This document shows positions 1-64,000 of a stretch of DNA of 64,000 bases, one piece after another. Origin of the DNA: Thermoanaerobaculia bacterium. GTDB lineage: Bacteria; Acidobacteriota; Thermoanaerobaculia; Multivoradales; SZUA-115. How positions within the stretch are numbered: position 1 is the stretch's first letter; each line of letters opens with the position of its first letter. The stretch covers positions 14,715 through 78,714 of the forward strand of contig JBIOXV010000172.1 of assembly GCA_044869805.1 (NCBI GenBank), given 5' to 3'. The notes under the pieces are model-generated. The model was not told the DNA's origin and did not search any database. It worked only from the letters and a program-made list of their open reading frames with translations. The position numbers and the translations under genes were made by a program.

Positions 1-102
1 CTTCAGGGCCTCGTCGGTCTGGCCCGTGCGGCGATGCTCCTCGGCGAGCTTCAGGAAGGCTTGGGAGGCGGGCCGCTCGGAGGCGGGGGCGGCGTCAGGC
101 AT
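1..102 (-). CDS. Partial CDS. Only the N-terminus of a minus-strand protein lies in the window (MPDAAPASERPASQAFLKLAEEHRRTGQTDEALK...), possibly TPR-like; it continues past the window start.
   Basis: Reverse-complement ATG at 100-102 followed by an open frame to base 1. It is below the ORF-track length cutoff, so this was translated by hand. Confidence 0.3.
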   Translation of the reverse strand, partial: MPDAAPASERPASQAFLKLAEEHRRTGQTDEALK

Positions 103-233
103 GGGTGGCGCCCCATGCCTCGGGAATCAGGCCGGTGGTTCGAGAGGTCAGCAAGCACAAAACGGCGGCATTATACCAATGTCCTTGCAGGACAAGGGTT
201 TCGGCTGAAGCGCGGCCAACAGGGTGCCGCGCT

Positions 234-1163
234 TCAGGGGCTGACGGTGACGATCTTGGTGATCGAGCTTTCGCCGATGCTGTTCCTGACGGTCAGGGTC
301 ACCGCGAAGTCGCAGCTCGTGGCCGCGCACTGGTAGCGATGGCTCGGGTTCTGGCTCTGAGAGGTGGAGCCGTCTCCGAAGTCCCAGTCCCAATCCGTGG
401 GCCTGCCGGTGGACTGGTCGTCGAACGCCACTAGCAGGCCGCTGATGTCGGTGTCGAAGTCGGCGATCGGCGGCCGTTGGATCAGGATGGTGCTGGACTC
501 GTTCTGGGTGCTGCCGCCGGAACCGCTGGCCTGCACGGTCACTTCGAATTGGTCGCCCGCGAAAGCGAGCAGGTCCGAGCTCGAGACCGTCAGGGTGTCG
601 CTGCGCTGGCCCTGGTTGTCGGTGTTGCGAAAGGCGCCGCCCGAAGCGAGCGTCCCGATATCGGTCTGGAAGTTCACCGGCACGCCGCTGACCGGCTGCC
701 CCTGGGAATCGCGGACCAGCGCCAGCAGCGTAATGGTGCCGCCAGTCTCGGGAATGCTCGAGGGAGTGGCCTGCAGGCTCACGGCGGCGGCGAGCCTGCC
801 GACCTGCACCGTGACCTCGTTCGACTCGGACGGCCCCGAACGCGCGATGAGCTTCGCCTCGCCCGGGCGTCCGCCGCCGGTCAAGATCGCCGTGGCGACG
901 CCGGCGTCGTCGGTCTCGACGGTCGTGGCGCTCAACTGCCCCAGGGTCGTCGAGAGCAGGACCTGCGTGCCGGGGTTGACCGGCGTGCCGTTTTCGCGCC
1001 GGGCACGGACGGTGATCGTGGAAGTGCCGTTGGCGGCGATCTCGGCCGGGCTGGCAGAAAGCGTGAGCACGGCGCCGGAGGGCGCCACCGGAGTCGCCTT
1101 GTCGCAGGCATAGACCAAGGGCAGCAGGGCCGTCGCAAGCAGCAAAATGCGGGGTGTTTTCAT
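234..1163 (-). CDS. Lipoprotein with bacterial Ig-like (Big) and PKD domains
   Basis: N-terminal signal peptide with lipobox LVYAC. There are repeated Ig-like segments, and a C-terminal PKD signature (WDWDFGDGSTS) is visible in the translation. Confidence 0.7.
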   Translation of the reverse strand: MKTPRILLLATALLPLVYACDKATPVAPSGAVLTLSASPAEIAANGTSTITVRARRENGTPVNPGTQVLLSTTLGQLSATTVETDDAGVATAILTGGGRPGEAKLIARSGPSESNEVTVQVGRLAAAVSLQATPSSIPETGGTITLLALVRDSQGQPVSGVPVNFQTDIGTLASGGAFRNTDNQGQRSDTLTVSSSDLLAFAGDQFEVTVQASGSGGSTQNESSTILIQRPPIADFDTDISGLLVAFDDQSTGRPTDWDWDFGDGSTSQSQNPSHRYQCAATSCDFAVTLTVRNSIGESSITKIVTVSP

Positions 1164-1249
1164 CTCAGGGCGAGTATACGGAGCGGGGCGGCCCCCCGTC
1201 TAGGAGACCGCCCCGAGGTGCGAGGCCGCGAGAGAGGAGAGCGCCGGCG

Positions 1250-3070
1250 CTACGAGCTCTCGCTCGGGTCGTTCGGCCCGGTGCACTGCGGGTCGAGCGC
1301 GTCGATGAAGGTGTCGCTGTCGTTGTCGAAGCCGTCGCTGCACTGCGGCACCGCGGGCGCCACGTCGCCGCGGCAGCTCTGGTCGGCCGGAATGAAGGTG
1401 AAGGCGCCGGTCGCGGTGTTCTCGCACTCGGTCAGCAGGTTGGAGACCGTGACGTCGACCGCGGTGCGCACGAAGCGCATGCCCTCCTGCGCGTCGCCGT
1501 TGTCGTTGCAGGCCTCCTCCTCGAAGTCGGGGATCACGGTGCTGACGGCGATCTGGGTGCCGGCCGCGTTGACCGAGATCACGGACGCGGCGGCGTCGCC
1601 GAACAGCACCCGGACCGGGGCCTCGAAGCCGCTGCCTGAAACCGTCACGTTCACCGAGCCGCCGCTCGCGCCGGTGGCGCTGGGCGGCGACACGCCGGTC
1701 ACCACCAGCGACGGGACGCGGTAGCGGAAGTCGGCGATCGGCGGGCCTTCACCGCCGTTGGTGGTGTCGGAGGCACCGCTGTTGACGTTGATCACCTGGA
1801 CCGGCCCGGTCACGTCGGAGCAGCCGGTGACCACCGGGATCGGAGCGCGGACGCGGATCTCCGAGCCGCTGACATTCAGGACCTGCGCCTGGATGCCGGC
1901 GAGGTTGACGGTCACCGGCGACTCGAAGCCCTGGCCGAAGATGGTCACCGTGGCCTGCGAGTCGAACACCACCTGGTCCGGCGACACCGAGGTGATGACC
2001 ACGCCGGCGCCGTAGCGGAAGGCGCCCTGCGAGATGGTGGTGAAGCCGCTCGACAGGTTGCGCACCAGGATGTTGACGAGCTGGTTCTGGTTGCCCTGGC
2101 CGAAGCCGGTGGCGGACGGCGTGCGCACCACGATCTGGGTCGTGCTGGCGGACTCGACCGTGGCCTCGACGCCGCTGAAGGTGCCGGGCGTCAAGCCGAG
2201 GCCAAAGAGCACCTGCACCGGCGGCTGGAAGCCGGAGCCGGTGATGGTCACCCGGGTGCCGCCCTCGTTGACGCCGGAGGCCGGGGTGACCGAGTTCACC
2301 GTCGGCTGGCTGGTGGTTCCGCCGGGGGTGTAGATGAAGCCGCTGGTGAGCTGGTCGAGCTGCTGGTTGTCCTCGTTCAGATGGATGGTCACCACCACGT
2401 TCACCGGCCGCGTGGTGCCCGCGGGCACGGTCTCGGTCGAGGCCGGGGTCACCACCCGGATGCTGGTCGGGGTCACCGACAGCACCTGCGCCGCCACGCC
2501 GTCGAAGGTCACCCGCACCGGCTCGGCGAAGCCGCCGCCCTGGATGGTGACCACGTCACCGCCGTTCGGGGTGCCCTGGCTCGGCTGCACGAAGGAGATG
2601 AAGAAGGTGGCCTCGCCCTCGATCCGCACGTTGGCCTGGCCGATCGAGCCCTCGAGCCGCGCCTGCACCACGGCGGTGCCGGCGACCACCCCGGGGAAGA
2701 GCAGGGTCTGGGCGTTGCCGTTGACCAGGCTGAGCACGCCCGAGGTGATGCCGCTTCCCAGCGAGCCCAGGTCGCCGAGCGAGGTGCTGATCACCACGGT
2801 CGTGCCGTCGGCCGGCGGCTGGCCGTTGTCGCGGCGCCGCACCTGGATGGTGATCGTCGAGGCGTCGTCGGATCCCGCCGGAAGGGTGGCTGGATCGGCG
2901 ACCACGCTGATCGTGAAGTTGTTGGTTCCGCCGCCGCCACCGCCGCCGGGCGGCGCTGGCTGCTGGGTCGGCTCCGAGGGCGAATCGGTCGAGCAGCCTG
3001 CCACGAGCGCCAGAACGCCCAGGCAGACCACCGCCAGCAGCGGGTTTCGGGTCACAAGGTGGGTCTTCAT
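1250..3070 (-). CDS. Lipoprotein with repeated IPT/TIG and Ig-like domains and a Cys/Asp-rich C-terminal tail
   Basis: Lipobox LVAGCS and a poly-Gly linker. At least three IPT/TIG-like repeats are present (VTSVTPASG...TITGSGF; VSPDQVVF...TIFGQGF; VTGVSPPS...TVSGSGF). The C-terminus reads CSDGFDNDSDTFIDALDPQC, which looks Ca-binding. Confidence 0.7.
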   Translation of the reverse strand: MKTHLVTRNPLLAVVCLGVLALVAGCSTDSPSEPTQQPAPPGGGGGGGTNNFTISVVADPATLPAGSDDASTITIQVRRRDNGQPPADGTTVVISTSLGDLGSLGSGITSGVLSLVNGNAQTLLFPGVVAGTAVVQARLEGSIGQANVRIEGEATFFISFVQPSQGTPNGGDVVTIQGGGFAEPVRVTFDGVAAQVLSVTPTSIRVVTPASTETVPAGTTRPVNVVVTIHLNEDNQQLDQLTSGFIYTPGGTTSQPTVNSVTPASGVNEGGTRVTITGSGFQPPVQVLFGLGLTPGTFSGVEATVESASTTQIVVRTPSATGFGQGNQNQLVNILVRNLSSGFTTISQGAFRYGAGVVITSVSPDQVVFDSQATVTIFGQGFESPVTVNLAGIQAQVLNVSGSEIRVRAPIPVVTGCSDVTGPVQVINVNSGASDTTNGGEGPPIADFRYRVPSLVVTGVSPPSATGASGGSVNVTVSGSGFEAPVRVLFGDAAASVISVNAAGTQIAVSTVIPDFEEEACNDNGDAQEGMRFVRTAVDVTVSNLLTECENTATGAFTFIPADQSCRGDVAPAVPQCSDGFDNDSDTFIDALDPQCTGPNDPSESS

Positions 3071-3103
3071 TGCTGCTCTCCCTCAAGTCCCTGCACGGGC
3101 CTG

Positions 3104-3649
3104 CTACGGCACGAACTCGACGACGAACGAGGCGGTGTTGGACTTCACGTTGTCACCGGCGAGCGTGCGGCCGAAGAACGTGACGTTGCAGTTGATGCGA
3201 ATGGTGGTCTCCCCGGTCTCCTTGTCGAAACCGCCGTTGATGAACTGGAGATCGGAGAGCGGGACGGTGTCGAGCTGCTCCAGGATGAGGACCGGCAGGT
3301 TGTCGATGGTGTCGGTGCCACCTACCGGCACCGCCCCGAAGATGCCGCCGACGTGGGTGGGCGGGCGGCGGGTGCCGCGATCGGCGCGGGTGTAGACCAC
3401 CTCGAAGGAGCGCAGCTCGATGTCCATCAGGTTGCTGGTCACGCCCGCCGGGTCCTTGGCGAAGTTGCTGAGCGTGAACTCCTCGACCTGCACCGCGGTG
3501 GTGCCGTTGACCGAGACCTGGAACGGCAGCCCGTCGAAGCCGGTGATCGTGAGGATGACGCCGCCTTCGCTCTTGTCGGTGCGATCGTTGCAGCTCGTCG
3601 CCATCGCGGCGAGGGCGATCAACCCCAGAGAGATGAGTGTCTTTCGCAT
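3104..3649 (-). CDS. Small lipoprotein, function unknown, immediately downstream of pilQ
   Basis: Signal peptide with lipobox MATSCN. It starts 19 bp downstream of the pilQ stop on the same strand. The 181-aa ORF has native composition. Confidence 0.6.
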   Translation of the reverse strand: MRKTLISLGLIALAAMATSCNDRTDKSEGGVILTITGFDGLPFQVSVNGTTAVQVEEFTLSNFAKDPAGVTSNLMDIELRSFEVVYTRADRGTRRPPTHVGGIFGAVPVGGTDTIDNLPVLILEQLDTVPLSDLQFINGGFDKETGETTIRINCNVTFFGRTLAGDNVKSNTASFVVEFVP

Positions 3650-3668
3650 GGTGCAGCTACCTCCGAAC

Positions 3669-6203
3669 CTACAGGTTGACCACCCGCGGGGTGATGAAGA
3701 TCAAGAGCTCTTCGTTCTCGTCGGTGCGGCGGCGGTTCTTGAAGATCTCACCGATGATCGGGATATTGGCGAGGCCGGGCACGCGGTCCTGGCCCTGGTC
3801 GCTGGTCACCTTGTAGATGCCGCCGATGACGGTGGTGCCGCCGTCGCGCACGATGACCCGGGTCCGCGCCTCCTTGGTGGCGATCGGCGCGTTGGTGGCG
3901 CCGGCGACGGCGAAGGCGAGCTGCGGCTCGCGCTTCCTGACCTCGAGCTCCATCAGCACCGTGCCCTCGGCGGTCACGTGCGGCGTCACCTGCAGCGCCA
4001 GCGTGGCCTTGACGAACTGGGTGGTGACGGTGTTGTTGGTGATGGTCTGGATCGGGATCTGCAAGCCGCTCTGGATCTCGGCCTCCTCGTTGTTGAGCAC
4101 GGCGACCTTGGGCGCCGAGAGAATGCGGATCAGGCCTTCATTCTCCGCCGCCTGGAGAGCGATGTCCAGGTTGAAGCTGTTGAGGACGTTGCCCAGCGAG
4201 AGGTTGAGGAAGCCGTTCCTGGCGCCGGTGATGAGGTTGACGCCGCCCTGGCCCTCGATGTTGTTGGGGAACACCAGGCCGGTGGTGTTGCCGAAGCGGG
4301 CGCTCGCCTCGCCGCCGACCGACCACTGTACGCCGAGCGAGCGCGTGAAGCGCTTGGTGGTCTCGACGATCCGTGCCTCGATCATCACCTGCGGCTCGGG
4401 GGTGTCGAGCTCGTTGATCACCGCCGTCACGGTGTCCATGTACTCGGGCAGCTCTTTGATGATCAGCGAGTTGGTGCGGGTGTCGACCCACACGCTGCCG
4501 CGCTGCGAAAGGATGCCGCCGCGCACCGCGAGCAGGGCGGCGACTTCTCTCGCCGTGGCGTAGGAGAGCCGCCGCATGATGGTCTTCAGCGGCACCTGCA
4601 GCGCCTTGGCGGCGGCCAGCTCCTGCTGCTCCTTGGCCTCGTCCTTCAGCACCTTGATCGGTGCGATGCGCATCACCGTGCCTTCGAGCTCGTAGCCCAG
4701 GCGGTTGACGCGCAGGATCTGCTCCAGCGCCTGATCCCAGGGCACGTTGTTGAGCTCGACCGTCACCGCGCCCTTGACCTCCGGCTGGACGACGATCGAC
4801 AGCCCCGAGATGGCGGCGAAGCTGCGCAGCGTCTCGACCAGATCGGCGTCGCGCAGGGTCATCGAGATGGTGTCGCCGGAGTAGGTGCGCTCCTGGCCGG
4901 AGACGGTCCGCGAGCCGAAGGTCTTGGTAGTGAAGGTGCGGTCCCCGGGGCCCTCGTCCACCGCCGGCGCCTCCTCCACGGCCCGGGCCGCGTAGGCGCC
5001 GAGGTCGTTGGTCGGCATCGGACGGCGCGGCGGAGGCTCCGCCGCGCGTGGCGCGGCGACCGGCGGCGGAGCGGCGGGCGCCGCGCGCACCACGGCGGGC
5101 GCCGGACGCGCGGGCGCGGCCTCGACCGGCGCCGGCTCCTCGGGGGCCGGTTCGGAGACTGGCACCGGGCGGCTCACCGGCCGTGGGCTCTCGACCACCG
5201 GGCTGGCGGATGCCGGGGAGCCGGGCTCGACGAAGCGCACGGTCAGCCCCGAGGCGGTGCGGTCGATCTCCGGCAGGGCCGGGCCGGTGAGGTCGAAAAC
5301 CACGCGCGAAACCGGCTGCGGGAGGGGCTTGAACTGGGCGGTGCGCACCCGGCGGACCAATCCGCTGCCCACTGGCACGGTGGACGCCGGCGCGGCGTTG
5401 ATCACGCCTTCGAGGTCGATGACGAAGCGCTCCGGGGCCTCGAGGCGGAAGGTCGAGTAGGAGAACTCGCCGTCGCCAGCCACCCTCACGGTGCCGTTGC
5501 CCAGCGCCTCGATCGCTTGCAGGCGGGTGGCGAGCGGGCCGGTTGGCGGCGGCGAGTGATGGGGGTTTTCCAGGGTCCCGAGATCGACGTGCGCGGGGCG
5601 CGGCTCGCTTCCGGCGGTGGGAGTGAGCGCCGTGGGCGCGGGCGCCGCGGGCTCCTCGGGCACCGGCTCGTAGGCCAGCGCGCGGCCGCTCTCGGCCGCC
5701 GGCTGGGCAACCGGGTTGAGCTCGAGGCGCAGCAGGTTGCCGTCGGCGACCAGCGAATGTTCGACCTCGCCGGTGGTCGCCACCGTGAGCCGGGTCAGGG
5801 GGCGGGCGGCATTGCTGTCGCTGTCGACGGCGATCGAGGCGACGAGGCCGCTGCCGGGCAGGCTGGACGGCACTCCGGCGCCGGGCTGGCTGTTCGGAAG
5901 CTCGACCACCAGCTTGCCGTCGTCCGTCCGGTAGCTGGTCCACACCAGGGGCCCGGAAGCGGAGAGGTCCACCCGCATGCCGGGTGCGCCCTCGGCCAGG
6001 TCGATCGACTGGATGGCGATGGGTGGCGGGGTCGCTGGGGCGACGGGAGTCGTCTCCCGTACCGGCGAAGGCGCCGCTGCGGTGGTTGCCACCGACCGGC
6101 TGCCGGAGGAGGAGCACGCCAGCGCGAGGAAGATACCCGTGGCCACCATCAGCGCGATCCAGCGCCGGTTGACGTTGCGTTCGGTTTTCACCAAGTCTCC
6201 CAT
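3669..6203 (-). CDS. pilQ: Type IV pilus secretin PilQ
   Basis: 844 aa. It has a Pro/Ala-rich N-terminal linker with AMIN-like segments and a secretin N domain (LSIVVQPEVKGAVTVELNNVPWDQALEQIL). The C-terminal secretin domain reads VPGLANIPIIGEIFK...LLIFITPRVV. Confidence 0.9.
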   Translation of the reverse strand: MGDLVKTERNVNRRWIALMVATGIFLALACSSSGSRSVATTAAAPSPVRETTPVAPATPPPIAIQSIDLAEGAPGMRVDLSASGPLVWTSYRTDDGKLVVELPNSQPGAGVPSSLPGSGLVASIAVDSDSNAARPLTRLTVATTGEVEHSLVADGNLLRLELNPVAQPAAESGRALAYEPVPEEPAAPAPTALTPTAGSEPRPAHVDLGTLENPHHSPPPTGPLATRLQAIEALGNGTVRVAGDGEFSYSTFRLEAPERFVIDLEGVINAAPASTVPVGSGLVRRVRTAQFKPLPQPVSRVVFDLTGPALPEIDRTASGLTVRFVEPGSPASASPVVESPRPVSRPVPVSEPAPEEPAPVEAAPARPAPAVVRAAPAAPPPVAAPRAAEPPPRRPMPTNDLGAYAARAVEEAPAVDEGPGDRTFTTKTFGSRTVSGQERTYSGDTISMTLRDADLVETLRSFAAISGLSIVVQPEVKGAVTVELNNVPWDQALEQILRVNRLGYELEGTVMRIAPIKVLKDEAKEQQELAAAKALQVPLKTIMRRLSYATAREVAALLAVRGGILSQRGSVWVDTRTNSLIIKELPEYMDTVTAVINELDTPEPQVMIEARIVETTKRFTRSLGVQWSVGGEASARFGNTTGLVFPNNIEGQGGVNLITGARNGFLNLSLGNVLNSFNLDIALQAAENEGLIRILSAPKVAVLNNEEAEIQSGLQIPIQTITNNTVTTQFVKATLALQVTPHVTAEGTVLMELEVRKREPQLAFAVAGATNAPIATKEARTRVIVRDGGTTVIGGIYKVTSDQGQDRVPGLANIPIIGEIFKNRRRTDENEELLIFITPRVVNL

Positions 6204-6243
6204 GACACTCGCCTCTCTTTGCCGGCGCCAGGCTCGCTTCGAG

Positions 6244-6798
6244 CTAGGGGCTGAGGCTCTTGACCACCTCGCGGAACGGCTTCAGGGCTGTTGGGTCCTG
6301 AACGTTTTGCTTGAAGACGATCTCTCTGGCGTTGATCGCGACCACGTCACCGTCGAATAGCTGGTCGCCGACCTTGAGTAGGTAGCTCTTCTTCTCGGAG
6401 GAGTGCACCTGGGCGATGTAGCCGTTGCGGGTCCGGAAGATGCCCGCCAGGACCACCTCGTCGATCATCAAGCCGGGGATGCCCGGCGGCCGTGGCCCCT
6501 TGAACTTGGCTTCGGTGGCGGCGATCTTGAGCGATTTGAACGGATCGCGCCGGCCGCCCGGGTCGTAGCTGTAGCCGCGCCCCGACAGCAGGGCCTCCTC
6601 GCCTTCGAGGATCTCGTCGATGTCCTCGAGCGAGGGCAGCGGCGCCACTACGCCGCTCTCTTCGGTGGTGGTCTCCTCCGGCGCCGCAGTCTCCGCCGGC
6701 TGCTCCTGCGCCGCCCGGGGAAGGACTCCGAAGGCCACCGTGGCGACCACCGCCACGGTGAGCAGCAGGCTGCGGTAGCTCTCGCTCGCTCTACACAT
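6244..6798 (-). CDS. pilP: Type IV pilus assembly protein PilP
   Basis: It lies between pilO and pilQ and has a signal-anchor N-terminus (MCRASESYRSLLLTVAVVATVAFG) followed by a PilP-like C-terminal beta domain. The ORF-track start at 6861 would overlap pilO by 70 bp; the internal ATG at 6796-6798 is preferred. Confidence 0.7.
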   Translation of the reverse strand: MCRASESYRSLLLTVAVVATVAFGVLPRAAQEQPAETAAPEETTTEESGVVAPLPSLEDIDEILEGEEALLSGRGYSYDPGGRRDPFKSLKIAATEAKFKGPRPPGIPGLMIDEVVLAGIFRTRNGYIAQVHSSEKKSYLLKVGDQLFDGDVVAINAREIVFKQNVQDPTALKPFREVVKSLSP

Positions 6799-7483
6799 CG
6801 CCGGCCTTCCTTGCCGCTGCGCCCCGCTTCTTGGCGCCGCCCACTGCGCTGCCGATCTCACCCGCCGCTCCAGCGGCCGAGCGCCCCTGGGCGGCCTCCG
6901 CCTCGGCGCCCTCCTCCTCTTCGTTGTAGAAGAAGGTCTTGGCGATGAAGGCCGCCTGGATCGTCCGCGCGTCCGTCTGCTGCGGCATGGCGGTGATGGT
7001 CAGCTTGTCGATGTTCAAGATGCGCGGGAAACGGCCGATCTTGTCGAAGAACAGCGCCAGGTTGTGGTAGCTGCCCTCGAGCGCGATGTCGATTGGCCAC
7101 TCGCTGTAGAACTCCTTCTTCTGCTCGTTGCCCTCGCGGAACACGTTGAGCGCGAAGTCGCCCTGCTCGGCGAGCGACCGCACCTTGCGCAGCAGCTCCT
7201 GGGTGTTGCGCTTGGCGGGCAGGATGCGCAGCAGCTTCTTGAGCTCGAACTCGAGGCGGCCCACCTCCTCGCGGAACTGCGGCAGGCTCTGGGCGGCGGC
7301 GCGCGCCTCGTCGCGCTTGTCCTCCAGCCGGCGCAGCTCGGCCTTCTGCCGCTTGATCGCCTGCTGCTTCGGCATGGCGAGCTGCCAGTAGCCGGCGCCG
7401 GCCAGGGCAGCGCCGAGGAAGGCGCCGAGCGCCAGCCCATACTGGGGTGACTTGCCGTCGAGGCTGATGCCGAAAAACGCCAC
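6791..7483 (-). CDS. pilO: Type IV pilus assembly protein PilO
   Basis: An N-terminal transmembrane helix is followed by a coiled-coil (KAELRRLEDKRDEARAAAQSLPQF). Its position between pilN and pilP is the conserved order. Confidence 0.75.
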   Translation of the reverse strand: MAFFGISLDGKSPQYGLALGAFLGAALAGAGYWQLAMPKQQAIKRQKAELRRLEDKRDEARAAAQSLPQFREEVGRLEFELKKLLRILPAKRNTQELLRKVRSLAEQGDFALNVFREGNEQKKEFYSEWPIDIALEGSYHNLALFFDKIGRFPRILNIDKLTITAMPQQTDARTIQAAFIAKTFFYNEEEEGAEAEAAQGRSAAGAAGEIGSAVGGAKKRGAAARKAGDV

Positions 7484-7495
7484 TGCTGCCTCCGA

Positions 7496-8185
7496 TCAGC
7501 GAGACGGCGAGGTCGACCCCGGCGCCGCCGGCGCCGGGCCGGGCGCTGGCGGCGCGCCCGGCTCACCACCCGCCGGGGGCGCCGCTGGCACGCCGCTCTC
7601 TTCCGACGGGTCGGCCTGCGTCACCGGCCGGTACCCGAACTGGAGAGAGAAGTTGTAGGTGTCTTCCTCGCGCGTGGTTTGCGTGCGCCGCGGCTCCTGG
7701 AACTCGGGCACCCGGTCGAGGTTCTCGATAAAGGCGGCGACGGCGTTGGTGCTGAAGGTCTCGCCGGTGATGCTCACCAGGTTGGAGGTCATGTCGAGCT
7801 TGGTCAGCCACAGCAGCTCGGGCAGGCCGCGCGACACCTCGTCGAGCACGCGCACCGGGCCGCGCTGGTTCGCCTTGAGCTCGGTGATGACCTGGATCTT
7901 GTGCTCGAGCTCGGCCTTCTTGGCCTTGAACTCGGCGACCTCCTCGATGATCGGGGCGAGCTCCTCGAGCTCCTCGTTGACCTCGGCGATCTGGTCGTTG
8001 GTCCTCGCGAGCTCGGAGTAGAGCAGCCACCAGTAGATCCCGAAGCCGGCGACCAGCAGCAGCAGCGCGCCGCCGAACATCCACTTGGCAAGGTCTTCGG
8101 AGCGGAACAGCTTGCCGCTCGTCGCCTTGGCGCGCCGCACCGCGGTCGGGCGCTTGCCCTCGGAAAGCAGGTTGATCTTGATCAT
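7496..8185 (-). CDS. pilN: Type IV pilus assembly protein PilN
   Basis: The N-terminus MIKINLLSEGKRP with a single TM helix and a coiled-coil is typical of PilN. It lies directly downstream of pilM. Confidence 0.8.
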   Translation of the reverse strand: MIKINLLSEGKRPTAVRRAKATSGKLFRSEDLAKWMFGGALLLLVAGFGIYWWLLYSELARTNDQIAEVNEELEELAPIIEEVAEFKAKKAELEHKIQVITELKANQRGPVRVLDEVSRGLPELLWLTKLDMTSNLVSITGETFSTNAVAAFIENLDRVPEFQEPRRTQTTREEDTYNFSLQFGYRPVTQADPSEESGVPAAPPAGGEPGAPPAPGPAPAAPGSTSPSR

Positions 8186-8191
8186 GGGTGC

Positions 8192-9250
8192 CTAGTCCCC
8201 TACTTTGCGCACCGCCAAGCCGACCGACACCGCCAGCATGGGGGCGATCGACTGCAGCCACTCGCTCGCGAAGTCCCCCTCCCGGTAGCGAATGCGACGC
8301 AGGGGGTTCATCAGCTCGGTGGGAACCTGGAAGCGGTCGGAGAGCACCTGCTGGAGATTCGGGGTCAGGGCGCAGCCGCCGGAGAGCACCAGCTCGTCGA
8401 CCGGGCCCTCGGAGGCGGTGGCCGAGAAGAAGTCGAAGGTCTTGCGGATCTCCTCGGCCATCTCGGCCGACACCGCGTCGAGCACCGGCTTGGCCTCGGA
8501 GAGGCCGTAGCGGTCGACGGACTCGCCCTTCTTCAGCGCCTCGGCCTGCTCGAAGGAGAGGTTGAACTCGCGCTGCAGCGCCTCGCTGAACTGGTTGCCG
8601 CCGAACGAGATGTCGCGCCAGAAGACGGTCGCGCCGCGGGCCAGGATGTTGATGTTCGTCACCCCGGCGCCCATGTTGATCAGCGCCACCGTCTTCAACA
8701 GGTCGAGGTCGTAGTTGATCTCGTAGGCGTTCTGCACCGCGAAGGCGTCGATGTCGACCAGCACCGGGGCCTTGCCCGTCTGGCTGATCACCGACACGTA
8801 GTCGTTGACCTTGTCGCGCTTGACCGCGACCAGCAGCACTTCCATGTTGTCGCGGCCGGGCTCGCCCTCGGACAGCACCACGTAGTCGAGGCGCACGTCC
8901 TGGATGTCGAAGGGGATGTACTGCTCGGCCTCCCACTGGATGGACTCGGCGAGCTCTTCCGGGGCCATCGCCGGGAGCTGGATCTTCTTGATGATCACCG
9001 AGTGGCCGGAGAGCGAGGTGCCGTAGTTGGTGGCCTTGACCTTGGTCTCGTCGTTGAGCTTGTGGATCGCATCGACGACCAGCGAAGAGTCCATGATCGA
9101 GCCGTCGACGATCGCCTCGGGCGACAGCGGCTCCACCCCCAAGCGCTGGAGGTGGAACTCGCCGGCCTTGCGCTCCTTGACCTCGACGAGCTTGATCGCC
9201 GAGCTGCCGATGTCCAGACCGACCAAGCCCTTGGCGCGTGAGAAGAGCAC
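8192..9250 (-). CDS. pilM: Type IV pilus assembly ATPase-like protein PilM (actin-like fold)
   Basis: 352 aa; GLDIGSSAIKLVEV and the actin/FtsA-like fold signatures are present. It is the first gene of the pilMNOPQ run. Confidence 0.9.
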   Translation of the reverse strand: MLFSRAKGLVGLDIGSSAIKLVEVKERKAGEFHLQRLGVEPLSPEAIVDGSIMDSSLVVDAIHKLNDETKVKATNYGTSLSGHSVIIKKIQLPAMAPEELAESIQWEAEQYIPFDIQDVRLDYVVLSEGEPGRDNMEVLLVAVKRDKVNDYVSVISQTGKAPVLVDIDAFAVQNAYEINYDLDLLKTVALINMGAGVTNINILARGATVFWRDISFGGNQFSEALQREFNLSFEQAEALKKGESVDRYGLSEAKPVLDAVSAEMAEEIRKTFDFFSATASEGPVDELVLSGGCALTPNLQQVLSDRFQVPTELMNPLRRIRYREGDFASEWLQSIAPMLAVSVGLAVRKVGD

Positions 9251-9385
9251 AGTAGGCCCCCAAAGTCCTGTGGTTACGCCAACTTACAGCGGGATACTTA
9301 AAGCTTGGCTCGAGGCTAACACCAAGAAATATGGGTGTCAAGAGGCAGATGCATCTATGGCCATATAGGCCCACGAGGCAAGTCC

Positions 9386-9415
9386 TTGAACCGACGAGCC
9401 TTGTTCTGTTACGAT
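9386..9415 (+). promoter_or_regulatory. Candidate sigma70-type promoter for rpmB, inside the AT-richer pilM/rpmB divergent intergenic region
   Basis: TTGAAC at 9386-9391, a 17-nt spacer, then TACGAT at 9410-9415, about 90 bp upstream of the rpmB ATG. The intergenic region 9251-9507 is visibly less GC-rich than its flanks. Confidence 0.3.
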
Positions 9416-9507
9416 CCGCGCTCCTGCGCCGGGGCGAGCCATGCCTCGGCCTCCTTCAAGCACTCGTATCACGCACTCGTCGTCAACGCGCTAGGGAGCT
9501 CGAGGCC

Positions 9508-9735
9508 ATGGCCAAGCAATGCGAGATCTGCGGCAAGGGCACCACGTTCGGCCGCAAGATCAGTCACGCCCACAACGTCACCAACCGCAAGATGGAGCCC
9601 AACCTCCAGCGCGTGAAGGCCGTCGTCGACGGCGCCCCGCGCCACATCCGGGTCTGCACCCGCTGCCAGCGCAGCGGCGCCGTCAAGAAGCCGCTGGTGC
9701 GCACCTGGACGCCGGAAGCCTCTCCGGCGACCTAG
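9508..9735 (+). CDS. rpmB: 50S ribosomal protein L28
   Basis: MAKQCEICGKGTTFGRKISHAHNVTNRKMEPNLQRVK... matches the L28 family at about 75 aa. The real start is the internal ATG at 9508 within the longer track ORF. Confidence 0.85.
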   Translation: MAKQCEICGKGTTFGRKISHAHNVTNRKMEPNLQRVKAVVDGAPRHIRVCTRCQRSGAVKKPLVRTWTPEASPAT

Positions 9736-9785
9736 AGGCGCACAACGAAACCGTCGCGAGCGGTCGATGCAGCAGGTTTCGGCCG

Positions 9786-12014
9786 CTAGGGCAGGGCCTC
9801 GGCCGAGGCCGTCGCATTCTTCCCCATCCGGCGATCCACCCGCAGCACGCCGGGCACCGCCTGGATCCCCCGCCGCAGCTTCTCGAGGTGCTTGAGGTCG
9901 CGCAGCTCGACCACCACCTGGATCTCGCCGCGGCCGGTCTCCAGGGTGTCGGCATCGATCTGGGTGATGTTGGTGTCGAGCTTGGCGATGGCATCGGTGA
10001 GCTTGGCGAGGATGCCGGGCCGGTCCTCGGTCTCGATCACCAGGCTGATGCGGTAGCGCTCCTCGGCGCTTTTCGCCCAGTCCACCTCGATCTCGCGCTC
10101 CGGATTGAACAGCAGGTTCTTGACGTTCGGGCAGTCGACCGAGTGCACGGAGATGCCGTGGCCACGGGTGACGTAGCCGACGATGCCCTCGCCGGGAAGC
10201 GGGTTGCAGCACTTGGCGAGATAGGCCAGCACGTCGCCGTGGCCCTTGACCTCGATCGGCCCGCCTCGCTGCGGCAGGATGCGGCTGACCACGCGCTGGA
10301 AGCGGCTCTCCTTGGCCGGCGGCTCGGCGAGCTGCTCGGCGGGCAATAGGCGGGCCAGCACCTGGCGCGGCTGCATGCGGCCGAAGCCGATGCGACTGAA
10401 CAGGTCCTCGACCTTGGACAGGCCTTCCTCCACCAACAGCGCATCCAGCGCCGGGTTTTCGAGCAGCTTCTTGTAGCTCGCCCGGTAGCGGCGCGCCTCG
10501 CGCTCCAGCATGCGCTGCCCCAGCTCCATGGCGCGGTTCTTCTGCTGGGCGTTGAGCCACTGGCGGATCTTGGTCTTGGCGCGCGAGGTGGCGACCAGGT
10601 TCAGCCAGTCGCGGCTTGGGGCTCGGTTGGGGTTGGTGATCACCTCCACCATGTCGCCGTTGCCGAGCGGCGTGCGCAGCGGCACCAGCCGGCCGTTGAC
10701 CCGGGCGCCGGCGCAGTGGTGGCCGATGTCGGTGTGCACGCGGTAGGCGAAATCGAGCGGCGTGGCGCCGCGCGGGAACGACATCACGTCGCCCTTGGGA
10801 GTGAAGACGTAGACCTCCTCGGGGTAGAGGTCGACCTTGAGCGAGGTGAGGAAGGTGCGGGGGTCCTGCACCTCCTTCTGCCACTCGAGGAGCTGGCGCA
10901 GCCAGAGGATGTTGCGGTCGGTCGACTCGGGGCCCCTGCCTTCCTTGTAGCGCCAGTGCGCGGCGATGCCTTCCTCGGCCACCAGGTCCATCTCGCGGGT
11001 GCGGATCTGCACTTCGAAAGGCTGGCCGGTGTCGCTGACCACCGTGGTGTGCAGCGACTGGTAGAGGTTGGGCTTCGCCATCGCAATGTAGTCCTTGAAG
11101 CGGCCCGGCACCGGCCGCCAGCTCTGGTGCACCACCCCCAACGCCGCGTAGGTGTCGCGCAGGTTGGGGGTGACGACGCGGAACGCCAGGTAGTCGTAGA
11201 GCTGCGAGATGTCGATCCCCTGGCGTAGCAGCTTGCGGTAGATCGAGTAGTAGCGCTTGACCCGCGAGCTGATCTCGGCCTCGATCCCGGCCTCCTCGAG
11301 CGCCGTCACCAGCCGCCGCCGCAGGCGCTCGATGGCATCGTGGCTGACCTTCATCTTCTCCTTGATCTTGGAGTGCAGCTCGGCGAACTGGTGCGGGTAG
11401 AGGTAGTAGAAGGCGAGGTCCTCGAGGTCGCCCTGCACCCGCGCCATCCCCAAGCGGTGGGCGATGGGGGCGTAGATCTCGAGCGTCTCGCGCGAGATGC
11501 GCCGCCGCTTCTCGGGCGGCAGGTGCTCGAGGGTGAGCAGGTTGTGCAGCCGGTCGGCGAGCTTGATGACGATCACCCGCAGGTCCTTGGCCGAGGCCAG
11601 GATCATCTTGCGGAAGGTCTCGGCCTGCACCTCGTCGCGCCGCACGTAGGCGTGGCGGCCGATCTTGGTCACCCCGTCGACCAGCTCGGCGATCTCCTCG
11701 CCGAAGCGCTCGCGGACCACCTCGCGGGTGGTGAGCGTGTCCTCCAGCACGTCGTGCAGCAGGCCGACGGCGACGCAGGTCTCGTCGAACTTGAGGTCGG
11801 CGAGCAGGTAGGCGACGGAGAGCGGGTGGGTGAAGAACGGCTCGCCGGAGCGGCGGAGCTGGTCCTTGTGCATCGCCTCCGAGAACTCGTAGACGGCGCG
11901 CAGGGCCTGGTGGTCGAACGGCCGCCCTTGGGCCTCCAACCGCTCGAGGACGTCCTCGAAGCGCACCCGCCCCCGCGCCTTGACGGGCGGGGGCGGCAGG
12001 TGATCCGTCTTCAC
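9786..12014 (-). CDS. relA: Bifunctional (p)ppGpp synthetase/hydrolase of the RelA/SpoT family
   Basis: 742 aa with an HD hydrolase domain (HDVLEDT), a RelA_SpoT synthetase domain, and TGS and ACT regions at the C-terminus. Confidence 0.9.
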   Translation of the reverse strand: MKTDHLPPPPVKARGRVRFEDVLERLEAQGRPFDHQALRAVYEFSEAMHKDQLRRSGEPFFTHPLSVAYLLADLKFDETCVAVGLLHDVLEDTLTTREVVRERFGEEIAELVDGVTKIGRHAYVRRDEVQAETFRKMILASAKDLRVIVIKLADRLHNLLTLEHLPPEKRRRISRETLEIYAPIAHRLGMARVQGDLEDLAFYYLYPHQFAELHSKIKEKMKVSHDAIERLRRRLVTALEEAGIEAEISSRVKRYYSIYRKLLRQGIDISQLYDYLAFRVVTPNLRDTYAALGVVHQSWRPVPGRFKDYIAMAKPNLYQSLHTTVVSDTGQPFEVQIRTREMDLVAEEGIAAHWRYKEGRGPESTDRNILWLRQLLEWQKEVQDPRTFLTSLKVDLYPEEVYVFTPKGDVMSFPRGATPLDFAYRVHTDIGHHCAGARVNGRLVPLRTPLGNGDMVEVITNPNRAPSRDWLNLVATSRAKTKIRQWLNAQQKNRAMELGQRMLEREARRYRASYKKLLENPALDALLVEEGLSKVEDLFSRIGFGRMQPRQVLARLLPAEQLAEPPAKESRFQRVVSRILPQRGGPIEVKGHGDVLAYLAKCCNPLPGEGIVGYVTRGHGISVHSVDCPNVKNLLFNPEREIEVDWAKSAEERYRISLVIETEDRPGILAKLTDAIAKLDTNITQIDADTLETGRGEIQVVVELRDLKHLEKLRRGIQAVPGVLRVDRRMGKNATASAEALP

Positions 12015-12037
12015 ATTCGGGAATTATAAGGGCGGCG

Positions 12038-14575
12038 TCAGGCCCGCTTGGCCGCGGCCCGCTCGTCGGTACGCAGCGCGCGCGCCTCGCGGCCGAAGAA
12101 TTTCTCCCACAGCAGAGCGAAGGGGCTCGCGATGTAGATCGAGGAGTAGGTGCCGACGATCACGCCGACGAAGAGGATGAAGGCGAAGCCGCGCAGCACC
12201 TCGCCGCCCCACAGCATCAGCGCCAGGCAGGCGGTCATGGTGGTGCCGCCGGTGAGGATGGTCCGTGACAGCGTTTGGTTGAGGCTCAGGTTCATGGTGT
12301 CGACGAGCGGCGTGCGGCGCGAGCGCCGCATGTTCTCGCGCACGCGGTCGAACACCACCACCGTGTCGTTGACCGAGTAGCCGACCAGGGTGAGGAAGGC
12401 GGCGATGGTCGTCAGGTTGAACTCGAAGCCGAAGATGGCGAACAGGCCCACCGTCACCAGCACGTCGTGGACGGCCGCCATCAGGGCACCGACCCCGAAG
12501 CGCAGCTCGAAGCGGATCCAGATGTAGACCAGCATCCCGAGCAGCGAGGAGATCACCGCCAGGATACCCTTGCGGCGCAGCTCCGAGCCCACCTGCGGGC
12601 CCACGTTCTCGGTGGACCGCACCTCGAAGTCCGGGTGCTTGGCCTGCAAGGCCGCGACCAGCTCCTTGGCGCTTCCCTCCTCGCTTCCGGGGCGGGTGGG
12701 GGTGCGGATCAGGACCTCGTTCTCCTCCACCCGACCGATGCGCTGGATCTGGGCGTCGCCGAAGCCGGCCTGGCCCAGGACCGAGCGCAGCTCGTCGACC
12801 TGCGGCTGGCTCGGGAAGCGCAGCGTGAGCTGGGTGCCACCCGTGAAGTCGATGCCGAAGTTGAGCTTGCTGGCGCCGAAGATGGCCACCATACCGATGG
12901 CGATGACCACGAAGGAGATCACCACCCAGAACTTGCGGTAGCGCATGAAGTTGAAGTTGGTGGCCGGGAACCGCAGGCCCCAGATCGCCATCTTGCCCTC
13001 GCCCTTCTCGCGCCAGCGGGCCAGGGCGTCGAACAGCCAGCGGCTGAAGAAGACACCGGCGAAGAGCGTGGCCAGGATGCCGAGCGACAGCGTCACCGCG
13101 AAGCCCTTGACCGGCCCGGTGCCGAAGCTGAACAGGAAGAGGGCCGCCACCAGGGTGGTGATGTTGGAGTCCACGATCGAGGACAGCGCCTTGGTGAACC
13201 CGGCATCGATCGACGAGCGCACCGTGCGCCCGGCCTTGAGCTCCTCGCGAATGCGCTCGAAGACCAGCACGTTGGCGTCGAAGGCCATGCCGATGGTGAG
13301 CACGATGCCGGCGATGCCGGGCAGCGTGAGCACGGCGCCGGTGCTCCCCAGAGCGCCAAACAGGAGAACGACGTTGAGCGCCAGCGCCGCCACCGCGTTG
13401 AAGCCGGTCAGCGAGTAGACGGCGAACATGGCGACAATGGTCAGCACGGTGGCGATCACGCCGGCCTCGAGGCCGCGGCGGACGGAGTCGGCGCCCAGCG
13501 AGGCGCCCACGGTGCGCTCCTCTAGATACTGGATGCCGGCCGGCAAGGCTCCGGAGCGCAGCGTGGTCACCAGGTCCTCGACCTCTTGCAGGGTGCGGAT
13601 GCCGGTGATCTGCCCGCGGTCGCTGATCCGCTCCTGAATGGTCGCCACGCTGCGCACCTTGCCATCCAGGATCACGGCCAGCTTGCGGCCCTTGCTCTCG
13701 TTGGTGACCTTGCTGAAGATCCGCGCCCCGTCCTGCGACAGCTCGAAGTGCACGGCCGGGCGCTGGTACTCGTCGGTGCCCACGCGGGCGGTGCGCAGGT
13801 CGCGGCCGGTGATCACCTGGCGCCTCTCCAGCGCCCAGAACCGCTCGTCAACCTGCTTGTCCTGGCTGTCGAAGACCGGCTCCGGAAGCACCTCCACGTT
13901 CTCCGGAGTCGTGCCTCCGAAGAGCGCCGCCAGGGCCTCGCGGCTGGGGGCCGGGTTGCCGCCGCCGGCGGCATCGACCAGCCGGAGCTCGAGGAAGGCC
14001 GTGCTCTTGATCAGGTTCTTGACGCGCTCGGGGTCCTCGACCCCGGGAAGCTGGACGATGATGCGCTCGCTGCCCGGCTGGCGGGCGATCTGGTGCTCGG
14101 CGACGCCGAAGGCATCGACGCGGTTGTTGATGGTCTGTAACGCCTGCTCGACCGCCTGGTTCTTGATCTCCACCCGATTGGCGTCGGTCATCGTGAAGAC
14201 CAGCTTGTCGCCGCGGCGGCTCCTCTCCCAACGCGGGCTGTTGCCGGGCCCGTACTTGAAGAAGTCGTCGTAGATCTCCTCGATCACCGGGTCGCGGTCG
14301 GGGGGCACGCCGGCCGCCTCGAAGCTGGTGTCGCCGATCCGGCGCACCGTGATGCCGGTGACTCCCTTGTTCACCGCCTCGCGGCGCAGCAGCTCCATGT
14401 CCTTCTCGGTCTCGGCGCGCAGCGCGTCCTCGGACTTCACCTGCAGCACCAGGTGCATGCCGCCCTGGAGGTCGAGGCCGCGCTTGATCTTTTCCTTGGG
14501 CGGCAGGGAGTAGAGCAGTGCCACGGCCGTGATGGCCGCGATCAGCGCTCCCCGCCAGACGAGGCTCTTGTTCAT
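12038..14575 (-). CDS. secDF: Protein translocase subunit SecDF (fused SecD-SecF)
   Basis: 845 aa. SecD periplasmic and transmembrane regions are followed by a SecF-like half (FMRYRKFWVVISFVVIAIGM...). Confidence 0.9.
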   Translation of the reverse strand: MNKSLVWRGALIAAITAVALLYSLPPKEKIKRGLDLQGGMHLVLQVKSEDALRAETEKDMELLRREAVNKGVTGITVRRIGDTSFEAAGVPPDRDPVIEEIYDDFFKYGPGNSPRWERSRRGDKLVFTMTDANRVEIKNQAVEQALQTINNRVDAFGVAEHQIARQPGSERIIVQLPGVEDPERVKNLIKSTAFLELRLVDAAGGGNPAPSREALAALFGGTTPENVEVLPEPVFDSQDKQVDERFWALERRQVITGRDLRTARVGTDEYQRPAVHFELSQDGARIFSKVTNESKGRKLAVILDGKVRSVATIQERISDRGQITGIRTLQEVEDLVTTLRSGALPAGIQYLEERTVGASLGADSVRRGLEAGVIATVLTIVAMFAVYSLTGFNAVAALALNVVLLFGALGSTGAVLTLPGIAGIVLTIGMAFDANVLVFERIREELKAGRTVRSSIDAGFTKALSSIVDSNITTLVAALFLFSFGTGPVKGFAVTLSLGILATLFAGVFFSRWLFDALARWREKGEGKMAIWGLRFPATNFNFMRYRKFWVVISFVVIAIGMVAIFGASKLNFGIDFTGGTQLTLRFPSQPQVDELRSVLGQAGFGDAQIQRIGRVEENEVLIRTPTRPGSEEGSAKELVAALQAKHPDFEVRSTENVGPQVGSELRRKGILAVISSLLGMLVYIWIRFELRFGVGALMAAVHDVLVTVGLFAIFGFEFNLTTIAAFLTLVGYSVNDTVVVFDRVRENMRRSRRTPLVDTMNLSLNQTLSRTILTGGTTMTACLALMLWGGEVLRGFAFILFVGVIVGTYSSIYIASPFALLWEKFFGREARALRTDERAAAKRA

Positions 14576-14589
14576 GATGGGATGCCTTT

Positions 14590-14946
14590 CTACACGCTGA
14601 GCTTGTCGGCGTCCTTCTCGGCGCTGGCCTCGAGGCCGGAGACCGCCGCCTTGGACACCCGCACCCTGACGTTGTCGGCGATCTTCAGCAGCACCACCGG
14701 GCCGTCGACGCTCACCACCTCGCCGTAGAGGCCGCCGTTGGTGACCACCTTGTCGCCCTTCTTCAGGGCCTCGATCAGCCGCTGCAGGTCCTGCTGGCGC
14801 TTGCGCGCCGGCCGCAGCAGAAGGAAGTAGAAGATGAGGAAGATGACCAGAATGGGGGCCAGCGAGACCAGGAACTCGCCCGTCGAGGGCTGCGCCTGCG
14901 CCACCACCGGGATCGAGGCTCGGAAGATCGCGGAAAAGTCGATCAC
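14590..14946 (-). CDS. yajC: Preprotein translocase subunit YajC
   Basis: 118 aa with a single TM helix and a YajC-like C-terminus (KKGDKVVTNGGLYGEVVSVDG). It sits in the conserved tgt-yajC-secDF order. Confidence 0.85.
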   Translation of the reverse strand: MIDFSAIFRASIPVVAQAQPSTGEFLVSLAPILVIFLIFYFLLLRPARKRQQDLQRLIEALKKGDKVVTNGGLYGEVVSVDGPVVLLKIADNVRVRVSKAAVSGLEASAEKDADKLSV

Positions 14947-15058
14947 GTGCAGGCTCCTAGTGAATGTGCCGGGGCAGGGCGATCACTCTCTGGTGACGGC
15001 GAAACCCCGACAAAGGACGCGGTCTCGCCGGAGGTCCTTCTCGCGGCAGGTCCTTTGG

Positions 15059-16156
15059 TCAGGGAGTTCTCAAGGCGGGCGCCGCCAGATCGCTTAAGCG
15101 TCCAGACCGGATAGCGTGCCTGAGATCCGCCATGAAGTCAAGGTAATGGTGGAGGTTGTGGACCGTGGCGAGCACCGCTCCGGTGAGCTCGCCGGAGCGC
15201 ACCAGATGGTGCAGGAAAGCGCGGGAGACGCGCCGGCAAACCGGGCAGCCGCAGGCCGGGTCCGGCGGCGCCGGATCGGCCGCGTGGCGGGCGTTCTTGA
15301 TCTTGAGCAGCCCCGAGCGGGTGAACAGCACGCCGTGGCGTGCGTTCCTCGCCGGCAGCACGCAGTCGAAGAGGTCCACTCCCTGGCGCACGGCGTGGAG
15401 GATGTCGTCGGGGTAGCCGACGCCCATCAGGTAGCGGGGCCGCTCGGCGGGCAGCAGCGGCGCCGTCCACTCGACGGCACTGCGGCGATCGATCTCGCCC
15501 TCGCCCACCGAGACGCCGCCGATGGCGTAGCCGTCGAATTCGAGCTCGGAGAGCTCCGCCGCGGCGCGCTCGCGGAGCTCACGGAAGACGCTCCCCTGGA
15601 CGATGCCGAAGAGCCCGCCCGGCGCGCCCGGCCAGGCCTCGCGGGCGCACCGCGCCCAGGCGAGGGTGCGGGCCCAGGAGGCGGCCGCCTCTGCCGCGCT
15701 GACCGGAAAGGGCGGGCACTCGTCGAGCACCATGGCGACGTCCACCCCCAGGCGGAGCTGGGACTGGACCACGCTCTCGGGGGTGAAGCGCAGCGGGCTG
15801 CCGTCGAGGTGGCTGCGGAAGGTCACCCCGCCGTCGTCGACCCGCCGCAGGCCGGCGAGGCTCCACACCTGGAAGCCGCCGCTGTCGGTCAAGATCGGGC
15901 GCTGCCAGCCGGCGAAGCTGTGCAGGCCGCCGAGGCTCTCGATGAGCTCGATGCCGGGGCGCAGCGACAGGTGATAGAGGTTGGCGAGCAGGATCTGCGC
16001 GCCCGCCTGCTCCAGAGCATCGGGCGAGATCCCCTTGACCGCGCCCAGCGTGGCGACCGGCATGAAGGCCGGGGTTTCGACCACGCCGTGCGGAGTCAGG
16101 AGGCGGCCGGCGCGCGCCAGGCCGTCGACCGTGAGGACCTCGAAGCGCAGGGTCAC
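15059..16156 (-). CDS. tgt: Queuine tRNA-ribosyltransferase (tRNA-guanine transglycosylase)
   Basis: 365 aa; TPAFMPVATLGAVKG, the Zn site CGCPVC and the LVRSGE C-terminus are characteristic. Confidence 0.9.
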   Translation of the reverse strand: MTLRFEVLTVDGLARAGRLLTPHGVVETPAFMPVATLGAVKGISPDALEQAGAQILLANLYHLSLRPGIELIESLGGLHSFAGWQRPILTDSGGFQVWSLAGLRRVDDGGVTFRSHLDGSPLRFTPESVVQSQLRLGVDVAMVLDECPPFPVSAAEAAASWARTLAWARCAREAWPGAPGGLFGIVQGSVFRELRERAAAELSELEFDGYAIGGVSVGEGEIDRRSAVEWTAPLLPAERPRYLMGVGYPDDILHAVRQGVDLFDCVLPARNARHGVLFTRSGLLKIKNARHAADPAPPDPACGCPVCRRVSRAFLHHLVRSGELTGAVLATVHNLHHYLDFMADLRHAIRSGRLSDLAAPALRTP

Positions 16157-16181
16157 GATTCAGGCGCGTGCGGCGCTGGGG

Positions 16182-16919
16182 CTACGACGCTCGATCCAGA
16201 TCCACCACCCTGACCTCGACCCCCGGCGGCAGCTTGAGCTCGAAGCGGTCCGGCGGCAGGTCGGCGTTGACCTCGAGGTTCTCGAAGAAGTACTCGGTGA
16301 CCGCGCCGTCTCCGGACTCGTACTTGAGGTGCGTGGGGATGTAGCGCACCGGGTCGATCCACAGGGTGAGCGACTTCAGCCGCTTGGCGACCCGCGCGTA
16401 GCGCGGCGTCATCTCCAGCCGGTACGGGGTCTTGGCGTCCCCGGGAAAAGCGGCGCGCACGTCGAAGTACTCGAGCAGCGTGTCGAGCGAGCCGGTCGCC
16501 CCCAGGTACTTGAGCACCCGCTCGGAGTAACGGCCGATCCGCATCTCGTCGGCGCGCGCCAGGTCGCGGTACCAGGTGGTCATGGTCTTGCCGTGGATCA
16601 GCATGCTGATCGGCCGCGGGCTCTCGTACTCCCAGCGCACGCGGTCGGGCGCGGCGTAGGAGAAGACGCCGCGTGACTCTTCGGGAGCGACCAGGAACTC
16701 GCTCTCCTGCTTCTGGACGAAGCGCGCCTCGAGGGTCTTGACCTTGCCCTGCTCGAGCTTGACACGCTCGACCAGCGCGTCGAGCCGCTCGGTCGCCGAG
16801 AGGCTGGGGTCGCGGGGATCGGGCGGCGCGGCTGGGCCCGGGACGGCGAGCGCCACCGGGGATGCGAGGGCGAGGGCCGCCACCGCGGCAAGGGTCTGCT
16901 CGAGGAACGGGATTCGCAT
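16182..16919 (-). CDS. lolA: LolA-like outer-membrane lipoprotein carrier protein
   Basis: The real gene is the C-terminal 245 aa of the 606-aa track ORF, which has an Arg/Gly-rich spurious N-terminal extension. The start MRIPFLEQ is followed by a signal peptide and a LolA-like fold (LEARFVQKQESEFL). Confidence 0.65.
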   Translation of the reverse strand: MRIPFLEQTLAAVAALALASPVALAVPGPAAPPDPRDPSLSATERLDALVERVKLEQGKVKTLEARFVQKQESEFLVAPEESRGVFSYAAPDRVRWEYESPRPISMLIHGKTMTTWYRDLARADEMRIGRYSERVLKYLGATGSLDTLLEYFDVRAAFPGDAKTPYRLEMTPRYARVAKRLKSLTLWIDPVRYIPTHLKYESGDGAVTEYFFENLEVNADLPPDRFELKLPPGVEVRVVDLDRAS

Positions 16920-17014
16920 AGTCGCGCTAGACAGCACAGCCCGTGCCAGGTGGGCAGCGGGCAAACTCACGAATCGTAGCATGCGCCCAGCCGGTGCCGG
17001 GCGATCCGCCGCCC

Positions 17015-17797
17015 TCAGAAGCCGAAGCCGTCGGCGGCGAGATCCTGCGCAATCGCCTGCAGCAGGGCCTCGCGCCGGTGGTTGATGTAGAAGTGGTCGC
17101 CGGGGAACATGCGCAGGCTGAAGGGACTGCTGCTGTAGACCCGCCAGGCTTCGAGGTGGGCGCGGGAGATCTCGGGGTCGGCGAGACCGCCCCAGGCCGA
17201 GAGCGGGAAGGCCAGGGGCGCCTCCGGCGCCACTTGGTAGGACTCGACCATCTCGAAGTCGGCGCGCAAGGTGGGCAGCAACATCTTCATCAGCTCGGGG
17301 TGTTGCAGGGCCTCCTCGGGCGTGCCGTTGAGCTCGCGCAGGCGGGCGAGGAACTCCTCCTCCGGCAGGCCGGTCATCGGTTCCTTGTCGTCCGGCAGGT
17401 GGGGAGCGCGGCGCGCCGAGGCGAACAGGCGCCGCGGCTGCGGCCCGCCCTCGCGGCGCAGCCAGCGCGCCAGCTCGAAGGCGACGAGCGCTCCCAACGA
17501 GTGACCGAAGAGGGCGAAGGGCCGGTCGAGGAGCGGCAAGAGCGCCGGCCCGGCGCCGGCCACCGCCTCGGCGACGCTCTCGCAGGGTGCCTCGCGGAAG
17601 CGGCTCGCCCTGCCCGGCAGCTCGACGGCGAAGACCTCGATGCCGGCGGGAAGCAGCTCCGACCACCCGCGGTAGATGCCGGAGGCGCCGCCGGCATAGG
17701 GAAAGCAGAACAGCCGCCAACGCGCCTCCGCGGTGGCGTGGCCTGCCGACTTGGGAGGCAGCGGGACGATCCAGGGACTGCGGCTGCTCGAGGGCAT
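17015..17797 (-). CDS. Stand-alone type II thioesterase (alpha/beta hydrolase, GrsT/TE-II-like)
   Basis: FCFPYAGGASGIYRGW, the GHSLGALVAFELA nucleophile elbow and a length of about 260 aa fit the family. The start was moved to the internal ATG at 17795-17797. Confidence 0.7.
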   Translation of the reverse strand: MPSSSRSPWIVPLPPKSAGHATAEARWRLFCFPYAGGASGIYRGWSELLPAGIEVFAVELPGRASRFREAPCESVAEAVAGAGPALLPLLDRPFALFGHSLGALVAFELARWLRREGGPQPRRLFASARRAPHLPDDKEPMTGLPEEEFLARLRELNGTPEEALQHPELMKMLLPTLRADFEMVESYQVAPEAPLAFPLSAWGGLADPEISRAHLEAWRVYSSSPFSLRMFPGDHFYINHRREALLQAIAQDLAADGFGF

Positions 17798-17955
17798 GGC
17801 GGGTTGCGGGACGCGCCGGAGTTTTAACCGAAACGCGCCGCGGGCGCCAGCGGCCGCCACCACCACCGCGGACGTTGACAGTGCCGGGGGTGGGTGCTAG
17901 CTTGCCGCCCTTCGGCCGGCGCGGCGGACGCGGCGAGCTTGTGGAGCTCTTGGAC

Positions 17956-18258
17956 ATGCCTGATCTGGGATCGAAGCACGAGTGCCCCAACTGCGGGATC
18001 AAGTTCTACGACCTCGGCAAGCCCGAGCCGATCTGCCCCAAGTGCGGCGCCAACGTCAAGCACCTCGCTCCCAGCGAGCCTGCGAGCGCCTCGCAAGCGG
18101 CCCGCCGCCGCCGCAAGGCGGAGCTCGCCGCCGAGGATGAGGTCACCGAGGCGGAGGATGCGCCGGGTGCCGACGCCGGCGAGCCCATCCTCGACGCCGA
18201 CGAAGACGAGGAGATCGCCGGCGAGGAGGAAGCCGATCTCGTCGACCTCGAGGACTGA
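17956..18258 (+). CDS. FYDLN_acid family protein (TIGR02300-type): zinc-ribbon followed by a poly-acidic tail
   Basis: MPDLGSKHECPNCGIKFYDLGKPEPICPKCG contains two CxxC pairs. The C-terminal half is Asp/Glu-rich. The real start is the internal ATG at 17956; the upstream part of the track ORF is spurious. Confidence 0.7.
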   Translation: MPDLGSKHECPNCGIKFYDLGKPEPICPKCGANVKHLAPSEPASASQAARRRRKAELAAEDEVTEAEDAPGADAGEPILDADEDEEIAGEEEADLVDLED

Positions 18259-18268
18259 CGCCGGGCGG

Positions 18269-18784
18269 GTGCCTTTCGCGCTCGGCCTGGGCGCCAACCT
18301 CGGACCTGCCGAACAGACTCTGCGCCACGCCATCCATTGCCTGGAGCGGGCGCTGGGGCCGCTCACCGTCGGCGGCCTGTACCGCACCCTCCCCCACTCT
18401 TCCATCCCGCAGCCGCCGTTCCTCAACACCGCCGTCGCCGGCGCCACGCGCTTGGCGCCCGAGGAGATCCTCGCCTTGGGCCAGGAGCTCGAGCGCCAGG
18501 CCGGCCGCCTGCCGGGCCCGCGCCACGGGCCGCGCCCGCTCGACGTGGACCTCCTGGTCTACGGCGATCGGGTGCTCGCGGGCCCGCACCTCAACGTTCC
18601 CCATCCGCGCCTGCGCCAACGGCGCTTCGTGCTCGCGCCGCTGGCCGACGCGGCGCCCGAGCTCGCGGTGCCGCCCGACGGCGCGCGGGTGGTGGAGCTG
18701 CTGGCCGCGGTCGGGCAGGAGCGGGAAGTGGAGCGCCTGCCGTGGGCTATCATGCCCGTGCCCGACTCGGACCGGCCGCCGTGA
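18269..18784 (+). CDS. folK: 2-amino-4-hydroxy-6-hydroxymethyldihydropteridine pyrophosphokinase (HPPK)
   Basis: GANLGP, LYRT, PQPPFLNTAV, LDVDLLVYGD and PHPRLRQRRFVLAPL are HPPK signatures. A GTG start at 18269 is inferred because no in-frame ATG precedes the conserved N-terminus. Confidence 0.8.
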   Translation: MPFALGLGANLGPAEQTLRHAIHCLERALGPLTVGGLYRTLPHSSIPQPPFLNTAVAGATRLAPEEILALGQELERQAGRLPGPRHGPRPLDVDLLVYGDRVLAGPHLNVPHPRLRQRRFVLAPLADAAPELAVPPDGARVVELLAAVGQEREVERLPWAIMPVPDSDRPP

Positions 18785-19458
18785 GCTCGACCAGCTATCT
18801 GCCGCTCTTCCCGCTGCCCAACGTGGTGCATTTTCCGGGCACCGATCTGAAGCTCCACGTCTTCGAGCCGCGCTACCGCAAGCTGGTGCGCGACCTGCTC
18901 GAGGTGGCGCCCGAGAGCCGCTTCGTCGGCATGGTGCTGATGAAGCCGGGGGCCAGCAAGCTGGGCGTGCCGGAGGTGTTCCCGGGCGGCACCGCGGGCC
19001 TGCTGGTCGACGTCGAGCTGCTCGCGGACGGCCGCTCCAACATCCTGCTGCACGGCGACTTCCGTTTCGAGATCGAGCGCGAGGTCGACGCCAACCCCTA
19101 CCGGCGGGCCCTGGTGCGGCAGCTCGCCGAGCCACAGCTCGCCGAGGACGACGCCGGCATCCTGACCGTGCGCCGCGGCCTGCTCGAGCTGGTCGGCGCC
19201 CTGGCGGCGGAGATCGGCGACGCCTTCCCGTTGCGGCAAGAGCACTTCGGCGACGCCGCCGAGACGCTGCCCTTCGAGCTGCTGGTCAACCGCATCGCGG
19301 CGGAGATCGACCTGCCGGCGATGACCAAGATCCAGCTCTTGAACGACGCCCTGCCGGAGCGCGCCGTCAGCCTGCTCGACATCCTGCGCAACCGCCGGCA
19401 GGTGCTGGACGTGCTCCGCCCGTTCCGCCATCTGGCCACCGACAGCGAGCTCAATTGA
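18781..19458 (+). CDS. LON N-terminal (substrate-binding, PUA-like) domain protein
   Basis: LPLFPLPNVVHFPGTDLKLHVFEPRYRKLV is the LON N-domain signature. Its GTG start overlaps the folK stop (GTGA). Confidence 0.7.
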   Translation: MSSTSYLPLFPLPNVVHFPGTDLKLHVFEPRYRKLVRDLLEVAPESRFVGMVLMKPGASKLGVPEVFPGGTAGLLVDVELLADGRSNILLHGDFRFEIEREVDANPYRRALVRQLAEPQLAEDDAGILTVRRGLLELVGALAAEIGDAFPLRQEHFGDAAETLPFELLVNRIAAEIDLPAMTKIQLLNDALPERAVSLLDILRNRRQVLDVLRPFRHLATDSELN

Positions 19459-20651
19459 GCGTCCTTTCGCTGCGCGACCCGGTGCACGGCTTCATCCGTG
19501 CCGACGAGCTCGAGGCGGCGCTCATCGCCAGCGCGCCGGTGCAGCGGCTGCGCTTCATCCACCAGCTCGGCCTCTCGCACCTGGTCTTCCCCGGCGCCGA
19601 GCACAGCCGCTTCTCGCACGCGGTGGGCGCCATGGCGCTCGCCGGGCGGGTCTACGACCAGCTCGCGGCCAAGGGAGGCGGCCTGCTGCCGGACGACCGC
19701 CGGGCGCCGGAGCGCCGGCTGGTGCGGGCGGCGGCCCTGCTGCACGACATCGGCCACGCGCCCTACAGCCACTCGGCCGAGGAGCTGTTCGAGGAGGAGA
19801 TCGACCACGAGGAGATGACCCGTCGCCTGCTCGCCCTGCCCGAGGTGGAAAGCGCCTTTCGCAGTCACGGCCAGGGCCTGACGCCGGAGCACGTGCTCGC
19901 GCTGCTGGCCGGCGGCGAAGGGCCGACCGGCAGCCTGCTGGCGCAGATCGTTTCCGGCGAGCTCGACGTCGACAAGATGGACTACTTGCTGCGCGACAGC
20001 CTGTACTGCGGCGTGCGCTACGGCAACTACGACCTCGAGCGCCTGCTCGACACCATCGCGCCCCTGGCCGACGCCGAGGCCGGCCGCTGGGGGGTGGGGG
20101 TCGAGGAGGGCGGCGTGCACGCTCTCGAGGCGCTGGTGATGGCGCGCTACTACATGTTCACCCAGGTCTACTTCAACCTCACCAGCAAGGCGCTCGAGCT
20201 GCACTTGAACGAGTGGCTGCTGGCCGAGAACCGCCGTTGGCCGGCCGATCCGCGGGCCTTCCTCGCCGAGGACGACGTCTCGGTGCTGACCGCGATGCGG
20301 CGCTCGCCGAGCGTGCACGCGGCGGCAGTGGTGGAGCGCCGCCACTACCCGCTCGCCTACCAGACGCGGGAACACCTGTCGGCGGCCGACAACTCGCGCT
20401 TCCGCGCCCTGATCGCCGAGCTCTCGGCGGAGCTCGGCGCGGGCAGCCTGCTGATCTCGCACTCCTCGAAGGACTCGCACCGGCTGGGCAAGGCGCGGGT
20501 CCTGGTGCGGCGCCTCGACGGCGCGCTCGAGCCCATGGAACGCGCCAGCCACTTCATCGGCCACCTGCGGCGCATCGACCGCTTCCGGGTCTACACGCCG
20601 CCGGCGCTGGTCGACCAGGTGGCGGCGGCGATCAAGGAGCGCTGGGAGTAG
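19455..20651 (+). CDS. HD-domain phosphohydrolase (dNTP triphosphohydrolase-like)
   Basis: IRDPVHGFI, an HD motif (LLHDIGHAPYSH) and DKMDYLLRDSLYCGV are present. The TTG start at 19455 overlaps the preceding stop. Confidence 0.8.
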   Translation: MSVLSLRDPVHGFIRADELEAALIASAPVQRLRFIHQLGLSHLVFPGAEHSRFSHAVGAMALAGRVYDQLAAKGGGLLPDDRRAPERRLVRAAALLHDIGHAPYSHSAEELFEEEIDHEEMTRRLLALPEVESAFRSHGQGLTPEHVLALLAGGEGPTGSLLAQIVSGELDVDKMDYLLRDSLYCGVRYGNYDLERLLDTIAPLADAEAGRWGVGVEEGGVHALEALVMARYYMFTQVYFNLTSKALELHLNEWLLAENRRWPADPRAFLAEDDVSVLTAMRRSPSVHAAAVVERRHYPLAYQTREHLSAADNSRFRALIAELSAELGAGSLLISHSSKDSHRLGKARVLVRRLDGALEPMERASHFIGHLRRIDRFRVYTPPALVDQVAAAIKERWE

Positions 20652-20752
20652 GGGCGGCCCTCGTGGCCGCCCGTCCGAGGGCAGGCACAAGGCCTGCCCC
20701 TACAGGGCCAGCAGGTGGCGCCCTCGCCCGGCGCCGGCGTGGTGGGGAACCC

Positions 20753-22336
20753 TCAACCCCAAGGCCACCACTTCTTCCAGCCGCGCGCCTCCCCCTTGCG
20801 CAGCAGCTTCTCCATCTCGTGGCGCTGCCCCGCCGCCGCGGGATCGTCGGCCAGGTTGTAGAGCTCGTCCGGGTCGGCCTGGTGGTCGTAGAGCTCGGCG
20901 CGCTCGCGGCTGCCCCACTCGGTGTACCGGAAGCGCTCGGTGCGCACCGTCCTCGCCAGCTCGTCCTCGCCGTCGCCGATCGAGAGCACGGTGTAGGCCG
21001 GGCGTTCCCAGGCCGCGGCCGGCTGGCGCAGCAGGGGCAGCAGGCTCTTGCCCTCGAGCCCCTCCGGCAGCGGCAGCCCGGCCAGCTCGGACAGCGTCGG
21101 GTAGAGGTCGAGGAGCTCGACCGGCCGCGGGCAACGCGCGCCGGCGGCGATGCCCGGCCCGGTCACCATCAGCGGCACCCGCACCGCCGGCTCGTAGAGC
21201 GCCCCCTTGCCCCACAGGCCGCCGTGCTCGCCGAGCAGGAAGCCGTGGTCGGAGGTCAGCACCACCACCGTGCTCTCCGCCAGGCCCAGCTTGTCCAGCG
21301 CCTCGAGCACCAGCCCGACCTGCGAGTCGACGTAGGACACCGAGGCGTAGTACGAGGCGATCACCCGGCGCTGCTCGTCGGGCGTCATCGACGGGAAGCT
21401 CGCTCGGGTGTGCACGGCGCGCGGCGGCACCGGGGGCGCGCCGGGCGGCGGCGCGATCGGCAGCTCGATCGACTCCGGCGGGTAGAGGGCGAAGAACTTC
21501 TCCGGCGCCTCGAAGGGCAGGTGCGGCCGGTGGAAGCCCAGGGCCATGAAGAACGGCTCCTCGCGGCGCTGCGAGCGCTTGAGCCAGCGCACGGCCTCCT
21601 CGGCCACGTGGTGGTCGCGGAGGTTCAACCTCGCCTCGGCGCCCTCGACCACGATGGGTGAGAGCAGGCGGTTCTCGCCCTCGCCGTCGTCAGCCGCCGG
21701 GTCCTCGTGGCGCTGCGGCGCCGCCCGGCCCTCCTCCCCGGCTCGCGCGGAGGCTCTGGCATTCGGCTCGTCCCGGGCGCTCGGCTCGCGCTTGGCGCCG
21801 GCCTGGGACGCCTCACCCAGCTTGAGCTTGGCGAGCGGCCGGTTGAGCTTGCCGACCACATCCCACTCGATGGCGCCCTCGAAGGCGACGCCGTGCAGGA
21901 TCTTGCCGGCGCGCATGGTCCAGTAGCCATGCTGCCGGAAATGGGTCGGCAGCGAGACGTTCTCCGCCAAGGCACGGGCGGGAGGCGTGCGCATGGAGAG
22001 CACGCCGAGGGTCTGCGGCCGGCGTCCCGCCAGGAACGAGGTCCGCGAGGGATTGCACAGCGGGTACTGGCAGTAGGCGCGCTCGAAGACCACGCCGCGA
22101 GCGGCCAGGCGGTCGACGCTCGGTGTCGAAACCCGCGCGTTGCCGTAGGCGCCGAGCGCGGTGTTGAGGTCGTCGACGACCATCAGCAGCACGTTGGGCC
22201 GCGGCCCGGCGGGCGCCGGCGCGGAGGCCATCTCGCCGCGGCAACCCGAGAGCAGACCACCCAGGGACAGGCAGCCCAGCAGCACCAGGGCCGCGAGCGG
22301 ACCGACACGACAAGCCTTCACTCGGGCCTCTTTCAT
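20753..22336 (-). CDS. Sulfatase (Cys-type, formylglycine-dependent) carrying a long low-complexity internal insertion
   Basis: Signal peptide present. The sulfatase signature CNPSRTSFLAGRR (CxPxR) and alkaline-phosphatase-superfamily motifs are visible. An insertion of about 60 aa rich in acidic residues and Ala lies near residues 170-235. Confidence 0.85.
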   Translation of the reverse strand: MKEARVKACRVGPLAALVLLGCLSLGGLLSGCRGEMASAPAPAGPRPNVLLMVVDDLNTALGAYGNARVSTPSVDRLAARGVVFERAYCQYPLCNPSRTSFLAGRRPQTLGVLSMRTPPARALAENVSLPTHFRQHGYWTMRAGKILHGVAFEGAIEWDVVGKLNRPLAKLKLGEASQAGAKREPSARDEPNARASARAGEEGRAAPQRHEDPAADDGEGENRLLSPIVVEGAEARLNLRDHHVAEEAVRWLKRSQRREEPFFMALGFHRPHLPFEAPEKFFALYPPESIELPIAPPPGAPPVPPRAVHTRASFPSMTPDEQRRVIASYYASVSYVDSQVGLVLEALDKLGLAESTVVVLTSDHGFLLGEHGGLWGKGALYEPAVRVPLMVTGPGIAAGARCPRPVELLDLYPTLSELAGLPLPEGLEGKSLLPLLRQPAAAWERPAYTVLSIGDGEDELARTVRTERFRYTEWGSRERAELYDHQADPDELYNLADDPAAAGQRHEMEKLLRKGEARGWKKWWPWG

Positions 22337-22351
22337 TCGTCAACCCCCAGA

Positions 22352-23236
22352 CTAGCCCGCACAGCGGAACCCCAGGCTGTTGAGGCCACTGTCCGGCGTC
22401 GCCTGGCTGCGCGCCGCCACGCGGTAGCCCGTGCAGTAGTTCTCGCTGCACAGGAACGAGCCGCCGCGGATCGACCGCGCCTCGCCGGTGGCCGGGCCTC
22501 GCGGGTCGTCGCGCGGGCTCTCGGCGTAGTAGCCGGGGTCGTACCAGTCGGCCGTCCATTCCCAGACGTTGCCGGTCATGTCGTAGAGCCCGAGGCCGTT
22601 GGGCGGGAAGCTCTCGACCGGGGCGCGGCTCACGAATCCGTCCTCCCCCTCGTCCCCGAGCGGGAAGCTGCCCTGGTAGACGTTGGTGTGGTGCCTGCCC
22701 TCGGCCAGCAGCTCGTCGCCCCAGCCGTAGGCCCTGCCCTCCAGCCCGCCGCGCGCCGCGAGCTCGAACTCGGCCTCGGTGGGCAGGCGGCCGCCGCGCC
22801 AGCGGCAGAAGGCGACGGCGTCGTTCCAGGAGACCTGCGTCACCGGCTCTCTCTCCTGCGCTCGCCGCCCAGGCCCCTCCGGCTCCCTCCAGCTCGCACC
22901 GTCGACCTTCGTCCACTCGCCACGCTGTGCATCGAAGGCGCCCGACCAGCCGAAGCCCTCGGCCTCGGTCCGGTAGCCGGTAGCCTCGACGAAGCGGGCG
23001 AACTCGCCGACCGTGACCTCGTGGCGGTCGATGGCGAAGGGCTGCAAGCGGACCTCGTGCACCGGGCCTTCGTAGGGAAAGCCTTGGTCCGTGCCCATGT
23101 GGAACGAGCCGCCTGCGATGCGCACCATGGATGCGGTGGCCAGGGATCCCCCGGCGGCCGGCGGCGCCGGGGCGCCGCAGGAGCAGGCGAGCAGCGCAGC
23201 GGTCAGCAGGGCGACGGCAGGGCAGCGGCAGCTCAT
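22352..23236 (-). CDS. Formylglycine-generating enzyme (FGE/SUMF1 family)
   Basis: FGE-sulfatase domain motifs are present (RGGSFLC, YRVAARS, GFRCA), with a signal peptide. It lies immediately upstream of the sulfatase on the same strand. Confidence 0.85.
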   Translation of the reverse strand: MSCRCPAVALLTAALLACSCGAPAPPAAGGSLATASMVRIAGGSFHMGTDQGFPYEGPVHEVRLQPFAIDRHEVTVGEFARFVEATGYRTEAEGFGWSGAFDAQRGEWTKVDGASWREPEGPGRRAQEREPVTQVSWNDAVAFCRWRGGRLPTEAEFELAARGGLEGRAYGWGDELLAEGRHHTNVYQGSFPLGDEGEDGFVSRAPVESFPPNGLGLYDMTGNVWEWTADWYDPGYYAESPRDDPRGPATGEARSIRGGSFLCSENYCTGYRVAARSQATPDSGLNSLGFRCAG

Positions 23237-24138
23237 CGCAGCAAGTCCCGGAGCGCCGCTTCGAGGTCGGGGAAGCGGAACGAGAAGCCGAGCTCTGCGA
23301 GGCGTCTGGGTACGGCCCGCTGGCTGACCAGCAGGGCGTCGGCCATCTCGCCCAGCGCCAGCCGCACGGCGAAGGACGGGGCGGGCAGGAGGCTCGGGCG
23401 CCGCAGCACCCGGCCCAGGGTGCGCGCCAGCTCGCGCGCGGTGACGGGCCGGGGTGCGGTCAGGTTGAAGGGGCCGCTCGCGGTCTCGTGCGCGAGCAGG
23501 AAGCGGATGGCGGCAACGTGGTCGGCGACGTGGATCCAGGGCCGCCAGGCATCGGCGCCGCCCACCGTTCCGCCGGCGAAGAGGCGGAACGGCAGCGCCA
23601 GCCGGGGCAGCGCGCCACCCTCCCGCGCCAGCACCATGGCGGTGCGCAGCACGGCGCGCCGCACGCCAAGCGCCTCGACGTCGGCCGTCACCGCCTCCCA
23701 GTCGCGGCAGACCTCGGCCAGGAACCCCGACCCCAGGGGCGAGCCCTCGTCGAGCTCGCGGGCGCCGCCGTCGCCGTAGCAGCCTACCCCCGAAGCCTGC
23801 AGCAGCACCCGCGGCTTCTCCTCCGCCTGCTCCACGGCGGCGAGCACCGCCTCGCCGGAGCGCACGCGGCTGTCGTAGATGCGGCGCTTGCGAGCCGCCG
23901 TCCAGCGGCCGGCGCCGATGTTCTCGCCCGCCAGGTGGACGATCGCCGCGCCGGCCACCAGGTGGCCCCAGCCGGTGGCGGTCTTGGCGTCCCAGCCCAC
24001 GGCCCGCACCCCCGGCGGCAGGGCCCCGGCGGCCGACGGGTCGCGGGTCAGCACCACGACTTCGTGGCCGCCGGCCGCGAGCTCGCGCCGCAGGTGGCTG
24101 CCGATCAGGCCGGTGCCGCCGGTGATGAGAACGCGCAT
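23233..24138 (-). CDS. TIGR01777-family NAD-dependent epimerase/dehydratase-like protein (SDR39U1/YfcH-like, with DUF1731 at the C-terminus)
   Basis: MRVLITGGTGLIGSHL is a Rossmann N-terminus. The length and C-terminal region fit the YfcH-like family. The internal ATG at 24136-24138 was chosen as the start. Confidence 0.75.
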   Translation of the reverse strand: MRVLITGGTGLIGSHLRRELAAGGHEVVVLTRDPSAAGALPPGVRAVGWDAKTATGWGHLVAGAAIVHLAGENIGAGRWTAARKRRIYDSRVRSGEAVLAAVEQAEEKPRVLLQASGVGCYGDGGARELDEGSPLGSGFLAEVCRDWEAVTADVEALGVRRAVLRTAMVLAREGGALPRLALPFRLFAGGTVGGADAWRPWIHVADHVAAIRFLLAHETASGPFNLTAPRPVTARELARTLGRVLRRPSLLPAPSFAVRLALGEMADALLVSQRAVPRRLAELGFSFRFPDLEAALRDLLR

Positions 24139-24193
24139 CGAAGAGTTAGAGCGCTGAACGAGGCCACGAGACAAACCGTCGCGAGCGGGTGGC

Positions 24194-25939
24194 TCATACC
24201 ACTGCCAGTTCCTCTTCGAGCTGCTGCCTGCGCTCCAGGTCCGCGTAGTAGCCGCCGCGGGCCACCAGCTCGCCGTGGGTGCCGCGCTCGACGATCCGCC
24301 CCTGCTCGAGCACCACGATCTGGTCCGCCGACTTGACGGTGGACACGCGGTGCGAGACCAGGAACACCGTGCGGCCGGCGAAGATGCGCCGCAGGTTGGC
24401 GAGGATCTTCTCCTCGGTATGGGTGTCGACCGCCGACAGGCAGTCGTCGAGCAGCAGAATACGCGGCCGGCGCAGCAGGGCGCGGGCCAGCGCCACGCGC
24501 TGCTTCTGGCCGCCGGAGAGCGTGATCCCCCGCTCCCCCACCATGGTCTCGAGGCCGCGCGGGAAGCCGGCCAAGTCCTCGTCGAGGCCGGCGAGCAGCG
24601 CCGCCTCGAGCACCTGCTCGTCGCTCGCCTCCGGCACGCCGAGGGCGATGTTGTCGCGCACCGTGGCCGAGAACAGGAAGGTCTCCTGCGGCACCATGCC
24701 GATCGCGGCGCGCAAGGTGGCGAGCGGAAGCTGGCGCACGTCGATGCCGTCCACCGCCAGGGTGGCGGGCGGCGGGTCGATCAGCCGCGGGACGAGCGAC
24801 AGCAGCGTGCTCTTGCCCGAGCCGGTGCGGCCGACGATCGCCACCGTGCTGCCGGCCGGCGCGTCGAGGTCGAGCCCCAAGAGCACCGGCGCTCCCTCGC
24901 CGTAGGCGAAGTCGAGCTCCCGGAAGCGCACCGCGCCGCGAATGGTGTGGCCGGCGAAGGCCTCGCTGCCGGCCAAGTCGGCGATCGCCGGCTCGATCTC
25001 CATCACCTCGCGGATGCGGCCCAGCGAAGCCGTGCCGCGCTCGACCAGGTTCGAGACCCAGCCGACGGCGATCATCGGCCACACCATGCGGCCGAGGAAG
25101 AAGTTGAAGGTCACGAACTCGCCGACGCTGATCGCGCCCTGGCGCACCAGCAGGCCGCCATAGCCGAGCACCACCACGTAGCCCAGGCCGATCAGCCCTT
25201 CGAGCGCCGGCATGAAGGCGGCGTTCCAGCGGATAAGGCTGCGGTTGGCCTCGACGTTGGCGCGGTTGGCGCGGTCGAAGCTCGCCTCCTCGAAGCGCTC
25301 GCGGGCATAGGCGCGCACCACTCGCACCCCGGCCAGGTGCTCCTGCACCCGTGCCGAGAGCGAGGAGAACCGCTCCTGCACGGTGGTGAAGAGCTGGTGG
25401 ATGCGGGTGCCGAACCCGCGCGTGGCCACCGCCGTGAGCGGCATGGTGGCGAGCGCCGCCAGCGCCAGCAGGGGGTGGATTCGCAGCATGAAGAACAGCG
25501 ACCCGAGGCCGGTGAACAACGTGTTGCCGGCGTACATGATCGCCGGCCCGCAGATCATGCGCACCGCCGAGAGATCGTTGGTGGCGCGCGCCATCAGGTC
25601 GCCGGTCTGGCGGTTCTGGAAGAAGGACAACGGCTGCTTCTCGAGGTGGGCGAAAAAGCGGGTGATCATGTCGCGCTCGATCGAACGGCTCATGGTCACC
25701 AGGATCATGCGCTGCAGGTAGGTGAACAGGCCGCGCACCGCCGCCACCCCGATCAGCAGGCCGGCGTAGAGCAGGATCGTGCGACTCGAGAGCTCGGCGG
25801 TGAGCGCGTCCACGGCGCGGCCGAGCAGGATCGGCGAGGCGAGCCCCACCACCGAGGCGGCGAGGATCGCCGCCATGCCCGCGGTGAGCGATCCCCGATA
25901 GCGGCGGAAGTAGGGAAGGAGGTAAGAGAGCTTCTTCAT
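24194..25939 (-). CDS. ABC transporter, fused permease/ATPase exporter (MsbA-like)
   Basis: Six N-terminal TM helices are followed by an NBD with Walker A (GRTGSGKST), the signature LSGGQKQR and Walker B (ILLLDD). An alternative start at 25966 is possible. Confidence 0.85.
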   Translation of the reverse strand: MKKLSYLLPYFRRYRGSLTAGMAAILAASVVGLASPILLGRAVDALTAELSSRTILLYAGLLIGVAAVRGLFTYLQRMILVTMSRSIERDMITRFFAHLEKQPLSFFQNRQTGDLMARATNDLSAVRMICGPAIMYAGNTLFTGLGSLFFMLRIHPLLALAALATMPLTAVATRGFGTRIHQLFTTVQERFSSLSARVQEHLAGVRVVRAYARERFEEASFDRANRANVEANRSLIRWNAAFMPALEGLIGLGYVVVLGYGGLLVRQGAISVGEFVTFNFFLGRMVWPMIAVGWVSNLVERGTASLGRIREVMEIEPAIADLAGSEAFAGHTIRGAVRFRELDFAYGEGAPVLLGLDLDAPAGSTVAIVGRTGSGKSTLLSLVPRLIDPPPATLAVDGIDVRQLPLATLRAAIGMVPQETFLFSATVRDNIALGVPEASDEQVLEAALLAGLDEDLAGFPRGLETMVGERGITLSGGQKQRVALARALLRRPRILLLDDCLSAVDTHTEEKILANLRRIFAGRTVFLVSHRVSTVKSADQIVVLEQGRIVERGTHGELVARGGYYADLERRQQLEEELAVV

Positions 25940-26013
25940 AGGCGAGCCCCGGCGAGACGAGCGCAAAGGATACTACGGTGCCCGGAGTCACCCCGGCACT
26001 ACAATCGCCGCCG

Positions 26014-28326
26014 ATGCCGGACCCGAGCCGTACCGCGCCGCGTGCGCAGGAGCCCGTCGAGCTGGTGCTGGTCGGCGCCGGCCACTCGCACGTGCAGGTG
26101 CTGCGCTCCTTCGCCATGGAGCCCCCTTCCGGCGCACGGGTCACGCTGGTCGTCGACACGCCGCTCGCCGTCTACTCGGGCATGGTGCCGGGCTTCGTGG
26201 CCGGCCAGTATCGGGCCGCGGAGCTCGAGATCGACGCCGTGCCGCTGGCGCGGCGGGCCGGCGCGAGGGTGATCCTGGCGCGCTGCTCGGGGATCGACCC
26301 GGTGGCGCGGCGCATCGAGCTCGAGGGACGGCCCGCGATCCCCTACGACCTGGCCTCGCTCGACGTCGGCTCCACCGTTGCCGGCCTAGAGCTGCCCGGC
26401 GTCGCGGCCCGCGCCATCCCCACGCGGCCGATCGGCCGCTTCGTGGGCCGGGTGGCCGCGGTGGAGGAGGCGGCGCGGGCCGCGTTCCGGTCGCGGGCGC
26501 CCTTTCGGGTGGTGATAGTGGGCGGCGGCGCCGGCGGCGTGGAGCTCGCTGCCACCATCCGCACCCGGCTGGAGAGCGGGCCGCGCGAGGAAGGCAGCCG
26601 CCTGGAGGTCTTCCTGGTCGACGGCGATGCGCGCCTGCTCCCCGGCTATCCCGAGCGCCTGGCGCGCCGCGTCGAGCGGGCGCTCGCGCGGCGAGGTGTC
26701 CAGCTCCTCACCGGCCGCACGGTGCTCGCGGCCGAGGACGGCGCGGTCCTCCTCGACGACGGCTCGCGCCTGCCTTGCGACGCGCTCCTCTGGGTGACCG
26801 GAGCGGCCAGCTTTCCCCTCTTCCAGCCCTCGGGCCTCGCCACCGACTCGCGGGGTTTCGTGCTCACCCGGCCGACGCTGCAGGTGATCGGCCACGACGA
26901 CCTGTTCGCGGCCGGCGACTGCTCCACGCTTGCCGACTACCCCGCCACCCGCAAGGCCGGTGTGTACGCTGTGCGCCAGGGCCCGGTGCTGACCCGCAAC
27001 CTGCGCGCCGTCCTGGCCGGCGGCCCGGGCGCGCCGCTCGAGCGCTATCGCCCGCAGACCGATTTCCTGACCCTCCTCAACCTGGGGGACGGCACCGCCG
27101 TGGGCGCCAAGTGGGGCCTCTCCTTCGAGGGCCGCTGGATGATGCGGTGGAAGGACTGGATCGACCGCCGCTTCATGCGCCGCTTCCAGATGCTGGCACC
27201 CGACGGGGCGCCCGGGCCGGCGCTGGCCACCATGCCGCCGATGGAGGGCGCCATGGAGCCGGTGTGCGGCGGCTGCGCCGCGAAGCTCTCACAGGACGCC
27301 CTGGCGCGCGCCCTCGGACGCCTCGGAGCGTCGCCGGCCGCGCCCGAGGTGGTGCTCGGTCTCGCCGAGGCCGACGACGCCGCGGCCTTTCGCACCCCGG
27401 GCGGCGAGCTGCTGGTGGCGAGCGTCGACTCCTTCCGCGCCTTCACCGACGACCCCTACCTGGTCGGCCGGGTGGCGGCGGCCAACGCCGTCTCCGACCT
27501 CGAGGCCAAGGGAGTGGCGCCGCGCTGGGCCCTGGCCCTGGTGGCGCTGCCGCTCGCGGCCGGCGAGCGCGAGGCCGAGGAGACGCTCCTCCAGGTGCTC
27601 GCCGGCGCGCGCGCCGCCTTCGACCCGCTGGGCGTGCGCCTGGTGGGCGGCCACACCAGCCGCGCCACCGAGCTGCAGGTGGGCTTCAGCGTGCAGGGGA
27701 TCGCGGCCTCGGAAGGCGAGCTGCTGCGCCGGCACGGCCGGCTCGAGGCCGGCCAGGCCCTGGTCCTCACCCGGCCCCTCGGCACCGGCGTGCTCCTCCA
27801 CGCCGACATGGCCGGTCGGGCGCGCGGGCCGTGGCTCACGGCCGCCCTCGCCTCGATGCTCACCGGCAACGGCACCGCGGCCGGGGTCGCCCGCGAGGCG
27901 GGGGCCACGGCCTCGACCGACGTCACCGGCTTCGGCCTCGCCGGCCACTTGGTGGCGATGCTCGCCGGGAGCGGCCTCGCTGCCCGCCTGGAGCTCGCCT
28001 CGCTGCCCGCCCTGCCCGGCGCCCTCGAGCTCCTGGCCCGCGGCGAGCGCAGCACCTTTCACGACGAGAACGCCCGCCTGCGCCGCGCCCTGGCCATCCC
28101 CGCGGCCGCGGCCGGCGACCCGCGCCTCGAGCTGCTGTTCGATCCCCAGACCGCCGGCGGGCTGTTGCTGGCGCTGCCGGCCGCGGCGGCGCCGGAAGCG
28201 GTCTCCCGCCTGCGCGCCGCAGGCTGTCTCCAGGCGGCCGTGATCGGCGACATCACGCCGGGCAGGGCCGACGGCGCCGTGGCAGAGGTCATCGTCGCGT
28301 CCGTGGCTCGGTCCCCTGCTTCCTGA
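26014..28326 (+). CDS. selD: Fusion protein: pyridine nucleotide-disulfide (NADH dehydrogenase-like) oxidoreductase domain joined to selenide, water dikinase SelD (Cys-type)
   Basis: The N-terminal roughly 400 aa carry FAD/NAD Rossmann motifs (LVLVGAGHSH; VVIVGGGAGGVE). The C-terminal part is AIR-synthase-related SelD, with VCGGCAAKL at the active site and DDAAAF...LLVASVDSF. An alternative start at 25978 is possible. Confidence 0.8.
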   Translation: MPDPSRTAPRAQEPVELVLVGAGHSHVQVLRSFAMEPPSGARVTLVVDTPLAVYSGMVPGFVAGQYRAAELEIDAVPLARRAGARVILARCSGIDPVARRIELEGRPAIPYDLASLDVGSTVAGLELPGVAARAIPTRPIGRFVGRVAAVEEAARAAFRSRAPFRVVIVGGGAGGVELAATIRTRLESGPREEGSRLEVFLVDGDARLLPGYPERLARRVERALARRGVQLLTGRTVLAAEDGAVLLDDGSRLPCDALLWVTGAASFPLFQPSGLATDSRGFVLTRPTLQVIGHDDLFAAGDCSTLADYPATRKAGVYAVRQGPVLTRNLRAVLAGGPGAPLERYRPQTDFLTLLNLGDGTAVGAKWGLSFEGRWMMRWKDWIDRRFMRRFQMLAPDGAPGPALATMPPMEGAMEPVCGGCAAKLSQDALARALGRLGASPAAPEVVLGLAEADDAAAFRTPGGELLVASVDSFRAFTDDPYLVGRVAAANAVSDLEAKGVAPRWALALVALPLAAGEREAEETLLQVLAGARAAFDPLGVRLVGGHTSRATELQVGFSVQGIAASEGELLRRHGRLEAGQALVLTRPLGTGVLLHADMAGRARGPWLTAALASMLTGNGTAAGVAREAGATASTDVTGFGLAGHLVAMLAGSGLAARLELASLPALPGALELLARGERSTFHDENARLRRALAIPAAAAGDPRLELLFDPQTAGGLLLALPAAAAPEAVSRLRAAGCLQAAVIGDITPGRADGAVAEVIVASVARSPAS

Positions 28327-28338
28327 TCTCTCGCCGCC

Positions 28339-30822
28339 TCAGTCTCCGCGCAGTGCCTCGAGAGGGCTCGAGCCCGCCGCCTGCCGCGCCGGGAGGAGGC
28401 TCGCCAGCAGGGCCACGGCGGCGACCAGAAGCGCCACCGCGGCGAGCGTCGGGGCGTCGGTGGGGCTGATCCCGTAGAGCAGAGCCGCGAGCGCGCGGCT
28501 GGTGGCCACGGCCAGGGCGAGCCCGGCGCCGATGCCGGCCAGAGCGAGGCCCATCCCCTGGCGCAGCACGAGGCGCAGGATGTCGCCGCGGGCTGCTCCC
28601 ACCGCCATGCGGACGCCGATCTCCCGCCGGCGCTGGCCGGCGGTATAGAGCATGAGGCCGTAGATCCCGAGCGCCGCGAGCCCCAAGCCGATGAAGCCGA
28701 GGACGGAGAACAGGACCGCCGCCATGCGAGGCAGGAAAAGGGTGAGCCCGAGGGTGTCCTCGAGAGTCTCGAGGCGGGCGAGCGCTACCTGGGCATCGAC
28801 CTCGTGGATCGCCGTGCGCAGACCGCCGAGCGCCGCCCGCGCCTCGCCATGAGTCCTTGCCACGAGCGTCTCCGAGCCGGTGGTGATCTCGCCGCTCTCG
28901 CCCAGATCGCTCCATCGGCCCTGGTCCAGGGCACGCCAGAGAAACGGTCGGGGAGCCTCGCCGAGGGTGCGGTACTTGCCGTCCCGCACCACGCCCACCA
29001 CCTCGTAGATAGCGCCGTAGGGTGCGCCCCCATCGGCCATCCGCAGCCGCTGCCCCAGCGCCTCTCCCTGCGGCCAGAAGCGTGCCGCGAAGCTCTGGTT
29101 GACCACCGCCACGAGAGGTGCGCCCTCACGGTCGCCGGCCTCGAAGCCACGCCCGCGAAGCACCGGGGTGCGCAGGGTCTCGAAGTAACCGGGGCTCACC
29201 AGGGCGCTGTCCACGGCGGGCCACGCTCCGGCCGGCGGCTCGTCCGGCACCGCCGCTACGCGGTCGTAGCGGATCTCGACGGTGAGCGGCAAGTGGCTCG
29301 CCAGAGCCACGGACTCGATGCCGGGAAGCGAACGCACCCCCTCCGTGAGGCGCGCGAAGAAGTCCTCGGTTTCGGCGCGCGAGAAACCCTGCAGGCGGGG
29401 GGCGACGGTGGCGACGACGACCCCCGAGGGCTCGAAGCCGGGGTCCACGCGATGCGCGTTGGCGAGGCTGCGCGCCGCCAGCCCGGCGTCTACCAGGAGC
29501 ACCAGCGACAGCCCCACCTGCGCCACCACCAGCAGGCCGCCGAGCCGGCGCTGGACACGGCCGCCGGCGCTCGCCCCGCTGCGCAGCATGGTCGCGAGGT
29601 CGCCGCGGGCTGCCGTCCAGGAAGGCGCCAGGCCAAAGAGGAGGGTCGACAGGATCGAGGCAGCCAGGGTGAAGAGCAGGACCCGCCCGTCCAGAGCGAG
29701 ATCGAGCGCGAGGTCCACCGGCACCGGCAAGCGGAGCGCGGTGAAGGCGCGGTTCGAGGTCCAGGCCAGGCCCAGCCCGAGGCCACCGCCGAGGATCGCC
29801 AGCAGCAGGCTCTCGGCCAGGAGCTGGCGCGCCACGGCTGCCGTGCCGGCACCCAGGGCCCGGCGGGTGGCGATCTCGCGCCGCCGCGACAGAGCGCGGG
29901 CCAGGACGAGGTTGGCGACGTTGGTGCTGGCGATCAGCAGCACCAGGCCGATCACCCCCATGACGACGCTCGAGGCGGCGCCCAGCCTGGCGTCGACGCC
30001 GGGCAGGATGCGCACCCGGCTGGCCGGCACGGCCAGGAGCCCGCCTGCCGAACCGGGCGGCTGCTCGCCGATACGCGGCGCGAGGGCCGCGAGCTCGCCC
30101 GTGACCTCCGCCCAGGTCACGCCCGGCTCCCGCCGGCCCATCGCCCACAGCCAGCGGAGCTGGCGGCCGCCTCGCGGCGCACGCCCGGCGCCGGCGAGGT
30201 CGAGCCGTACCCAGACCTCGGGCGCCGCTGCCCGCGCGAGGCCGAAGAACCCGGGAGGAGCGACGCCGACCACCGTGTGGACCTTGCCGTTGAGGCGGAC
30301 AGTCTGGCCCAGGACCCGCGGATCGGCGCCGAACCGCCGCCTCCAGGCGAGGTAGCTCAGCACCGCCTCGTCCCCAGGAGCGCTCTCCGCCGCGCCGGCC
30401 GCCGACTCGGCACCGAAGAAACGGCCCAGGGCAGGCTCCAGCCCGAGCGTCGAGAAGTAGCCGGCGGTGGCCCGCACGCCGAGGACGAGCCGGCTCTCCT
30501 CGCCGCGCTCCAGGGCCATGGGCGCATAGCAGTAGGCGAAGAGGGCGCCGAGCCCCCGCACCGCGCCGCCGAGGTCCAGATACTCGGCCGTCGACAGCGG
30601 CGACGCGGCCATGAGCTCGCCCGGCGACGCGGTGTAGATCGCCACCAGCTCCTCCGGTGCCACCACCGGCAGCGGCCGGAAGAGCGTGGCGTTGACCAGA
30701 CTGAAGACCGCGGCGTTGAGCCCGATGCCGAGCGCCAGGATGGCCACCGCCGCCGCGGCAAAGCCAGGGCTCGCACGGAGCTGGCGGACGGCGCAGCGCA
30801 GGTCGTGTGCGAGGAGGGTCAT
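28339..30822 (-). CDS. ADOP-family duplicated FtsX/MacB-like ABC permease (orphan; no adjacent ATPase)
   Basis: 827 aa. The N-terminus MTLLAHDLRCAVRQLRASPGF is typical of ADOP. There are two FtsX-like four-TM modules, each preceded by a MacB-like periplasmic domain. Confidence 0.8.
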   Translation of the reverse strand: MTLLAHDLRCAVRQLRASPGFAAAAVAILALGIGLNAAVFSLVNATLFRPLPVVAPEELVAIYTASPGELMAASPLSTAEYLDLGGAVRGLGALFAYCYAPMALERGEESRLVLGVRATAGYFSTLGLEPALGRFFGAESAAGAAESAPGDEAVLSYLAWRRRFGADPRVLGQTVRLNGKVHTVVGVAPPGFFGLARAAAPEVWVRLDLAGAGRAPRGGRQLRWLWAMGRREPGVTWAEVTGELAALAPRIGEQPPGSAGGLLAVPASRVRILPGVDARLGAASSVVMGVIGLVLLIASTNVANLVLARALSRRREIATRRALGAGTAAVARQLLAESLLLAILGGGLGLGLAWTSNRAFTALRLPVPVDLALDLALDGRVLLFTLAASILSTLLFGLAPSWTAARGDLATMLRSGASAGGRVQRRLGGLLVVAQVGLSLVLLVDAGLAARSLANAHRVDPGFEPSGVVVATVAPRLQGFSRAETEDFFARLTEGVRSLPGIESVALASHLPLTVEIRYDRVAAVPDEPPAGAWPAVDSALVSPGYFETLRTPVLRGRGFEAGDREGAPLVAVVNQSFAARFWPQGEALGQRLRMADGGAPYGAIYEVVGVVRDGKYRTLGEAPRPFLWRALDQGRWSDLGESGEITTGSETLVARTHGEARAALGGLRTAIHEVDAQVALARLETLEDTLGLTLFLPRMAAVLFSVLGFIGLGLAALGIYGLMLYTAGQRRREIGVRMAVGAARGDILRLVLRQGMGLALAGIGAGLALAVATSRALAALLYGISPTDAPTLAAVALLVAAVALLASLLPARQAAGSSPLEALRGD

Positions 30823-30871
30823 CGCGGATGCGCCCCCGCGGCAGGGGCAGTGGCCTGAGCTCAGCGCGCCC

Positions 30872-31594
30872 TCAGGCGAGGGCGTGGAAGACCTTCTGCA
30901 CGTCGTCGTCCTGCTCCAGCCGGTCGACCAGCTTCAGCACCTCGGTCGCCTTGTCCTCGGGCAGCTCGACGGGAGTCTGCGGGACGTACTCGGACTCCGC
31001 CGAGAGCGGCGTGATGCCGCGGTCCTCGAGGCCCTTCTGCAGATGGCCGAAGTCGGCGAAGGCACAGCGCAGCACGAGCTGCGGCTCGCCCTTTTCGCCC
31101 GTCGACTCGCCCAGCTCCTCGAGCCCGTGGTCGATCAGCTCGAGCTCCAGCTCCTCGGCGTCGAGGCCGGCCGGGTTCAAGCGGAAGGCTCCCATGCGCT
31201 TGAACAGGAAGCTCACGCTGCCGCTGTTGCCGAGGTTGCCGTTCCCCTTGTTGAAGTGCATCCGCAGGTTGGAGACGGTGCGCGTCGGGTTGTCGGTGGC
31301 GGTCTCGACCAGGATGGGAACGCCGTGGGGGCCGTAGCCCTCGTAGAGGACCTCCTGGTAGTTCTCCGCTTCCTTGCCCGCGGCGCGCTTGATCGCCGCC
31401 TCGACCTTGTCTTTCGGCATGTTGACGGCGCGCGCGTTCTGCACCACGCGCCGCAGCATGGGGTTCGCGGCCGGGTCAGGGCCGCCCGCCTTGACGGCGA
31501 TGGTGATGTCCTTGCCGATCCTGGCGAACTGCTTCGCCATGCGGTCCCAGCGGGCGAACATCACGTGCTTGCGGGTTTCGAAGATACGTCCCAT
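30872..31594 (-). CDS. yebC: YebC/PmpR family DNA-binding transcriptional regulator
   Basis: 240 aa; [23 protein letters not shown]...HALA is full length for YebC. The upstream 283 aa of the track ORF is a spurious extension. Confidence 0.85.
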
Positions 31595-31695
31595 GGTCTG
31601 TCCGCGGAGATGGAGGTCCAGGAAGTCCAGAGTGGAGCCGCCCGGGAGCGCCGGGCTGCGGTTTGAAGGCGACGGGCCTTTGTTGCGGGCCGAAT

Positions 31696-32772
31696 CTAGC
31701 TTGAGGGCGGAGGTGGAGTAAAGGGTTCGCCCTCGGCGCCCAGCTCCCGCCGCCGGGCCTCGGCCGGCAGCTCGGCGAGGCGACGCACCCGGGCGAAGAA
31801 GCGACCGAGGTCGCCGGCCTCGCTCGAGAGCAGGGCCTCGAAGCCGGGCACCAGCTCGTGATAAGCGCTGAACGAGGCGAGCCGAGCGTTGTTGAGGCCG
31901 CTCTCGAACCATCCCGCGTACGGCGATCTGCCCCACTCCGCGGCCTTCCGCAGGTGCTCCGCCCTGAGCTCGGCCAGCACCTCCGCCTTGCGGCGGCGTT
32001 TCCAGTCGTCGGCTTCGGCCGCGGCGTAGACGGCGGCCAGCCGCAGTCGCGCCCCCGCCACCAGGCGGGCGACCTCGGCCTCGTGGGACCGCCCGGCACG
32101 GTAGGCCGCGACCTCTTCGCCCCGCCCCCGGGCGGCGAGCCAGCGCTCCACCCCCGCCTGCTCCACGGCGGTGGCGAAGGACTCGTTGAAGGCGGTGTCG
32201 TCGCGCACGTAGACCACCTGGTGCGCGAGCTCGTGGAAGAGCAGGCCGGCGAGGTCGGCATCGGGCAGGGCGAGGAAGGTGTTGAGCACCGGGTCGTCGA
32301 GCCAGCCCAGAGTCGAGAAGGCTGCCACGCCGCCGATATCCACGTCGTGGCCCTGATCGCGCCAGCGCGCCGCGAAGCGCTCGGCCGCCTGGCGCGAGAA
32401 GTAGCCGCGGTAGGTCACGCAGCCGGCGATGGGGAAGCACCACTGCCGCGGCTCGAGCGCCAGCTCCGGCGCCACCACCACCGTCCAGGTCGAGTAGGGT
32501 CGGCCGAGGTCGGCGTAGGAACGGTAGCTGCCGTTGTCCGGCAGCGCCAGCGCCTCGACCGCGAACTCCCGCATCTCCTGCACCACCTGGAGCCGGCCGC
32601 GCAGCTCGGCGTCGACGGCGGGGTCGGCGAGCAGGCGCGCGATCGAGCGCCGCTTGCAGACGATCTCCAGGCCGCCTCGCACCGCCTGCGCGTAGTAGCC
32701 CACGCTGCTGCAGGCGCCGGCCAGGCCGAGGCAGGCGGCGACCACCAGGACGCGGGCGAAGCGTCGGCGCAC
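31696..32772 (-). CDS. Predicted aminopeptidase lipoprotein (DUF2265-like, HExxH)
   Basis: Lipoprotein signal (LAGACSS) and an HELAHQ zinc motif are present. Length and flanking residues fit the DUF2265 predicted-aminopeptidase family. Confidence 0.6.
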
Positions 32773-32902
32773 GTGGCCGACTCTATCCGCAGCGGGCCTA
32801 CCAACACGGCCGGGACAAGCCCGGCCGCTTCGTCCGGAAGGGGCACGGCTCCGGGGTAGCGGCCGGACCTGTGCCGGCCTTCCTGCACCTCCAGGCCGGC
32901 CT

Positions 32903-33655
32903 TCAGTCAGGCCGGAACAGCTCCGCGGGTGCGTGGACCAACCCGGCGGCGCTCGTCCCCGGATGGCTCGCCAGGTATTCCTCGACCAGCCGGAAGCCCA
33001 GCGCGTAGCCGGTCCAGCGCGGCAGGGCCGGGTCGGTGCCGAAGAACCAGGCGCCGAAGTCGAAGGTCGTGGAGTCGAAGAGCGGCCGCGCCTGGGCCAT
33101 GTAGTGCGGGATCGAGGCTTCGGAGAGGGCGCTGGACCACGGCGGGATCGGTGCGCCCAGGAGCTCCACCGCGAAATGGTCCGCCATTCCCTCGGAGATC
33201 ATGGCCTCGAGCAGCGTCACCCCGTAGCCCGGGCCTCGCCAACGCGCTGCATGGTGCAGCTCGTGGGCGGCGAGCGGCGGCAGGCGATCGGGCAGCACCT
33301 GGGCCAGCGCCGGGAAGGCTGGGTCGGCCACGATCTCGATGGTGAAGGCATTGGGCGTGTAACCGCCGAGACCGTAGCCGGGGATGGAGCGCGCCCGGTC
33401 CGGCGACACCAGGAAGGTGACGCCCCCGACCGGGATCGCCCTCGCGGCGGTCTCGAAGGTGGAGATCAGAAGACCCCGGATCGCCGGCTCGACCGCCGCG
33501 AGCTGGCCGTTGGGGTCGACGACGACGATCGAGCTAGAGCCCGGCGGGTCGCCTGGCTCGGAGGGCGAGCGGCGGTCGCAGGCCGCGGCGGCGAGCCAGA
33601 CGCCGGTGATCCAAAGGGCGGCGAGCGAGGCGAAGGCGGGAGCGCGGCGCTGCAT
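32903..33655 (-). CDS. Putative zinc-dependent protease lipoprotein (HExxH; DUF2268-like)
   Basis: Signal peptide with Cys (LAAAACD) and an HELHHAARW motif. The family assignment is tentative. Confidence 0.45.
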   Translation of the reverse strand: MQRRAPAFASLAALWITGVWLAAAACDRRSPSEPGDPPGSSSIVVVDPNGQLAAVEPAIRGLLISTFETAARAIPVGGVTFLVSPDRARSIPGYGLGGYTPNAFTIEIVADPAFPALAQVLPDRLPPLAAHELHHAARWRGPGYGVTLLEAMISEGMADHFAVELLGAPIPPWSSALSEASIPHYMAQARPLFDSTTFDFGAWFFGTDPALPRWTGYALGFRLVEEYLASHPGTSAAGLVHAPAELFRPD

Positions 33656-33782
33656 ACGGGCCCTCCTTCGGAAAAACGGCGGTCGATCTGGTAAGCGACG
33701 CTTGCAAGTCCTCTGCCGCCGGGTGCTAGCCTGCGCTCCTACTCATGCCCCCCTACCCATGCGTCTCGAGAAGGAGCTCCCG

Positions 33783-35219
33783 ATGAAGGCGCCAGCCGCC
33801 GCCCGGCTCATCGCCGCGGCCTGCTTCCTCTGTTCTTCGGCCCTCGCCGCCGACGGCCCCCCGGCCGCCGCCGCCACTGCGCCGCCGCGCACTCTGCGGC
33901 TCGACTACGTACACGCGGGCAACGCCGGCGAGGAGCGTTTCGCGCTTGAGCGCGTGGTGCTCGAGCCGCTCGCCTGGCCGGGCAATCCCCGCCGGCCGTT
34001 CGACGACACCAACCTCGGCCCCTATCGCTTCGAGGTGATCGACGGCGAGACTGGCCGCCCTCTCTACTCGCGCGGCTTCGCCTCGATCTTCGGCGAGTGG
34101 CAGACCACGGCCGAGGCCAAGGAGCTGTGGCGGGCGTTCTCCGAGTCGGTGCGCTTCCCGGCGCCCGAGAAGCCGGTGCGGATGATCCTCAAGAAGCGCG
34201 ATGCCGGCCAGGCCTTCGTCGAGGTGGCGAGCTTCGCGATCGATCCCGCGAGCCCGTTCATCGACCGCTCGGCGCCGCCGGCCCCGGGGCCGGTGCTCGA
34301 GATCCAGAAGAGCGGCGACCCGGCCGGCAAGGTGGACCTGCTGCTGCTCGGCGACGGCTACACGACGGCCGAGCAGGGCAAGTTCGAGCGCGACGCCCGC
34401 CGCCTGGCCGAGGTGCTGTTCTCGCACTCTCCGTTCAAGGAGCACCGCGGCGACTTCAACGTCTGGGCGCTGGCGCCGGCCGCGGCCGAGAGCGGCGTCT
34501 CGCGCCCCTCGACCGGCGTCCACCTGCGCTCGCCGCTCGGCGCCACCTACGACGCCTTCGGCTCCGAGCGCTACGTGCTCTCCTTCGACAACCGCGCCTT
34601 CCGCGACGTCGCCGCCTTCGCGCCCCACGACTTCGTGGAGATCCTGGTCAACGGCGCCACCTACGGCGGCGGCGGCATCTTCCAGCTCTACGGCACGGTG
34701 GCGGCCGACAGCGCCTGGGCGCCCTACATCTTCGTGCACGAGTTCGGGCACCACTTCGCCGCCCTGGCGGACGAGTACTACACCTCGCCCGTGGCCTACG
34801 AGCCGAAGGGGGACACGGCGCGCGTCGAGCCCTGGGAGAAGAACGTCACGGCCGACCCCCGGGCCGCGAAGTGGAGCGATCTCGCGAGCCCCGGCGTGCC
34901 GCTCGCCACGCCGTGGCGGAAGGCCGAGTTCGAGGCCTTCCAGCGCGACGTCCAGGCCCGGCGCCGGGCGATCCGCGCCGCGCGCCGGCCGGAGGCCGAG
35001 ATGGACGCCCTGTTCCGCGAGGAGCAGGCCCACGCCACCCGCCTGCTGGGCAGCGACGAGCACTCCGGCAAGGTGGGCGCCTTCGAAGGCGCCTCCTACG
35101 AGGCGCAGGGCCTCTACCGGCCGCAGGAGGACTGCACCATGTTCACCCGCGACGAGGTGGGCTTCTGCGCCGTGTGCCGGCGGGCGATCGAAGAGGTGAT
35201 CGACCTGTACACGAAGTAG
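33783..35219 (+). CDS. Peptidase M64 family zinc metalloprotease (IgA-peptidase-like)
   Basis: HEFGHHFAALADEYY is the M64 zinc site. A signal peptide is present, with an N-terminal M64_N-like domain. A good Shine-Dalgarno (AAGGAG) precedes the ATG at 33783; an alternative ATG lies at 33759. Confidence 0.75.
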   Translation: MKAPAAARLIAAACFLCSSALAADGPPAAAATAPPRTLRLDYVHAGNAGEERFALERVVLEPLAWPGNPRRPFDDTNLGPYRFEVIDGETGRPLYSRGFASIFGEWQTTAEAKELWRAFSESVRFPAPEKPVRMILKKRDAGQAFVEVASFAIDPASPFIDRSAPPAPGPVLEIQKSGDPAGKVDLLLLGDGYTTAEQGKFERDARRLAEVLFSHSPFKEHRGDFNVWALAPAAAESGVSRPSTGVHLRSPLGATYDAFGSERYVLSFDNRAFRDVAAFAPHDFVEILVNGATYGGGGIFQLYGTVAADSAWAPYIFVHEFGHHFAALADEYYTSPVAYEPKGDTARVEPWEKNVTADPRAAKWSDLASPGVPLATPWRKAEFEAFQRDVQARRRAIRAARRPEAEMDALFREEQAHATRLLGSDEHSGKVGAFEGASYEAQGLYRPQEDCTMFTRDEVGFCAVCRRAIEEVIDLYTK

Positions 35220-36232
35220 GGCACGGGGCCACGCCTACAGCCTTCGGGCCGGCCGTCGGCCTCGACGCGCAGGTAGAGCTGGTGCAGCATCTCGACCACT
35301 CGCTCGAAGCGCCGCTGGGCCTCGCCGTGGGTGTCACGGGTCAGGCCGGCGAACTGTCGCGCCTGGAGGCTCCGCCCGCGACCGAGCACCTCGAGCGCCA
35401 GGTCGACGTAGCGAGCGGCGTAGAGGTTGCCCGGCAGGTCGGCGACTTCCTCCTCGGCTAGGCGGCGGGCGAGCTCCGAGATATCGGTGGCCGAGAGCGC
35501 CAGCACCCGTGCCTCGGCTCCGTCCGCCGGCGAGGCCTGCGCCGTGGCCCGGCCCGCCTCCAGGCGCAGCAGCCAGCCTCCCTCGCCCTGCTCCGGCCGT
35601 TCGGCTTCCTCGAGGAGCTGCAGCACCACGGTCTCGCCCGCCAGGCGGCCGTCGGCGACCTTCGCTAGCCCCTCGGCGAGGCTGGCGGCACGCTCACCCT
35701 CGGCGCCGGCGCCCGCGACGGCCGCGAGGACCTCCTCCGCCAGCTCGCGGAGGGCCGCCGATTGGCGACCGCCGGCGAGCTGGAACACCTGCTTCTCGAC
35801 GCCGTCGAGGCGCAGCTTGACCCTGCAGACGAGCTCCAGTGCCAGGGACGGCTCGCCGGGAGCCGGGTCGTCCCGGCCGCCGTAGCGCTCGGCGAGGGAG
35901 GCGAAGCCTTGCTGGCGGAAGGCCTCCAGCAGCAGGCGGATCTCACCGCGCTCGAGAGTGAGCTGGCGTTCCTGGTCCCAGATGGCGACGCCGCTGCCAA
36001 ACACAGTGACCGAGCGCATGCCGGCCTCGCCACCGCACTCCACTTCGATCTCGAGCTCGTCCCAGGACTGTTTCGACAGGGCCTGCTCGAGCGCCCGACT
36101 CAGCGGCTCGTCCACCGCCGGCGGCAGGGCCGTCGGGGAGGTCAGCGCCAAGGGGCGCAGGCGGTCGCCGCAGGCTGCCAGTAGACAGAGGGCCAAGGCA
36201 AAGGCGAGCGCCGTCCCACGGGTTCTGTTCAT
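35114..36232 (-). CDS. Hypothetical lipoprotein
   Basis: Lipobox (LLAAC) after the internal ATG at 36230-36232; the composition is Ala/Glu-rich. Its 3' end overlaps the convergent M64 gene by about 106 bp (see findings). Confidence 0.45.
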   Translation of the reverse strand: MNRTRGTALAFALALCLLAACGDRLRPLALTSPTALPPAVDEPLSRALEQALSKQSWDELEIEVECGGEAGMRSVTVFGSGVAIWDQERQLTLERGEIRLLLEAFRQQGFASLAERYGGRDDPAPGEPSLALELVCRVKLRLDGVEKQVFQLAGGRQSAALRELAEEVLAAVAGAGAEGERAASLAEGLAKVADGRLAGETVVLQLLEEAERPEQGEGGWLLRLEAGRATAQASPADGAEARVLALSATDISELARRLAEEEVADLPGNLYAARYVDLALEVLGRGRSLQARQFAGLTRDTHGEAQRRFERVVEMLHQLYLRVEADGRPEGCRRGPVPYFVYRSITSSIARRHTAQKPTSSRVNMVQSSCGR

Positions 36233-36419
36233 CCTCGCTCCGAGCCGAGTGGGTCCCGTTTGTACCACGGCCGCCTGCCGGCACACGGGCTGTCCCGGCG
36301 ACGGTGGCAGCCGGCACTCTTAGGACAGGTAATCTTCCGCCATTTTCGCCGGGATCGGCGGGCATCGCCGGCTTGCGATCGCCCGGGCGCCCCGACGAGC
36401 TTAAGTCAAGGAGGCCGTG

Positions 36420-38057
36420 ATGAGCTCAGTCCCGAACGGAGCCCGCCTCGCTGTGGCCCTCGCGCTCGTCGGAGCGCTGCCGGCCGTCCCCGCCCTCGCG
36501 GCGTCGCCCGACCATCCCGAGGTCAGCTTCGCCGTGCGGCACGACGTCTCACCGCCGCTCGCCCAGCAGCCGATCCGCCGCCCGCGGGCCGGCCAGCCCG
36601 ATCGGCAGATCCCCCTGCGCGTGCCGCTGGACTTGGCGGCCCGGTATCACCCCACCCCGCCCGCCGCGGACCCGCTGCTCGCGGTGAGCGAGACCTTCGC
36701 GGTCGCCACACCCTCTCCGATCCTCACTTTCGAGGGCCTGTCGGACGACGACAACGCCGCCGTCACCGGCGGCCGGATCGTGCCGCCGGACACCCAGGGC
36801 GACGTGGGCCTCACCCAGTACCTCCAGGCGATCAACCTGATCCTCGCCGTCTACAACAAGGCGACCGGGGCCCGCACCTTCGGCCCGGTGACGGTCGCCT
36901 CGCTGTGGGCCGGCTTCGGGGGCGAATGCGAAACCAACAACGACGGCGATCCCATCGTGCTGTACGACGACGCGGCCGACCGTTGGCTGGTGAGCCAGTT
37001 CGCGATCGCCGCCGACGGCCACCAGTGCATCGCCATCTCCACCACCAACAACCCCGCCGGCTCCTATTTCCGCTACGACTTCGTGGTCAGCCCCGACGCC
37101 TTCAACGACTATCCCAAGCTCGGCGTCTGGCCGGACGGCTACTACATGAGCGCCAACGAGTTCGAGACCAACTTCACCGGCGCCATCGCGGTGGCCTTCG
37201 AGCGCAGCAGGATGCTGCTCGGCCAGCCCGCTCAGATGGTGAAGTTCGGGCCTCTCGCCTGTGGCAGCGAGTGCTTCTTTTCCCTCCAGCCCTCTCACTT
37301 CGAGGGCGGCACGGCGCCGCCGGCCGGCGCGCCCAACACCTTCGTGATGGCCTTCGACGACGAAACCTGGGGAACCGGCTCCAACCCGGACGGCTACCGG
37401 ATCTGGGACTTCACCGTCAACTGGACGAGCCCGGGCAGCTCTAGCTTCATCGTCCGTCCACAGGTCAACGCTCCCGAGTTCGACGCCAACCTGTGCAACT
37501 TCTCGCGGAACTGCATCCGCCAGCCCTCGCCAGGCGAGCGCCTGGACCCGCTGGGTCAGTTCACTATGTTCCGGGCTCAGTACCGAAACTTCGGCACCAG
37601 CGAGCGGATCGTCCTCAACCACACGGTGGACGTGGGCAGCAACCGCGCCGGGGTGCGCTGGACCGAGCTGCGCGACAACGGCAGCGGCTGGGTGCTGCAC
37701 CAGACCGGGACCGTCGCACCCGGCTCCGATTCACGCTGGGTGGGCTCGATCGCCATGGACGGTGACGGCAACATCGCGCTCGGCTACAGCGTCTCGAGCC
37801 AGACCGTCAGGCCCTCGATCCGCTACGCCACGCGCTCGGCGGGAGACCCCTTGGGCACCATGGGCGCGGAGGTGACGCTGCAGGCCGGGGCGGGCGTACA
37901 GCGCCAGTCCTTCAACCGCTGGGGCGACTACTCGACGATGAGCGTCGACCCGGCGGACGACTGCACCTTCTGGTACACGCAGGAGTACTACGCCAACAAC
38001 GGCAGCTTCGACTTCAAGACGCGGATCGGCTCGTTCAAGGTGCCGGGCTGTAGCTGA
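36420..38057 (+). CDS. Secreted hypothetical protein, possibly beta-propeller/Asp-box-like
   Basis: A strong Shine-Dalgarno (AAGGAGG) sits 8 nt upstream and a signal peptide is present. The 545-aa ORF has native codon usage. Asp-box-like segments are visible (SIAMDGDGN; WGDYSTMS). I recognised no confident family. Confidence 0.55.
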   Translation: MSSVPNGARLAVALALVGALPAVPALAASPDHPEVSFAVRHDVSPPLAQQPIRRPRAGQPDRQIPLRVPLDLAARYHPTPPAADPLLAVSETFAVATPSPILTFEGLSDDDNAAVTGGRIVPPDTQGDVGLTQYLQAINLILAVYNKATGARTFGPVTVASLWAGFGGECETNNDGDPIVLYDDAADRWLVSQFAIAADGHQCIAISTTNNPAGSYFRYDFVVSPDAFNDYPKLGVWPDGYYMSANEFETNFTGAIAVAFERSRMLLGQPAQMVKFGPLACGSECFFSLQPSHFEGGTAPPAGAPNTFVMAFDDETWGTGSNPDGYRIWDFTVNWTSPGSSSFIVRPQVNAPEFDANLCNFSRNCIRQPSPGERLDPLGQFTMFRAQYRNFGTSERIVLNHTVDVGSNRAGVRWTELRDNGSGWVLHQTGTVAPGSDSRWVGSIAMDGDGNIALGYSVSSQTVRPSIRYATRSAGDPLGTMGAEVTLQAGAGVQRQSFNRWGDYSTMSVDPADDCTFWYTQEYYANNGSFDFKTRIGSFKVPGCS

Positions 38058-39471
38058 GCCCGGCCGATTCCAGCTTCGCCGCCTCCTCCCGCACCACCTG
38101 GTCCGCGGTCAGGCTGGTGCGGGAACTCTTGATGACCGAGAGCTGGTCCAGTAGCCAGGGCGCCGGATCGGCGCCCGTGGCGCGGGCCGTCCTGGCGACG
38201 GCCGCGGCCGCGGCCTTGAGGCAGTTCCTGGGCTCGATGCGATCGAGCTCGTCCCAGAACCAGCCGCAGGAAGAGAACATGCGGTGCCTGAGGCGCTGCG
38301 CCTCGAGGAGATCGCCCAGGCGCGTGACCTCGATGCGCTTGAGCGCGCGCTTCGCAAAGGCGGCCGCCAGCTTGGGCAAGGTCCGCCGGCCGAGTGCCAA
38401 GTCGATCGCGGCCAGCAACAGGCCGTGCGGGTCGTCCACCAGCTCGCCGGCGGCCTGCTGGTAGGCGCGATCGAGATCGACCGCCAAGGCGTTGAGCGCG
38501 GCGCGCAGCGGCGCCTTCCAGTGCGCCTGCGGGGTGCAGTGGCAGAGGTCGCTCCAGCGCGCCACGCCATGGTGACAGCTCCAGGAGCTGGGCTCGACCA
38601 CCTCCATCGACTGGCGCGGCGGGTGCGCGTCGAGGAAGCGGGCGAGGTTGGTGACCTCGAAGCCAGCACGCGACGCGGAGCTCCTCAGCAGGCGGCGCAG
38701 GAAGAGCTGGCGGTCCTTCTGATGGTGGCCGTAGAGCTCGCCGTCGGTGGCGATGAGCAGCAGCCGGTCCTCGCCCTCGGGCTCGAGCCGGGCGCCCAGG
38801 GGCTTGAGCTGCTCGCGGGCGAAGCGGTCGGCGTTGGTGGTGGCGCTGGGGTCGAAGGAGATGCGGCCCGAGAGGCTGCGCACGAAGAAGAAGGCGGCGA
38901 GGCGCCGGCCCTGGGGAAGCTCCACCCAGTAGGGCCGCGTGGGGTCGAGGGTCTGGGTCTTCGCCTGCCAGGGGGCGAGGACCGTGAATTCGATCCCTTG
39001 CTCGGCCGCCACCGCCAGCGTCTCGCGGTCGGCCGCCGTCTCCGGCAGCCACAGGCCGCGGGGCTTCCGACCGAAGCGCCGCTCGAAGTCGGCAACTCCC
39101 CAGGCGATCTCGAGCTCCTTCTCGGCCCGGGTGGCGAGCGGCAGGATGGTGTGGTGGTAGCTCTGGGCGAGCGCTCCGCCGGTGCCCGAGCGGCCGGCTC
39201 CAGATCGCCGGGCGCTCGCCTTGTCGGCGGCGACGATCTTCTTGTGCACGGCGGGGGCCGCGCGCGCCATCCAGGCGAGCAGAGTGGGGCCGAAGTCGAA
39301 GGACAGCAGCTCGTAGTTGCCGGCCTCGGCGTTCGGCCGGTAGCACTCGGCGGTGATCTTCTCGTTGAAGTTGGGATAGGGATCGGCGCCGGGCTCTTCC
39401 GGGATCTCGCCGCTCGCCGGGTCGTCGCGCGGAGGTTGGTAGAAGTGGCCGTGGACGGCGAGGAAGGTCAC
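38035..39471 (-). CDS. Glycoside hydrolase family 57-like protein with a DUF3536 C-terminal region
   Basis: The N-terminus (V)TFLAVHGHFYQPPRDDPASGEI...NFNEKITAECYRPNAEA is characteristic of GH57/DUF3536 proteins. A GTG start at 39469-39471 is inferred. The remaining 673 aa of the 1151-aa track ORF upstream are spurious. Confidence 0.8.
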   Translation of the reverse strand: MTFLAVHGHFYQPPRDDPASGEIPEEPGADPYPNFNEKITAECYRPNAEAGNYELLSFDFGPTLLAWMARAAPAVHKKIVAADKASARRSGAGRSGTGGALAQSYHHTILPLATRAEKELEIAWGVADFERRFGRKPRGLWLPETAADRETLAVAAEQGIEFTVLAPWQAKTQTLDPTRPYWVELPQGRRLAAFFFVRSLSGRISFDPSATTNADRFAREQLKPLGARLEPEGEDRLLLIATDGELYGHHQKDRQLFLRRLLRSSASRAGFEVTNLARFLDAHPPRQSMEVVEPSSWSCHHGVARWSDLCHCTPQAHWKAPLRAALNALAVDLDRAYQQAAGELVDDPHGLLLAAIDLALGRRTLPKLAAAFAKRALKRIEVTRLGDLLEAQRLRHRMFSSCGWFWDELDRIEPRNCLKAAAAAVARTARATGADPAPWLLDQLSVIKSSRTSLTADQVVREEAAKLESAGLSYSPAP

Positions 39472-40688
39472 GCCGCCCGTACCTTGACTCGCTCCCCCAC
39501 CAGCTCGAGCAGGCGCTTGAGCTCGTCGTAATCCGGGTAGCGCAGCCGCACCCAGGCGTTGGCCATGTAGCCCGCCTCCACCGGCTGGGTACGCGAGCCC
39601 ACCGGTGGAAAGTGATAGTCGATGATCCACTCCGCGAGCTCGTGCTCCATCTCCTCGACGCCCTCGTAGGCGACGATCCGCCCGTCGCGGTCCGGCCGCA
39701 GGTTGACGATGCCGGCCGAGAAGCGCCGGCTGGGCACCTGGGTGGTGTGGCCGTGGACGATCGCCGCCGCCCACTCGCGGTAGACGTCCATCTCGTTGGC
39801 GGCGCAGTAGAGGTCCCAGGCGCCCACCCCCGGCGGCCGGCAGCCGATCTCCGAGAACTTGAGGCCCTTGTTGCCGAAGAACCACTCCATGTGGGTGGCC
39901 GAGGTGCCGATCGAGAGCGCCGCGATCACCTGCGTCCCCAGCCGCTTGACCTCGTCGTACCCTGAAGAGTCGATGCGGTTGGTGGCGATGAACATCGGCG
40001 AGACGTGGCGCTCGCGCATCGCGGTCAGCACCCGCGGGTAGTAGTGGGTGATGAACTCGTGGCCTACCTCGCCGCCGGCGGTGATGGTGTCGTAGAAGCC
40101 CTCGTGCCCGTCGATGAACTCCTCGACGGCGACCGAGGCGCCGCGCTCGAAGCCCTGCTCGGCAATCGCCGCCTCGAGCTCGCGCGCGTCGTCGGCGCGC
40201 GTGGTGCCGGCGGCGCCGGCGCCGCTCCTCGGCTTCAAGATCACGGGGAAGCCGACGCGCGCCGCGAAGTCGCGCACCTCCGCGGCCGAGGAAGCCGCCG
40301 CCGACTGCGCGCAGGGGATGCCCTGCTCGCGCAGGAACTCCTTCATCGCCGGCTTGTCGCGGCAGAGGTAGGTGGTCTGGACCGAGGTGCCGGGGATGCC
40401 GCAGGCCTCGCGCACATGCGCCGCGGTCATCACGTGCGCCTCGATGGTGGCTTCGAGGCGATCCACCCAGCCGCGCCGCTGCACGTTGCGCACCGCCTCG
40501 AGCAGGGACTCCTCGTGTACCACCGAGGAGACCTCCTCGTAGTCGTGCAGCATTCGCCTGAGATCGGACGGCAGGGCCGAGGCCGGCACCTCGCCGATCG
40601 CCGTCACCTTGGCCCCCACCTCGGCCAGGCCGCGCACGAACTTGCGCTGGTTGAAGGGGAAGGCGGGCTCCACGAAGACCACGTGCAT
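39468..40688 (-). CDS. ATP-grasp domain ligase (paralog 1 of 3)
   Basis: MHVVFVEPAFPF is the N-terminus. A central ATP-grasp fold (VILKPRSGAGAAG, HMEWFF, EIGCRPPG) is present. Its stop overlaps the GH57 GTG start (GTGA). Confidence 0.75.
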   Translation of the reverse strand: MHVVFVEPAFPFNQRKFVRGLAEVGAKVTAIGEVPASALPSDLRRMLHDYEEVSSVVHEESLLEAVRNVQRRGWVDRLEATIEAHVMTAAHVREACGIPGTSVQTTYLCRDKPAMKEFLREQGIPCAQSAAASSAAEVRDFAARVGFPVILKPRSGAGAAGTTRADDARELEAAIAEQGFERGASVAVEEFIDGHEGFYDTITAGGEVGHEFITHYYPRVLTAMRERHVSPMFIATNRIDSSGYDEVKRLGTQVIAALSIGTSATHMEWFFGNKGLKFSEIGCRPPGVGAWDLYCAANEMDVYREWAAAIVHGHTTQVPSRRFSAGIVNLRPDRDGRIVAYEGVEEMEHELAEWIIDYHFPPVGSRTQPVEAGYMANAWVRLRYPDYDELKRLLELVGERVKVRAA

Positions 40689-40731
40689 GCGGGTTCTCCA
40701 AAGCCGGGAACGCGGGGATAATACACCGCCT

Positions 40732-41682
40732 ATGGCGAGGGCTATCGTTCTTCTGGGGCCGCAGCGGCTGCAGCCGACGCTGGTATCGGTGTGCGACGAG
40801 ATGGGCCTTCGGGGTCCCATCGCGGCGGTCACCGCCGGCTGGCAGGAGCGCGAGGCCGAGGTCGAGGAGATGCGGGCGCATCTCAATCGCCCGGTGGTCA
40901 ACCTGATGCTCCACGAGCGGGGCGAGAAGCTCTTCGCCGCCGATCCCAGGCTGGCCGAGAAGTACCGCGAGCGGCAGGACCGCCTGCGCGACCTGCAAGC
41001 GCTCTACCGCCTGCGCCTGGCCCACGCCCTGGCCGCGGCGCGCGAGGTGATGAGCCGCGCCGCCGCTTCGCTTCCCGGGGGCTCGGAGCTGTTCGAGCCC
41101 GAGGTCGAGGCGGCGATCGACGCCGTGCGCGACCTGGACGCGCACCACCTGGCGCGCGTGCGCGAGGTGCACGCGCGCTTCGAGGCCGAGGCGAGGCCCC
41201 TCGAGCGGCCCGCCCTGCTGCGCCACCGGCACGAGCTCGGCCGCCTGCTCGCCGGCTCCACGGCGCTCGCCATCGCCGGCGGCCACGTCGCCGTGCTGCT
41301 CAACCGGCTGCGCCTCTTCGGGGTGCTGGAGCTCGCCGGCGCGCGGCCGATCATCGCCTGGTCGGCCGGCGCCATGGTGCTCGGCGACCGCGTCGTCCTG
41401 TTCCACGACAACCCGCCGCAGGGCGCCGGCAACGCCGAGCTGCTGGAGGCCGGGCTGGGGCTGTTCGCCGACCTGCTGCCCCTGCCGCACGCCGGCAAGC
41501 GCCTAGAGCTCGACGACACCCTGCGCGTCTCGCTCTTCGCCCGTCGCTTCGCCCCCGCCGCCTGCGTGGCCTTGGATCCCCTGGCCCGCGTCTCGCGCCG
41601 CGAGGCCGGCGGCTGGCGGCCGGGCCCCGGCACCCAGGTACTGACCGCCAAGGGAGCCCTGCGGAAGGCCGCTTCGCTATGA
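40732..41682 (+). CDS. Peptidase S51-like protein (peptidase E/cyanophycinase family; class I glutamine-amidotransferase-like fold)
   Basis: RPIIAWSAGAMVLGDRVVLFHD resembles the GxSAG nucleophile region of S51 peptidases, and the protein is about 316 aa. The family call comes from motif recognition only. Confidence 0.5.
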   Translation: MARAIVLLGPQRLQPTLVSVCDEMGLRGPIAAVTAGWQEREAEVEEMRAHLNRPVVNLMLHERGEKLFAADPRLAEKYRERQDRLRDLQALYRLRLAHALAAAREVMSRAAASLPGGSELFEPEVEAAIDAVRDLDAHHLARVREVHARFEAEARPLERPALLRHRHELGRLLAGSTALAIAGGHVAVLLNRLRLFGVLELAGARPIIAWSAGAMVLGDRVVLFHDNPPQGAGNAELLEAGLGLFADLLPLPHAGKRLELDDTLRVSLFARRFAPAACVALDPLARVSRREAGGWRPGPGTQVLTAKGALRKAASL

Positions 41683-42815
41683 GCCTGGCGATCCACGAGC
41701 TGCAGCGCAAGAAGCGCATCACCACCAAGGCGGTCGACGACTTCCTGGCCAAGAACGCCTTCCCGCTGGTCGAGGGGCCGAGCGTGACCTTCGTCTATCG
41801 CGGCAAGGCGGACGCCGTGCTGCTCCAGCACTTCATCTACGGGCTGCCCACCTCGCGGCCCTTCAAGCGCATCGACGGCGCCGACCTCTGGTACCTGGTG
41901 ATGGAGCTCCCCGCCAACTCGCGGGTGGAGTACAAGCTGAACGTGGTGAACGGCAAGGATCACCACTGGATCCGCGATCCTTTAAACCCGGTCACCGCCC
42001 GCGACCCGTTCGGCGCCAACTCGGTGGTTCACTCCGCGGGGCACGTGCAGCCGGATTGGACGCTCTTCGACCCGGAGGCCCGCCCCGGCACGATCGAGGA
42101 GCGCGAGATCAAGAGCGAGGCCTTCAAGCGTACCCACGGCTACCGGCTCTACCTGCCGGCACGCTTCAGGACTACCCGGCGCTACCCGCTCCTCGTCCTC
42201 CACGACGGCGACGACTACCTGCGCTTCGCCTCCCTCCAGACGGTGCTCGACAACCTGATCCACCGCATGGAGGTGGCGCCGATCATCGTCGCGCTGATCT
42301 CTTCGCGCGAGCGCCTGACCGAGTACGCGGACGACCCGCGCCACGCGCGCTTCGTGGCCGAGGAGCTGCTGCCCCAGCTCGACCGTACCCTGCCCCTGGA
42401 GCCCTCCCCGGCGGCCCGCGGCCTCGCCGGAGCGAGCTTCGGCGCCGTGGCGTCGCTGGCCACCGCCTGGCGCTACTCCGGGCGCTTCGGCAGGCTGCTC
42501 CTGCAGTCGGGCTCCTTCGCCTTCACCGACATCGGCCACCACAAGCGGGGCCCGGCCTTCGACCCGGTGGTCAAGTTCGTCAACGCCTTCCGCGATCAGC
42601 CGGGGCGGCCGACGGAGAAGGTCTTCGTCTCCTGCGGCACCTACGAGTCGCTGATCTACGAGAACCGCTCGCTCGTCCCGCTGCTGCAGGCCACCGGCAT
42701 GGAGGTCCGCTACGTGGAGGCGCGCGACGGCCACAACTGGGAGAACTGGCGCGACCGCCTGCGCGAGGGCCTCTCGTGGCTGTTCCCCGGGCCACTGTGG
42801 ATGGTGTATGAGTAG
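41679..42815 (+). CDS. Esterase-family alpha/beta hydrolase (PF00756-like) with an N-terminal Ig-like/CBM48-like domain
   Basis: The N-terminal beta domain (VTFVYRGKADAVLLQHF...WYLVMELPANSRVEYKLNV) resembles the enterochelin-esterase N-domain and CBM48. The catalytic region LAGASFGA is present. Its ATG overlaps the preceding stop (ATGA). Confidence 0.7.
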   Translation: MSLAIHELQRKKRITTKAVDDFLAKNAFPLVEGPSVTFVYRGKADAVLLQHFIYGLPTSRPFKRIDGADLWYLVMELPANSRVEYKLNVVNGKDHHWIRDPLNPVTARDPFGANSVVHSAGHVQPDWTLFDPEARPGTIEEREIKSEAFKRTHGYRLYLPARFRTTRRYPLLVLHDGDDYLRFASLQTVLDNLIHRMEVAPIIVALISSRERLTEYADDPRHARFVAEELLPQLDRTLPLEPSPAARGLAGASFGAVASLATAWRYSGRFGRLLLQSGSFAFTDIGHHKRGPAFDPVVKFVNAFRDQPGRPTEKVFVSCGTYESLIYENRSLVPLLQATGMEVRYVEARDGHNWENWRDRLREGLSWLFPGPLWMVYE

Positions 42816-42840
42816 ACCACCTACCGACGAAAGGTAAACC

Positions 42841-44112
42841 ATGGCCACCGTCACCAAGAAGATCGGGCTCTCCCTGGGCGCAGACCTCTGCTGGCCCCTG
42901 TGCTACGAGGAGATCGTCAAGCAGCTCGAGCTGGCGGTGCCGATCGACGGGCACACGGTCGGCGTCGAAGTCGAACGGGTCACTATCGAGCCCTTCAACC
43001 TGCGCCAGCCGGTGAAGTACGACTTGGTGCTCGATCGGCTCACCCACTGGTACCACACCAGCCGCGAGTGGATCAAAAAAGCGGTGCTGATGAACGACCT
43101 CTACGTGCTCAACAACCCGTGGGCCATCCAGTCTATGGAGAAGCACACCACCTACTGCGCCATGATGCGCCTCGGCTTCCCGATCCCCGAGACCTGGATG
43201 CTGCCGCCCAAGGAGTACGAGCCCTCCGACGACCTGCAGGTCACGCTCGAGCGCTACGCGCGGCTCTTCAGCCTGTCCTCGATCGGCGACGAGGTCGGAT
43301 ACCCGATGTTCATGAAGCCGTTCGACGGCGGCGCCTGGAAGGGGGTGCAGCGCATCGAGGACGCCGCCGCCCTGCGCGCGGCCTACGAAGGCAGCGGCAA
43401 GAACATCATGCACCTGCAGAAGGCGGTGGAGGGCTTCGACCTCTTCGTGCGCGGCATCGGCATCGGGCCGCAGGTGCGCTGCGTGCGTTACAACCCGTCG
43501 GCGCCGCTCCATGCGCGCTACGAGGTGGCCTTCAACTTCCTGACCGGCGAGGAGGCCTCCTACCTGCGCGACCAGACGCTGACCATCAACACCTTCTTCG
43601 GCTGGGACTTCAACTCCTGCGAGTCGCTGCGCCAGGGCGGGGTCTTCTACCCTATCGACTTCGCCAACGCCTGCCCCGACTCGCAGGTGACCTCGCTGCA
43701 CTTCCATTTCCCTTGGCTGGTCAAGGCGCAGGTGCGCTGGAGCCTGTTCTGCGCCCTGACCGATCGCAAGATGCGCAAGAACCTGGACTGGGAGCCGTAC
43801 TACCTGATCGCCGACCGCGACGACCTCTCCTTCCGAGAGAAGCTCGCCGCCTACGCCCAGATCGCCGACCAGCGCCTGGACACCGAGCGCTTCCAGGACT
43901 TCTGCAACCGCAATTTGGCGCACCTCGACGAGGTGTCGTGGGAGTTCTTCGGCACCGGCACCGCCAAGGAGGCAGTGCGCAGCAAGGTGGCCGCCCTCTT
44001 CCCGGAGCACGAGATCGAAGAGTTCACCGAGCACTTCTGGGGCCTGATCCAGTTCTGGCGCAAGACCGAGTCCGACCGCATCGGCACGGGGCGAGGGGAG
44101 GAGACGGCGTAG
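42841..44112 (+). CDS. Distinct ATP-grasp-like ligase (RimK/GshB-like fold), family unassigned
   Basis: GYPMFMKPFDGGAWKGV is a K-P ATP-binding loop, and a C-terminal YPIDFANACP segment is Mg-site-like. The composition is unusually rich in aromatic residues and Lys and poor in Ala and Arg for this genome. Confidence 0.55.
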   Translation: MATVTKKIGLSLGADLCWPLCYEEIVKQLELAVPIDGHTVGVEVERVTIEPFNLRQPVKYDLVLDRLTHWYHTSREWIKKAVLMNDLYVLNNPWAIQSMEKHTTYCAMMRLGFPIPETWMLPPKEYEPSDDLQVTLERYARLFSLSSIGDEVGYPMFMKPFDGGAWKGVQRIEDAAALRAAYEGSGKNIMHLQKAVEGFDLFVRGIGIGPQVRCVRYNPSAPLHARYEVAFNFLTGEEASYLRDQTLTINTFFGWDFNSCESLRQGGVFYPIDFANACPDSQVTSLHFHFPWLVKAQVRWSLFCALTDRKMRKNLDWEPYYLIADRDDLSFREKLAAYAQIADQRLDTERFQDFCNRNLAHLDEVSWEFFGTGTAKEAVRSKVAALFPEHEIEEFTEHFWGLIQFWRKTESDRIGTGRGEETA

Positions 44113-44167
44113 GTCGACCTTTCCAAGCTCGCCCGCCTTCGCACTCTGCGACTGGAGACACTTGCCT

Positions 44168-47167
44168 ATGGCCTCTCGCCGCCTGATCTGCCTCGCCTTC
44201 GCTTTCATGGCCGCCGCGGCTCGCGGTGACGACGACCTCGACGCGCGCCTCGCCGAGATCGCCGCCTGCCAGCTCGACACCGCCAAGGCGGTCACCGTCC
44301 GCGGCCTCGCGCTCAACACCGGCATGGCCACCCTCAAGGTGGACACCGGCACCTTCTTCCCCGCCAGCCCGGTGGCCGGCCGGGTGACGGAAGCGGTCTT
44401 CCTGGGCAAGGCGCGGCTGGTGCTCGATCCCCCCGACGAGATCGAGCGCGCGCAGCTCGAGATCTTCACCGGCCGGACGCGCCTCGAGGTGGAGATCTCC
44501 GAGGCCGCTTTCGTGCTCGCCAGTGACCGGGCCGCGGAAGCGGTGTTCAAGCGCTCGCCGGCCGCGGTCGAGCCGGCCCTCGCCAGCCGGGCGACGGAGC
44601 TCTTCGCCACCTGGAAGGCGAGCCCGGAGCGCAAGCAGCTCGACGTCGACGGCGCCATCCTCGCCGACAGCCTCGGCGACGCCTTCGCCCAGGGCTACTT
44701 CGCCGGCTGGTTCCAGAGCGCGGAGCTGGGCAAGTTCCTCTACCTGGTCGAGCCGAGCTCCGTCGAGCAGGTGACGCTCGGGCAGTTCGTGCCCATCGAC
44801 CTCACCAAGAAAGAGAAACGCAAGGCGGCCAAGCTGATCCACCGCGAGCAGCGGCGGGGGCGGCTGATCGGCATCGAGGTCGAGGACCTGGGGCAGTGGG
44901 ATACCTGGGTCTCGGCCTCGCTCCGCGGCGCCGCGGCCGGGCCCACGCCCGGCGATCCCGGCTTCGAGCCCGAGCGCTACGTGGTCGATCTCTCGCTCGC
45001 CGACCGCGACCTCGCGGTCAGCGGCCGGGCGCAGATCCAGCTCCGGGCCACGCTCGGCATCACCCGCATCGTGCACCTCGCCGTCCACTCCGAGCTCGAA
45101 GTGACGAAGGTGCTGGGCGAAGGCGGGGAGGCGCTGCCCTTCCGCCAGACCGGCGGCGAGGTGATGGTCGTGCTGCCGCGGGCGCCGGCGGCGGGAGAGA
45201 CCGCCGTCGTCGAGGCCCACTTCGACGGGGAGCTGCTGGAGAAGGTCGAGGGCGGCGTCTTCCTCCTCGCCGAGACCGTGAACTGGCACCCCCACGCCGG
45301 CGACGTCGACCGTGCCACCTACGACGTGACCTTCCACTGGCCGGGGCGCCTCGAGCTGCTGGCCGGCGGCAAGCGGGTGGGCGGCGGCGCGGAGAAGAGC
45401 GGCCGGCAATGGGAGCGGCGGTCGATCGAGCTGCCGGCCGCGGGGCTCGGCTTCGAGGTCGGCAAGTTCCATCTCACGACCCGCCAGGCCGGGCACGTGG
45501 CGATCCGGCTGGGGATGATGCCTTTCGCCGGCGAGGGCCGCAAAGGAATCGAGGAACGCATCCTCGATGCCGCCAGCCGGTCCCTCACCTACTTCGAGGA
45601 GGCCTTCGGTCCCTACCCGCTCGACGAGCTGATCCTAGTGCTGACCCCGCGCCTCTACTCGCAGGCCCTGCTCGGTTTCGTCACCCTGTCGGCGGTGATG
45701 ATGGCCGAAGACAGCCTCTTGGTCTGGCTGATCGGCCTCGAGGACCCGCGCACGGTGATCGCCCACGAGGTCGCGCACCAGTGGTGGGGCCACCAGGTGG
45801 GCTGGCTGGGCTACCGCGACCAGTGGCTGTCCGAGGCGATGGCCAACTACGCGGCGGTGCTCTTCGCGCGGAACGAGCTCGGCGGCGAGCTGCGCTACGC
45901 CCGCGGCCCCACCTCCGACTGGCAGGCGGCGCTGCTCGAGGAGACCGCGGACGGCCGGCCCATCGAGTCGCTGGGGCCGCTGGTGCTCGGGGCGCGGCTC
46001 TCCTCGAGCCGCGGCGGCGACGCCTATAGCTCGATCGTCTACCGCAAGGGGGCGGTAGTGCTCGACATGCTCGCCCGCCGCTTCGGCGAGCAGGCCTTCC
46101 TCGGCATGCTCAAGAAGACCGCCGAGGTCGCCGCCCACCGCGCCATCTCGACCGAGATCTTCCTCGACGCGCTGGAGCGGCAGTCCGGGGTCGAGCTCGA
46201 CGGCTTCGCCGGCCAGTTCATCTACGGCACCGGCCTGCCGGAGGTGTACTACGACTACACCTTCGCCCAGGCGGAGGGCGGCAAGTGGAAGGTGACCGGC
46301 ACCGCCCGCCAGAGCGCCCCTTACCGCTTCCGGTACCGCGTGGTGGAGAGCGCCGGCGGCTTCGACGTGGGGCGCGAGCGGATCGACCTGGCGCGGGTCG
46401 CCGACTCGGCGCTGATCGTGCCGGTGCAGATCGCGCTGTACGACCCGACGAAGCAGGAGGAGAAGAAGGCGAAGCGCAGCGAGGCGCGCGCGATCGGCAA
46501 CAGTCTGCTCTCGGGCCACATCCTGCTCCGGGGCGAGTCGACGCCCCTCTCCTTCGAGCTCGACCACGAGCCCAAGGAGGTCTGGCTCGACCGCCGGGAG
46601 GAGGTGTTCGGCCGCTTCTTCAACCAGCGTCGGCATCCGAAGCGCATGCTCCTGTACCAGGCGATCGACCTCGCGGCCGCCGGCCGCCGCGAGGAGGCGC
46701 TGGCGCTCGCCGCCCAGGCCCTCGCCGCCGAGACCTTCTCCGGCCCCCGTTACGAGGACTCTCCCGGGCCCGAGGACCTCGAGGCCGAGGCGCAGTCGCT
46801 CGACGGCCAGGTGCACCTCCTGCTCGGCCGCCTCCACCTCGACGCCGGCCGCGACGCCGAGGCGCGCTCGGCGCTGGGCGCGGCGAGAGACCTCCTCGAG
46901 CCCGGCAAGCACCCGTGGCGGAAGGGGGAGATCGACCTGCTGGACGCCCGCCTGGCGCTGCACGAGAAGGACTTCGAGCGCGCCTACCGCCTGCTGCGCA
47001 AGGGGGTGGTCAAGCAGGGCACCATCGAGGGCGCCGAGGGCTCGCTGCTGCTGGCGATCGCGGCCCGCGCCACCGGCCACACCGAGGAAGCGAAGCAGGC
47101 GATCGAGGACGCCAAGCAAGGAGGCGCCGAGGTGGGGGCGCTCACCGCGGCGGCCAAGCCCCGCTGA
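44168..47167 (+). CDS. Secreted M1-family zinc metallopeptidase (aminopeptidase-N-like) with a C-terminal TPR region
   Basis: A signal peptide is followed by the M1 signatures IAHEVAHQWWGHQVGW and downstream LSEAMANY. The C-terminal roughly 250 aa carry TPR-like repeats. Confidence 0.8.
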   Translation: MASRRLICLAFAFMAAAARGDDDLDARLAEIAACQLDTAKAVTVRGLALNTGMATLKVDTGTFFPASPVAGRVTEAVFLGKARLVLDPPDEIERAQLEIFTGRTRLEVEISEAAFVLASDRAAEAVFKRSPAAVEPALASRATELFATWKASPERKQLDVDGAILADSLGDAFAQGYFAGWFQSAELGKFLYLVEPSSVEQVTLGQFVPIDLTKKEKRKAAKLIHREQRRGRLIGIEVEDLGQWDTWVSASLRGAAAGPTPGDPGFEPERYVVDLSLADRDLAVSGRAQIQLRATLGITRIVHLAVHSELEVTKVLGEGGEALPFRQTGGEVMVVLPRAPAAGETAVVEAHFDGELLEKVEGGVFLLAETVNWHPHAGDVDRATYDVTFHWPGRLELLAGGKRVGGGAEKSGRQWERRSIELPAAGLGFEVGKFHLTTRQAGHVAIRLGMMPFAGEGRKGIEERILDAASRSLTYFEEAFGPYPLDELILVLTPRLYSQALLGFVTLSAVMMAEDSLLVWLIGLEDPRTVIAHEVAHQWWGHQVGWLGYRDQWLSEAMANYAAVLFARNELGGELRYARGPTSDWQAALLEETADGRPIESLGPLVLGARLSSSRGGDAYSSIVYRKGAVVLDMLARRFGEQAFLGMLKKTAEVAAHRAISTEIFLDALERQSGVELDGFAGQFIYGTGLPEVYYDYTFAQAEGGKWKVTGTARQSAPYRFRYRVVESAGGFDVGRERIDLARVADSALIVPVQIALYDPTKQEEKKAKRSEARAIGNSLLSGHILLRGESTPLSFELDHEPKEVWLDRREEVFGRFFNQRRHPKRMLLYQAIDLAAAGRREEALALAAQALAAETFSGPRYEDSPGPEDLEAEAQSLDGQVHLLLGRLHLDAGRDAEARSALGAARDLLEPGKHPWRKGEIDLLDARLALHEKDFERAYRLLRKGVVKQGTIEGAEGSLLLAIAARATGHTEEAKQAIEDAKQGGAEVGALTAAAKPR

Positions 47168-47177
47168 CCGCCGGCCG

Positions 47178-47489
47178 TTACTCGGTCATCCGGCTGCGCC
47201 GGGCCCGATTCTCCAGCATCTCCAGGAACCACGCCTCGGGGGTCGCCACGTCGCGCCAGCGGTAGATCAGCATCGCCACCACGTCGGCGAGGATCACGGC
47301 GGCGGTGTCGGGGTGCACGCCGTAGCGCTGAAACATCTCGATGATGCGCGGCTCGAGGCGCGCGACCAGGGCCTGGATCTCCTTCCACTGACCCGGCTCG
47401 CCGTCCTCTCCGCCGCCGTCATCACCGTCCGACATGGCTTCATTATCTACGCGGTCAAGACCGGCCCCCAGGATACGCGGCCGGCGCAC
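47178..47489 (-). CDS. Small hypothetical protein with an acidic N-terminus, downstream of glgA
   Basis: A 103-aa ORF (or 85 aa from MSDGDDGG). It lies 39 bp downstream of glgA on the same strand. No family was recognised. Confidence 0.3.
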   Translation of the reverse strand: MRRPRILGAGLDRVDNEAMSDGDDGGGEDGEPGQWKEIQALVARLEPRIIEMFQRYGVHPDTAAVILADVVAMLIYRWRDVATPEAWFLEMLENRARRSRMTE

Positions 47490-47528
47490 GCCGGGATTAC
47501 CGCCCGGCGTAACGCGCCCGGGGCGAGA

Positions 47529-49043
47529 TCAGAAGTGCCCCGCCAGGAGCGCCTCGTACAGTGCCACGTAGCGCTCGATCTGCGACTCCCAGGAGAAGTC
47601 CCGGCTCATGCCGGCGAGCATCAATCGCCGCCAGGCCTCGCGATCCTGGTAGAGGTCGAGCGCCTGGTTCACGGCCCACGCCAGGCCCTCGGGCGTGAAG
47701 TGCTCGAATACGAAGCCGGTGCCACTGCCGTCCCCGGGGTCGAAGGGCTCCACCGTGTCGGCGAGGCCGCCGGTCTTGCGCACCACGGGCGGCGTGCCGT
47801 AGCGCTGGCTGTACATCTGGTTCAAGCCGCAGGGCTCGTAGAGCGAGGGCATGAGGAAGATATCGGCGCCCGCCTCGATCAGATGGGCCAGCGGCTCGCT
47901 GTAACCGCGGTAGAAGACCACGCGGTCGGGGAAGCCGTGCTGCAGCCCGGCGAAGAACTCCTCGTACTTGCGCTCGCCGTTGCCGAGCACCACCAGGCGG
48001 GCGTTGCGTCGCGCCAGCAGGCCCGGCAGGACCTCGAAGAACAGGTCGAAGCCCTTCTGCGCGGTGAGGCGCGACACCACGCCCAAGAGTGGCACCCGCT
48101 CCTCGGCGGCCGAGCCGGGAGCGGCGAGCCCCAGGGAGGCCAGCCCCAGAGAAGCTAGCAAATCGGCCTTGTTGGCGGCCTTGCCGGAGAGGTCGGCCGC
48201 CGAGTAGGGGTGGGGGATGTGGGGGTCGTTCGCCGGGTCCCACTCCTCGGCGTCGATGCCGTTGACGATCCCCACCAGGTGGTCGCCGCGCGCCCGCAGC
48301 ACGCCCTGGAGCCCCATGCCGTAGCGGTCGGTCTGGATCTCCAGGGCGTGGGTGCGCGACACGGTGGTGATGACCCCGGCATAGAGCAGGCCGGTCTTCA
48401 AGAAGTTGATCCGCCCGGCCGCGAGGTCGTCCTGGTAGAGGTAGGAGGCGACCCCCGCGAGCCCCAGCTCGGGCAGCAGGCCGCTGCCGAACACTCCCTG
48501 GTAGCCCACGTTGTGCAGCGTGAGCACGGTCTTGGTGCCGGCGAACAGGCGGTCCCAGGCGTAGACGGTGCGCAGGTAGAGGGGCATCAAGGCGGTGTGC
48601 CAGTCGTGCGCGTGCACGATGTCCGGTGCCCAGCCCATGCGCTGGCAGCACTCGAGCGCCGCCCGCGACAGGAAGGCGAAGCGCAGCGCCTCGTCCGCGT
48701 CCTGCGTGTAGTAGCCCTCGCGGTCGTAGAGCGCCGGGCAGTGGATGAAGTAGAGCGGCGGCCCGCCGCCGTGGGTGCCGACGCCCGGCAGCGGCGCCGT
48801 GTAGGCGGAGAAGGAGAGGTGGCGGTCGCCCACCGAGATCGGCACGTCGCGCAGGAAGGCGACCGGGAAAAACGAGTGCTGCGAGCGATCGATCTTCGAG
48901 TACAGCGGCAGGAAGGCGCGCACGTCGTGCCCGGCGCGGTCGAGGTAGCGGGCGAGCGAGGCGGCGACATCGCCCAGGCCGCCGGTCTTGGCGAACGGGG
49001 TGAGCTCGGAGCTCGCCTGGCAGATGCGCAGCGGCCGGTCCAC
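47529..49043 (-). CDS. glgA: Glycogen (starch) synthase, ADP-glucose type (GT5)
   Basis: SSELTPFAKTGGLGDV and C-terminal GT-B motifs (LMPSLYEPCGLNQMY) identify it. A GTG start at 49041-49043 is inferred. The upstream 668 aa of the 1172-aa track ORF are a spurious extension. Confidence 0.85.
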   Translation of the reverse strand: MDRPLRICQASSELTPFAKTGGLGDVAASLARYLDRAGHDVRAFLPLYSKIDRSQHSFFPVAFLRDVPISVGDRHLSFSAYTAPLPGVGTHGGGPPLYFIHCPALYDREGYYTQDADEALRFAFLSRAALECCQRMGWAPDIVHAHDWHTALMPLYLRTVYAWDRLFAGTKTVLTLHNVGYQGVFGSGLLPELGLAGVASYLYQDDLAAGRINFLKTGLLYAGVITTVSRTHALEIQTDRYGMGLQGVLRARGDHLVGIVNGIDAEEWDPANDPHIPHPYSAADLSGKAANKADLLASLGLASLGLAAPGSAAEERVPLLGVVSRLTAQKGFDLFFEVLPGLLARRNARLVVLGNGERKYEEFFAGLQHGFPDRVVFYRGYSEPLAHLIEAGADIFLMPSLYEPCGLNQMYSQRYGTPPVVRKTGGLADTVEPFDPGDGSGTGFVFEHFTPEGLAWAVNQALDLYQDREAWRRLMLAGMSRDFSWESQIERYVALYEALLAGHF

Positions 49044-50308
49044 TAGACCTCCGTGCCGTCCGGCACCACCGCCCCGGCCGCCACCACGATGATGCCGTCG
49101 CGGATGCACCAGTTGTCGCCGTCGGCGTGGGTCACGCCGCCCGCGTTGACCAGCTTGACGCCGTTGCCGATGCGCACGTCGCGGTCGAGGATGGCGTGCT
49201 TGATCACGCAGTCGCGGCCGATACCGAGCGGGATGTTGCTGCCCGCCGCCTCGTCGGGCTCGAAGAAGTTGGCGCCCATCACCACGCTGTCCTCGACCAC
49301 CGAGCCGGAGCGGATCACCGAGCGCACCCCGAAGATCGAGCGCTGGATCTCGGCGCCGGTGATGATCGAGCCGTCGCACAGCACCGAGTGGTAGACCCGG
49401 CACTCGTTCACCTTCACCCCGGGCAGGAAGCGCGGGTGGGTGAAGATCGGGTAGTCGGGGCTGTAGAGGTTGAGCGGCGGCACCGGCACCGCGAGCTCCA
49501 GGTTCGAGCTGTGGAAGTTGCCGATGGTGCCGATGTCGCGCCAGTAGCCGTCGTAGCCGAAGGCGTAGATCTTCCGCTCGTGGATCGCCTTGGGGATGAT
49601 CTCTTTGCCGAAGTCGTGGTCGTCGGTGCCCACCAGCAGGTCGCGCAGCAGGCCGGGGCGGAAGACGTAGATGCCCATGCTGGCGAGGAGCGCGTCCTCC
49701 TCGGTTTCGAAGCCGAGCTTCTTCAGCGTGGCGGCGTCGGTAATCAGGCGGTCGAGGACCTCCTTCTCGGTCGGCTTCTCCACGAACTCGATGATGCGGC
49801 CGGCGGAGTTGACGCGCATGATCCCCAGGCCTTTGGCCTGTGACCGGGGCACCGCCTTGACCGCCACCGTCATGTCCGCCTTCTTCTGCCGATGGGTGTC
49901 GACGAAGTTCCTCATCTCCATCAGGTAGAGCTGGTCGCCGGACAGCACCAGCACCTCGGAAGGCTGCAGCAGGAGCAGCCGGTCCAGGTTCTGGCGCACG
50001 GCGTCGGCCGTGCCCTGGTACCAGTCGCGGCGCTCGAGGCCCTGCTCGGCGGCCAGGATGTTGACGAAGCCGCGCGAGAAGACGTCGAAGCGATAGGTCT
50101 GCGCGATGTGCTGGTGCAGGCTCGCCGAGTTGAACTGGGTCAAGACGAAGATGCGGGTGATGCCGGCGTGCAGGGAGTTCGAGATCGGCACGTCGATCAG
50201 CCGAAACTTGCCCCCCACCGGCACCGCCGGCTTGGCCCGGCTCTTGGTGAGCGGCCACAGGCGCGCTCCCTGCCCACCCCCCAGGATCGCGGTGACGACG
50301 TTCCTCAT
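49043..50308 (-). CDS. glgC: Glucose-1-phosphate adenylyltransferase
   Basis: ILGGGQGARLWPLT, KPAVPVGGKFRLIDVPISN and the left-handed beta-helix C-terminus match GlgC. The TAG stop overlaps the glgA start by 1 nt. Confidence 0.9.
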   Translation of the reverse strand: MRNVVTAILGGGQGARLWPLTKSRAKPAVPVGGKFRLIDVPISNSLHAGITRIFVLTQFNSASLHQHIAQTYRFDVFSRGFVNILAAEQGLERRDWYQGTADAVRQNLDRLLLLQPSEVLVLSGDQLYLMEMRNFVDTHRQKKADMTVAVKAVPRSQAKGLGIMRVNSAGRIIEFVEKPTEKEVLDRLITDAATLKKLGFETEEDALLASMGIYVFRPGLLRDLLVGTDDHDFGKEIIPKAIHERKIYAFGYDGYWRDIGTIGNFHSSNLELAVPVPPLNLYSPDYPIFTHPRFLPGVKVNECRVYHSVLCDGSIITGAEIQRSIFGVRSVIRSGSVVEDSVVMGANFFEPDEAAGSNIPLGIGRDCVIKHAILDRDVRIGNGVKLVNAGGVTHADGDNWCIRDGIIVVAAGAVVPDGTEV

Positions 50309-50397
50309 CGGCGCCCCTCTCTTGAAGCCAAGCCTCTGAGGTGGCAGATCTTACTCGCACTCGCCCGCCCGGCCCAAGGCCGCTATACTCCCCGCCC

Positions 50398-51618
50398 GTG
50401 CCGCACGTCGTCTTCGTAGCGCCGTTCCTGATGCCGGCCACGGCGCGCTTCGCGCAGGCCACGGCGAGCCTGCCGGGGGTCAAGGTCGGGCTCATCACCC
50501 AGGACCCGGCGGCCAAGATCCCGCCTTCGCTCGCCGCCTCGATCGCCGCCCACCGGCGGGTGGAGAACGCTTTCGACCCGGTGCGCTTGGCCGATGCGGC
50601 CCGCGACCTCGCGCGCTCGATCGGCGGCCTCGACCGGCTGATGGGGGCCCTGGAGCAGCTCCAGGTGCCGCTCGCCCAGGCGCGCGAGATCCTGGGGGTC
50701 GAGGGCATGCGGGTAGAGGCGGCGAAGAACTTCCGCGACAAGGCGCGCATGAAGACCGTGCTGCGGGAGGCCGGCCTGCCCTGCGCCCGCCACCGGCTGG
50801 CGGCTTCCGCCGAGGAGGCGCGCGACTTCGCGCGCGAGGTCGGCCTGCCGCTGGTGGTCAAGCCCCCGGACGGCGCGGGCGCCAAGGCCACCTTCAGGGT
50901 GGGCACGCCCGAGGCGCTGGAGGAGGCCTTGAAGGTCAACGCGCCGGCGCCCGGCCGCCCGGTGCTGCTCGAGGAGTTCGTCACCGGCGACGAGTACTCT
51001 TTCGAGACCGTTTCGATCGCCGGCCGGCCGGTGTGGTACTCCTCCACCCGCTACCTGCCGACGCCGCTCGAGGCGATGCACAACCCATGGATTCAGTGGT
51101 GCGTGCTGCTGCCTCGGGAGCGCGAGGACCCGCGCTTCGACGACGTCAAGGAAGTGGCTTTCAAGGGGCTCGCGGCGCTGGGCATGGGCACCGGCCTCTC
51201 GCACATGGAGTGGTTTCGGCGCCGCGACGGCTCGCTCGCCATCTCCGAGGTCGCCGCCCGCCCTCCGGGCGCGCAGATCACCACCCTGGTTTCGGTGGCG
51301 CACGAGTTCGACTTCCTCGCCGCCTGGGCACGCCTCATGGTGTTCAGCGAGTTCCATCCGCCGCCGCGCAAGTGGGCCTCCGGCGCCGCCTTCTTCCGCG
51401 GCATGGGCGGGAGCCGCGTCAAGGCCGTGCACGGCCTCGACCAGGCGCAGAAGGAGCTGGGGCCGCTGGTGGTCGAGGCCAAGCTGCCCAAGCCCGGCGC
51501 CCCCAAGTCCGACAGCTACGAGGGCGACGGCTACGCCGTGCTGCGCCACGAGAGCACCGAGACGGTACGGAAGGCGCTGATGCGGCTGGTGGCGCTGGTG
51601 CGCGTCGAATACAACTGA
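50398..51618 (+). CDS. ATP-grasp domain ligase (paralog 2 of 3)
   Basis: (V)PHVVFVAPFLMP, LVVKPPDGAGAKA, HMEWF and EVAARPPG are present. A GTG start at 50398 is chosen by alignment to its paralogs; an alternative ATG lies at 50341. Confidence 0.7.
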   Translation: MPHVVFVAPFLMPATARFAQATASLPGVKVGLITQDPAAKIPPSLAASIAAHRRVENAFDPVRLADAARDLARSIGGLDRLMGALEQLQVPLAQAREILGVEGMRVEAAKNFRDKARMKTVLREAGLPCARHRLAASAEEARDFAREVGLPLVVKPPDGAGAKATFRVGTPEALEEALKVNAPAPGRPVLLEEFVTGDEYSFETVSIAGRPVWYSSTRYLPTPLEAMHNPWIQWCVLLPREREDPRFDDVKEVAFKGLAALGMGTGLSHMEWFRRRDGSLAISEVAARPPGAQITTLVSVAHEFDFLAAWARLMVFSEFHPPPRKWASGAAFFRGMGGSRVKAVHGLDQAQKELGPLVVEAKLPKPGAPKSDSYEGDGYAVLRHESTETVRKALMRLVALVRVEYN

Positions 51619-51628
51619 GATCCCGTCG

Positions 51629-52846
51629 ATGAACGTGGTGATGATCGCTCCGGCCTACCCGTGGGAGATGACCCTCTTCACCCGCGGGCTGGCGCGGGTG
51701 GGCGCCAAGGTGCTCGGCGTGGGGGACACGCCGGCCGCGGGGCTGTCGCCGATGGTGAAGGAGAGCCTCGCCGCCTACCTGCACGTGCCCTCGCTGTGGG
51801 ACGAGGAGGCAGTGATCGAGGCCGTGCGCCGGCACCCGGCGGCGCGCTCGCTCGACCTCGTGGAATGCCTGTGGGAGCCGGGCATGATCCTCGCCGCCCG
51901 GCTGCGCGAGCGGCTGGGCCTGCCCGGCATGACGGTCGCCGAAACCGTTCCCTTCCGCGACAAGGGGCGAATGAAACAGGTGCTCGACGCCGCCGGCATC
52001 CGCACTCCGCGTCACTTCCGCGCCGCGTCGACCCGCGAGGTGCGCGCCGCGGCCGAACGCATCGGCTTCCCGCTGATCGTCAAGCCGATCGCCGGCGCCG
52101 GCTCCAAGGACACCCATCGGGTCGACGACGACGCGGAGCTCGAGCAGGTCATCGCCAAGGTCCGGCACGTCGAGGAGGTGAGCGTCGAGGAGTACATCGA
52201 GGGCGAGGAGCACACTTTCGACACCATCTGTGCCGACGGCGAGATCCGCTATTTCAACCTCGCCTGGTACCGGCCGCGGCCGCTGCTGCAGCGCACCGTC
52301 GAGTGGATCAGCCCGATGACCGTCACCCTGCGGGACGTGTTCCGCGACGACCTCGCACCGGGCCGAGAGATGGGCCAGGCGGTGCTCGAGGCCCTGGGAT
52401 TCAAGACCGGCTTCACCCACATGGAGTGGTTCCTGAAGCCTGACGGCGAGGCGGTGTTCGGCGAGATCGGCGCCCGCCCGCCCGGCGCGCGCTCGACCGA
52501 GCTGATGAACTACGGCTGCGACATCGACGTCTTCACCGGCTGGGCCGAGGCGGTGTGCCACCGGCGATTCAGCCAGAAGGTGGTGCGCCGCTACAACAGC
52601 GCCGTGATCTTCAAGCGCGCCCAGGGCCAGGGCCGCATCCAGCGCATCGAGGGCCTGGAGCGCCTGCTCGGCCGCTTCGGCGAGGCGATCGTCTCCGTCG
52701 ATCTCCTGCCGATCGGCTCGCCGCGCCGCAACTGGCTCCAGACCCTGCTCTCCGACGGCCACGTCATCCTCCGCCACCCGCACCTACCGACCTGCATCGA
52801 GATGGCGGACACGGTGGCCGAGGAGCTGCAGCTCTACGCTGCCTAG
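51629..52846 (+). CDS. ATP-grasp domain ligase (paralog 3 of 3)
   Basis: MNVVMIAPAYPW, LIVKPIAGAGSKD, HMEWF and EIGARPPG are present. It follows paralog 2 after a 10-bp gap. Confidence 0.75.
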   Translation: MNVVMIAPAYPWEMTLFTRGLARVGAKVLGVGDTPAAGLSPMVKESLAAYLHVPSLWDEEAVIEAVRRHPAARSLDLVECLWEPGMILAARLRERLGLPGMTVAETVPFRDKGRMKQVLDAAGIRTPRHFRAASTREVRAAAERIGFPLIVKPIAGAGSKDTHRVDDDAELEQVIAKVRHVEEVSVEEYIEGEEHTFDTICADGEIRYFNLAWYRPRPLLQRTVEWISPMTVTLRDVFRDDLAPGREMGQAVLEALGFKTGFTHMEWFLKPDGEAVFGEIGARPPGARSTELMNYGCDIDVFTGWAEAVCHRRFSQKVVRRYNSAVIFKRAQGQGRIQRIEGLERLLGRFGEAIVSVDLLPIGSPRRNWLQTLLSDGHVILRHPHLPTCIEMADTVAEELQLYAA

Positions 52847-54420
52847 CGCAGCGCCAGCCGCAGCGCTGCGACCTCCCCCGACAGCTCGTCGGCCACCGCG
52901 ACCGCGACGGCCTCGCTGTCGGCGGCGAGCACGAGCTCCGTGACGTAGCTGAGCCGGCAGGGCTCTGCCTCCATCGTGGGGCGCGTGGCGCGCAGCGCCA
53001 GGCGCTCGACCGGAGAGGCCCTGCCCCCCGGCTCCCTCACCGCCACCGCCAGCGTCAGCCGCGCCTGCTCGCCGCTCGCCGTGGTCTCGAAGCGCACGTG
53101 GTCGCAGGGCAGAGCGAAATCGAGCGGAAACGCGATCGTCCCGGTGCCGCGGGAGACGGCGGGACCGGCGACCGCGGTGAGCCGCAGCGGGTTCTCGCCA
53201 TTGCCCCGCCAGAGCGCCCCCAACGCGTGGGCAGCGGGCGAAGGGCCGGCCTCGGCGAGCGCCACCGTGGACGCGTGGCGTACTTCCAGTCGGGGCCGCG
53301 AGACCTCGACCTTGATCATCGGCGAAGCACCCTCCACGGCTGCCGGCGCCGCGAAGCGCAGCCGGTAGGTGCCGCCGAGCAGCGTCTCCAGCCGTTCCAT
53401 CGCGGCCTGCGGGTGGCCGGCGCGGAGCAGCTCGCCGCCGCTCGACCGGGCGAGCTCCGCGAGATGCGGCTCGAAGAGGGTGCGGCGCTCGAGCGATCCC
53501 GCGAGGCCGCCGCGCAGCTCTGCCGCAGCCGGCTCCACGATCCACGGAAAGAACGTCACCTGCGCCTGGCCGGCCGCGGCGAGCAAAGCAGCGAGGCGGG
53601 GCGGCACGTTTCTTCCCTGGCCCGAGGGCAGCGGCGGCTGCGACACCAGATAGCGCAGCGACGGGCTGTCCTGGGGCGACCCAGGCAACGGGGTCTCCGT
53701 TCCGCTCACCACGCGCACGCTGAAGCTCCTCGGGGCCTCGCTGGTCGAGCGCGGATCGCTGGCGTAGGGCAACCCGCCCGTCACGTAGAGGAGCGCCTTC
53801 GGGCCGGCGAGGTCACCGACCGCCTGGAGCAGGGACTCGAGCCCGTCGAGCGAGGCACGGCTGGCGCGGCGCAGGGCGTCGTCGAGGCTGGCGCGCTCTC
53901 CCAGCGCGACGGGTGCGTGGTCCGGCTGCTCGGGGCTCCGCCTTCGCCACTGCCGGTCGACCTCGACCGCGAGCGCGGTGGCCCGGCGCCCTGAGAGCTC
54001 CGCGAGCCGCAACTGGGCCGTGGAGCCGTCGCGGGCAAGCGGCGCCACCAGCTCGAGGCTGCCGTCGAAGGAGGCGAGGAGCACGCGATCGCCGCGCTGG
54101 GCGCGCGCCGAGGTGAAGCGCGCCAGCGCATCGACCAGGCCCTGAAGGCGGCCGGGGGGCAGAAGCTGGTGATCGACCAGGACGACGAAGGTCTGACTTC
54201 CGCCCGCCGGCTGCTGCAGCTCCTGGACCGGCAGCCCGGCGAGGGAGACGCGGAATTCGGCCGCCTCGAGGTCGGTCACCGGCCGGCCCTGACGGTCGAG
54301 CACCAGGGCGGCGAGCTCGACGCTCGGCAGGAAGGAGTGCGGCGCTCCCTCCTGGGCTATGGCCGCGCCCAGCCACGCGACTCCACTCAGAACGAGACCG
54401 CCGAGCCGGGATGCCTTCAC
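52843..54420 (-). CDS. VWFA-related (Acidobacterial-type) domain protein, secreted
   Basis: The signal peptide follows a GTG start at 54418-54420. The N-terminal VWA-like region (TFVVLVDHQ...LLASFDGS) resembles the VWFA-related Acidobacterial family. The upstream 134 aa of the track ORF are spurious. Confidence 0.5.
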   Translation of the reverse strand: MKASRLGGLVLSGVAWLGAAIAQEGAPHSFLPSVELAALVLDRQGRPVTDLEAAEFRVSLAGLPVQELQQPAGGSQTFVVLVDHQLLPPGRLQGLVDALARFTSARAQRGDRVLLASFDGSLELVAPLARDGSTAQLRLAELSGRRATALAVEVDRQWRRRSPEQPDHAPVALGERASLDDALRRASRASLDGLESLLQAVGDLAGPKALLYVTGGLPYASDPRSTSEAPRSFSVRVVSGTETPLPGSPQDSPSLRYLVSQPPLPSGQGRNVPPRLAALLAAAGQAQVTFFPWIVEPAAAELRGGLAGSLERRTLFEPHLAELARSSGGELLRAGHPQAAMERLETLLGGTYRLRFAAPAAVEGASPMIKVEVSRPRLEVRHASTVALAEAGPSPAAHALGALWRGNGENPLRLTAVAGPAVSRGTGTIAFPLDFALPCDHVRFETTASGEQARLTLAVAVREPGGRASPVERLALRATRPTMEAEPCRLSYVTELVLAADSEAVAVAVADELSGEVAALRLALR

Positions 54421-55046
54421 CAGCGCAAGGTTACTCCGGCCGTGGCATCGGCCTGGTAGAGGTCGCCCCCCACGCTCTGCGGCAGTCCCGTCCACCAGCC
54501 TCGCCCTTCGAAGCGCAGGCTCACGCGCTCGGTGAGCGCGACCTTGAGGCCCAGCCCCAGGCTGGCTGCAGGGTGCTCGCCCTCCGGCCAGGTGTGCAGG
54601 AAGGTGCGGCGCCCCGAGGTCGCGAGGTGCGCCAGCCCCACGGTGGCAGCGGCAAAGGGGCTGAGCCGCTCTCCGGGGCGCTGGTAGACGACCCCGACCT
54701 GGAAGTGGGTGGTGGTAAGCGTGTTTTCGTCGAACACCACCGGCTCGACCGGGAGCGTGTGCGGGTCGTCGACGAAGCCGAGGTCGCTCTCTTGCCGGCT
54801 CACCAAGGCTTCCAGGCCCCATCCGCCACGCAGCTCATGGTCGACGATGAGGCCGAAGGCGGGCCCGGAGTCCGCCGCCACGTTGATGGGGCAAGGCGCC
54901 TGGATCGAGGCGAGGCAGACGACCGACTGGGCGTAGGCGACGTCGCCGTCGCGGTAGGCGACGGAGGGAGTGATCTCGACGCCGTGCGCGGTCGTGGTGC
55001 AGAGTGAGGCGAGAAGCAGGCCGGGAAGGAAGCGGAACCAACGCAT
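54417..55046 (-). CDS. Outer-membrane beta-barrel protein (OmpA/OmpW-like small porin family)
   Basis: A signal peptide is followed by alternating amphipathic beta strands and a C-terminal aromatic residue (GVTLRW). The internal ATG at 55044-55046 was chosen as the start. Confidence 0.55.
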   Translation of the reverse strand: MRWFRFLPGLLLASLCTTTAHGVEITPSVAYRDGDVAYAQSVVCLASIQAPCPINVAADSGPAFGLIVDHELRGGWGLEALVSRQESDLGFVDDPHTLPVEPVVFDENTLTTTHFQVGVVYQRPGERLSPFAAATVGLAHLATSGRRTFLHTWPEGEHPAASLGLGLKVALTERVSLRFEGRGWWTGLPQSVGGDLYQADATAGVTLRW

Positions 55047-55167
55047 GGGCTCTCCTTTCGCAGAGGGATTGCCTCGTTTGCGGTCCCTCGGGCGCCGAAT
55101 CGTGGGCACCTCCCCTCAAGATCCCGTGCCTCCGCGCAAGTGTTAGGACCAGAACGCGAGCACTGCG

Positions 55168-57789
55168 TCATCGCCAGTCGCCCTGCAGCTCGAATGCGGC
55201 CCAGAACGAGGGGGCGCGCCAGCGAGCGTCGCCCCAGAGGGCGGCGTGGGCGGCCCGCAGCGCCGCCGCCGCGGGCAGGCGTTCGGCGAGCAGGCCGGTG
55301 TAGAAGCGGCCCATGAACGCGGCGGCGGCCTCGTCCGCCACCGGCCACGAGCTGACCAGCACGCGCTCTGCCCCGGCGGCGAGAAAGCCGCCCGGCAGCC
55401 CCACGATGCCCTCGCTCTCCACTTGCTGGCCGAGCGCCGTGCGGCAGGCGGAGAGGGTGACGAGGTCCGCCGCCAGGTCGAGGCGTGCGATCTCGAGCAG
55501 CCGCAGCCAGCCGTCTCGCGGCCGGCCCTGCCGATCGACGAGCGAGAGGGCGAGCCCCGAGACCTCCGGCTGGTGGGCGTCGATCAGGCCATGGGTGGCG
55601 AGGTGCAGGGTGTGGTAGGAGCCGAGCGCGCCGCCGCGCAGGAGCTCGGCATCGGCCTCGAAGTCGAGGGCGACGAAGGCCTCGCCGGCCGGTGGCAGCC
55701 GGGCCAGGATCTCGGCTTCCCGCCGCGTCGCCGGAAGCCGCGGCAGATAGCCAGCCGGTCCGGCCGCCGGCCGGGGCGGCGACAGCCGCGGGTCCGCGGC
55801 GGAGAACACCGGATCGGCGAGGATCGCTAGCGTGCGCCCGGGCTGAGGCCGGCGAGCCGGGCGCTCCCGCAGCGCGGCGAGGACCCCGGCAGAAGGCAGC
55901 GACACCAGCTCTCGGGCGACACCCAGCGGCCGCCGCAGCGAATCGCCCGGCAGCGGCAAAGCCGCGAACGGCAGGTGGGCCAGGGCGCCGTCCGGCACCA
56001 CGACGACGCGAGGCCGGCTGAGCTCGGCGGCCACGGGCCCGAGCAGCAGCTCCGCGAGCGCCGCCGCAGCCACCTCGGCCGGGGCGCGAAAGGCGCGCTC
56101 GTGGCTGCGTGCCAGGAGCTCGTGCAGCCGGACGGCGGCGGGCTCGATCTCGCCTCGGCGAGGGAGCACGGCCACCTGCAGCGAGCCCGGCGTCAGCACC
56201 CACACGTAACTCGCCCGGCGGCCGAGGAAGTACTCGAGGAGGACCGTGTCGCCGTCGAGAAGGCCAGCGGCGCCGGCGTGGTCGAGGGCCGCGGGGCGCA
56301 GGGCCGCGGCCGGCAGGGCTGCTCGCCAAGACGCTTCCGCGTCGCGGTACTCCTCGAGCAGGGCCTCCAGCTCGCGCGCCCGCTCGGACGATTCTCTCTC
56401 CCGCCCGGCCTCGGCCAGCCGGCGTTGCTCGCCGGCCAGGGCGCTTGCCCGGCGCGCGAGAACGGTGAGCGCCTGCGCAGCGGGGTCCTCGTCGTCCCCC
56501 CGGCGCAGCCACAACTGCTCGCGCAGGCTCTGCGCTCGCGCGGCCTCCGCGGCCTCCAGTGCGCGGCCTGCGAAACCCTGCCCCGGCCGCTGCTGCTCGA
56601 GCTCGATCAGCAGCTCCACCAACAGCTCGTAGAGATCGCGCTGCGAGGCCACCCAGGAGGATCGAAGGTCGGGCCGCAGCACCCTGGCCCGGACCGAGCG
56701 CACCAGCGCCAGTGCCTCGTTCACCCTCTCCACGGCGGCCTCGGGCCGGCCGCGGTCGCGCGCCAGGCGCGCCTGCCGGGCGAGGGTGAAGGCCTGCTCC
56801 CAGGGATTCGCAAGGCGCCGCTGCACGGCGAGCGCGGTCGCCAACAGCTCCTCCGCCGCCGCCAGCCGACCCTGCCGGCGTTCGGCCTCTCCGAGGTTGC
56901 CGAGGGTGGCCGCCTCGCCTCGCAGATCGTGCTCCAGGCGCCGCAAATGGAGGGCGGCCTCGAACGCCTTCTTGGCTGCGGCCGGCTCCCCCATCTCGTG
57001 ATGCGCGAGGCCCAGGTTGTTGAGCAGGTCGGCCTCGGCCCGCCGGTCGGCCACGGAGCGATGAATCGCCAGCGCCAGGTCGAACAGCTCGCGCGCCTGC
57101 TTCGCCTCGCCTGACCGCAGCCGGACTCGGCCCAGGTTGTTGAGCGCCGCTGCTTCGCCGGCGCGGTCGCCGAGCTCACGGGTCAGCTTCAGGGCGCCGT
57201 GCAGCTTCTGCTCAGCCGGCAGCCGGCGGCCGAGACCCGTGAGCAGGACTCCGAGGTTGTTGAGCGCGGCGGCCTGGCCTGCCCGGTCGCTCAGCTCCTT
57301 GGTGAGCCACAGCGCTCGGCGGTGGAGCTCGAGGGCTTGCTGCACCTCGCCGAGGTCGGCATAGAGCGTCGCGAGATTGTGGGTGGTCTCGGCCTCCGCC
57401 GCAGGATCGCGCGCGTCCCGGCGCAGCGCCAGCGCCTGCTCGAGCAACTTCACCGCTTCGACGGCGCCGCCTTCCTCGACCGCGAGCAGACCGAGGTTGT
57501 TGAGCACCGCCGCCTCGCCTTGCCGGTGGCCGGCGGCGCGATAGATCTCGAGCGTCCGCTCGTAGATCACCTCGGCTGCCGGCCGATCGCCTCGCTCGGC
57601 CGCGACCTGGGCCTCTCGAAAGAGCTCGGCGGCGAGAGCGATCTCACCGGCCGAAGGCTCCTGGGCCGAAGCGCCTTGGGCCGAAGCAGCTGGGGTCGAA
57701 GCCACTGGGGCCAGGACCGGCAGCGCAAGAAAGACCAGCCACAGGGCGCCAGCGCGGGCCGGGAGAGAGAGCGGCTCCCAGCCGAGCAT
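55168..57789 (-). CDS. TPR-repeat protein with a C-terminal CHAT (caspase-like) protease domain, secreted
   Basis: A signal peptide is followed by at least 7 TPR units with a recurring AAALNNLG motif. The C-terminal CHAT domain has a His/Cys dyad (LHLATHG ... LVTLSACRTA). The start is the ATG at 57787-57789. Confidence 0.8.
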   Translation of the reverse strand: MLGWEPLSLPARAGALWLVFLALPVLAPVASTPAASAQGASAQEPSAGEIALAAELFREAQVAAERGDRPAAEVIYERTLEIYRAAGHRQGEAAVLNNLGLLAVEEGGAVEAVKLLEQALALRRDARDPAAEAETTHNLATLYADLGEVQQALELHRRALWLTKELSDRAGQAAALNNLGVLLTGLGRRLPAEQKLHGALKLTRELGDRAGEAAALNNLGRVRLRSGEAKQARELFDLALAIHRSVADRRAEADLLNNLGLAHHEMGEPAAAKKAFEAALHLRRLEHDLRGEAATLGNLGEAERRQGRLAAAEELLATALAVQRRLANPWEQAFTLARQARLARDRGRPEAAVERVNEALALVRSVRARVLRPDLRSSWVASQRDLYELLVELLIELEQQRPGQGFAGRALEAAEAARAQSLREQLWLRRGDDEDPAAQALTVLARRASALAGEQRRLAEAGRERESSERARELEALLEEYRDAEASWRAALPAAALRPAALDHAGAAGLLDGDTVLLEYFLGRRASYVWVLTPGSLQVAVLPRRGEIEPAAVRLHELLARSHERAFRAPAEVAAAALAELLLGPVAAELSRPRVVVVPDGALAHLPFAALPLPGDSLRRPLGVARELVSLPSAGVLAALRERPARRPQPGRTLAILADPVFSAADPRLSPPRPAAGPAGYLPRLPATRREAEILARLPPAGEAFVALDFEADAELLRGGALGSYHTLHLATHGLIDAHQPEVSGLALSLVDRQGRPRDGWLRLLEIARLDLAADLVTLSACRTALGQQVESEGIVGLPGGFLAAGAERVLVSSWPVADEAAAAFMGRFYTGLLAERLPAAAALRAAHAALWGDARWRAPSFWAAFELQGDWR

Positions 57790-57818
57790 GGCCAAGGCTG
57801 CCCAGCGCGTCGTCAAGG

Positions 57819-58613
57819 TCAGGGCTCCTCGAAGACGGCGCGATACTCCTCGATCAACGACTCGCTCCCGCCGCGAACGCCCAGCAGGCGGAAGCGCAGC
57901 TCTCCCACGGCGAGGCGCTGCGGCAGGAGCAGCGAGAAGCTCCCGGACTCGCCCGGCTCGACGGCACCCTGCCACAGGGGCTTGCCCGACCTTTCCTCGA
58001 CCGAGAGACGATAGGAGGTGAAGGCCTGGGCGTCGGCGGGCGGCGTGAGCAGGACGGTGACCCAGCGGGCCGCGCGGGGCAGGGAGACGCTCTGCGGCCC
58101 CTCCTCGCCCCGTGGGCGGAAGCTCCCGGGGTAGAGGTCGACGACCGCCGCACCCGCCTGCGGCTCGAACGCCGCACGCAGCCGCGAATTCTCGGAGGCG
58201 AGCGAGAAGGCCCACAGGCCTAGCCCCGCGGCAGCCAGGAAGAGCGCGGCTACAAGGCTCGGCACGAGCCTGTTCGCGAGCTGTCGCCGAGATCCCGGAA
58301 GCGAAGCCGGGGAAGGCGCGGCCGGCGGGAAGGCGCGGGCCACCACGGCGTCGACCGCGGCCGCCAGCGCCTCCGGCTCGAGGTCCACATCCGGCTGAGC
58401 GTCGGCGGCGAGCGCGCGCAGCTCGAGCGCCCGGTCCGTGCACTCGCGGCAGGCGGCGAGGTGGGCCTCGATCTGGTCCCGCTCCGCCGCCGCCAGCTCG
58501 GCCTGGGCGAAGGCTCCGAGCGCAGCGGGCGAGGGATGCTGCTCGGAGCCCTCGGCGAGGAGGGCGAAGGCCTGGTAGAGCTCTGCCTCGGAAAGTGGAT
58601 CTCGCTCGTTCAC
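57819..58613 (-). CDS. Anti-sigma factor, zf-HC2 type, single-pass membrane
   Basis: HLAACRECTDR (HxxxCxxC) lies at the N-terminus with a central TM helix (LVPSLVAALFLAAAGLGLWAF). It starts with GTG, 4 nt after the sigma-gene stop. Confidence 0.65.
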   Translation of the reverse strand: MNERDPLSEAELYQAFALLAEGSEQHPSPAALGAFAQAELAAAERDQIEAHLAACRECTDRALELRALAADAQPDVDLEPEALAAAVDAVVARAFPPAAPSPASLPGSRRQLANRLVPSLVAALFLAAAGLGLWAFSLASENSRLRAAFEPQAGAAVVDLYPGSFRPRGEEGPQSVSLPRAARWVTVLLTPPADAQAFTSYRLSVEERSGKPLWQGAVEPGESGSFSLLLPQRLAVGELRFRLLGVRGGSESLIEEYRAVFEEP

Positions 58614-58617
58614 GGCC

Positions 58618-59217
58618 TCATCCTTCGCCTCTTCGGTCCTCGCCGGCGAGCTCGGCCTCGAGCCGCTTCCGCGCCTGGTACAGGTGCGCCTTCACGGTAT
58701 CCACGGTCAGCCCCATGAGGACCGCGATCTCGCCGTAGCTCCTCTCCTGGTACACCCGCAGCGCAAGGCAGGTGCGCATCCGCGCCGGCAGGCGCTCGAT
58801 CGCCTGCCGCAGCCGCTCCCGCCGTTCCTTGGCGAGCGCCTGGCGCAGCGGGTCGTCCGCGAGCGGTGCCCGAGCCACCTCCGCCAAGGCCGATCCCTCC
58901 GGCAGATCCACCATGGCCGTCTCGCCCTGGCGTTTGTGCGCGCGTACGCGGCGCACCGCCTTGCGCAGCACGTTGGCCGCGATCTCGAACAGCCAGGGCT
59001 CGAAGCGCGTGGCCTGGCGGACCTCCGCCAACCCTCTTACGATCCCGAGGAACGTCTGCTGGGTTAGATCGCGCGCCTCCTCGTCGGCGAGGCCCCGCCG
59101 CACGAAGTAGCGGTGCACCGGGCGGTAGTAGGCCTCGACTAAGCGCCGGAAGCTCGCTTCGCGGTCGCTCCCCCGCCGCCACGCGGCGACCAGCCGATCG
59201 ATCTCCTCGCGCTCCAA
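58618..59217 (-). CDS. ECF-type RNA polymerase sigma-70 factor
   Basis: Region 2 (DLTQQTFLGIVRGL) and region 4 (ERSYGEIAVLMGLTVDTVKAHLYQARKRL) are visible. There is no in-frame ATG, so a TTG start at 59215-59217 is inferred; an alternative TTG lies at 59264-59266. Confidence 0.7.
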   Translation of the reverse strand: MEREEIDRLVAAWRRGSDREASFRRLVEAYYRPVHRYFVRRGLADEEARDLTQQTFLGIVRGLAEVRQATRFEPWLFEIAANVLRKAVRRVRAHKRQGETAMVDLPEGSALAEVARAPLADDPLRQALAKERRERLRQAIERLPARMRTCLALRVYQERSYGEIAVLMGLTVDTVKAHLYQARKRLEAELAGEDRRGEG

Positions 59218-59299
59218 GCGCCGCCAGTCTATTGCTCTGCCGTGACCGGTCTCTGCAAGTGACCCCAACGCTCCCGCGCCCTGGCGCGTCTTAGAGAGC

Positions 59300-59878
59300 G
59301 TGGAACGAACGGTGGTGCTGGGAGAGCTGACGCTGCGACCGATCGAGGCAGAGGAAGCGGGCGAACGGTTGGAGCGGCTCTTCGACGCCCACCACCAACG
59401 CCTGTTTCGCCTGGCGCGGCGGCTCAGCTCGGACGCCGAGGAGGCCCGCGACCTGGTACAGGAGACCTTCCTGCGCGCGGCGCGGCGGCCGGCGGCGGTC
59501 CCCGAGGGCGAGAGTGGCGGCGAGGCCTGGCTGGTGCGCGTACTGGTCAACCTCTGCCGCGATCGTTACCGGCGCCGCTCCGTGCGCCAGGAGTCGCGGC
59601 CCGCCCTGGCGGTGCCGAGTGCCGTCCAGGACCCGGCGGAGGCGGCCGTGGCCAGGGCGTCGGTGACCGCGGCGCTGGCGCGGCTTCCGGCGCGGCGGCG
59701 GGCCGTGGTGGTGCTCGCCGAGCTCGAGGAGCTGCCGAACGTGGAGGTGGCGCGGCTCCTGGGGATGGCCAAGGTCACCGTGCGCTGGCATCTCGCCGCC
59801 GCGCGCAAGCAGCTCGCCGTGATCCTGCGGCCGGTGCTGAAGGCGCCCGGTGCTCGCATCGAGGAGGTGGAACCATGA
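59300..59878 (+). CDS. ECF-type RNA polymerase sigma-70 factor
   Basis: Region 2 (DLVQETFLRAARR) and region 4 (LEELPNVEVARLLGMAKVTVRWHLAAARKQL) are visible. It begins with a GTG start. Confidence 0.8.
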   Translation: MERTVVLGELTLRPIEAEEAGERLERLFDAHHQRLFRLARRLSSDAEEARDLVQETFLRAARRPAAVPEGESGGEAWLVRVLVNLCRDRYRRRSVRQESRPALAVPSAVQDPAEAAVARASVTAALARLPARRRAVVVLAELEELPNVEVARLLGMAKVTVRWHLAAARKQLAVILRPVLKAPGARIEEVEP

Positions 59879-60465
59879 GCTCGAACCGCAAGCCCGAGAC
59901 GGACCTGACCCGGCTGCTGCGGCGGGGAGACCCGGCCTTGGAAGGCGAAAGTCTGCCGCCCACCGACGTGGCGCGGATGCGCCGCAGCATGCTCGCCGCG
60001 ATCGAGGCGGCGGTCAGGCCACCCTTGCTCCCCTGGCGGCCGGTACTCGCCGCGGCCGGCAGCGTGGCCCTCGTCTTCGCCTTGGGGGTCGCCTGGTGGA
60101 GGCTCGGACCGCCGGCCGGATCGAGAGAAGAGAAGCTGGCCGTCGTAGTCGGCGTACCAGAACCGCCTGGCCAGATGCTTCCCGCCGAGCCGGCAGGCGC
60201 CAGCCGCGGAACCGCGGCGGCGCAGCAGCAGCTCACCCGCAGTGCACCAGCTCCAGGCGCCATCACCCCTGCGTCGCGGCCGGCTCGCAAGCCGCGGCCC
60301 GCTCGGCCGGGTCCCGCTGCCCCGCGGGCGGCGCCGGCCTCCCCGGCGGGGGCCGCGGTCCATGCCGCACGCCAGGTCGAGTTCGAAACCCCGGGCGGGA
60401 CCCGTGTCGTCTGGGTCCTCGACCCTTACTTCTCTCTCCACCCAACGGAGGTTCAAACCCGATGA
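59875..60465 (+). CDS. Putative anti-sigma factor / membrane protein cognate to the preceding ECF sigma
   Basis: Its ATG overlaps the sigma stop (ATGA). A single TM helix is present (VLAAAGSVALVFALGVAWW). The remainder is Pro/Ala-rich and no zinc motif is visible. Confidence 0.45.
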   Translation: MSSNRKPETDLTRLLRRGDPALEGESLPPTDVARMRRSMLAAIEAAVRPPLLPWRPVLAAAGSVALVFALGVAWWRLGPPAGSREEKLAVVVGVPEPPGQMLPAEPAGASRGTAAAQQQLTRSAPAPGAITPASRPARKPRPARPGPAAPRAAPASPAGAAVHAARQVEFETPGGTRVVWVLDPYFSLHPTEVQTR

Positions 60466-61238
60466 AGATCCTGCGACTGCCTTGCCGGCCCTGGTCTCTG
60501 CTCGCCCTGGGCCTAGTCTGGGCCGTGGCCCTCGCGCTCCCCATGCCGCTTTCCGCGGCAGAAGGCGGGAAGGTGGATGTCTACGAGCGCGAATACATGC
60601 TGCGCCAGCTCTCGTCGCACGAGGCCGAGGTCCTGCTGTGGGACCAGTGCCCCAAGCCGCCCACCGGAGTGTGCCGTGTGCGCGGCACCGGGCTGCGGGA
60701 CGGCGTGTGGGTCATCGTCGTGTACGCGGACGACGCCACCCACGCCCGCATCGCTCGCGCCCTCGCAGCGCAAGACGTGTTGCCGGCCACCCACGCCTTC
60801 CAGGTGGTCTTGCTCCTCGCCGACCGCCAGACCGGCGGCATCCCCAAGGAGCTGCCTGCCAACACGCAGAAGGCCCTGCAGGATGTGGTGGGCTTCCTGC
60901 CCTTCACCCGCTTCCGCGTGCTCGACTCGGGCTGGGTGCGCACCGCGGGCGACGGCCAGTTGCTGCTGGGAGGCTTGGCCGGCCCACCCATCCAGGTGAC
61001 GCTCGAGCTCGGCCGCCGTGGGGGCGACCAGATGTACATGCAAGGCTTCCAGGTGGCAGCCCCGATCGTGCCGCCGAGCTACGATCCCAAGGACGCGAAG
61101 AACCCGCCGCACTGGCCGATGCGCATCCTGATCAACACCGCCTTCGGGATCAGGCTCGGCGAAACGCTGGTGGTCGGCACCTCGAGGCTCGACGGAGGCG
61201 ACGAGGCGCTGGTAGCGCTGGTGAGCGCCGTGGAGTAA
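60462..61238 (+). CDS. Secreted hypothetical protein
   Basis: Its ATG overlaps the preceding stop. A signal peptide is present. The 258-aa ORF has native composition and no recognised family. Confidence 0.5.
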   Translation: MKILRLPCRPWSLLALGLVWAVALALPMPLSAAEGGKVDVYEREYMLRQLSSHEAEVLLWDQCPKPPTGVCRVRGTGLRDGVWVIVVYADDATHARIARALAAQDVLPATHAFQVVLLLADRQTGGIPKELPANTQKALQDVVGFLPFTRFRVLDSGWVRTAGDGQLLLGGLAGPPIQVTLELGRRGGDQMYMQGFQVAAPIVPPSYDPKDAKNPPHWPMRILINTAFGIRLGETLVVGTSRLDGGDEALVALVSAVE

Positions 61239-61308
61239 GGAGCATGTGCGGCGTGGCCCGCGCGGGCGCTACCCAGCCGTGGGGTAGTCTTCGCGCGGAC
61301 CGCCGACC

Positions 61309-62901
61309 GTGCAGACCGCCAGCGCAGAGCCGATCGCCACAGCCTCATCGCACCCGGATGCCGCCCCCGCACGCTCCCGTCGCGCCGGGATCCTCCTCCA
61401 CCCGACCTCGCTCCCCGGCCCTTTCGGCATCGGTGACCTGGGCCCGGCCGCGGAGGCGTTCCTCGACTGGGCGGCGAGCGCCGGCCAGGGGACCTGGCAG
61501 GTGCTTCCCCTCTCGCCCACGGGCTACGGCAACTCGCCCTACAGTGCGCTGTCTTCGTTCGCCGGCAACCCGCTGCTGATCTCTCCCGAGGCGCTGGAGC
61601 GCGACGGCCTGCTCGACGCGGCGGAGCTCGAGCGGCTGCCGCGGAGCGCCGGCTCCCGCGTCGACTTCCCGGCGGTGCACGCCGCCAAGGCCGCGATACT
61701 CCGCGCCGCGTGGGAGCGCTTCCGTTCGACACCGCCGGCCGGTCTCGGCGACGCCCTCGAGCTTTTCTCCAGCGTCGCCGCGACCGCCGCCTGGCTCGAC
61801 GAATGGTGCCTGTTCGCGGCACTGCGCGACCGCTTCGCCGGCCGGCCCTGGCCGGCCTGGGACCGCGAGCTGGCGCACCGCGAACCCGCGGCCCTGGCGA
61901 CGGCACGCCGCGAGCTCGAGGCGGAGATCGCCTTCCGCCGCTTCGTCCAGTTCCTCTTCTTCCGCCAGTGGCAGGCGATTCGGGAGCGGGCGCGAGTGTT
62001 GGGCATCGAGGTGATGGGCGACCTGCCGATCTACGTGCCGCTCGACAGTGCGGACGTGTGGTCGCGCCAGGACCTGTTCGAGCTCGACGATGGCGGCCGG
62101 TCGCTCGCGGTCTCGGGTGTGCCGCCGGACGCCTTCAGCAGCACGGGCCAGCTCTGGGGCACGCCCATCTACCGCTGGGACCGCCTCCGCGACGAGGAGT
62201 TCGGCTGGTGGGTCGACCGCCTGCGCGCCAGCCTGCGCTTCGCCGATCGCGTGCGGCTCGACCACTTCCGCGGCTTCGAGTCGTACTGGCGCGTGCCGGC
62301 CGAGGCCGAGACCGCGATCGACGGCCGGTGGGAGCCGGGGCCGGGCCTCGGTCTCTTCGAGGCCTTCGAGCGTGGCCTGGGGAGGCCGAACCTGGTCGCG
62401 GAGGATCTGGGGGTGATCACGCCCGAGGTCGAGTCGCTGCTCGAGGCGACCGGCCTGCCGCGCATGAAGGTCTTGCAGTTCGCCTTCTCCGAGGCCGACA
62501 GCAAGCACCTGCCGCACCACCACCTGCCCAAGGCGGTGGCCTACACCGGCACCCACGACAACGACACGGTGCGCGGCTGGTTCTCCGGCCTCGGCCCGGA
62601 GGAGCGACAGAGGGCGCGGGATTACCTGGGGCTGGAAGAGCGAACCGGGAGCGGAGGGGAAAGCGGCATCGAGTGGGCGATGATCCGCGCCGCGTACACC
62701 TCGGTGGCGGAGACCGCCGTGGTGCCGCTCCAGGACGTGCTGGGCCTGGGCAGCGAGGCGCGGATGAACCGGCCGGGAAGGCCGGAGGGCAACTGGTCGT
62801 GGCGGGCGCGGGAAGAGGAGGTCCGCGCCGGGCTCTCCGCACGCCTGCGGCGGCTGGCCGAGATCAGCGGCAGGCTGAGCTCGGCGTCGCGCACCCCCTG
62901 A
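61309..62901 (+). CDS. malQ: 4-alpha-glucanotransferase (amylomaltase, GH77)
   Basis: GILLHPTSLPGPFGIGDLG, LPLSPTGYGNSPY and PDAFSSTGQLWGTPIYRW match GH77 MalQ. The true start may be a little downstream of the called ATG. Confidence 0.85.
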   Translation: MQTASAEPIATASSHPDAAPARSRRAGILLHPTSLPGPFGIGDLGPAAEAFLDWAASAGQGTWQVLPLSPTGYGNSPYSALSSFAGNPLLISPEALERDGLLDAAELERLPRSAGSRVDFPAVHAAKAAILRAAWERFRSTPPAGLGDALELFSSVAATAAWLDEWCLFAALRDRFAGRPWPAWDRELAHREPAALATARRELEAEIAFRRFVQFLFFRQWQAIRERARVLGIEVMGDLPIYVPLDSADVWSRQDLFELDDGGRSLAVSGVPPDAFSSTGQLWGTPIYRWDRLRDEEFGWWVDRLRASLRFADRVRLDHFRGFESYWRVPAEAETAIDGRWEPGPGLGLFEAFERGLGRPNLVAEDLGVITPEVESLLEATGLPRMKVLQFAFSEADSKHLPHHHLPKAVAYTGTHDNDTVRGWFSGLGPEERQRARDYLGLEERTGSGGESGIEWAMIRAAYTSVAETAVVPLQDVLGLGSEARMNRPGRPEGNWSWRAREEEVRAGLSARLRRLAEISGRLSSASRTP

Positions 62902-62917
62902 GCTGCCGTCGGGCCGC

Positions 62918-63523
62918 TCAGGAGGGGCGCTTCGCGCCCAACAGGCTGCCGAGCACGCCGATGCCGCTCGCCGCCAGGTCGTCGAGCATCGAGCCGTCGC
63001 CGTCGCGGTCGAAGAGCGAGCCCAGGGAGCCCATCAGATCGGGCGCCGCTTCGGTGGCGCGCGTCTGCTCCTTTTCGAGCAGGTCGGAGAGCCCGCCAGC
63101 GTCGAGGTCGCGTCGCCGTTGCAGCTTGCCGAGCGCCGCCATGACGATCGGCGCCAGCAGGGCGAGGATGCGCGCCACCTGAGCGCCGTCGAGGCCCGAG
63201 GAGCGGCCGAGGGTGCTCTCCACGGCATCCCGCTTGCCTCCCAGCACGTGGCCCAGGATGCCGTCACCGAGCGAGAAGTTGCCGCCGCCGAGGAAGCTCC
63301 CCAGGTCGTCGAGCAAGCTGCCGTCGTGATCGCGGTTGAGAGCACCGAGGATCGACGCGGCGTCGCCCGCGCTGGCGTTCCTCGCCAGCGCGCTGACCAG
63401 CATGGGGACCGCGGTCTCGACGACGTTGCGGGTGGCCCCGATGCCGGTGCCGGCCTGCCGGCTGATCTCGGCGACCGTGTCGTCGCCGAGGTGCTGACCC
63501 AAGAGGTCGAAGATCGAGGACAT
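62918..63523 (-). CDS. DUF937 (YidB-like) domain protein
   Basis: MSSIFDLLGQHLGDD is followed by repeated GSLLDDLG-type motifs typical of DUF937. Confidence 0.65.
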   Translation of the reverse strand: MSSIFDLLGQHLGDDTVAEISRQAGTGIGATRNVVETAVPMLVSALARNASAGDAASILGALNRDHDGSLLDDLGSFLGGGNFSLGDGILGHVLGGKRDAVESTLGRSSGLDGAQVARILALLAPIVMAALGKLQRRRDLDAGGLSDLLEKEQTRATEAAPDLMGSLGSLFDRDGDGSMLDDLAASGIGVLGSLLGAKRPS

Positions 63524-63578
63524 GCGGTGCTCCTCCTATTGACCGGAGCTCACGATTTTGCCGAGGCGGCGCCAGAGG

Positions 63579-64000
63579 CTAGTGCGGCAAGGGCGGCTGG
63601 GCGGAGATCGAGCGGCCCTTGTGCTCGGCCAGCGGGCTGGCAAAGCCGGCGCAACCGTCGAGCTCGAGCAGGCGCTCGGTCTCGACGATGCGCGGGCGCT
63701 CGGCGAAGCCGTCGCCCGCTGGCACGCGCTCGAGATAGGTCTGTTTCAGACGCCGGTAGTTGGCGCGGCTCGAGAAATGGACTACCAGGCTCTTGCGCGT
63801 CAGTGCCGGCACCTCGGGCGTCGAGCCGCCATGGAGCAGCGAGTGGTGCCAGAGCAGGGCCTCGCCGCGCCGCGGCGTGAAGGGCACCACCGCGAGGTTC
63901 GCGCGCCGCATCTCGGCGCGGTCGAACTCCTCCATGGCGCGGATCTCGGCCTCGCCGTGGCGCTTGTGATCGAAGCGATGCTCGCCTGCCGCGAGCTGGT
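63579..64000 (-). CDS. Phytanoyl-CoA dioxygenase (PhyH)-family protein, C-terminal part (gene continues past the window end)
   Basis: LLWHHSLLHGGS and HFSS..YRR look like a PhyH-like 2OG-Fe(II) oxygenase C-terminus. The frame stays open to base 64000, so the track's M at 63935 is probably internal. Confidence 0.45.
   Translation of the reverse strand, partial: QLAAGEHRFDHKRHGEAEIRAMEEFDRAEMRRANLAVVPFTPRRGEALLWHHSLLHGGSTPEVPALTRKSLVVHFSSRANYRRLKQTYLERVPAGDGFAERPRIVETERLLELDGCAGFASPLAEHKGRSISAQPPLPH

What the first reader, a model, noticed from the sequence alone, without database searches (positions are those of the whole stretch)
38035..52846. Glycogen genes interleaved with four ATP-grasp ligases, two peptidases and a CBM-like esterase: a candidate uncharacterised ligase/peptidase module coupled to glucan storage
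Within 15 kb the glucan-storage genes glgC and glgA and a GH57/DUF3536 hydrolase are not arranged as a plain glg operon (malQ lies 8 kb further on). They are interleaved with three closely paralogous ATP-grasp ligases (39468-40688, 50398-51618, 51629-52846) and a fourth ATP-grasp-like enzyme of a different family (42841-44112). The same stretch holds an S51-type peptidase (peptidase E/cyanophycinase-like, 40732-41682), an esterase whose N-terminal domain resembles the Ig-like/CBM48 glycogen-binding module (41679-42815), and a secreted M1 aminopeptidase with a TPR tail (44168-47167). ATP-grasp enzymes form amide bonds on carboxylates (cyanophycin synthetase, RimK, L-amino-acid ligases). S51 enzymes cleave Asp-X dipeptides and cyanophycin. 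Their co-occurrence with glgA/glgC suggests either a cyanophycin-like peptide or poly-amino-acid reserve built by stand-alone ligases and co-regulated with glycogen, or an amino-acyl/peptidyl modification of the glucan itself. The CBM48-like esterase and the GH57 gene translationally coupled to an ATP-grasp gene favour the second option. I know of no characterised system with this composition.
Basis: partly seen in the sequence, partly recalled or inferred. Interest (0 to 1): 0.85.

Follow-up and report, generated by a model that had tools for sequence, protein, structure and literature searches.

The report
Conserved ligase–hydrolase module beside glycogen synthase
Next to its glycogen-making genes this bacterium carries a set of four ATP-dependent ligases and matching hydrolases that recurs, almost unchanged, in hundreds of species from several phyla and has never been characterised, which points to an unknown amino-acid-based chemistry coupled to glycogen storage.

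Summary
The genes are real and sit at the stated coordinates. Three diverged paralogs (32-36% identity) are L-amino-acid-ligase-type ATP-grasp enzymes. A fourth, AG-X, is an ATP-grasp enzyme with no Pfam family. There is also an S51-fold hydrolase, a Fes-like PF00756 esterase with an E-set N-domain, glgA and glgC. Anchoring on AG-X retrieved at least 460 species-level genomes (Acidobacteriota, Myxococcota, Planctomycetota, Eisenbacteria, Binatia) at 63-82% identity. The conserved core is S51–esterase–AG-X–(second small esterase) plus the ligase trio. glgA lies within 10 kb in 23 of 43 fully flanked loci, in at least four gene orders. The M1 peptidase and the GH57 gene occur only in this lineage. 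The second esterase is absent from the window. The esterase ends in an invariant -Tyr-Glu in 60 of 66 orthologs. No literature, riboswitch or precursor peptide was found. The function is not established. My preferred reading is a make-and-remove cycle of amino-acid-derived ester/amide groups on glycogen or on a glycogen-bound acceptor. The rivals are a free peptide reserve and tail modification of the esterase by AG-X.

The parts
39468..40688 (-). AGA: L-amino-acid-ligase-type ATP-grasp enzyme (406 aa), module member
   Evidence: Pfam ATP-grasp 42.9 bits. No curated NCBIfam cut-off is reached. Orthologs at 57-77% identity occur in 39 loci. 114 of 406 positions are at least 95% conserved, including K152, E189/E190, H266-E268 and E280-x-G-x-R-P-P-G.
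40732..41682 (+). S51-fold hydrolase (316 aa) with a ~115-residue helical insertion, module core
   Evidence: PF03575 at 21.1 bits, below the gathering score of 23.9. All 32 orthologs match PF03575. AF2 pLDDT is 90.8. The top 16 Foldseek PDB hits are all S51: PepE, cyanophycinase, 6nqc. The WSAGA nucleophile position is Ser in 48 of 56 orthologs, Cys in 4 and Ala in 3. H225 is conserved in 54 of 56. A 4-bp overlap joins it to the next gene.
41679..42815 (+). EST1: Fes-like PF00756 esterase (378 aa) with an E-set N-domain and an invariant C-terminal -Tyr-Glu, module core
   Evidence: PF00756 83.6 bits. The enterochelin esterase model NF007758 gives 108.9 bits, below its cut-off. Best PDB match is Fes 2b20 at 2.7e-15, followed by CE1 feruloyl esterases. 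The N-domain matches Enterochelin_N in 45 of 46 orthologs, weak CBM_20 in 24 and weak CBM_48 in 10. G-A-S253-x-G and G-H352 are at least 95% conserved. The protein ends in -YE followed by the stop codon in 60 of 66 orthologs.
42841..44112 (+). AG-X: ATP-grasp enzyme (423 aa) of a family without a Pfam model, with a C-terminal helical domain; the most conserved member and hub of the module
47529..49043 (-). glgA: ADP-glucose-type glycogen synthase (GT5, 504 aa), recurrently embedded in the module
   Evidence: TIGR02095 gives 515 bits against a cut-off of 328. Full-length PDB matches to E. coli and A. tumefaciens GlgA and to plant SS4. It lies within 10 kb of AG-X in 23 of 43 fully flanked loci, and within 100 bp of a module gene in 22 loci.
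49043..50308 (-). glgC: glucose-1-phosphate adenylyltransferase (421 aa)
   Evidence: NF002772 gives 537.3 bits against a cut-off of 537. Its stop codon overlaps the glgA start by 1 nt. It accompanies the module in 11 of 43 fully flanked loci, mainly Acidobacteriota, and in the Planctomycetota locus L092.
50398..51618 (+). AGB: L-amino-acid-ligase-type ATP-grasp enzyme (406 aa), divergent from glgC across 89 bp
   Evidence: Pfam ATP-grasp 46.1 bits. It is 34% identical to AGC and 32% to AGA. Orthologs at 44-68% identity occur in 35 loci.
51629..52846 (+). AGC: L-amino-acid-ligase-type ATP-grasp enzyme (405 aa)
   Evidence: Pfam ATP-grasp_4 36.5 bits and ATPgrasp_N 27.7 bits. PDB matches are LAL BL00235 3vot at 1.7e-20 and RizA 4wd3 at 3.5e-13, with the same E-x-[GA]-x-R motif. 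Orthologs occur in 28 loci.
38035..39471 (-). Short GH57/DUF3536 protein (478 aa); its start overlaps the AGA stop (GTGA); lineage-specific glycogen-side accessory
   Evidence: PF03065 73.7 bits and PF12055 80.2 bits. It is found only in the window and in L005. In seven other loci, six of them Acidobacteriota, a GlgX isoamylase lies upstream of S51–EST1–AG-X (adjacent to AGA in six).
44168..47167 (+). M1 metallopeptidase (999 aa) with a signal-peptide-like N-terminus; occupies the slot where other genomes carry the small esterase EST2; probably not part of the module
   Evidence: PF01433 75.2 bits. It appears in 2 of 43 fully flanked loci, and only L005 is a true ortholog at 54% identity. EST2 is absent from the whole window.
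61309..62901 (+). malQ (GH77 4-alpha-glucanotransferase), context only
   Evidence: PF02446 551 bits.

Best explanation
Shown:
- The stretch carries one copy of a widespread, uncharacterised cytoplasmic module.
- The module holds three anciently diverged L-amino-acid-ligase-type ATP-grasp enzymes (AGA, AGB, AGC).
- It holds a fourth ATP-grasp enzyme of an unmodelled family (AG-X), whose fold is closest to RimK, ArgX, synapsin and ITPK1.
- It holds an S51-fold serine hydrolase and a Fes-like PF00756 esterase with an E-set N-domain.
- Most other genomes add a second small PF00756 esterase translationally coupled to AG-X.
- The module is repeatedly and tightly embedded with the ADP-glucose glycogen synthase gene glgA. 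Here it also adjoins glgC and a GH57 gene.

Inferred:
- Each ligase uses ATP to turn a carboxylate (an amino acid or a peptide C-terminus) into an acyl-phosphate and passes it to an amine or a hydroxyl.
- The S51 enzyme undoes the amide bonds and the two esterases undo the ester bonds. The module is therefore a build-and-remove cycle for a short amino-acid-derived group.
- My preferred placement of that group is ester-linked on the alpha-glucan made by GlgA, or on a glucan-bound acceptor. This would be a reversible decoration of glycogen, analogous in logic to starch phosphorylation and dephosphorylation.

The general part (a conserved ligase/hydrolase module functionally tied to glycogen synthesis) I hold at about 0.9. 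The specific glucan-ester chemistry is what the confidence value below refers to.
For: Families:
- LAL type: PDB 3vot at 1.7e-20, with a shared E-x-[GA]-x-R motif.
- AG-X has an ATP-grasp fold.
- The S51 fold is confirmed and the Ser/His positions are conserved.
- Both esterases keep G-x-S-x-G and His.

Conservation:
- At least 460 GTDB species genomes encode AG-X at 63-82% identity, in Acidobacteriota, Myxococcota, Planctomycetota, Eisenbacteria, Binatia and others.
- Among 43 loci with at least 8 kb on both sides, S51 is present in 32, EST1 in 35, EST2 in 33, at least one LAL in 32 and all three LALs in 20.

Glycogen link:
- glgA is present in 23 of 43 fully flanked loci. A single-copy gene would be expected within +/-10 kb in about 0.4% of 5-Mb genomes.
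- glgA lies less than 100 bp from a module gene in 22 loci.
- At least four gene orders occur: EST2> <glgA <glgC AGB>; glgA>AGA>S51>EST1>AGX>EST2; <glgA AGA>; <AGA <glgA AGB>.
- A 33%-identical AG-X relative lies 2 kb downstream of a GT5 gene on the same strand.
- GlgX or GH57 lies upstream of the S51–EST1–AG-X core in Acidobacteriota, directly adjacent to AGA in most of these loci.

Ester chemistry on sugars:
- The closest solved relatives of EST1 after Fes are CE1 feruloyl esterases, including CBM48-bearing ones.
- The EST1 N-domain gives recurrent sub-threshold CBM20 and CBM48 hits.
- From established knowledge: PF00756 also contains mycolyltransferases that act on sugar esters, and ATP-grasp enzymes can form esters (VanA D-Ala-D-Lac ligase, graspetide ligases).

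No cluster protein other than M1 has a signal peptide, which fits cytoplasmic glycogen.
Against: - No ATP-grasp enzyme is known to acylate a polysaccharide.
- The CBM20/CBM48 similarity is below threshold. The N-domain is primarily Fes-N-like.
- About half of the fully flanked loci, including the cultured Nannocystis punicea (L062), have no glgA within 10 kb.
- The core trio S51–EST1–AG-X occurs on its own.
- A distant AG-X relative is paired only with an S51 protein. Another lies next to a MATCAP-type carboxypeptidase. Both point to peptide rather than sugar chemistry.
- Four ligases are more than a simple mono-aminoacyl decoration needs.
- Nothing here identifies the substrates.
Confidence: 0.38

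Rival explanations
1. Free peptide or poly-amino-acid reserve or solute. The ligases assemble a soluble oligopeptide, depsipeptide or cyanophycin-like polymer. The S51 enzyme and the esterases degrade it. The genes sit with glgA/glgC only because carbon and nitrogen reserves are co-regulated.
For: - ATP-grasp plus S51 is the cyanophycin synthetase/cyanophycinase pairing. The predicted S51 structure matches cyanophycinase and PepE.
- The LAL-type enzymes resemble dipeptide-forming ligases.
- Myxococcota loci add a GCS2-like carboxylate-amine ligase with CBS domains directly after EST2 in 19 loci.
- A distant AG-X relative is paired with an S51 protein alone.
- The module often lacks glgA nearby.
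Against: - No Mur-ligase-like domain is present, and cyanophycin synthetase models score 38-47 bits against cut-offs of 850-877.
- It does not explain why two PF00756 esterases are the tightest partners of AG-X, unless the product contains ester bonds.
- It does not explain why glgA is kept inside the cluster through at least four rearrangements and is co-directional with gaps of 3-51 bp.
- No exporter or regulator recurs in the loci.
Confidence: 0.25
2. Protein-tail modification. AG-X, like RimK on ribosomal protein S6 or LysX/ArgX on LysW, ligates amino acids to the invariant C-terminal glutamate of the adjacent esterase EST1. The S51 peptidase trims the tail. This switches or localises an esterase that acts at the glycogen granule.
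For: - EST1 ends in -Tyr-Glu followed by the stop codon in 60 of 66 orthologs, and in Glu in 61 of 66. The last ~20 residues are nearly invariant across phyla and extend beyond the Fes-like core.
- EST1 is immediately followed by AG-X in almost every locus.
- A distant AG-X relative lies next to a MATCAP-family C-terminal peptidase.
- The extreme conservation of AG-X fits a macromolecular substrate.
Against: - Several loci have AG-X with EST2 but no EST1 within 10 kb (L004, L010, L026, L063).
- Two Planctomycetota EST1 orthologs end in -Tyr-Met.
- This reading does not account for the three LAL-type ligases or for glgA.
- No structural model of an EST1/AG-X complex could be made here.
Confidence: 0.2
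3. Unrelated small-molecule pathway, for example a siderophore-like or osmolyte compound as suggested by the Fes-like esterase, or AG-X acting as a kinase of the ITPK1 type. In this reading there is no mechanistic tie to glycogen.
For: - The closest characterised relative of EST1 is enterochelin esterase.
- ITPK1-type kinases are among the best structural matches of AG-X.
Against: - No NRPS, IucA/IucC, TonB receptor or transporter recurs in the 84 loci.
- Cross-phylum identity of 63-82% is atypical for secondary metabolism.
- A kinase role would leave the S51 and esterase partners unexplained.
- The glgA linkage is too persistent.
Confidence: 0.1
4. Chance juxtaposition. The glg genes and the ligase/peptidase genes are merely neighbours in this genome.
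For: The M1 peptidase and GH57 genes are indeed lineage-specific neighbours.
Against: The same genes are neighbours in dozens of genomes of several phyla, in different orders, often with overlapping or <100-bp junctions.
Confidence: 0.02

Closest known systems
Cyanophycin metabolism (CphA synthetase / CphB cyanophycinase)
   Same: An ATP-grasp ligase activity is paired with an S51-fold serine hydrolase that undoes its product. The system is a cytoplasmic reserve-type make-and-break cycle. The S51 model matches cyanophycinase structures.
   Different: - There is no multidomain CphA and no Mur-ligase-like domain. Cyanophycin synthetase models score far below their cut-offs.
- The module has four stand-alone ligases plus two PF00756 esterases.
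- The S51 protein carries a ~115-residue helical insertion.
- The module is linked to glgA.
RimK–ribosomal protein S6 and LysX/ArgX–LysW (ATP-grasp ligation onto a protein's C-terminal glutamate)
   Different: - AG-X does not reach the rimK_fam or LysX cut-offs (25.1 bits against 143.4).
- AG-X has an extra C-terminal helical domain.
- There is no small LysW-like carrier gene.
- The putative target would be a 378-aa enzyme.
- Nothing has been shown experimentally.
Stand-alone L-amino acid ligases (BL00235, RizA, BacD/YwfE)
   Same: AGA, AGB and AGC share the size, the three-domain ATP-grasp architecture, significant sequence similarity and the catalytic motif.
   Different: - Known LALs are single genes in secondary-metabolite or orphan contexts.
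- Here three 32-36% identical paralogs are each conserved as separate orthologous lines across phyla and flank glgA.
- No equivalog cut-off is met.
Reversible starch/glycogen phosphorylation (glucan water dikinase with SEX4 or laforin phosphatases carrying CBM48/CBM20); comparison from established knowledge only
   Same: The logic is shared: an ATP-consuming enzyme adds a group to a storage glucan, and a hydrolase with a glucan-binding beta-sandwich module removes it.
   Different: The enzyme families are entirely different, and the chemistry would be acyl/aminoacyl ester or amide rather than phosphate ester. Glucan binding by EST1 is unproven.
Enterochelin esterase Fes and CBM48–CE1 feruloyl esterases
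   Same: EST1 has the Fes domain order (an Ig-like N-domain plus a PF00756 alpha/beta hydrolase). Its best solved relatives are Fes and CE1 esterases.
   Different: - EST1 scores below the Fes equivalog cut-off (108.9 bits against 222).
- There is no siderophore context.
- EST1 has a conserved C-terminal -YE extension.
- EST1 is cytoplasmic and sits in an operon with ligases.

Membership tests
L-amino acid ligase (LAL) class of ATP-grasp enzymes (AGA, AGB, AGC) | Significant full-length sequence similarity to characterised LALs and an ATP-grasp Pfam domain above the gathering score | tested here: met
   PF02222/PF13535 give 36-46 bits against a gathering score of 27. PDB matches are BL00235 at 1.7e-20, RizA at 3.5e-13 and another LAL at 2.2e-11.
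L-amino acid ligase (LAL) class of ATP-grasp enzymes (AGA, AGB, AGC) | Conserved ATP-binding Lys and Mg-binding acidic residues, with the LAL-type E-x-[GA]-x-R-x-x-G motif | tested here: met
   K152/K155/K152, the H-x-E-W motif and E-[IV]-[GA]-x-R-P-P-G are at least 95% conserved in the orthologs. They align with the same motif in 3vot and 4wd3.
L-amino acid ligase (LAL) class of ATP-grasp enzymes (AGA, AGB, AGC) | Score above a curated equivalog cut-off of a characterised ligase (BacD, Ddl, PurK, RimK and others) | tested here: not met
   The best NCBIfam scores are 68-85 bits for the N-terminal part of PRK02186 (cut-off 625). BacD scores 27-32 bits against a cut-off of 850.
L-amino acid ligase (LAL) class of ATP-grasp enzymes (AGA, AGB, AGC) | ATP-dependent formation of dipeptides from unprotected L-amino acids | not testable with these tools
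   This requires enzyme assays.
Peptidase family S51 (PepE / cyanophycinase) | Pfam PF03575 match | tested here: inconclusive
   The window protein scores 21.1 bits, below the gathering score of 23.9. However, 32 of 32 orthologs match at E<=0.01, with a best value of 1e-7. A profile search against PDB sequences found nothing.
Peptidase family S51 (PepE / cyanophycinase) | S51 three-dimensional fold | tested here: met
   The AF2 model has pLDDT 90.8. Foldseek ranks 1-16 are all S51 structures (6nqc, dipeptidase E, cyanophycinase, PepE), with E down to 6e-7.
Peptidase family S51 (PepE / cyanophycinase) | Nucleophile Ser in a G-x-S-A-G context plus a catalytic His | tested here: met
   In W-S211-A-G-A the position is Ser in 48 of 56 orthologs, Cys in 4 and Ala in 3. 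H225 is conserved in 54 of 56. The acidic partner is not assigned.
Cyanophycin synthetase system | CphA architecture (N-domain, ATP-grasp G-domain, Mur-ligase-like M-domain) | tested here: not met
   All four ligases are ~405-423-aa single ATP-grasp proteins. TIGR02068/NF010623 score 36-47 bits against cut-offs of 850-877.
RimK / LysX-ArgX type protein C-terminal Glu ligases (AG-X) | Structural class | tested here: met
RimK / LysX-ArgX type protein C-terminal Glu ligases (AG-X) | Sequence membership (TIGR00768 rimK_fam, TIGR02144 LysX) | tested here: not met
   rimK_fam scores 25.1 bits against a cut-off of 143.4. LysX scores 18.5 bits against 275.6. There is no Pfam family.
RimK / LysX-ArgX type protein C-terminal Glu ligases (AG-X) | A partner protein with a conserved C-terminal Glu, or a small LysW-like carrier | tested here: inconclusive
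   EST1 ends in -YE in 60 of 66 orthologs. No conserved small ORF was found in the clusters. No modification has been shown.
Classical glycogen (glg) operon | glgC and glgA orthologs above curated cut-offs | tested here: met
   glgA scores 515 bits on TIGR02095 (cut-off 328). glgC scores 537.3 bits on NF002772 (cut-off 537).
Classical glycogen (glg) operon | Contiguous glgB/glgX/glgP with glgC-glgA and no foreign genes interleaved | tested here: not met
   glgCA is flanked by ATP-grasp genes. Only a short GH57 gene, and malQ 8 kb away, are nearby.
CBM48/CBM20 glucan-binding module (EST1 N-domain) | Pfam match above threshold to PF02922 or PF00686 | tested here: not met
   The primary hit is Enterochelin_N (27.7 bits on the isolated domain, 45 of 46 orthologs). 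CBM_20 hits in 24 of 46 and CBM_48 hits in 10 of 46 reach only E>=0.005.
PF00756 esterase / Fes | PF00756 above the gathering score, with G-x-S-x-G and a catalytic His conserved | tested here: met
   83.6 bits against a gathering score of 22. G251-A-S253-x-G255 and G351-H352 are at least 95% conserved. The Fes equivalog cut-off is not met (108.9 bits against 222).

The most novel reading that the evidence does not exclude
Bacteria of several phyla reversibly decorate their glycogen with amino acids or short peptides. In this reading, stand-alone ATP-grasp ligases esterify glucose hydroxyls (or extend such groups), and dedicated E-set/PF00756 esterases and an S51 peptidase strip them off. This would be a previously unknown covalent modification of a storage polysaccharide and a new reaction type for ATP-grasp enzymes. 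It might be controlled through ligation onto the esterase's invariant C-terminal glutamate.
Probability: 0.3. Interest if true: 0.95.

Novelty: new variant of a known kind. Interest (0 to 1): 0.78.

Why it matters
- Every enzyme here belongs to a recognisable superfamily. The assembly itself (four ATP-grasp ligases, an S51 hydrolase, two PF00756 esterases and a glycogen synthase) has no characterised counterpart.
- The hub enzyme AG-X has no Pfam model, although it has thousands of homologs at 63-82% identity across phyla.
- That degree of conservation and synteny implies an important, unrecognised piece of central storage metabolism in Acidobacteriota, Myxococcota, Planctomycetota and relatives.
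- If the product is a glucan-linked aminoacyl or peptidyl group, it would add a new covalent modification to glycogen biology and a new acceptor class to ATP-grasp chemistry.
- If the product is a free peptide polymer, it would be a second cyanophycin-like reserve built by a different logic.
- If AG-X modifies the esterase tail, it would be a bacterial analogue of tubulin- or S6-type C-terminal ligation.
- Each option can be tested directly with a cultured host (Nannocystis punicea) or by heterologous expression.

Tried and rejected
- A riboswitch or other RNA clue to the ligand: Rfam at gathering thresholds found nothing in the whole window.
- A precursor peptide or LysW-like carrier: clustering of 25-130-aa ORFs in and around the clusters of 83 loci gave only antisense artefacts. 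A RiPP/graspetide or small-carrier model is therefore unsupported.
- Gene fusions as functional links: longer AG-X hits (P0126, P0177, P0254) are frameshifted or garbled ORFs, not real fusions.
- A sequence-profile link of the S51-like family to solved S51 structures failed. It was replaced by structure prediction and a fold search, which succeeded.
- The second esterase EST2 was searched for in the window by tblastn and is absent.
- Literature: seven full-text searches combining ATP-grasp, glgA/glgC, glycogen synthase, cyanophycinase, S51, esterase and storage polymer, plus a look-up in a 2024 review of prokaryotic alpha-glucan enzymes, found no description of this module. The 2009 amidoligase survey by Iyer et al. 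is not held, so a prior in-silico mention there cannot be excluded.
- A siderophore reading prompted by the Fes similarity was rejected for lack of any recurrent transporter, receptor or synthetase genes.
- The M1 peptidase and GH57 were rejected as module members because they are absent from all but the closest relative.

Full report

The window is ~70% G+C, so raw ORF lists are crowded with spurious frames. Third-position GC identifies one coding frame per segment, and every gene below is an intact ORF. The map is:

- GH57/DUF3536-short, 38035-39471(-)
- AGA, 39468-40688(-)
- S51-like, 40732-41682(+)
- EST1, 41679-42815(+)
- AG-X, 42841-44112(+)
- M1 peptidase, 44168-47167(+)
- glgA, 47529-49043(-)
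- glgC, 49043-50308(-)
- AGB, 50398-51618(+)
- AGC, 51629-52846(+)
- malQ, 61309-62901(+)

Junctions are tight:
- AGA stop / GH57 start overlap as GTGA.
- S51 and EST1 overlap by 4 bp.
- EST1 to AG-X is 25 bp.
- glgC and glgA overlap by 1 nt.
- AGB to AGC is 10 bp.
- The divergent gaps are only 43 bp (AGA|S51) and 89 bp (glgC|AGB).

Pfam and NCBIfam confirm GH57+DUF3536, ATP-grasp (three times), PF00756 esterase, Peptidase_M1, glgA and glgC. The S51 hit of the window protein is just under threshold (21.1 bits against 23.9). AG-X has no Pfam hit at all.

Three details need correction:
- The three ligases are 32-36% identical, so they are old paralogs, not close ones.
- The TPR tail of M1 is sub-threshold.
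- The esterase N-domain is primarily Fes-N-like.

**2. What are the parts?**

*AGA, AGB and AGC.* These are L-amino-acid-ligase-type ATP-grasp proteins.
- The best solved relatives are BL00235 (1.7e-20), RizA and a third LAL.
- They share the E-x-[GA]-x-R motif that replaces the usual E-x-N in those active enzymes.
- None reaches a curated cut-off of any characterised family.

*AG-X.*
- It has more than 7000 homologs, and the best 120 are all at least 68% identical.
- In a 50%-clustered library it collapses to essentially one cluster plus a few 31-45% identical outliers.
- An AF2 model (pTM 0.84) is an ATP-grasp fold followed by a ~130-residue helical domain.
- Foldseek finds Ddl, ArgX and RimK.

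*The S51-like protein.*
- It has more than 5600 homologs, and all 32 sampled orthologs match PF03575.
- Its AF2 model (pLDDT 90.8) has only S51 structures among its 16 best PDB matches: an actinobacterial peptidase, dipeptidase E, cyanophycinase and PepE.
- It carries a long helical hairpin insertion (residues ~60-174).
- The nucleophile in W-S-A-G-A is Ser in 48 of 56 orthologs, Cys in 4 and Ala in 3. His225 is conserved in 54 of 56.

*EST1.*
- It is a PF00756 esterase closest to enterochelin esterase and then to CE1 feruloyl esterases.
- G-A-S-x-G and G-H are conserved.
- Its N-domain matches Enterochelin_N in 45 of 46 orthologs. It gives recurrent but sub-threshold CBM_20 (24 of 46) and CBM_48 (10 of 46) hits.

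*glgA and glgC.* glgA is a full-length GT5 glycogen synthase. glgC reaches the NF002772 cut-off.

**3. Is the arrangement conserved?**

Three neighbourhoods of AG-X homologs already showed the same genes. One is a complete Holophagales chromosome, CP064972: GlgX .. AGA(-) | S51, EST1, AG-X, a second small PF00756 esterase (EST2) | glgA, glgC. The 80 loci kept (63-82% identity) come from:
- Acidobacteriota
- Myxococcota, including cultured Nannocystis punicea
- Planctomycetota
- Eisenbacteria
- Binatia
- a few others

tblastn of the window proteins against all loci gave these counts for the 43 loci with at least 8 kb on both sides of AG-X:

| Gene | Loci (of 43) |
|---|---|
| S51 | 32 |
| EST1 | 35 |
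| EST2 | 33 |
| At least one LAL | 32 |
| All three LALs | 20 |
| glgA | 23 |
| glgC | 11 |
| GlgX | 4 |
| M1 | 2 |
| GH57 | 1 |

Each LAL paralog has its own orthologs at 44-77% identity, against 32-36% between paralogs. The triplication is therefore ancient, and each copy is individually maintained.

glgA lies less than 100 bp from a module gene in 22 loci, in at least four orders:
- EST2> <glgA <glgC AGB> (Acidobacteriota, as in the window)
- glgA>AGA>S51>EST1>AGX>EST2, co-directional with gaps of 3-51 bp (Myxococcota, Binatia, Eisenbacteria, a Steroidobacteraceae MAG)
- <glgA AGA>
- <AGA <glgA AGB> (Planctomycetota)

In every order the immediate neighbour of glgA or glgC is an LAL gene or EST2. 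For a single-copy gene, the chance expectation of lying within +/-10 kb of a given locus is well below 1%.

Even distant AG-X relatives keep the same kinds of partner:
- An S51 protein immediately upstream.
- A PF00756 esterase 4 kb away.
- A GT5 gene 2 kb upstream on the same strand.
- In one case, a MATCAP-family carboxypeptidase.
- One relative has none of these.

**4. What is and is not part of the module?**

- The core is S51–EST1–AG-X–EST2, with EST2 usually overlapping the AG-X stop, plus AGA, AGB and AGC.
- glgA is a frequent insider.
- glgC, GlgX and GH57 are lineage-level additions on the glycogen side.
- The M1 peptidase has a signal-peptide-like N-terminus. It occurs only here and in the closest relative L005, exactly where other genomes have EST2. 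EST2 is absent from the entire 64-kb window.
- Myxococcota add a ~660-aa protein with a weak GCS2 (carboxylate-amine ligase) match and two CBS domains right after EST2 in 19 loci.
- No transporter, regulator, NRPS or small ORF recurs.
- No Rfam element is present.

**5. An unexpected feature**

EST1 ends in ...W-L-F-P-G-P-L-W-M-V-Y-E followed by the stop codon. Sixty of 66 orthologs end in -Tyr-Glu and 61 end in Glu. The last ~20 residues are nearly invariant across phyla. This tail extends beyond the Fes-like core.

AG-X follows EST1 directly, and its structural neighbours include RimK and ArgX/LysX, which ligate onto a protein's C-terminal glutamate (established knowledge). The tail is therefore a candidate ligation or docking site.

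**6. How it most likely works**

*Shown:* a conserved cytoplasmic set of four apparently active ATP-grasp ligases and three apparently active serine hydrolases (one peptidase-type, two esterase-type), tied to ADP-glucose-dependent glucan synthesis.

*Inferred from family chemistry:*
- The ligases form acyl-phosphates from carboxylates and transfer them to amines or hydroxyls.
- The S51 enzyme reverses amide bonds. Known S51 members act on Asp-X and beta-Asp-Arg.
- PF00756 enzymes reverse esters. Family members act on seryl esters, sugar esters and thioesters.

I therefore read the module as a build-and-remove cycle for a short amino-acid-derived group. Where that group sits is open.

- *Ester linkage to the alpha-glucan or a glucan-bound acceptor (0.38).* This is the only reading that uses all of the following: two sugar-ester-type esterases, an E-set N-domain, the persistence of glgA inside the cluster, and the GlgX/GH57 neighbours.
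- *A free peptide, depsipeptide or polymer reserve (0.25).* It is favoured by the CphA/CphB analogy and by module copies without nearby glgA.
- *Modification of the EST1 tail by AG-X, with S51 as eraser (0.20).* It is favoured by the -YE invariance and by the MATCAP context. It could coexist with either of the other two.
- *An unrelated small-molecule pathway (0.10)* and *chance adjacency (0.02)* fit the data poorly.

**7. Comparison with known systems**

- It is not a cyanophycin system. There is no CphA architecture, and scores are far below the cut-offs.
- It is not a RimK or LysX family member by sequence.
- It is not a plain glg operon.
- It is not a siderophore esterase locus.
- It shares the make-and-break logic of CphA/CphB and of RimK-type tail modification.
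- If the glucan reading holds, it also shares the logic of starch phosphorylation and dephosphorylation.

Seven full-text searches and a 2024 review of prokaryotic alpha-glucan enzymes contain no description of it. The 2009 amidoligase survey could not be read.

**8. Verdict**

The finding is real, non-random and uncharacterised. The module and its glycogen link stand. Two of the listed members (M1, GH57) do not belong, one core member is missing here, and the chemistry is still a hypothesis.

I rate it a new variant of a known kind (ATP-grasp ligase plus hydrolase make-and-break systems). I give about a 0.3 chance that it is something categorically new, namely aminoacyl or peptidyl decoration of glycogen.

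Noticed in passing
window 42750-42815 (EST1 C-terminus) and EST1 orthologs in L001-L084: The esterase ends in a nearly invariant tail ...WLFPGPLWMVYE followed by the stop codon. Sixty of 66 orthologs end in -Tyr-Glu. The exceptions are two Planctomycetota (-TYM), one -VYD and three divergent copies. It may be a ligation or docking site for the adjacent ATP-grasp enzyme.
   Followed up: partly
window 44113-47528, compared with L001 11251-11973 and L002 11266-12009: The small PF00756 esterase (EST2, ~245 aa) is translationally coupled to AG-X in most genomes. It is absent from the whole 64-kb window. Its slot is occupied by a signal-peptide-bearing M1 metallopeptidase, as in the closest relative L005.
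   Followed up: yes
L074 12151-14151 and 18 other Myxococcota loci (e.g. L040, L041, L075, L078, L082): A ~660-aa protein with a weak GCS2 (glutamate-cysteine-ligase-like carboxylate-amine ligase) match and two CBS domains directly follows EST2. It could be a fifth ligase with an adenine-nucleotide sensor in that phylum's version of the module.
   Followed up: partly
L086 8540-11230; L088 8749-16419; L089 6738-11275; L090 4118-7837: Distant AG-X relatives (33-45% identity) sit next to different partners: a 464-aa S51 protein; HEAT-repeat proteins plus a 417-aa PF00756 esterase; a GT5 glycogen-synthase-like gene; and a MATCAP-family (PF08014) carboxypeptidase.
   Followed up: partly
window 40689-40731: Only 43 bp separate the divergently transcribed AGA and S51 start codons. 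Both promoters must therefore overlap the neighbouring coding sequences or each other.
   Followed up: no
window 36417-38057 (+) and 52843-~54423 (-): Two large proteins with signal-peptide-like N-termini flank the cluster. Neither has a Pfam match or a homolog in any of the related loci. The second converges on AGC with a 4-bp overlap.
   Followed up: partly
window 33384-35219 (+): A Peptidase_M64 (IgA-peptidase-like) protein with its M64_N domain lies upstream of the cluster. Together with M1, this is a second metallopeptidase with no apparent link to the module.
   Followed up: no
window 57819-59878: There is an ECF-type sigma factor (58618-59550, -) with a zf-HC2 anti-sigma-like gene (57819-58613, -). 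A second ECF sigma factor (59300-59878, +) overlaps the first sigma gene by ~250 nt on the opposite strand. All lie between the cluster and malQ.
   Followed up: no
S51-like orthologs, alignment position 211 of the window protein: The nucleophile position varies: Ser in 48 orthologs, Cys in 4 and Ala in 3. Some lineages may use a Cys nucleophile, as class I glutamine amidotransferases do, or may carry an inactive copy.
   Followed up: no

What the first reader, a model, noticed from the sequence alone, without database searches (positions are those of the whole stretch)
38035..52846. Glycogen genes interleaved with four ATP-grasp ligases, two peptidases and a CBM-like esterase: a candidate uncharacterised ligase/peptidase module coupled to glucan storage
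Within 15 kb the glucan-storage genes glgC and glgA and a GH57/DUF3536 hydrolase are not arranged as a plain glg operon (malQ lies 8 kb further on). They are interleaved with three closely paralogous ATP-grasp ligases (39468-40688, 50398-51618, 51629-52846) and a fourth ATP-grasp-like enzyme of a different family (42841-44112). The same stretch holds an S51-type peptidase (peptidase E/cyanophycinase-like, 40732-41682), an esterase whose N-terminal domain resembles the Ig-like/CBM48 glycogen-binding module (41679-42815), and a secreted M1 aminopeptidase with a TPR tail (44168-47167). ATP-grasp enzymes form amide bonds on carboxylates (cyanophycin synthetase, RimK, L-amino-acid ligases). S51 enzymes cleave Asp-X dipeptides and cyanophycin. 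Their co-occurrence with glgA/glgC suggests either a cyanophycin-like peptide or poly-amino-acid reserve built by stand-alone ligases and co-regulated with glycogen, or an amino-acyl/peptidyl modification of the glucan itself. The CBM48-like esterase and the GH57 gene translationally coupled to an ATP-grasp gene favour the second option. I know of no characterised system with this composition.
Basis: partly seen in the sequence, partly recalled or inferred. Interest (0 to 1): 0.85.

Follow-up and report, generated by a model that had tools for sequence, protein, structure and literature searches.

The report
Peptide-ligase module tied to glycogen synthase
Next to its only glycogen-making genes, this soil bacterium (an Acidobacteriota) carries a set of enzymes that join amino acids using ATP and another set that cut such bonds. 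Unrelated bacteria carry the same set, and it keeps moving between genomes together with the glycogen synthase gene, which points to an undescribed pathway that links storage of sugar polymers with the making of peptides.

Summary
The window (an Acidobacteriota, class Thermoanaerobaculia, genome with about 71% GC) holds glgC, glgA (the genome's only copy), a GH57 glycoside hydrolase that is translationally coupled to an ATP-grasp gene, three ATP-grasp ligases of the L-amino-acid-ligase (LAL) type, a fourth, divergent ATP-grasp enzyme, a divergent S51 serine peptidase, and a Fes/CE1-type esterase whose N-terminal domain has a CBM48-like fold. The three ligases are not close paralogs: they share only 31-36% identity. 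In 80 genomic loci from Acidobacteriota, Planctomycetota, Gammaproteobacteria, Dormibacteraeota and others, the same ligase/hydrolase set is conserved. B and C are always in tandem and are fused in some genomes; C is fused to the S51 peptidase in another. glgA often sits beside the module and is sometimes translationally coupled to ligase A. In a glgA tree, the module-linked glgAs of Planctomycetota and Gammaproteobacteria group with the Acidobacterial ones, so glgA has moved between genomes together with the module. Most likely this is an undescribed system that makes and recycles short peptides and is expressed together with glycogen. Whether the peptides end up covalently attached to the glucan is unresolved.

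The parts
50398..51618 (+). ATP-grasp ligase B (LAL-type), first of the conserved tandem pair
   Evidence: Pfam ATP-grasp, LAL_C2 weak; PDB 4wd3/3vot LAL; orthologs in 57/80 loci; fused to C in P0005/P0006
51629..52846 (+). ATP-grasp ligase C (LAL-type), query family present in all 80 loci
   Evidence: Pfam ATP-grasp_4, ATPgrasp_N; PDB 3vot E 1.7e-20; fused to S51 in P0011
50309..50397 (.). 89-bp divergent intergenic region between glgC and ligase B (shared promoter region inferred)
   Evidence: gene coordinates; glgA/glgC divergent from B-C conserved in many loci
49043..50308 (-). glgC, ADP-glucose pyrophosphorylase (only copy in genome)
   Evidence: NCBIfam PRK02862 537 bits; own-genome search
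47529..49046 (-). glgA, ADP-glucose glycogen synthase (only copy in genome); co-transferred with module across phyla
   Evidence: TIGR02095 511.6 bits; single copy; tree
39468..40688 (-). ATP-grasp ligase A (LAL-type); in other genomes translationally coupled downstream of glgA
   Evidence: Pfam ATP-grasp; 31 of 80 loci; ATGA overlap with glgA in L071
38035..39471 (-). GH57+DUF3536 glycoside hydrolase, GTGA-coupled to ligase A (lineage-specific; candidate branching enzyme)
   Evidence: Pfam; GTGA overlap; PDB weak 3n8t GH57 GBE; genome lacks GH13 GlgB
40732..41682 (+). divergent S51 serine peptidase (peptidase E/cyanophycinase family)
   Evidence: Pfam below GA for window member; 13/14 homologs hit S51; invariant WSAGA; 16-23 of 80 loci
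41679..42815 (+). Fes/CE1-type esterase with N-terminal CBM48-like (E-set) domain, ATGA-coupled to S51
   Evidence: Pfam Esterase PF00756; PDB Fes 2b20; N-domain fold CBM48-CE1 Z 12
42841..44112 (+). divergent ATP-grasp enzyme D
   Evidence: no Pfam family; AF2 + Foldseek ATP-grasp fold; 22 of 80 loci

Best explanation
This is a conserved, horizontally mobile system that makes and breaks peptide bonds, and it is genetically hard-wired to glycogen synthesis. Three L-amino-acid-ligase-type ATP-grasp enzymes (A, B, C) and a divergent ATP-grasp enzyme (D) activate amino-acid carboxylates with ATP (acyl-phosphate) and join them into short peptides, most likely in successive steps. B and C work as a pair. 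The S51 serine peptidase (Asp-X dipeptidase/cyanophycinase family) and the Fes/CE1-type esterase hydrolyse the products or their ester-linked forms, so the product can be turned over. Each of these cut or join reactions is inferred from family membership and has not been tested here. My most likely reading is that the peptide (or poly-amide) product is made together with glycogen as a companion reserve or glycogen-linked metabolite. The module is kept in operons with, or translationally coupled to, glgA, and glgA travels with it between phyla. The exact product is unknown.
For: Family assignments: LAL ligases, divergent ATP-grasp D, S51, Fes/CE1 esterase. Module conserved in 80 loci across phyla. 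The ligase B-C tandem is fused in P0005/P0006. Ligase C is fused to S51, with the esterase next (P0011 and L136). glgA is adjacent in 34 of 80 loci and ATGA-coupled to ligase A in Gammaproteobacteria. The module-linked glgAs of Planctomycetota and Gammaproteobacteria group with Acidobacterial glgAs, while native gamma glgAs lie outside. Those genomes carry a single glgA.
Against: No product, substrate or expression data. The module also occurs in Dormibacteraeota that lack GlgA, and Nannocystis carries only a C-like ligase, so GlgA is not strictly required. The S51 assignment is weak for the window protein. Nothing shows a polymer rather than dipeptides. The esterase has no demonstrated role in this picture.
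Confidence: 0.35

Rival explanations
1. Glucan acylation: the ATP-grasp enzymes ester-link amino acids or short peptides to hydroxyls of the α-glucan made by GlgA. ATP-grasp enzymes can form esters, as VanA (D-Ala-D-Lac) and MdnC (microviridin ω-esters) do. The CBM48-domain CE1/Fes-type esterase removes them (an 'eraser'), and S51 trims the peptides.
For: The esterase belongs to carbohydrate-esterase/Fes families, and its N-domain has the CBM48 glucan-binding fold. glgA is co-transferred and translationally coupled. In the window, ligase A is also coupled to a GH57 glucan enzyme.
Against: The ligases' closest relatives are dipeptide-forming LALs. The module exists in GlgA-less Dormibacteraeota, though they have GlgB and so probably an α-glucan. 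No glucan-binding domain is found in the ligases. No precedent is known to me.
Confidence: 0.2
2. A specialised-metabolite cluster: a dipeptide or tripeptide antibiotic-like compound, as in the LAL-based bacilysin, rhizocticin or tabtoxin pathways, that sits beside glgA by an old insertion and moved with it as a hitchhiker.
For: LAL ligases are the hallmark of such pathways. Peptidases could act as activating or processing enzymes.
Against: No conserved transporter, tailoring or warhead-forming genes. The set is very widespread. glgA is translationally coupled to ligase A, which argues for co-expression rather than mere hitchhiking.
Confidence: 0.2
3. Graspetide (RiPP) maturation: ATP-grasp enzymes crosslink a ribosomal precursor peptide.
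For: Foldseek hits of D include MdnC and a RiPP ATP-grasp ligase.
Against: No conserved small precursor ORF in module intergenic regions. The B and C ligases are LAL-like, not graspetide-ligase-like.
Confidence: 0.05
4. Post-translational protein modification (RimK-like addition of amino acids to a protein C-terminus, with the peptidase as remover).
For: RimK family weak hits for D. A ligase plus peptidase pair resembles the RimK/RimB logic.
Against: The closest relatives are free-amino-acid LALs, and no target protein is conserved.
Confidence: 0.1

Closest known systems
L-amino acid ligases (BacD/YwfE, BL00235, RizA; PDB 3vot, 4wd3, 3wo1)
   Same: ATP-grasp_4 fold with ATPgrasp_N and LAL_C2 domains; ligases A, B and C are closest to these by sequence (E 1.7e-20)
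   Different: Here three distinct LAL ortholog groups act together (B-C fusions) with a divergent fourth ATP-grasp, S51 and esterase hydrolases, and are linked to glgA. Known LALs are mostly single enzymes in antibiotic pathways.
Cyanophycin system (CphA1/CphA2 synthetases, CphB S51 cyanophycinase)
   Same: ATP-grasp ligase(s) plus an S51 peptidase; builds amide-linked amino-acid products; a storage-reserve logic co-existing with glycogen
   Different: No Mur-ligase (M) domain; ligases are LAL-like, not CphA-like (CphA hits only about 40 bits against an 850-bit cut-off); three to four separate ligases; an esterase is present.
Classical glycogen operon (glgBXCAP)
   Same: glgC-glgA coupled (ATGA) and divergent from the module
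   Different: The lineage lacks GH13 GlgB, GlgP and GlgX; a GH57 protein is coupled to a ligase; the operon is invaded by ATP-grasp genes.
CE1 feruloyl esterases with N-terminal CBM48 (PDB 6rzn, 8bbp) and enterobactin esterase Fes (2b20)
   Same: PF00756 α/β-hydrolase with an N-terminal Ig-like/CBM48-like domain
   Different: Here the esterase sits in an ATP-grasp ligase module next to glgA. The substrate is unknown.
Microviridin/graspetide ATP-grasp ligases (MdnB/MdnC)
   Same: Multiple ATP-grasp enzymes acting in one pathway; can form esters
   Different: No precursor peptide found; closest relatives are LALs, not graspetide ligases.

Membership tests
L-amino acid ligase (LAL) family | ATP-grasp domain (ATP-grasp_4/PF02222 class) with N-terminal pre-ATP-grasp domain | tested here: met
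   Pfam ATP-grasp, ATP-grasp_4, ATPgrasp_N in A, B, C
L-amino acid ligase (LAL) family | Closest solved homologs are characterised LALs | tested here: met
   3vot BL00235 E 1.7e-20, 4wd3, BacD 3wo1
L-amino acid ligase (LAL) family | LAL_C2 C-terminal domain | tested here: inconclusive
   LAL_C2 hits in A and B below cut-off (E 0.0027, 0.016)
L-amino acid ligase (LAL) family | Dipeptide synthesis from unprotected L-amino acids | not testable with these tools
   Needs enzyme assay
Cyanophycin synthetase (CphA1/CphA2) | ATP-grasp domain plus Mur-ligase-like M domain in one protein | tested here: not met
   No Mur ligase domain in any module protein; CphA models score about 40 bits against an 850 cut-off
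Peptidase S51 (peptidase E/cyanophycinase) | S51 profile match | tested here: met
   13/14 homologs, best E 3.2e-9; the window member is below GA
Peptidase S51 (peptidase E/cyanophycinase) | Conserved nucleophile Ser in GxSAG motif | tested here: met
   Invariant WSAGA in alignment A1
Peptidase S51 (peptidase E/cyanophycinase) | Similarity to a solved S51 structure | tested here: inconclusive
   Profile search of PDB found nothing
Enterochelin esterase Fes / CE1 esterase (PF00756) | PF00756 catalytic domain | tested here: met
   E 2.5e-23; PDB Fes 2b20 E 2.7e-15
CBM48 glucan-binding module | CBM48 β-sandwich fold | tested here: met
   AF2 N-domain matches CBM48-CE1 esterases Z 12, GlgB/pullulanase/AMPK CBM48 Z about 10; Fes N-domain Z 10.6
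CBM48 glucan-binding module | Glucan binding | not testable with these tools
   Binding residues and binding were not assessed
Classical glycogen operon | GH13 GlgB, GlgP, GlgX present with GlgC/GlgA | tested here: not met
   No TIGR01515, TIGR02093 or TIGR02100 hits in G000; GlgP absent in 19/20 relatives
Graspetide (RiPP ATP-grasp) cluster | Conserved precursor peptide gene | tested here: not met
   No conserved intergenic small ORF

The most novel reading that the evidence does not exclude
The module installs and removes amino-acyl or peptidyl esters on glycogen/α-glucan. ATP-grasp ligases would acylate glucan hydroxyls, and the CBM48-domain esterase would act as the eraser. The result would be a covalently modified carbohydrate reserve that stores carbon and nitrogen together.
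Probability: 0.2. Interest if true: 0.9.

Novelty: new variant of a known kind. Interest (0 to 1): 0.6.

Why it matters
ATP-grasp enzymes are known from cell-wall, cofactor and antibiotic pathways. A widespread, mobile set of them that is tied to the sole glycogen synthase, down to translational coupling and co-transfer, points to an uncharacterised branch of storage metabolism. It may be a peptide reserve co-expressed with glycogen, or a chemically modified glycogen. Either would change how carbon and nitrogen storage is pictured in soil Acidobacteriota, Planctomycetota and Gammaproteobacteria. The enzymes (LAL-type ligases, S51, CE1-like esterase) are easy to express, so the question can be tested directly.

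Tried and rejected
Cyanophycin-synthetase identity: rejected, because no Mur-ligase domain is present and the CphA scores are far below cut-off. GH57 and M1 aminopeptidase as module members: rejected, because they are not found in other loci. A conserved RiPP precursor: none found among intergenic small ORFs; most conserved small ORFs were antisense shadows of GC-rich genes. Naive longest-ORF gene calling gave merged, wrong-frame genes in this 70%-GC DNA; it was replaced by GC3-frame calling. Profile search of PDB with the S51 alignment found nothing. Literature searches for ATP-grasp together with glycogen/glgA, enterochelin esterase, alpha-glucan, cyanophycinase or peptidase E found no description of this module. 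A promoter/terminator scan gave only background-level hits. Second module copies elsewhere in G000: not found; the extra LAL paralogs there stand alone.


Full report
Organism and setting. The window lies on contig C172 of a 6.18-Mb, 94%-complete genome. Its closest relatives are Acidobacteriota, class Thermoanaerobaculia; the nearest contig is CAWDVR010000005.1, at 91% identity to ligase C. GC is about 70%, and genes were called by third-position GC in the true frame. An Acidobacteria-specific VWA protein (TIGR03436) sits at 52843-54345.

Genes in 38-53 kb. A GH57+DUF3536 protein lies at 38035-39471(-); its GTG start overlaps the TGA stop of ligase A (GTGA). Ligase A (P0001) is at 39468-40688(-); the divergent S51 peptidase at 40732-41682(+); the esterase at 41679-42815(+), ATGA-coupled to S51. 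ATP-grasp D (P0004) is at 42841-44112(+) and the M1 aminopeptidase at 44168-47167(+), with a signal-peptide-like N-terminus. glgA is at 47529-49046(-), glgC at 49043-50308(-), ligase B (P0002) at 50398-51618(+) and ligase C (P0003) at 51629-52846(+). malQ (GH77) lies at 61309-62901.

The genome's glycogen genes. glgA and glgC are the genome's only copies. The genome has no GH13 GlgB, GlgP or GlgX, and GlgP is missing in 19 of 20 relatives of its order. So the GH57 protein is the only candidate branching enzyme; that is inferred, with only a weak PDB match to the GH57 branching enzyme 3n8t.

Families. Ligases A, B and C are ATP-grasp enzymes whose closest solved relatives are L-amino acid ligases (3vot BL00235 at E 1.7e-20, 4wd3, BacD). 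They share only 31-36% identity with each other, so 'closely paralogous' is wrong. D has no Pfam family. Its AlphaFold model, built from an alignment of 16 homologs (pTM 0.74), matches ATP-grasp enzymes (Ddl, LAL, MdnC) at TM about 0.35: a divergent ATP-grasp. The window S51 protein falls below Pfam's cut-off, but 13 of 14 homologs match S51 (best E 3.2e-9), and the nucleophile motif WSAGA is invariant. The esterase is PF00756, closest in sequence to Fes (2b20). Its N-domain, predicted alone (pLDDT 81), is a CBM48/E-set fold: CBM48+CE1 feruloyl esterases score Z 12.1, Fes 10.6, and pullulanase, GlgB and AMPK CBM48 domains about 10.

Conservation. P0003 found 530 relatives in the one-genome-per-species collection; 80 loci were fetched. 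They come from Acidobacteriota (several classes), Planctomycetota, Gammaproteobacteria (including Steroidobacteraceae), Dormibacteraeota, Eisenbacteria, Myxococcota (Nannocystis) and single Actinomycetota and Saccharimonadota MAGs. Ligase C occurs in 80 loci, ligase B in tandem with it in 57, glgA in 34, ligase A in 31, the esterase in 23, D in 22, glgC in 19 and S51 in 16. Ten relatives from the same order show the same B-C pair, with glgC and glgA divergent in several.

Recurring arrangement. The typical order is [ligase A <- glgA] <-> [ligase B -> ligase C], with an S51 -> esterase -> D unit nearby. In Gammaproteobacteria loci glgA and ligase A overlap by ATGA, which is translational coupling (L071, L075, L080, L083; one search verified directly). 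In Acidobacterial and Planctomycetal loci the gap is 30-110 bp.

Fusions. Database proteins of 820-850 aa fuse ligase B (N-terminal half, 49% identity) to ligase C (P0005, P0006). A 722-aa protein fuses a full C-type ligase to S51 (P0011), and on its contig the esterase follows directly (L136). So B and C act together, and C, S51 and the esterase belong to one pathway.

Co-transfer of glgA. In the quick IQ-TREE tree of 58 glgAs, the module-linked glgAs of Planctomycetota MAGs (L031, L046, L088, L040) sit inside the Acidobacterial radiation. Those of a Gammaproteobacteria order (9 genomes) form a clade sister to that group. The native glgAs of gamma relatives without the module (L101-L103, 41-47% identity) fall outside with Nannocystis and Sulfidibacter. 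The genomes checked carry only one glgA. So glgA has been moved, and has replaced the native gene, together with the module. The MAG taxon labels are NCBI's and a careful tree was not finished; both are caveats.

Limits. Dormibacteraeota carry the whole ligase/hydrolase set without glgA, and their genomes have no GlgA but do have GH13 GlgB. Nannocystis carries only a C-like ligase. The window genome also has stand-alone LAL paralogs elsewhere. No conserved precursor peptide was found, and the literature searches found no description.

Interpretation. Shown: the families, the conservation, the fusions, the coupling and the co-transfer. Inferred: the chemistry. LAL-type ligases join free amino acids through acyl-phosphate intermediates. 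S51 enzymes cleave Asp-X dipeptides or cyanophycin-derived dipeptides. CE1/Fes esterases cleave carboxylic esters. The most economical reading is a peptide-synthesis and turnover system kept in an operon with glycogen synthesis: a companion reserve or glycogen-linked metabolite, about 0.35. A hitchhiking dipeptide-antibiotic cluster is possible but fits the coupling poorly (about 0.2). None of these is demonstrated; the decisive tests are enzyme assays with ATP and amino acids, with and without glucan, and glycogen analysis in knockouts.

Noticed in passing
genome G000 (whole); The Thermoanaerobaculia genome and 19 of 20 relatives in its order lack glycogen phosphorylase. G000 also lacks GH13 GlgB and GlgX. 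Glycogen would have to be branched by the GH57 protein and mobilised without phosphorylase, perhaps via MalQ (GH77) at 61309-62901.
   Followed up: partly
window 38035-39471 (-): The GH57+DUF3536 protein starts with a GTG that overlaps the TGA stop of ligase A (GTGA). Its N-terminus is the GH57 'VHGHFYQPP' region. It is the genome's only GH57 and a candidate branching enzyme.
   Followed up: partly
L071 8444-8447; L075, L080, L083: In Gammaproteobacterial loci glgA and ATP-grasp ligase A overlap by ATGA (translational coupling).
   Followed up: yes
P0005-P0009, P0011, L136: Natural fusions: ligase B+C (~830 aa), and ligase C + S51 peptidase (722 aa) with the esterase gene directly downstream.
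   Followed up: yes
L053, L059, L078, L084, L086, L090, L094: Dormibacteraeota carry the full ligase/hydrolase module but no glgA, and their genomes have no GlgA (TIGR02095). They have GH13 GlgB and a GlgE-like neighbour, so a GlgE-pathway α-glucan is inferred.
   Followed up: partly
G000 C5:141920-143131, C123:16509-17723, C115:4495-5700: The window genome carries three further stand-alone LAL-type ATP-grasp paralogs (58% to C, 68% and 52% to A) without other module genes.
   Followed up: partly
window 31696-32772 (-), 33384-35219 (+), 44168-47167 (+): Peptidases cluster near the module: a PF10023 aminopeptidase, an M64 IgA peptidase and a secreted-looking M1 aminopeptidase.
   Followed up: no
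window 55168-58443 (-), 57819-59878: A CHAT-domain TPR protein, then a zf-HC2 anti-sigma factor and two ECF sigma factors.
   Followed up: no
window 52843-54345 (-): An Acidobacteria-specific VWA-domain protein (TIGR03436).
   Followed up: no
L039 (contig JAHZIX010000041): A MAG labelled 'Deltaproteobacteria/Myxococcia' by NCBI is, by GTDB handle (G019), in the same order as the window's Acidobacteriota genome: a likely mislabel.
   Followed up: no

What the first reader, a model, noticed from the sequence alone, without database searches (positions are those of the whole stretch)
38035..52846. Glycogen genes interleaved with four ATP-grasp ligases, two peptidases and a CBM-like esterase: a candidate uncharacterised ligase/peptidase module coupled to glucan storage
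Within 15 kb the glucan-storage genes glgC and glgA and a GH57/DUF3536 hydrolase are not arranged as a plain glg operon (malQ lies 8 kb further on). They are interleaved with three closely paralogous ATP-grasp ligases (39468-40688, 50398-51618, 51629-52846) and a fourth ATP-grasp-like enzyme of a different family (42841-44112). The same stretch holds an S51-type peptidase (peptidase E/cyanophycinase-like, 40732-41682), an esterase whose N-terminal domain resembles the Ig-like/CBM48 glycogen-binding module (41679-42815), and a secreted M1 aminopeptidase with a TPR tail (44168-47167). ATP-grasp enzymes form amide bonds on carboxylates (cyanophycin synthetase, RimK, L-amino-acid ligases). S51 enzymes cleave Asp-X dipeptides and cyanophycin. 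Their co-occurrence with glgA/glgC suggests either a cyanophycin-like peptide or poly-amino-acid reserve built by stand-alone ligases and co-regulated with glycogen, or an amino-acyl/peptidyl modification of the glucan itself. The CBM48-like esterase and the GH57 gene translationally coupled to an ATP-grasp gene favour the second option. I know of no characterised system with this composition.
Basis: partly seen in the sequence, partly recalled or inferred. Interest (0 to 1): 0.85.

Follow-up and report, generated by a model that had tools for sequence, protein, structure and literature searches.

The report
Glycogen-linked ATP-grasp ligase and hydrolase module
Four ATP-dependent ligases and several hydrolases sit next to the glycogen synthesis genes in this soil bacterium and in bacteria of about ten other phyla, which points to an undescribed pathway tied to glycogen storage whose product is still unknown.

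Summary
Three details do not. The three ATP-grasp paralogs are only 32-36% identical, so they are old paralogs. The esterase N-domain is Fes-type rather than CBM48. The M1 peptidase and the GH57 gene are lineage-specific additions.

The main result is comparative. AG1, AG2, AG3, AG4, the S51-like protein, the Fes-like esterase and usually a second esterase (Est2, missing from the window) form a module. It recurs at 45-70% identity in Acidobacteriota, Planctomycetota, Gemmatimonadota, Dormibacterota, Eisenbacteria, Binatia, Actinomycetota and Steroidobacteraceae.

The module is usually joined to glycogen genes. glgA-AG1 lie on one strand 3-82 bp apart in 15 loci. glgA or glgC lies divergent from AG2-AG3 in 39 loci.

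All 35 module-bearing genomes I checked can make alpha-glucan (33 have GlgA, 2 have GlgE). None of 11 GlgA-less relatives had AG3.

No ATP-grasp protein reaches the cut-off of any characterised family. Eight literature searches found nothing on such a cluster.

The functional link to glycogen is well supported. The product is not known. My best guess (about 0.3) is a reversible aminoacyl or peptidyl ester decoration of the glucan. A separate cyanophycin-like reserve is the main rival.

The parts
38035..39471 (-). GH57/DUF3536 glucan enzyme (478 aa), translationally coupled to AG1. It is a lineage-specific accessory and a possible branching enzyme, since no GH13 GlgB was found in this genome.
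   Evidence: Pfam PF03065 and PF12055. The GTGA overlap with the AG1 stop is seen. It is present in the genus-mate G001 and, at 42% identity, in one Gemmatimonadota locus only. No GlgB was found by tblastn.
39468..40688 (-). AG1, an L-amino-acid-ligase-like ATP-grasp ligase and a core module member.
   Evidence: PF02222 42.9 bits and a weak LAL_C2 hit. Orthologues are 61-69% identical across phyla and usually lie directly downstream of glgA. It forms a separate orthogroup with 100/100 support.
40732..41682 (+). S51-like (peptidase E / cyanophycinase fold) protein with a long helical hairpin insert. Core member.
   Evidence: AF2 model with pLDDT 87. The top 20 Foldseek PDB hits are all S51. 15 of 17 orthologues hit PF03575. 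The W-S-A-G-A-M elbow is conserved. The family has 378 clusters at E<=1e-30.
41679..42815 (+). Est, a Fes-like two-domain serine esterase (Enterochelin_N + PF00756) with a conserved C-terminal tail ending in Tyr-Glu. Core member.
   Evidence: PF00756 83.6 bits and NF007758 108.9 bits, below its cut-off of 222. Enterochelin_N matches in 21 of 21 orthologues. The G-A-S-F-G serine and His352 are invariant. The tail is described.
42841..44112 (+). AG4, a RimK/Ddl/ArgX-like ATP-grasp ligase with a C-terminal helical domain. Core member and always the gene after Est.
   Evidence: No Pfam hit. AF2 model with pLDDT 80, nearest RimK 5zk6 at E 5e-10, then Ddl, VanA and ArgX. More than 7000 homologous clusters exist and none has an informative name. 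Orthologues are 45-68% identical across phyla.
44168..47167 (+). Secreted M1 metallopeptidase with a TPR tail. It is not a core member. It occupies the position that Est2 holds in other phyla.
   Evidence: PF01433. The signal-like N-terminus is seen. It occurs only in family f1 relatives (76% in G001, 46% in G003), with weak 24-27% hits elsewhere.
47178..47489 (-). Small ORF (103 aa) downstream of glgA. It is conserved only within the window's family and its function is unknown.
   Evidence: tblastn gives 83% identity in G001 and 41-44% in G003 and G007. No Pfam hit.
47529..49031 (-). GlgA, the ADP-glucose glycogen synthase (GT5). It is the only copy in the genome.
   Evidence: TIGR02095 514.8 bits against a cut-off of 328. 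The K-x-G-G-L motif is invariant. It is the single tblastn hit in the genome.
49043..50308 (-). GlgC, glucose-1-phosphate adenylyltransferase. It is the only copy in the genome and lies divergent from AG2 across 89 bp.
   Evidence: NF002772 537.3 bits against a cut-off of 537. Single copy. The intergenic sequence is shown.
50398..51618 (+). AG2, an LAL-like ATP-grasp ligase and a core member. It almost always lies directly upstream of AG3.
   Evidence: PF02222 46.1 bits. An AG2-type gene accompanies AG3 in 61 of the 80 loci, directly upstream where it was inspected. Separate orthogroup with 100/100 support.
51629..52846 (+). AG3, an LAL-like ATP-grasp ligase and a core member.
   Evidence: PF13535 and PF02655 score above their cut-offs, and ATPgrasp_N also matches. 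The nearest PDB entry is the L-amino-acid ligase 3vot at E 2e-20. At least 569 stretches in species genomes encode a relative.
61309..62901 (+). MalQ-like 4-alpha-glucanotransferase, part of the surrounding glycogen gene set.
   Evidence: tblastn gives 43% identity to a PF02446 protein from locus L119.

Best explanation
Shown:
- The window carries a conserved, cytoplasmic module of four ATP-grasp ligases (AG1, AG2, AG3, AG4), an S51-fold hydrolase and a Fes-like serine esterase. Most other lineages add a second PF00756 esterase, Est2.
- The compact form of the module is an AG2-AG3-S51-Est-AG4-Est2 operon facing a glgA-AG1 operon.
- The module is inherited or transferred as a unit. It occurs only in genomes able to make alpha-glucan.

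Inferred:
- It works on glycogen itself.
- The ligases activate amino-acid carboxylates as acyl-phosphates. One of them esterifies a glucose hydroxyl of the growing glucan, using ester-forming chemistry as in VanA or the graspetide ligases. The others extend the attached residue into a short peptide. An Asp-containing peptide is possible, given the S51 partner.
- The two esterases strip the decoration from the glucan, and the S51-like enzyme breaks the released peptide down.
- The cycle would tune glycogen solubility or turnover, or make glycogen a combined carbon and nitrogen store.

My confidence that the module is functionally coupled to alpha-glucan metabolism is about 0.75. My confidence in this specific chemistry is about 0.3, and that is the value given below.
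For: Synteny:
- glgA and AG1 lie on the same strand 3-82 bp apart in 15 loci from at least five labelled phyla. glgA or glgC lies divergent from AG2/AG3 (31-791 bp) in 39 loci.
- In the window, AG1 overlaps a GH57 glucan enzyme by 4 bp.
- A compact eight-gene cluster occurs on one metagenome contig.
- glgB, glgP, malQ and GH57 recur beside the module.

Phyletic pattern:
- All 26 AG3-bearing relatives have GlgA. None of the 11 GlgA-less relatives has AG3.
- Nine further module genomes have GlgA (7) or GlgE (2).

Enzymes:
- The window's glgA and glgC are the genome's only copies.
- The catalytic residues of the ligases and of Est are invariant among the aligned orthologues, and the S51 elbow serine is kept in 16 of 17.
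- The esterases belong to PF00756. From general knowledge, that family includes carbohydrate esterases (CE1) and the sugar-ester mycolyltransferases.
- From general knowledge, ATP-grasp enzymes can form esters (VanA, microviridin ligases).

Inheritance:
- The AG1, AG2 and AG3 trees share the same cross-phylum subclades, so the genes move together.
Against: - No protein of the module carries a recognisable carbohydrate-binding module. The esterase N-domain is Fes-type, not CBM48.
- The nearest characterised relatives of AG1-3 join free amino acids.
- In Dormibacterota and Actinomycetota the module is not adjacent to glucan genes.
- Aminoacylated glycogen has never been reported, and the reviews I checked do not mention it.
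- Cyanophycin synthetase is rarer in module-bearing relatives (1 of 26) than in module-less ones (6 of 15). This fits a stand-alone nitrogen reserve at least as well.
- The canonical S51 histidine is conserved in only 61% of the S51-like family.
Confidence: 0.3

Rival explanations
1. The four stand-alone ligases build a separate cytoplasmic peptide or poly-amino-acid reserve that works like cyanophycin. The S51-like enzyme and the esterases degrade it. It is only co-regulated with glycogen through shared or divergent promoters.
For: - The S51 fold's characterised substrates are cyanophycin and Asp-X dipeptides (PDB titles).
- Synthetic and hydrolytic genes share one operon, as with cphA/cphB.
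- cphA was found in 6 of 15 module-less relatives but in only 1 of 26 module-bearing ones, which hints at functional replacement.
- The own genome has no cphA.
- An AG3 paralog lies next to an arginase-family gene and an ABC transporter.
Against: - Co-transcription of AG1 with glgA across phyla is more than co-regulation would need.
- Two ester hydrolases are unexplained by an all-amide polymer.
- The module and cphA do co-occur in G019 and G047.
- The cphA pattern rests on about four lineages of related genomes.
- No Mur-ligase-like domain is present, and the AG scores against the CphA model are 38-43 bits against a cut-off of 850.
Confidence: 0.25
2. The module makes and recycles a small soluble peptide or depsipeptide, such as a compatible solute or stress metabolite for dry soil. 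Its pool is balanced against glycogen as a carbon and energy buffer.
For: - AG1-3 are nearest to L-amino-acid ligases that make di- and oligopeptides.
- Est is Fes-like, and Fes enzymes cleave small seryl esters.
- The DNA occurs in soil, cave and sediment metagenomes.
- A GCS2 ligase or a PF00850 deacetylase joins the module in some lineages.
Against: - No exporter, importer or regulator is consistently linked to the module.
- Four ligases conserved at 60-70% identity across phyla is unusual for a secondary metabolite.
- The module is restricted to glucan-making genomes, and the operon link with glgA is not explained.
Confidence: 0.2
3. The ligases modify proteins rather than metabolites. For example, AG4 (RimK/LysX-like) may add residues to the conserved C-terminal Glu of Est or to a glycogen-granule protein, and the hydrolases reverse the modification.
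For: - AG4's nearest folds are RimK and ArgX/LysX-type enzymes, which act on protein C-terminal Glu.
- Est ends in a conserved tail closing with Tyr-Glu in 23 of 28 orthologues, and AG4 is always the next gene.
- The tail is absent from a paralog in the same genome.
- In Dormibacterota the tail lacks the terminal Glu. There AG4 is relocated and only 45-47% identical.
Against: - This would explain only one of the four ligases.
- The GlgA C-termini are not conserved.
- There is no direct test. The conserved tail could be purely structural.
Confidence: 0.1
4. There is no functional link. The ligase and hydrolase genes merely hitch-hike beside glg genes because the whole island spreads horizontally.
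For: The AG trees do not follow the species tree, and the module moves as a unit. In some phyla the module stands apart from glucan genes.
Against: - Gene order beside glgA is kept while other neighbours change, in at least five phyla.
- The adjacent glgA is the genome's only copy.
- AG3 was never found in GlgA-less relatives.
- The intergenic gaps are operon-like.
Confidence: 0.05

Closest known systems
Cyanophycin metabolism (CphA1 synthetase with an ATP-grasp domain; CphB/CphE cyanophycinase, peptidase family S51)
   Same: An ATP-grasp ligase is paired with an S51-fold hydrolase. Synthesis and breakdown genes are clustered. The role is in storage.
   Different: No CphA-type multidomain enzyme or Mur-ligase domain is present. 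The AG proteins score 38-43 bits against a cut-off of 850. There are four separate ligases and two esterases. The S51-like protein has a long helical insert and a poorly conserved canonical His. The module is joined to glgA, which is not known for cph genes.
L-amino-acid ligases (BL00235 3vot, RizA-type 4wd3, BacD/YwfE)
   Same: These are the best sequence matches in the PDB for AG3 (E 2e-20 to 1e-8). AG1 gives a weak LAL_C2 match and AG3 an ATPgrasp_N match, which suggests but does not establish the three-part LAL layout.
   Different: The PDB matches are weak (E 2e-20 at best). No equivalog model is matched. Known LALs sit in antibiotic or dipeptide clusters, not in a cross-phylum module with glycogen genes.
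RimK and the LysX/ArgX-LysW amino-group carrier system
   Same: The AG4 fold is nearest to RimK and ArgX. A neighbouring protein, Est, has a conserved C-terminal Glu.
   Different: AG4 scores 25 bits against TIGR00768, whose cut-off is 143. It has an extra C-terminal helical domain. No S6 or LysW-like partner is present. The acceptor is unknown.
Enterobactin esterase Fes/IroD
   Same: Est has the same two-domain layout, Enterochelin_N plus PF00756, with the catalytic Ser and His conserved.
   Different: Est scores below the equivalog cut-off (109 against 222 bits). No siderophore synthesis or uptake genes recur nearby. Est has a specific C-terminal tail.
Covalent modification cycles of storage glucans: starch phosphorylation by GWD/PWD with the SEX4 phosphatase, and the acylated mycobacterial methylglucose lipopolysaccharide (from general knowledge, not tested here)
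   Same: The proposed logic is the same. An ATP-using enzyme decorates an alpha-glucan and a hydrolase removes the group. In mycobacteria a GlgA-like transferase and a GH57 enzyme are clustered with the modifying enzymes.
   Different: The enzyme families and the chemistry differ entirely. The module has no dikinase, phosphatase, methyltransferase or acyl-CoA transferase.

Membership tests
ATP-grasp superfamily (AG1, AG2, AG3) | ATP-grasp domain recognised by a profile scoring above its curated cut-off | tested here: met
   PF02222 scores 42.9 bits for AG1 and 46.1 for AG2. PF13535 scores 36.5 and PF02655 32.9 for AG3. All are above their cut-offs.
ATP-grasp superfamily (AG1, AG2, AG3) | Conserved nucleotide- and Mg-binding residues (Lys of the K-P strand, the acidic pair, the E...E/R motif) | tested here: met
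   K152, E189/E190, H266, E268, E280, R284 and P285-P286-G287 are invariant in all three paralogs and within the AG1 and AG3 orthologue sets.
Any characterised ATP-grasp enzyme family (Ddl, PurK, PurT, biotin carboxylase, CphA, RimK, LysX, BacD) | Score at or above the NCBIfam equivalog or subfamily cut-off | tested here: not met
   The best hits are 25-85 bits against cut-offs of 143-1027. The proteins therefore do not fall into a characterised family with an unrelated role.
L-amino-acid ligases | C-terminal LAL_C2 domain and ligation of unprotected L-amino acids | tested here: inconclusive
   LAL_C2 scores 18.6 bits for AG1 against a cut-off of 29.4. The best PDB relatives are LALs. Activity cannot be tested with these tools.
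Peptidase family S51 | S51 fold | tested here: met
   The AF2 model has pLDDT 87. The top 20 Foldseek PDB hits are peptidase E, cyanophycinase, pseudo-CphB and an acI peptidase.
Peptidase family S51 | Pfam PF03575 score above the gathering cut-off | tested here: not met
   The window protein scores 21.1 bits against 23.9. 15 of 17 orthologues match at E<=0.01, the best at 1.4e-7.
Peptidase family S51 | Ser-His-Glu catalytic triad | tested here: inconclusive
   The elbow Ser211 is present in the window protein and in 89% of 128 family representatives. His253, at the cyanophycinase-like spacing, is present in only 61%. His225, Asp226 and Glu236 are conserved at 89-95%. No residue-level structural superposition was available.
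Cyanophycin synthetase system | CphA-type enzyme (ATP-grasp plus Mur-ligase-like domains, TIGR02068) | tested here: not met
   No TIGR02068 match was found in the own genome at E<=1e-50. The AG proteins score 38-43 bits against a cut-off of 850.
Enterochelin esterase (Fes) | Enterochelin_N plus PF00756 architecture with a catalytic serine | tested here: met
   Both domains are present in 21 of 21 orthologues. The G-A-S-F-G serine and His352 are invariant.
Enterochelin esterase (Fes) | Equivalog score (NF007758) and a siderophore gene context | tested here: not met
   Est scores 108.9 bits against a cut-off of 222. The recurrent neighbours are ATP-grasp and glg genes, not siderophore genes.
CBM48 glycogen-binding module (claimed for the esterase N-domain) | Profile match to PF02922 | tested here: not met
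   Only 2 of 21 orthologues match, at E about 0.02. CBM_20 matches 4 of 21 at E about 0.01.
RimK / LysX family (AG4) | Fold, and family-level profile score | tested here: inconclusive
   The nearest folds are RimK, Ddl, VanA and ArgX. TIGR00768 scores only 25.1 bits against a cut-off of 143.4. The family is distinct, with more than 7000 clusters.
Classical GlgC-GlgA glycogen pathway | GlgA (GT5, K-x-G-G-L motif) and GlgC scoring above their curated cut-offs | tested here: met
   TIGR02095 scores 514.8 against 328. NF002772 scores 537.3 against 537. The motif is invariant.

The most novel reading that the evidence does not exclude
In many soil and sediment bacteria, glycogen is covalently decorated with amino acids or short peptides. 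ATP-grasp ligases attach them through ester bonds, and dedicated esterases and an S51-fold peptidase remove them. This would make the polyglucan a regulated, combined carbon and nitrogen reserve. It would be a kind of storage-polymer modification not known in any organism.
Probability: 0.3. Interest if true: 0.95.

Novelty: categorically new. Interest (0 to 1): 0.8.

Why it matters
Bacterial glycogen metabolism is regarded as well mapped (GlgC, GlgA, GlgB, GlgP, GlgX, MalQ and the GlgE route). A 2024 review of prokaryotic alpha-glucan enzymes mentions no ATP-grasp enzyme, esterase or peptidase in the part of the text that is held.

This report describes a seven- to eight-gene enzyme set that is welded to glgA in about ten phyla and conserved as strongly as core metabolism. 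It implies that a sizeable piece of storage physiology is missing in abundant, mostly uncultured soil lineages such as Acidobacteriota, Gemmatimonadota, Dormibacterota and Planctomycetota.

Whatever the product is, it gives four large families of hypothetical proteins a testable context. The AG4 family alone has more than 7000 sequence clusters.

Cultured organisms can start the work. Sulfidibacter corallicola M133 carries S51-Est-AG4 and AG3. An Actinoplanes digitatis record carries AG1 and Est in one misread frame.

Tried and rejected
- Complex prediction of GlgA with AG1 gave no verdict, with a score of 0.00. It counts neither for nor against binding.
- The search for sequencing runs listed no RNA holder, only soil, cave and sediment DNA runs. 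I therefore laid no reads and make no statement on expression.
- 'Longer' homologues of AG1 looked like Rosetta-stone fusions (GlgA-AG1, AG1-Est, AG1 with a histidine kinase). Reading them showed low-complexity, frameshift-type stretches, or a 3x-coverage contig. I use them only as evidence of adjacency, not of fusion.
- A profile of the S51-like family searched against PDB sequences found nothing meaningful. The single-sequence search also found nothing. Only the fold search resolved the family.
- The first all-against-all ORF clustering was polluted by shadow ORFs and read-through frames in this 70% GC DNA. I repeated it after masking the known genes. Clusters 0 and 3 there were shadows of Est2.
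- Eight literature searches found no paper that links ATP-grasp enzymes with glgA, glgC or glycogen clusters.
- The 2009 survey of ATP-grasp amidoligases by Iyer et al. is not held, so I could not check whether it lists this neighbourhood.
- I rejected the idea that the module's GlgA is a special paralog. It is the only GlgA in the own genome and in each relative, and it keeps the catalytic motifs.
- A phylum-wide co-occurrence test had too few positives to be useful, with 8 of 201 genomes carrying AG4.

Full report
**What is in the window.** The DNA has about 70% G+C, and third-position GC picks out the real frames.
- GH57/DUF3536: 38035-39471 (-)
- AG1: 39468-40688 (-)
- S51-like: 40732-41682 (+)
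- Est, a PF00756 esterase: 41679-42815 (+)
- AG4: 42841-44112 (+)
- M1 peptidase with a TPR tail and a signal-like N-terminus: 44168-47167 (+)
- A 103-aa ORF: 47178-47489 (-)
- glgA: 47529-49031 (-)
- glgC: 49043-50308 (-)
- AG2: 50398-51618 (+)
- AG3: 51629-52846 (+)

The AG1 stop overlaps the GH57 start (GTGA). glgC and AG2 diverge across 89 bp. The window lies in a 6.2-Mb MAG that is 94% complete. The record titles of its close relatives place it in Acidobacteriota, class Thermoanaerobaculia. Its DNA is found in soil metagenomes.

**Corrections to the observation.**
- AG1, AG2 and AG3 are 32-36% identical. In a maximum-likelihood tree they form three orthogroups with 100/100 support and long stems. 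They are ancient paralogs, not close ones.
- All 21 Est orthologues match Enterochelin_N. CBM_48 appears in 2 of 21 at E about 0.02. Est is therefore a Fes-like two-domain esterase, and the CBM48 argument falls.
- The S51 call holds. The window protein is just under Pfam's cut-off, but 15 of 17 orthologues match. An AlphaFold model (pLDDT 87) finds only S51 structures among its top 20 PDB matches.
- AG4 has no Pfam domain. It folds as an ATP-grasp enzyme nearest to RimK, Ddl/VanA and ArgX, with an added helical C-terminal domain.

**The module is conserved across phyla.** I located AG3 orthologues in 26 of 41 relatives. In one-genome-per-species contigs, at least 569 stretches encode a relative, and I kept the best 80 loci. 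I then mapped the window's proteins onto 100 loci by tblastn.
- AG1, S51-like, Est, AG4, AG2 and AG3 recur together at 45-70% identity. The taxa are Acidobacteriota, Planctomycetota, Gemmatimonadota, Dormibacterota, Eisenbacteria, Binatia, Actinomycetota and Steroidobacteraceae (Gammaproteobacteria).
- Clustering the remaining ORFs revealed one more regular member that the window lacks. This is Est2, a second PF00756 esterase of about 250-290 aa placed directly after AG4 in more than 20 loci. In the window the M1 peptidase sits at that position. The genome's only Est2-like gene (35% identical) lies in an unrelated context.
- One metagenome contig shows the compact form. AG2-AG3-S51-Est-AG4-Est2 have overlapping stops and starts and face glgA-AG1.
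- M1 and GH57 are confined to the window's family or are rare elsewhere, so they are accessories.

**The link to glycogen.**
- glgA lies within 10 kb of AG3 in 35 of the 80 loci. Only 55 of those loci are 15 kb or longer.
- glgA-AG1 lie on one strand with gaps of 3-82 bp in 15 loci from at least five labelled phyla.
- glgA or glgC faces AG2/AG3 across 31-791 bp in 39 loci.
- glgB, glgP, malQ and GH57 genes also recur next to the module.
- Where AG2-AG3 stand alone in relatives, glgA lies beside AG1 or AG4 instead. This is read from the coordinates.
- In the own genome the cluster's glgA and glgC are the only copies, and no GH13 branching enzyme was found. GlgA keeps the K-x-G-G-L motif and passes its curated cut-off.
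- Among the 41 relatives, all 26 with AG3 have GlgA, and none of the 11 without GlgA has AG3. One genome, 79% complete, has AG4.
- Nine further module-bearing genomes have GlgA (7) or, in a Dormibacterota and an Actinomycetota genome, GlgE.
- Relatives are not independent samples, so this is a pattern and not a statistical test.

**Inheritance.** The AG1, AG2 and AG3 trees share the same cross-phylum pairs, for example Eisenbacteria with Binatia, Gemmatimonadota with Vicinamibacteria, and Dormibacterota with Actinomycetota. The genes therefore travel together and not along the species tree. In an even sample of the phylum only 8 of 201 genomes carry AG4. The distribution is patchy, as expected for a transferable accessory pathway.

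**The proteins.**
- AG1-3 keep every ATP-grasp catalytic residue. Their nearest solved relatives are L-amino-acid ligases (3vot at E 2e-20). They fall far below the cut-off of every characterised family, including Ddl, PurK, PurT, biotin carboxylase, CphA and RimK.
- AG4 belongs to a very large unnamed family. There are more than 7000 clusters in the homology search and 8601 members in the Atlas cluster.
- The S51-like family has 378 clusters at E<=1e-30. In 128 representatives the elbow serine is 89% conserved. The histidine at the canonical spacing is only 61% conserved. E41, D136, R257 and R272 are nearly invariant. It may not be a textbook S51 peptidase.
- Est has an invariant G-A-S-F-G serine and an invariant histidine. 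It also has a conserved C-terminal tail ending in Tyr-Glu that a paralog lacks.
- All core proteins lack signal peptides by inspection. Only M1 looks secreted.

**Mechanism.** The following is shown: a conserved, co-inherited set of four active-looking ligases and three hydrolases, physically and phyletically tied to alpha-glucan synthesis. The rest is inferred.

Operon-level fusion with glgA, or with GH57 in the window, argues that the module acts in glucan metabolism itself. ATP-grasp enzymes activate carboxylates, and glycogen has none, so the glucan would have to be the nucleophile. An ester-forming ligase could attach an amino acid to a glucose hydroxyl, and the other ligases could extend it. 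The two PF00756 esterases and the S51-like enzyme would reverse the process. I rate this at about 0.3.

The main rival (0.25) is a free, cyanophycin-like reserve. It gains some support from the near-complementary distribution of cphA, found in 1 of 26 module-bearing against 6 of 15 module-less relatives. The two do co-occur in two genomes. The other rivals are a soluble peptide or depsipeptide metabolite (0.2), protein C-terminal tailing by AG4 (0.1) and mere hitch-hiking (0.05).

**Comparison with what is known, and novelty.** Each component resembles a known family: LALs, RimK/LysX, S51 and Fes. No known system combines them, and none is linked to glycogen genes. Eight full-text searches found no paper on such a cluster. 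A comprehensive 2024 review of prokaryotic alpha-glucan enzymes contains no mention of ATP-grasp enzymes, esterases or peptidases in the 300,000 characters that are held. A 2026 review on alpha-polyglucan solubility mentions no acyl or aminoacyl modification.

**Caveats.**
- The 2009 survey of ATP-grasp amidoligases could not be read.
- Most genomes used here are MAGs.
- The taxon labels are those of the submitters.
- No expression data were available.

Noticed in passing
window 42789-42815 (C-terminus of Est); orthologues in loci L030-L134: Est ends in a conserved tail, F-P-G-P-L-W-M-V-Y-E, followed by the stop. 23 of 28 orthologues end in x-Y-E. The Dormibacterota proteins end in LIYPG or a close variant (LIYP, LIYPP), and there AG4 is relocated and divergent. 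A paralog in the same genome stops eight residues earlier. Because AG4 (RimK/LysX-like) is always the next gene, the terminal Glu could be a ligation site.
   Followed up: partly
relatives G013, G019, G023, G027, G030, G032, G039; also G047: Cyanophycin synthetase (TIGR02068) was found in 6 of 15 module-less relatives but in only 1 of 26 module-bearing ones. It also occurs in 1 of 4 module-bearing genomes elsewhere in the phylum. This may be functional complementarity or may reflect phylogeny alone.
   Followed up: partly
G000 contigs C123:16509-17723, C115:4495-5703, C5:141920-143134: The genome holds three more paralogs of the AG family outside the module. An AG1-type copy (68% identical) lies next to IMP dehydrogenase. 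A 52% copy lies next to a TylF-like methyltransferase. An AG3-type copy (58% identical) lies divergent from an NMT1-type ABC transporter and an arginase-family gene. The AG3-type subclade replaces AG2-AG3 in the Steroidobacteraceae modules, and it forms AG3'-AG2-AG3 triplets in some Thermoanaerobaculia.
   Followed up: partly
window 38035-39471 and the whole genome G000: tblastn found no GH13 GlgB in this 94%-complete genome. The short GH57/DUF3536 protein coupled to AG1 may be the branching enzyme, or may have another glucan-processing role.
   Followed up: no
window 32903-38057 and 44168-47167: The flanks are rich in predicted secreted or Zn-dependent peptidases: DUF2268, M64 and M1-TPR. There are also two large proteins with no Pfam hit (35114-36286 and 36417-38057, the latter with two paralogs in the genome). 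None of these belongs to the conserved module.
   Followed up: partly
window 47178-47489: A 103-aa ORF lies downstream of glgA. It is conserved only within the window's family (83% in G001, 41-44% in G003 and G007). It has two weak paralogs in the genome and no family match.
   Followed up: no
loci L062, L064, L120, L089, L090, L122, L123; L090:11221-12423: Some lineages add other amide-bond enzymes to the module. One is a PF00850 (histone-deacetylase-like) amidohydrolase next to AG1. In Dormibacterota, a GCS2 carboxylate-amine ligase lies next to AG4.
   Followed up: no
G004:C9:51027-52286, G007:C14:20137-21375, G018:C52:3684-4922: The AG4 orthologues in three relatives contain one in-frame stop each (TAG or TGA). 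This could be sequencing error in MAGs or the start of gene decay. I did not examine it.
   Followed up: no
locus L073 = G019:C15: A MAG that its submitter labelled Deltaproteobacteria is placed in the same order as the window's Thermoanaerobaculia genome, and it carries the full module. Submitter labels for these MAGs are therefore not always reliable.
   Followed up: no
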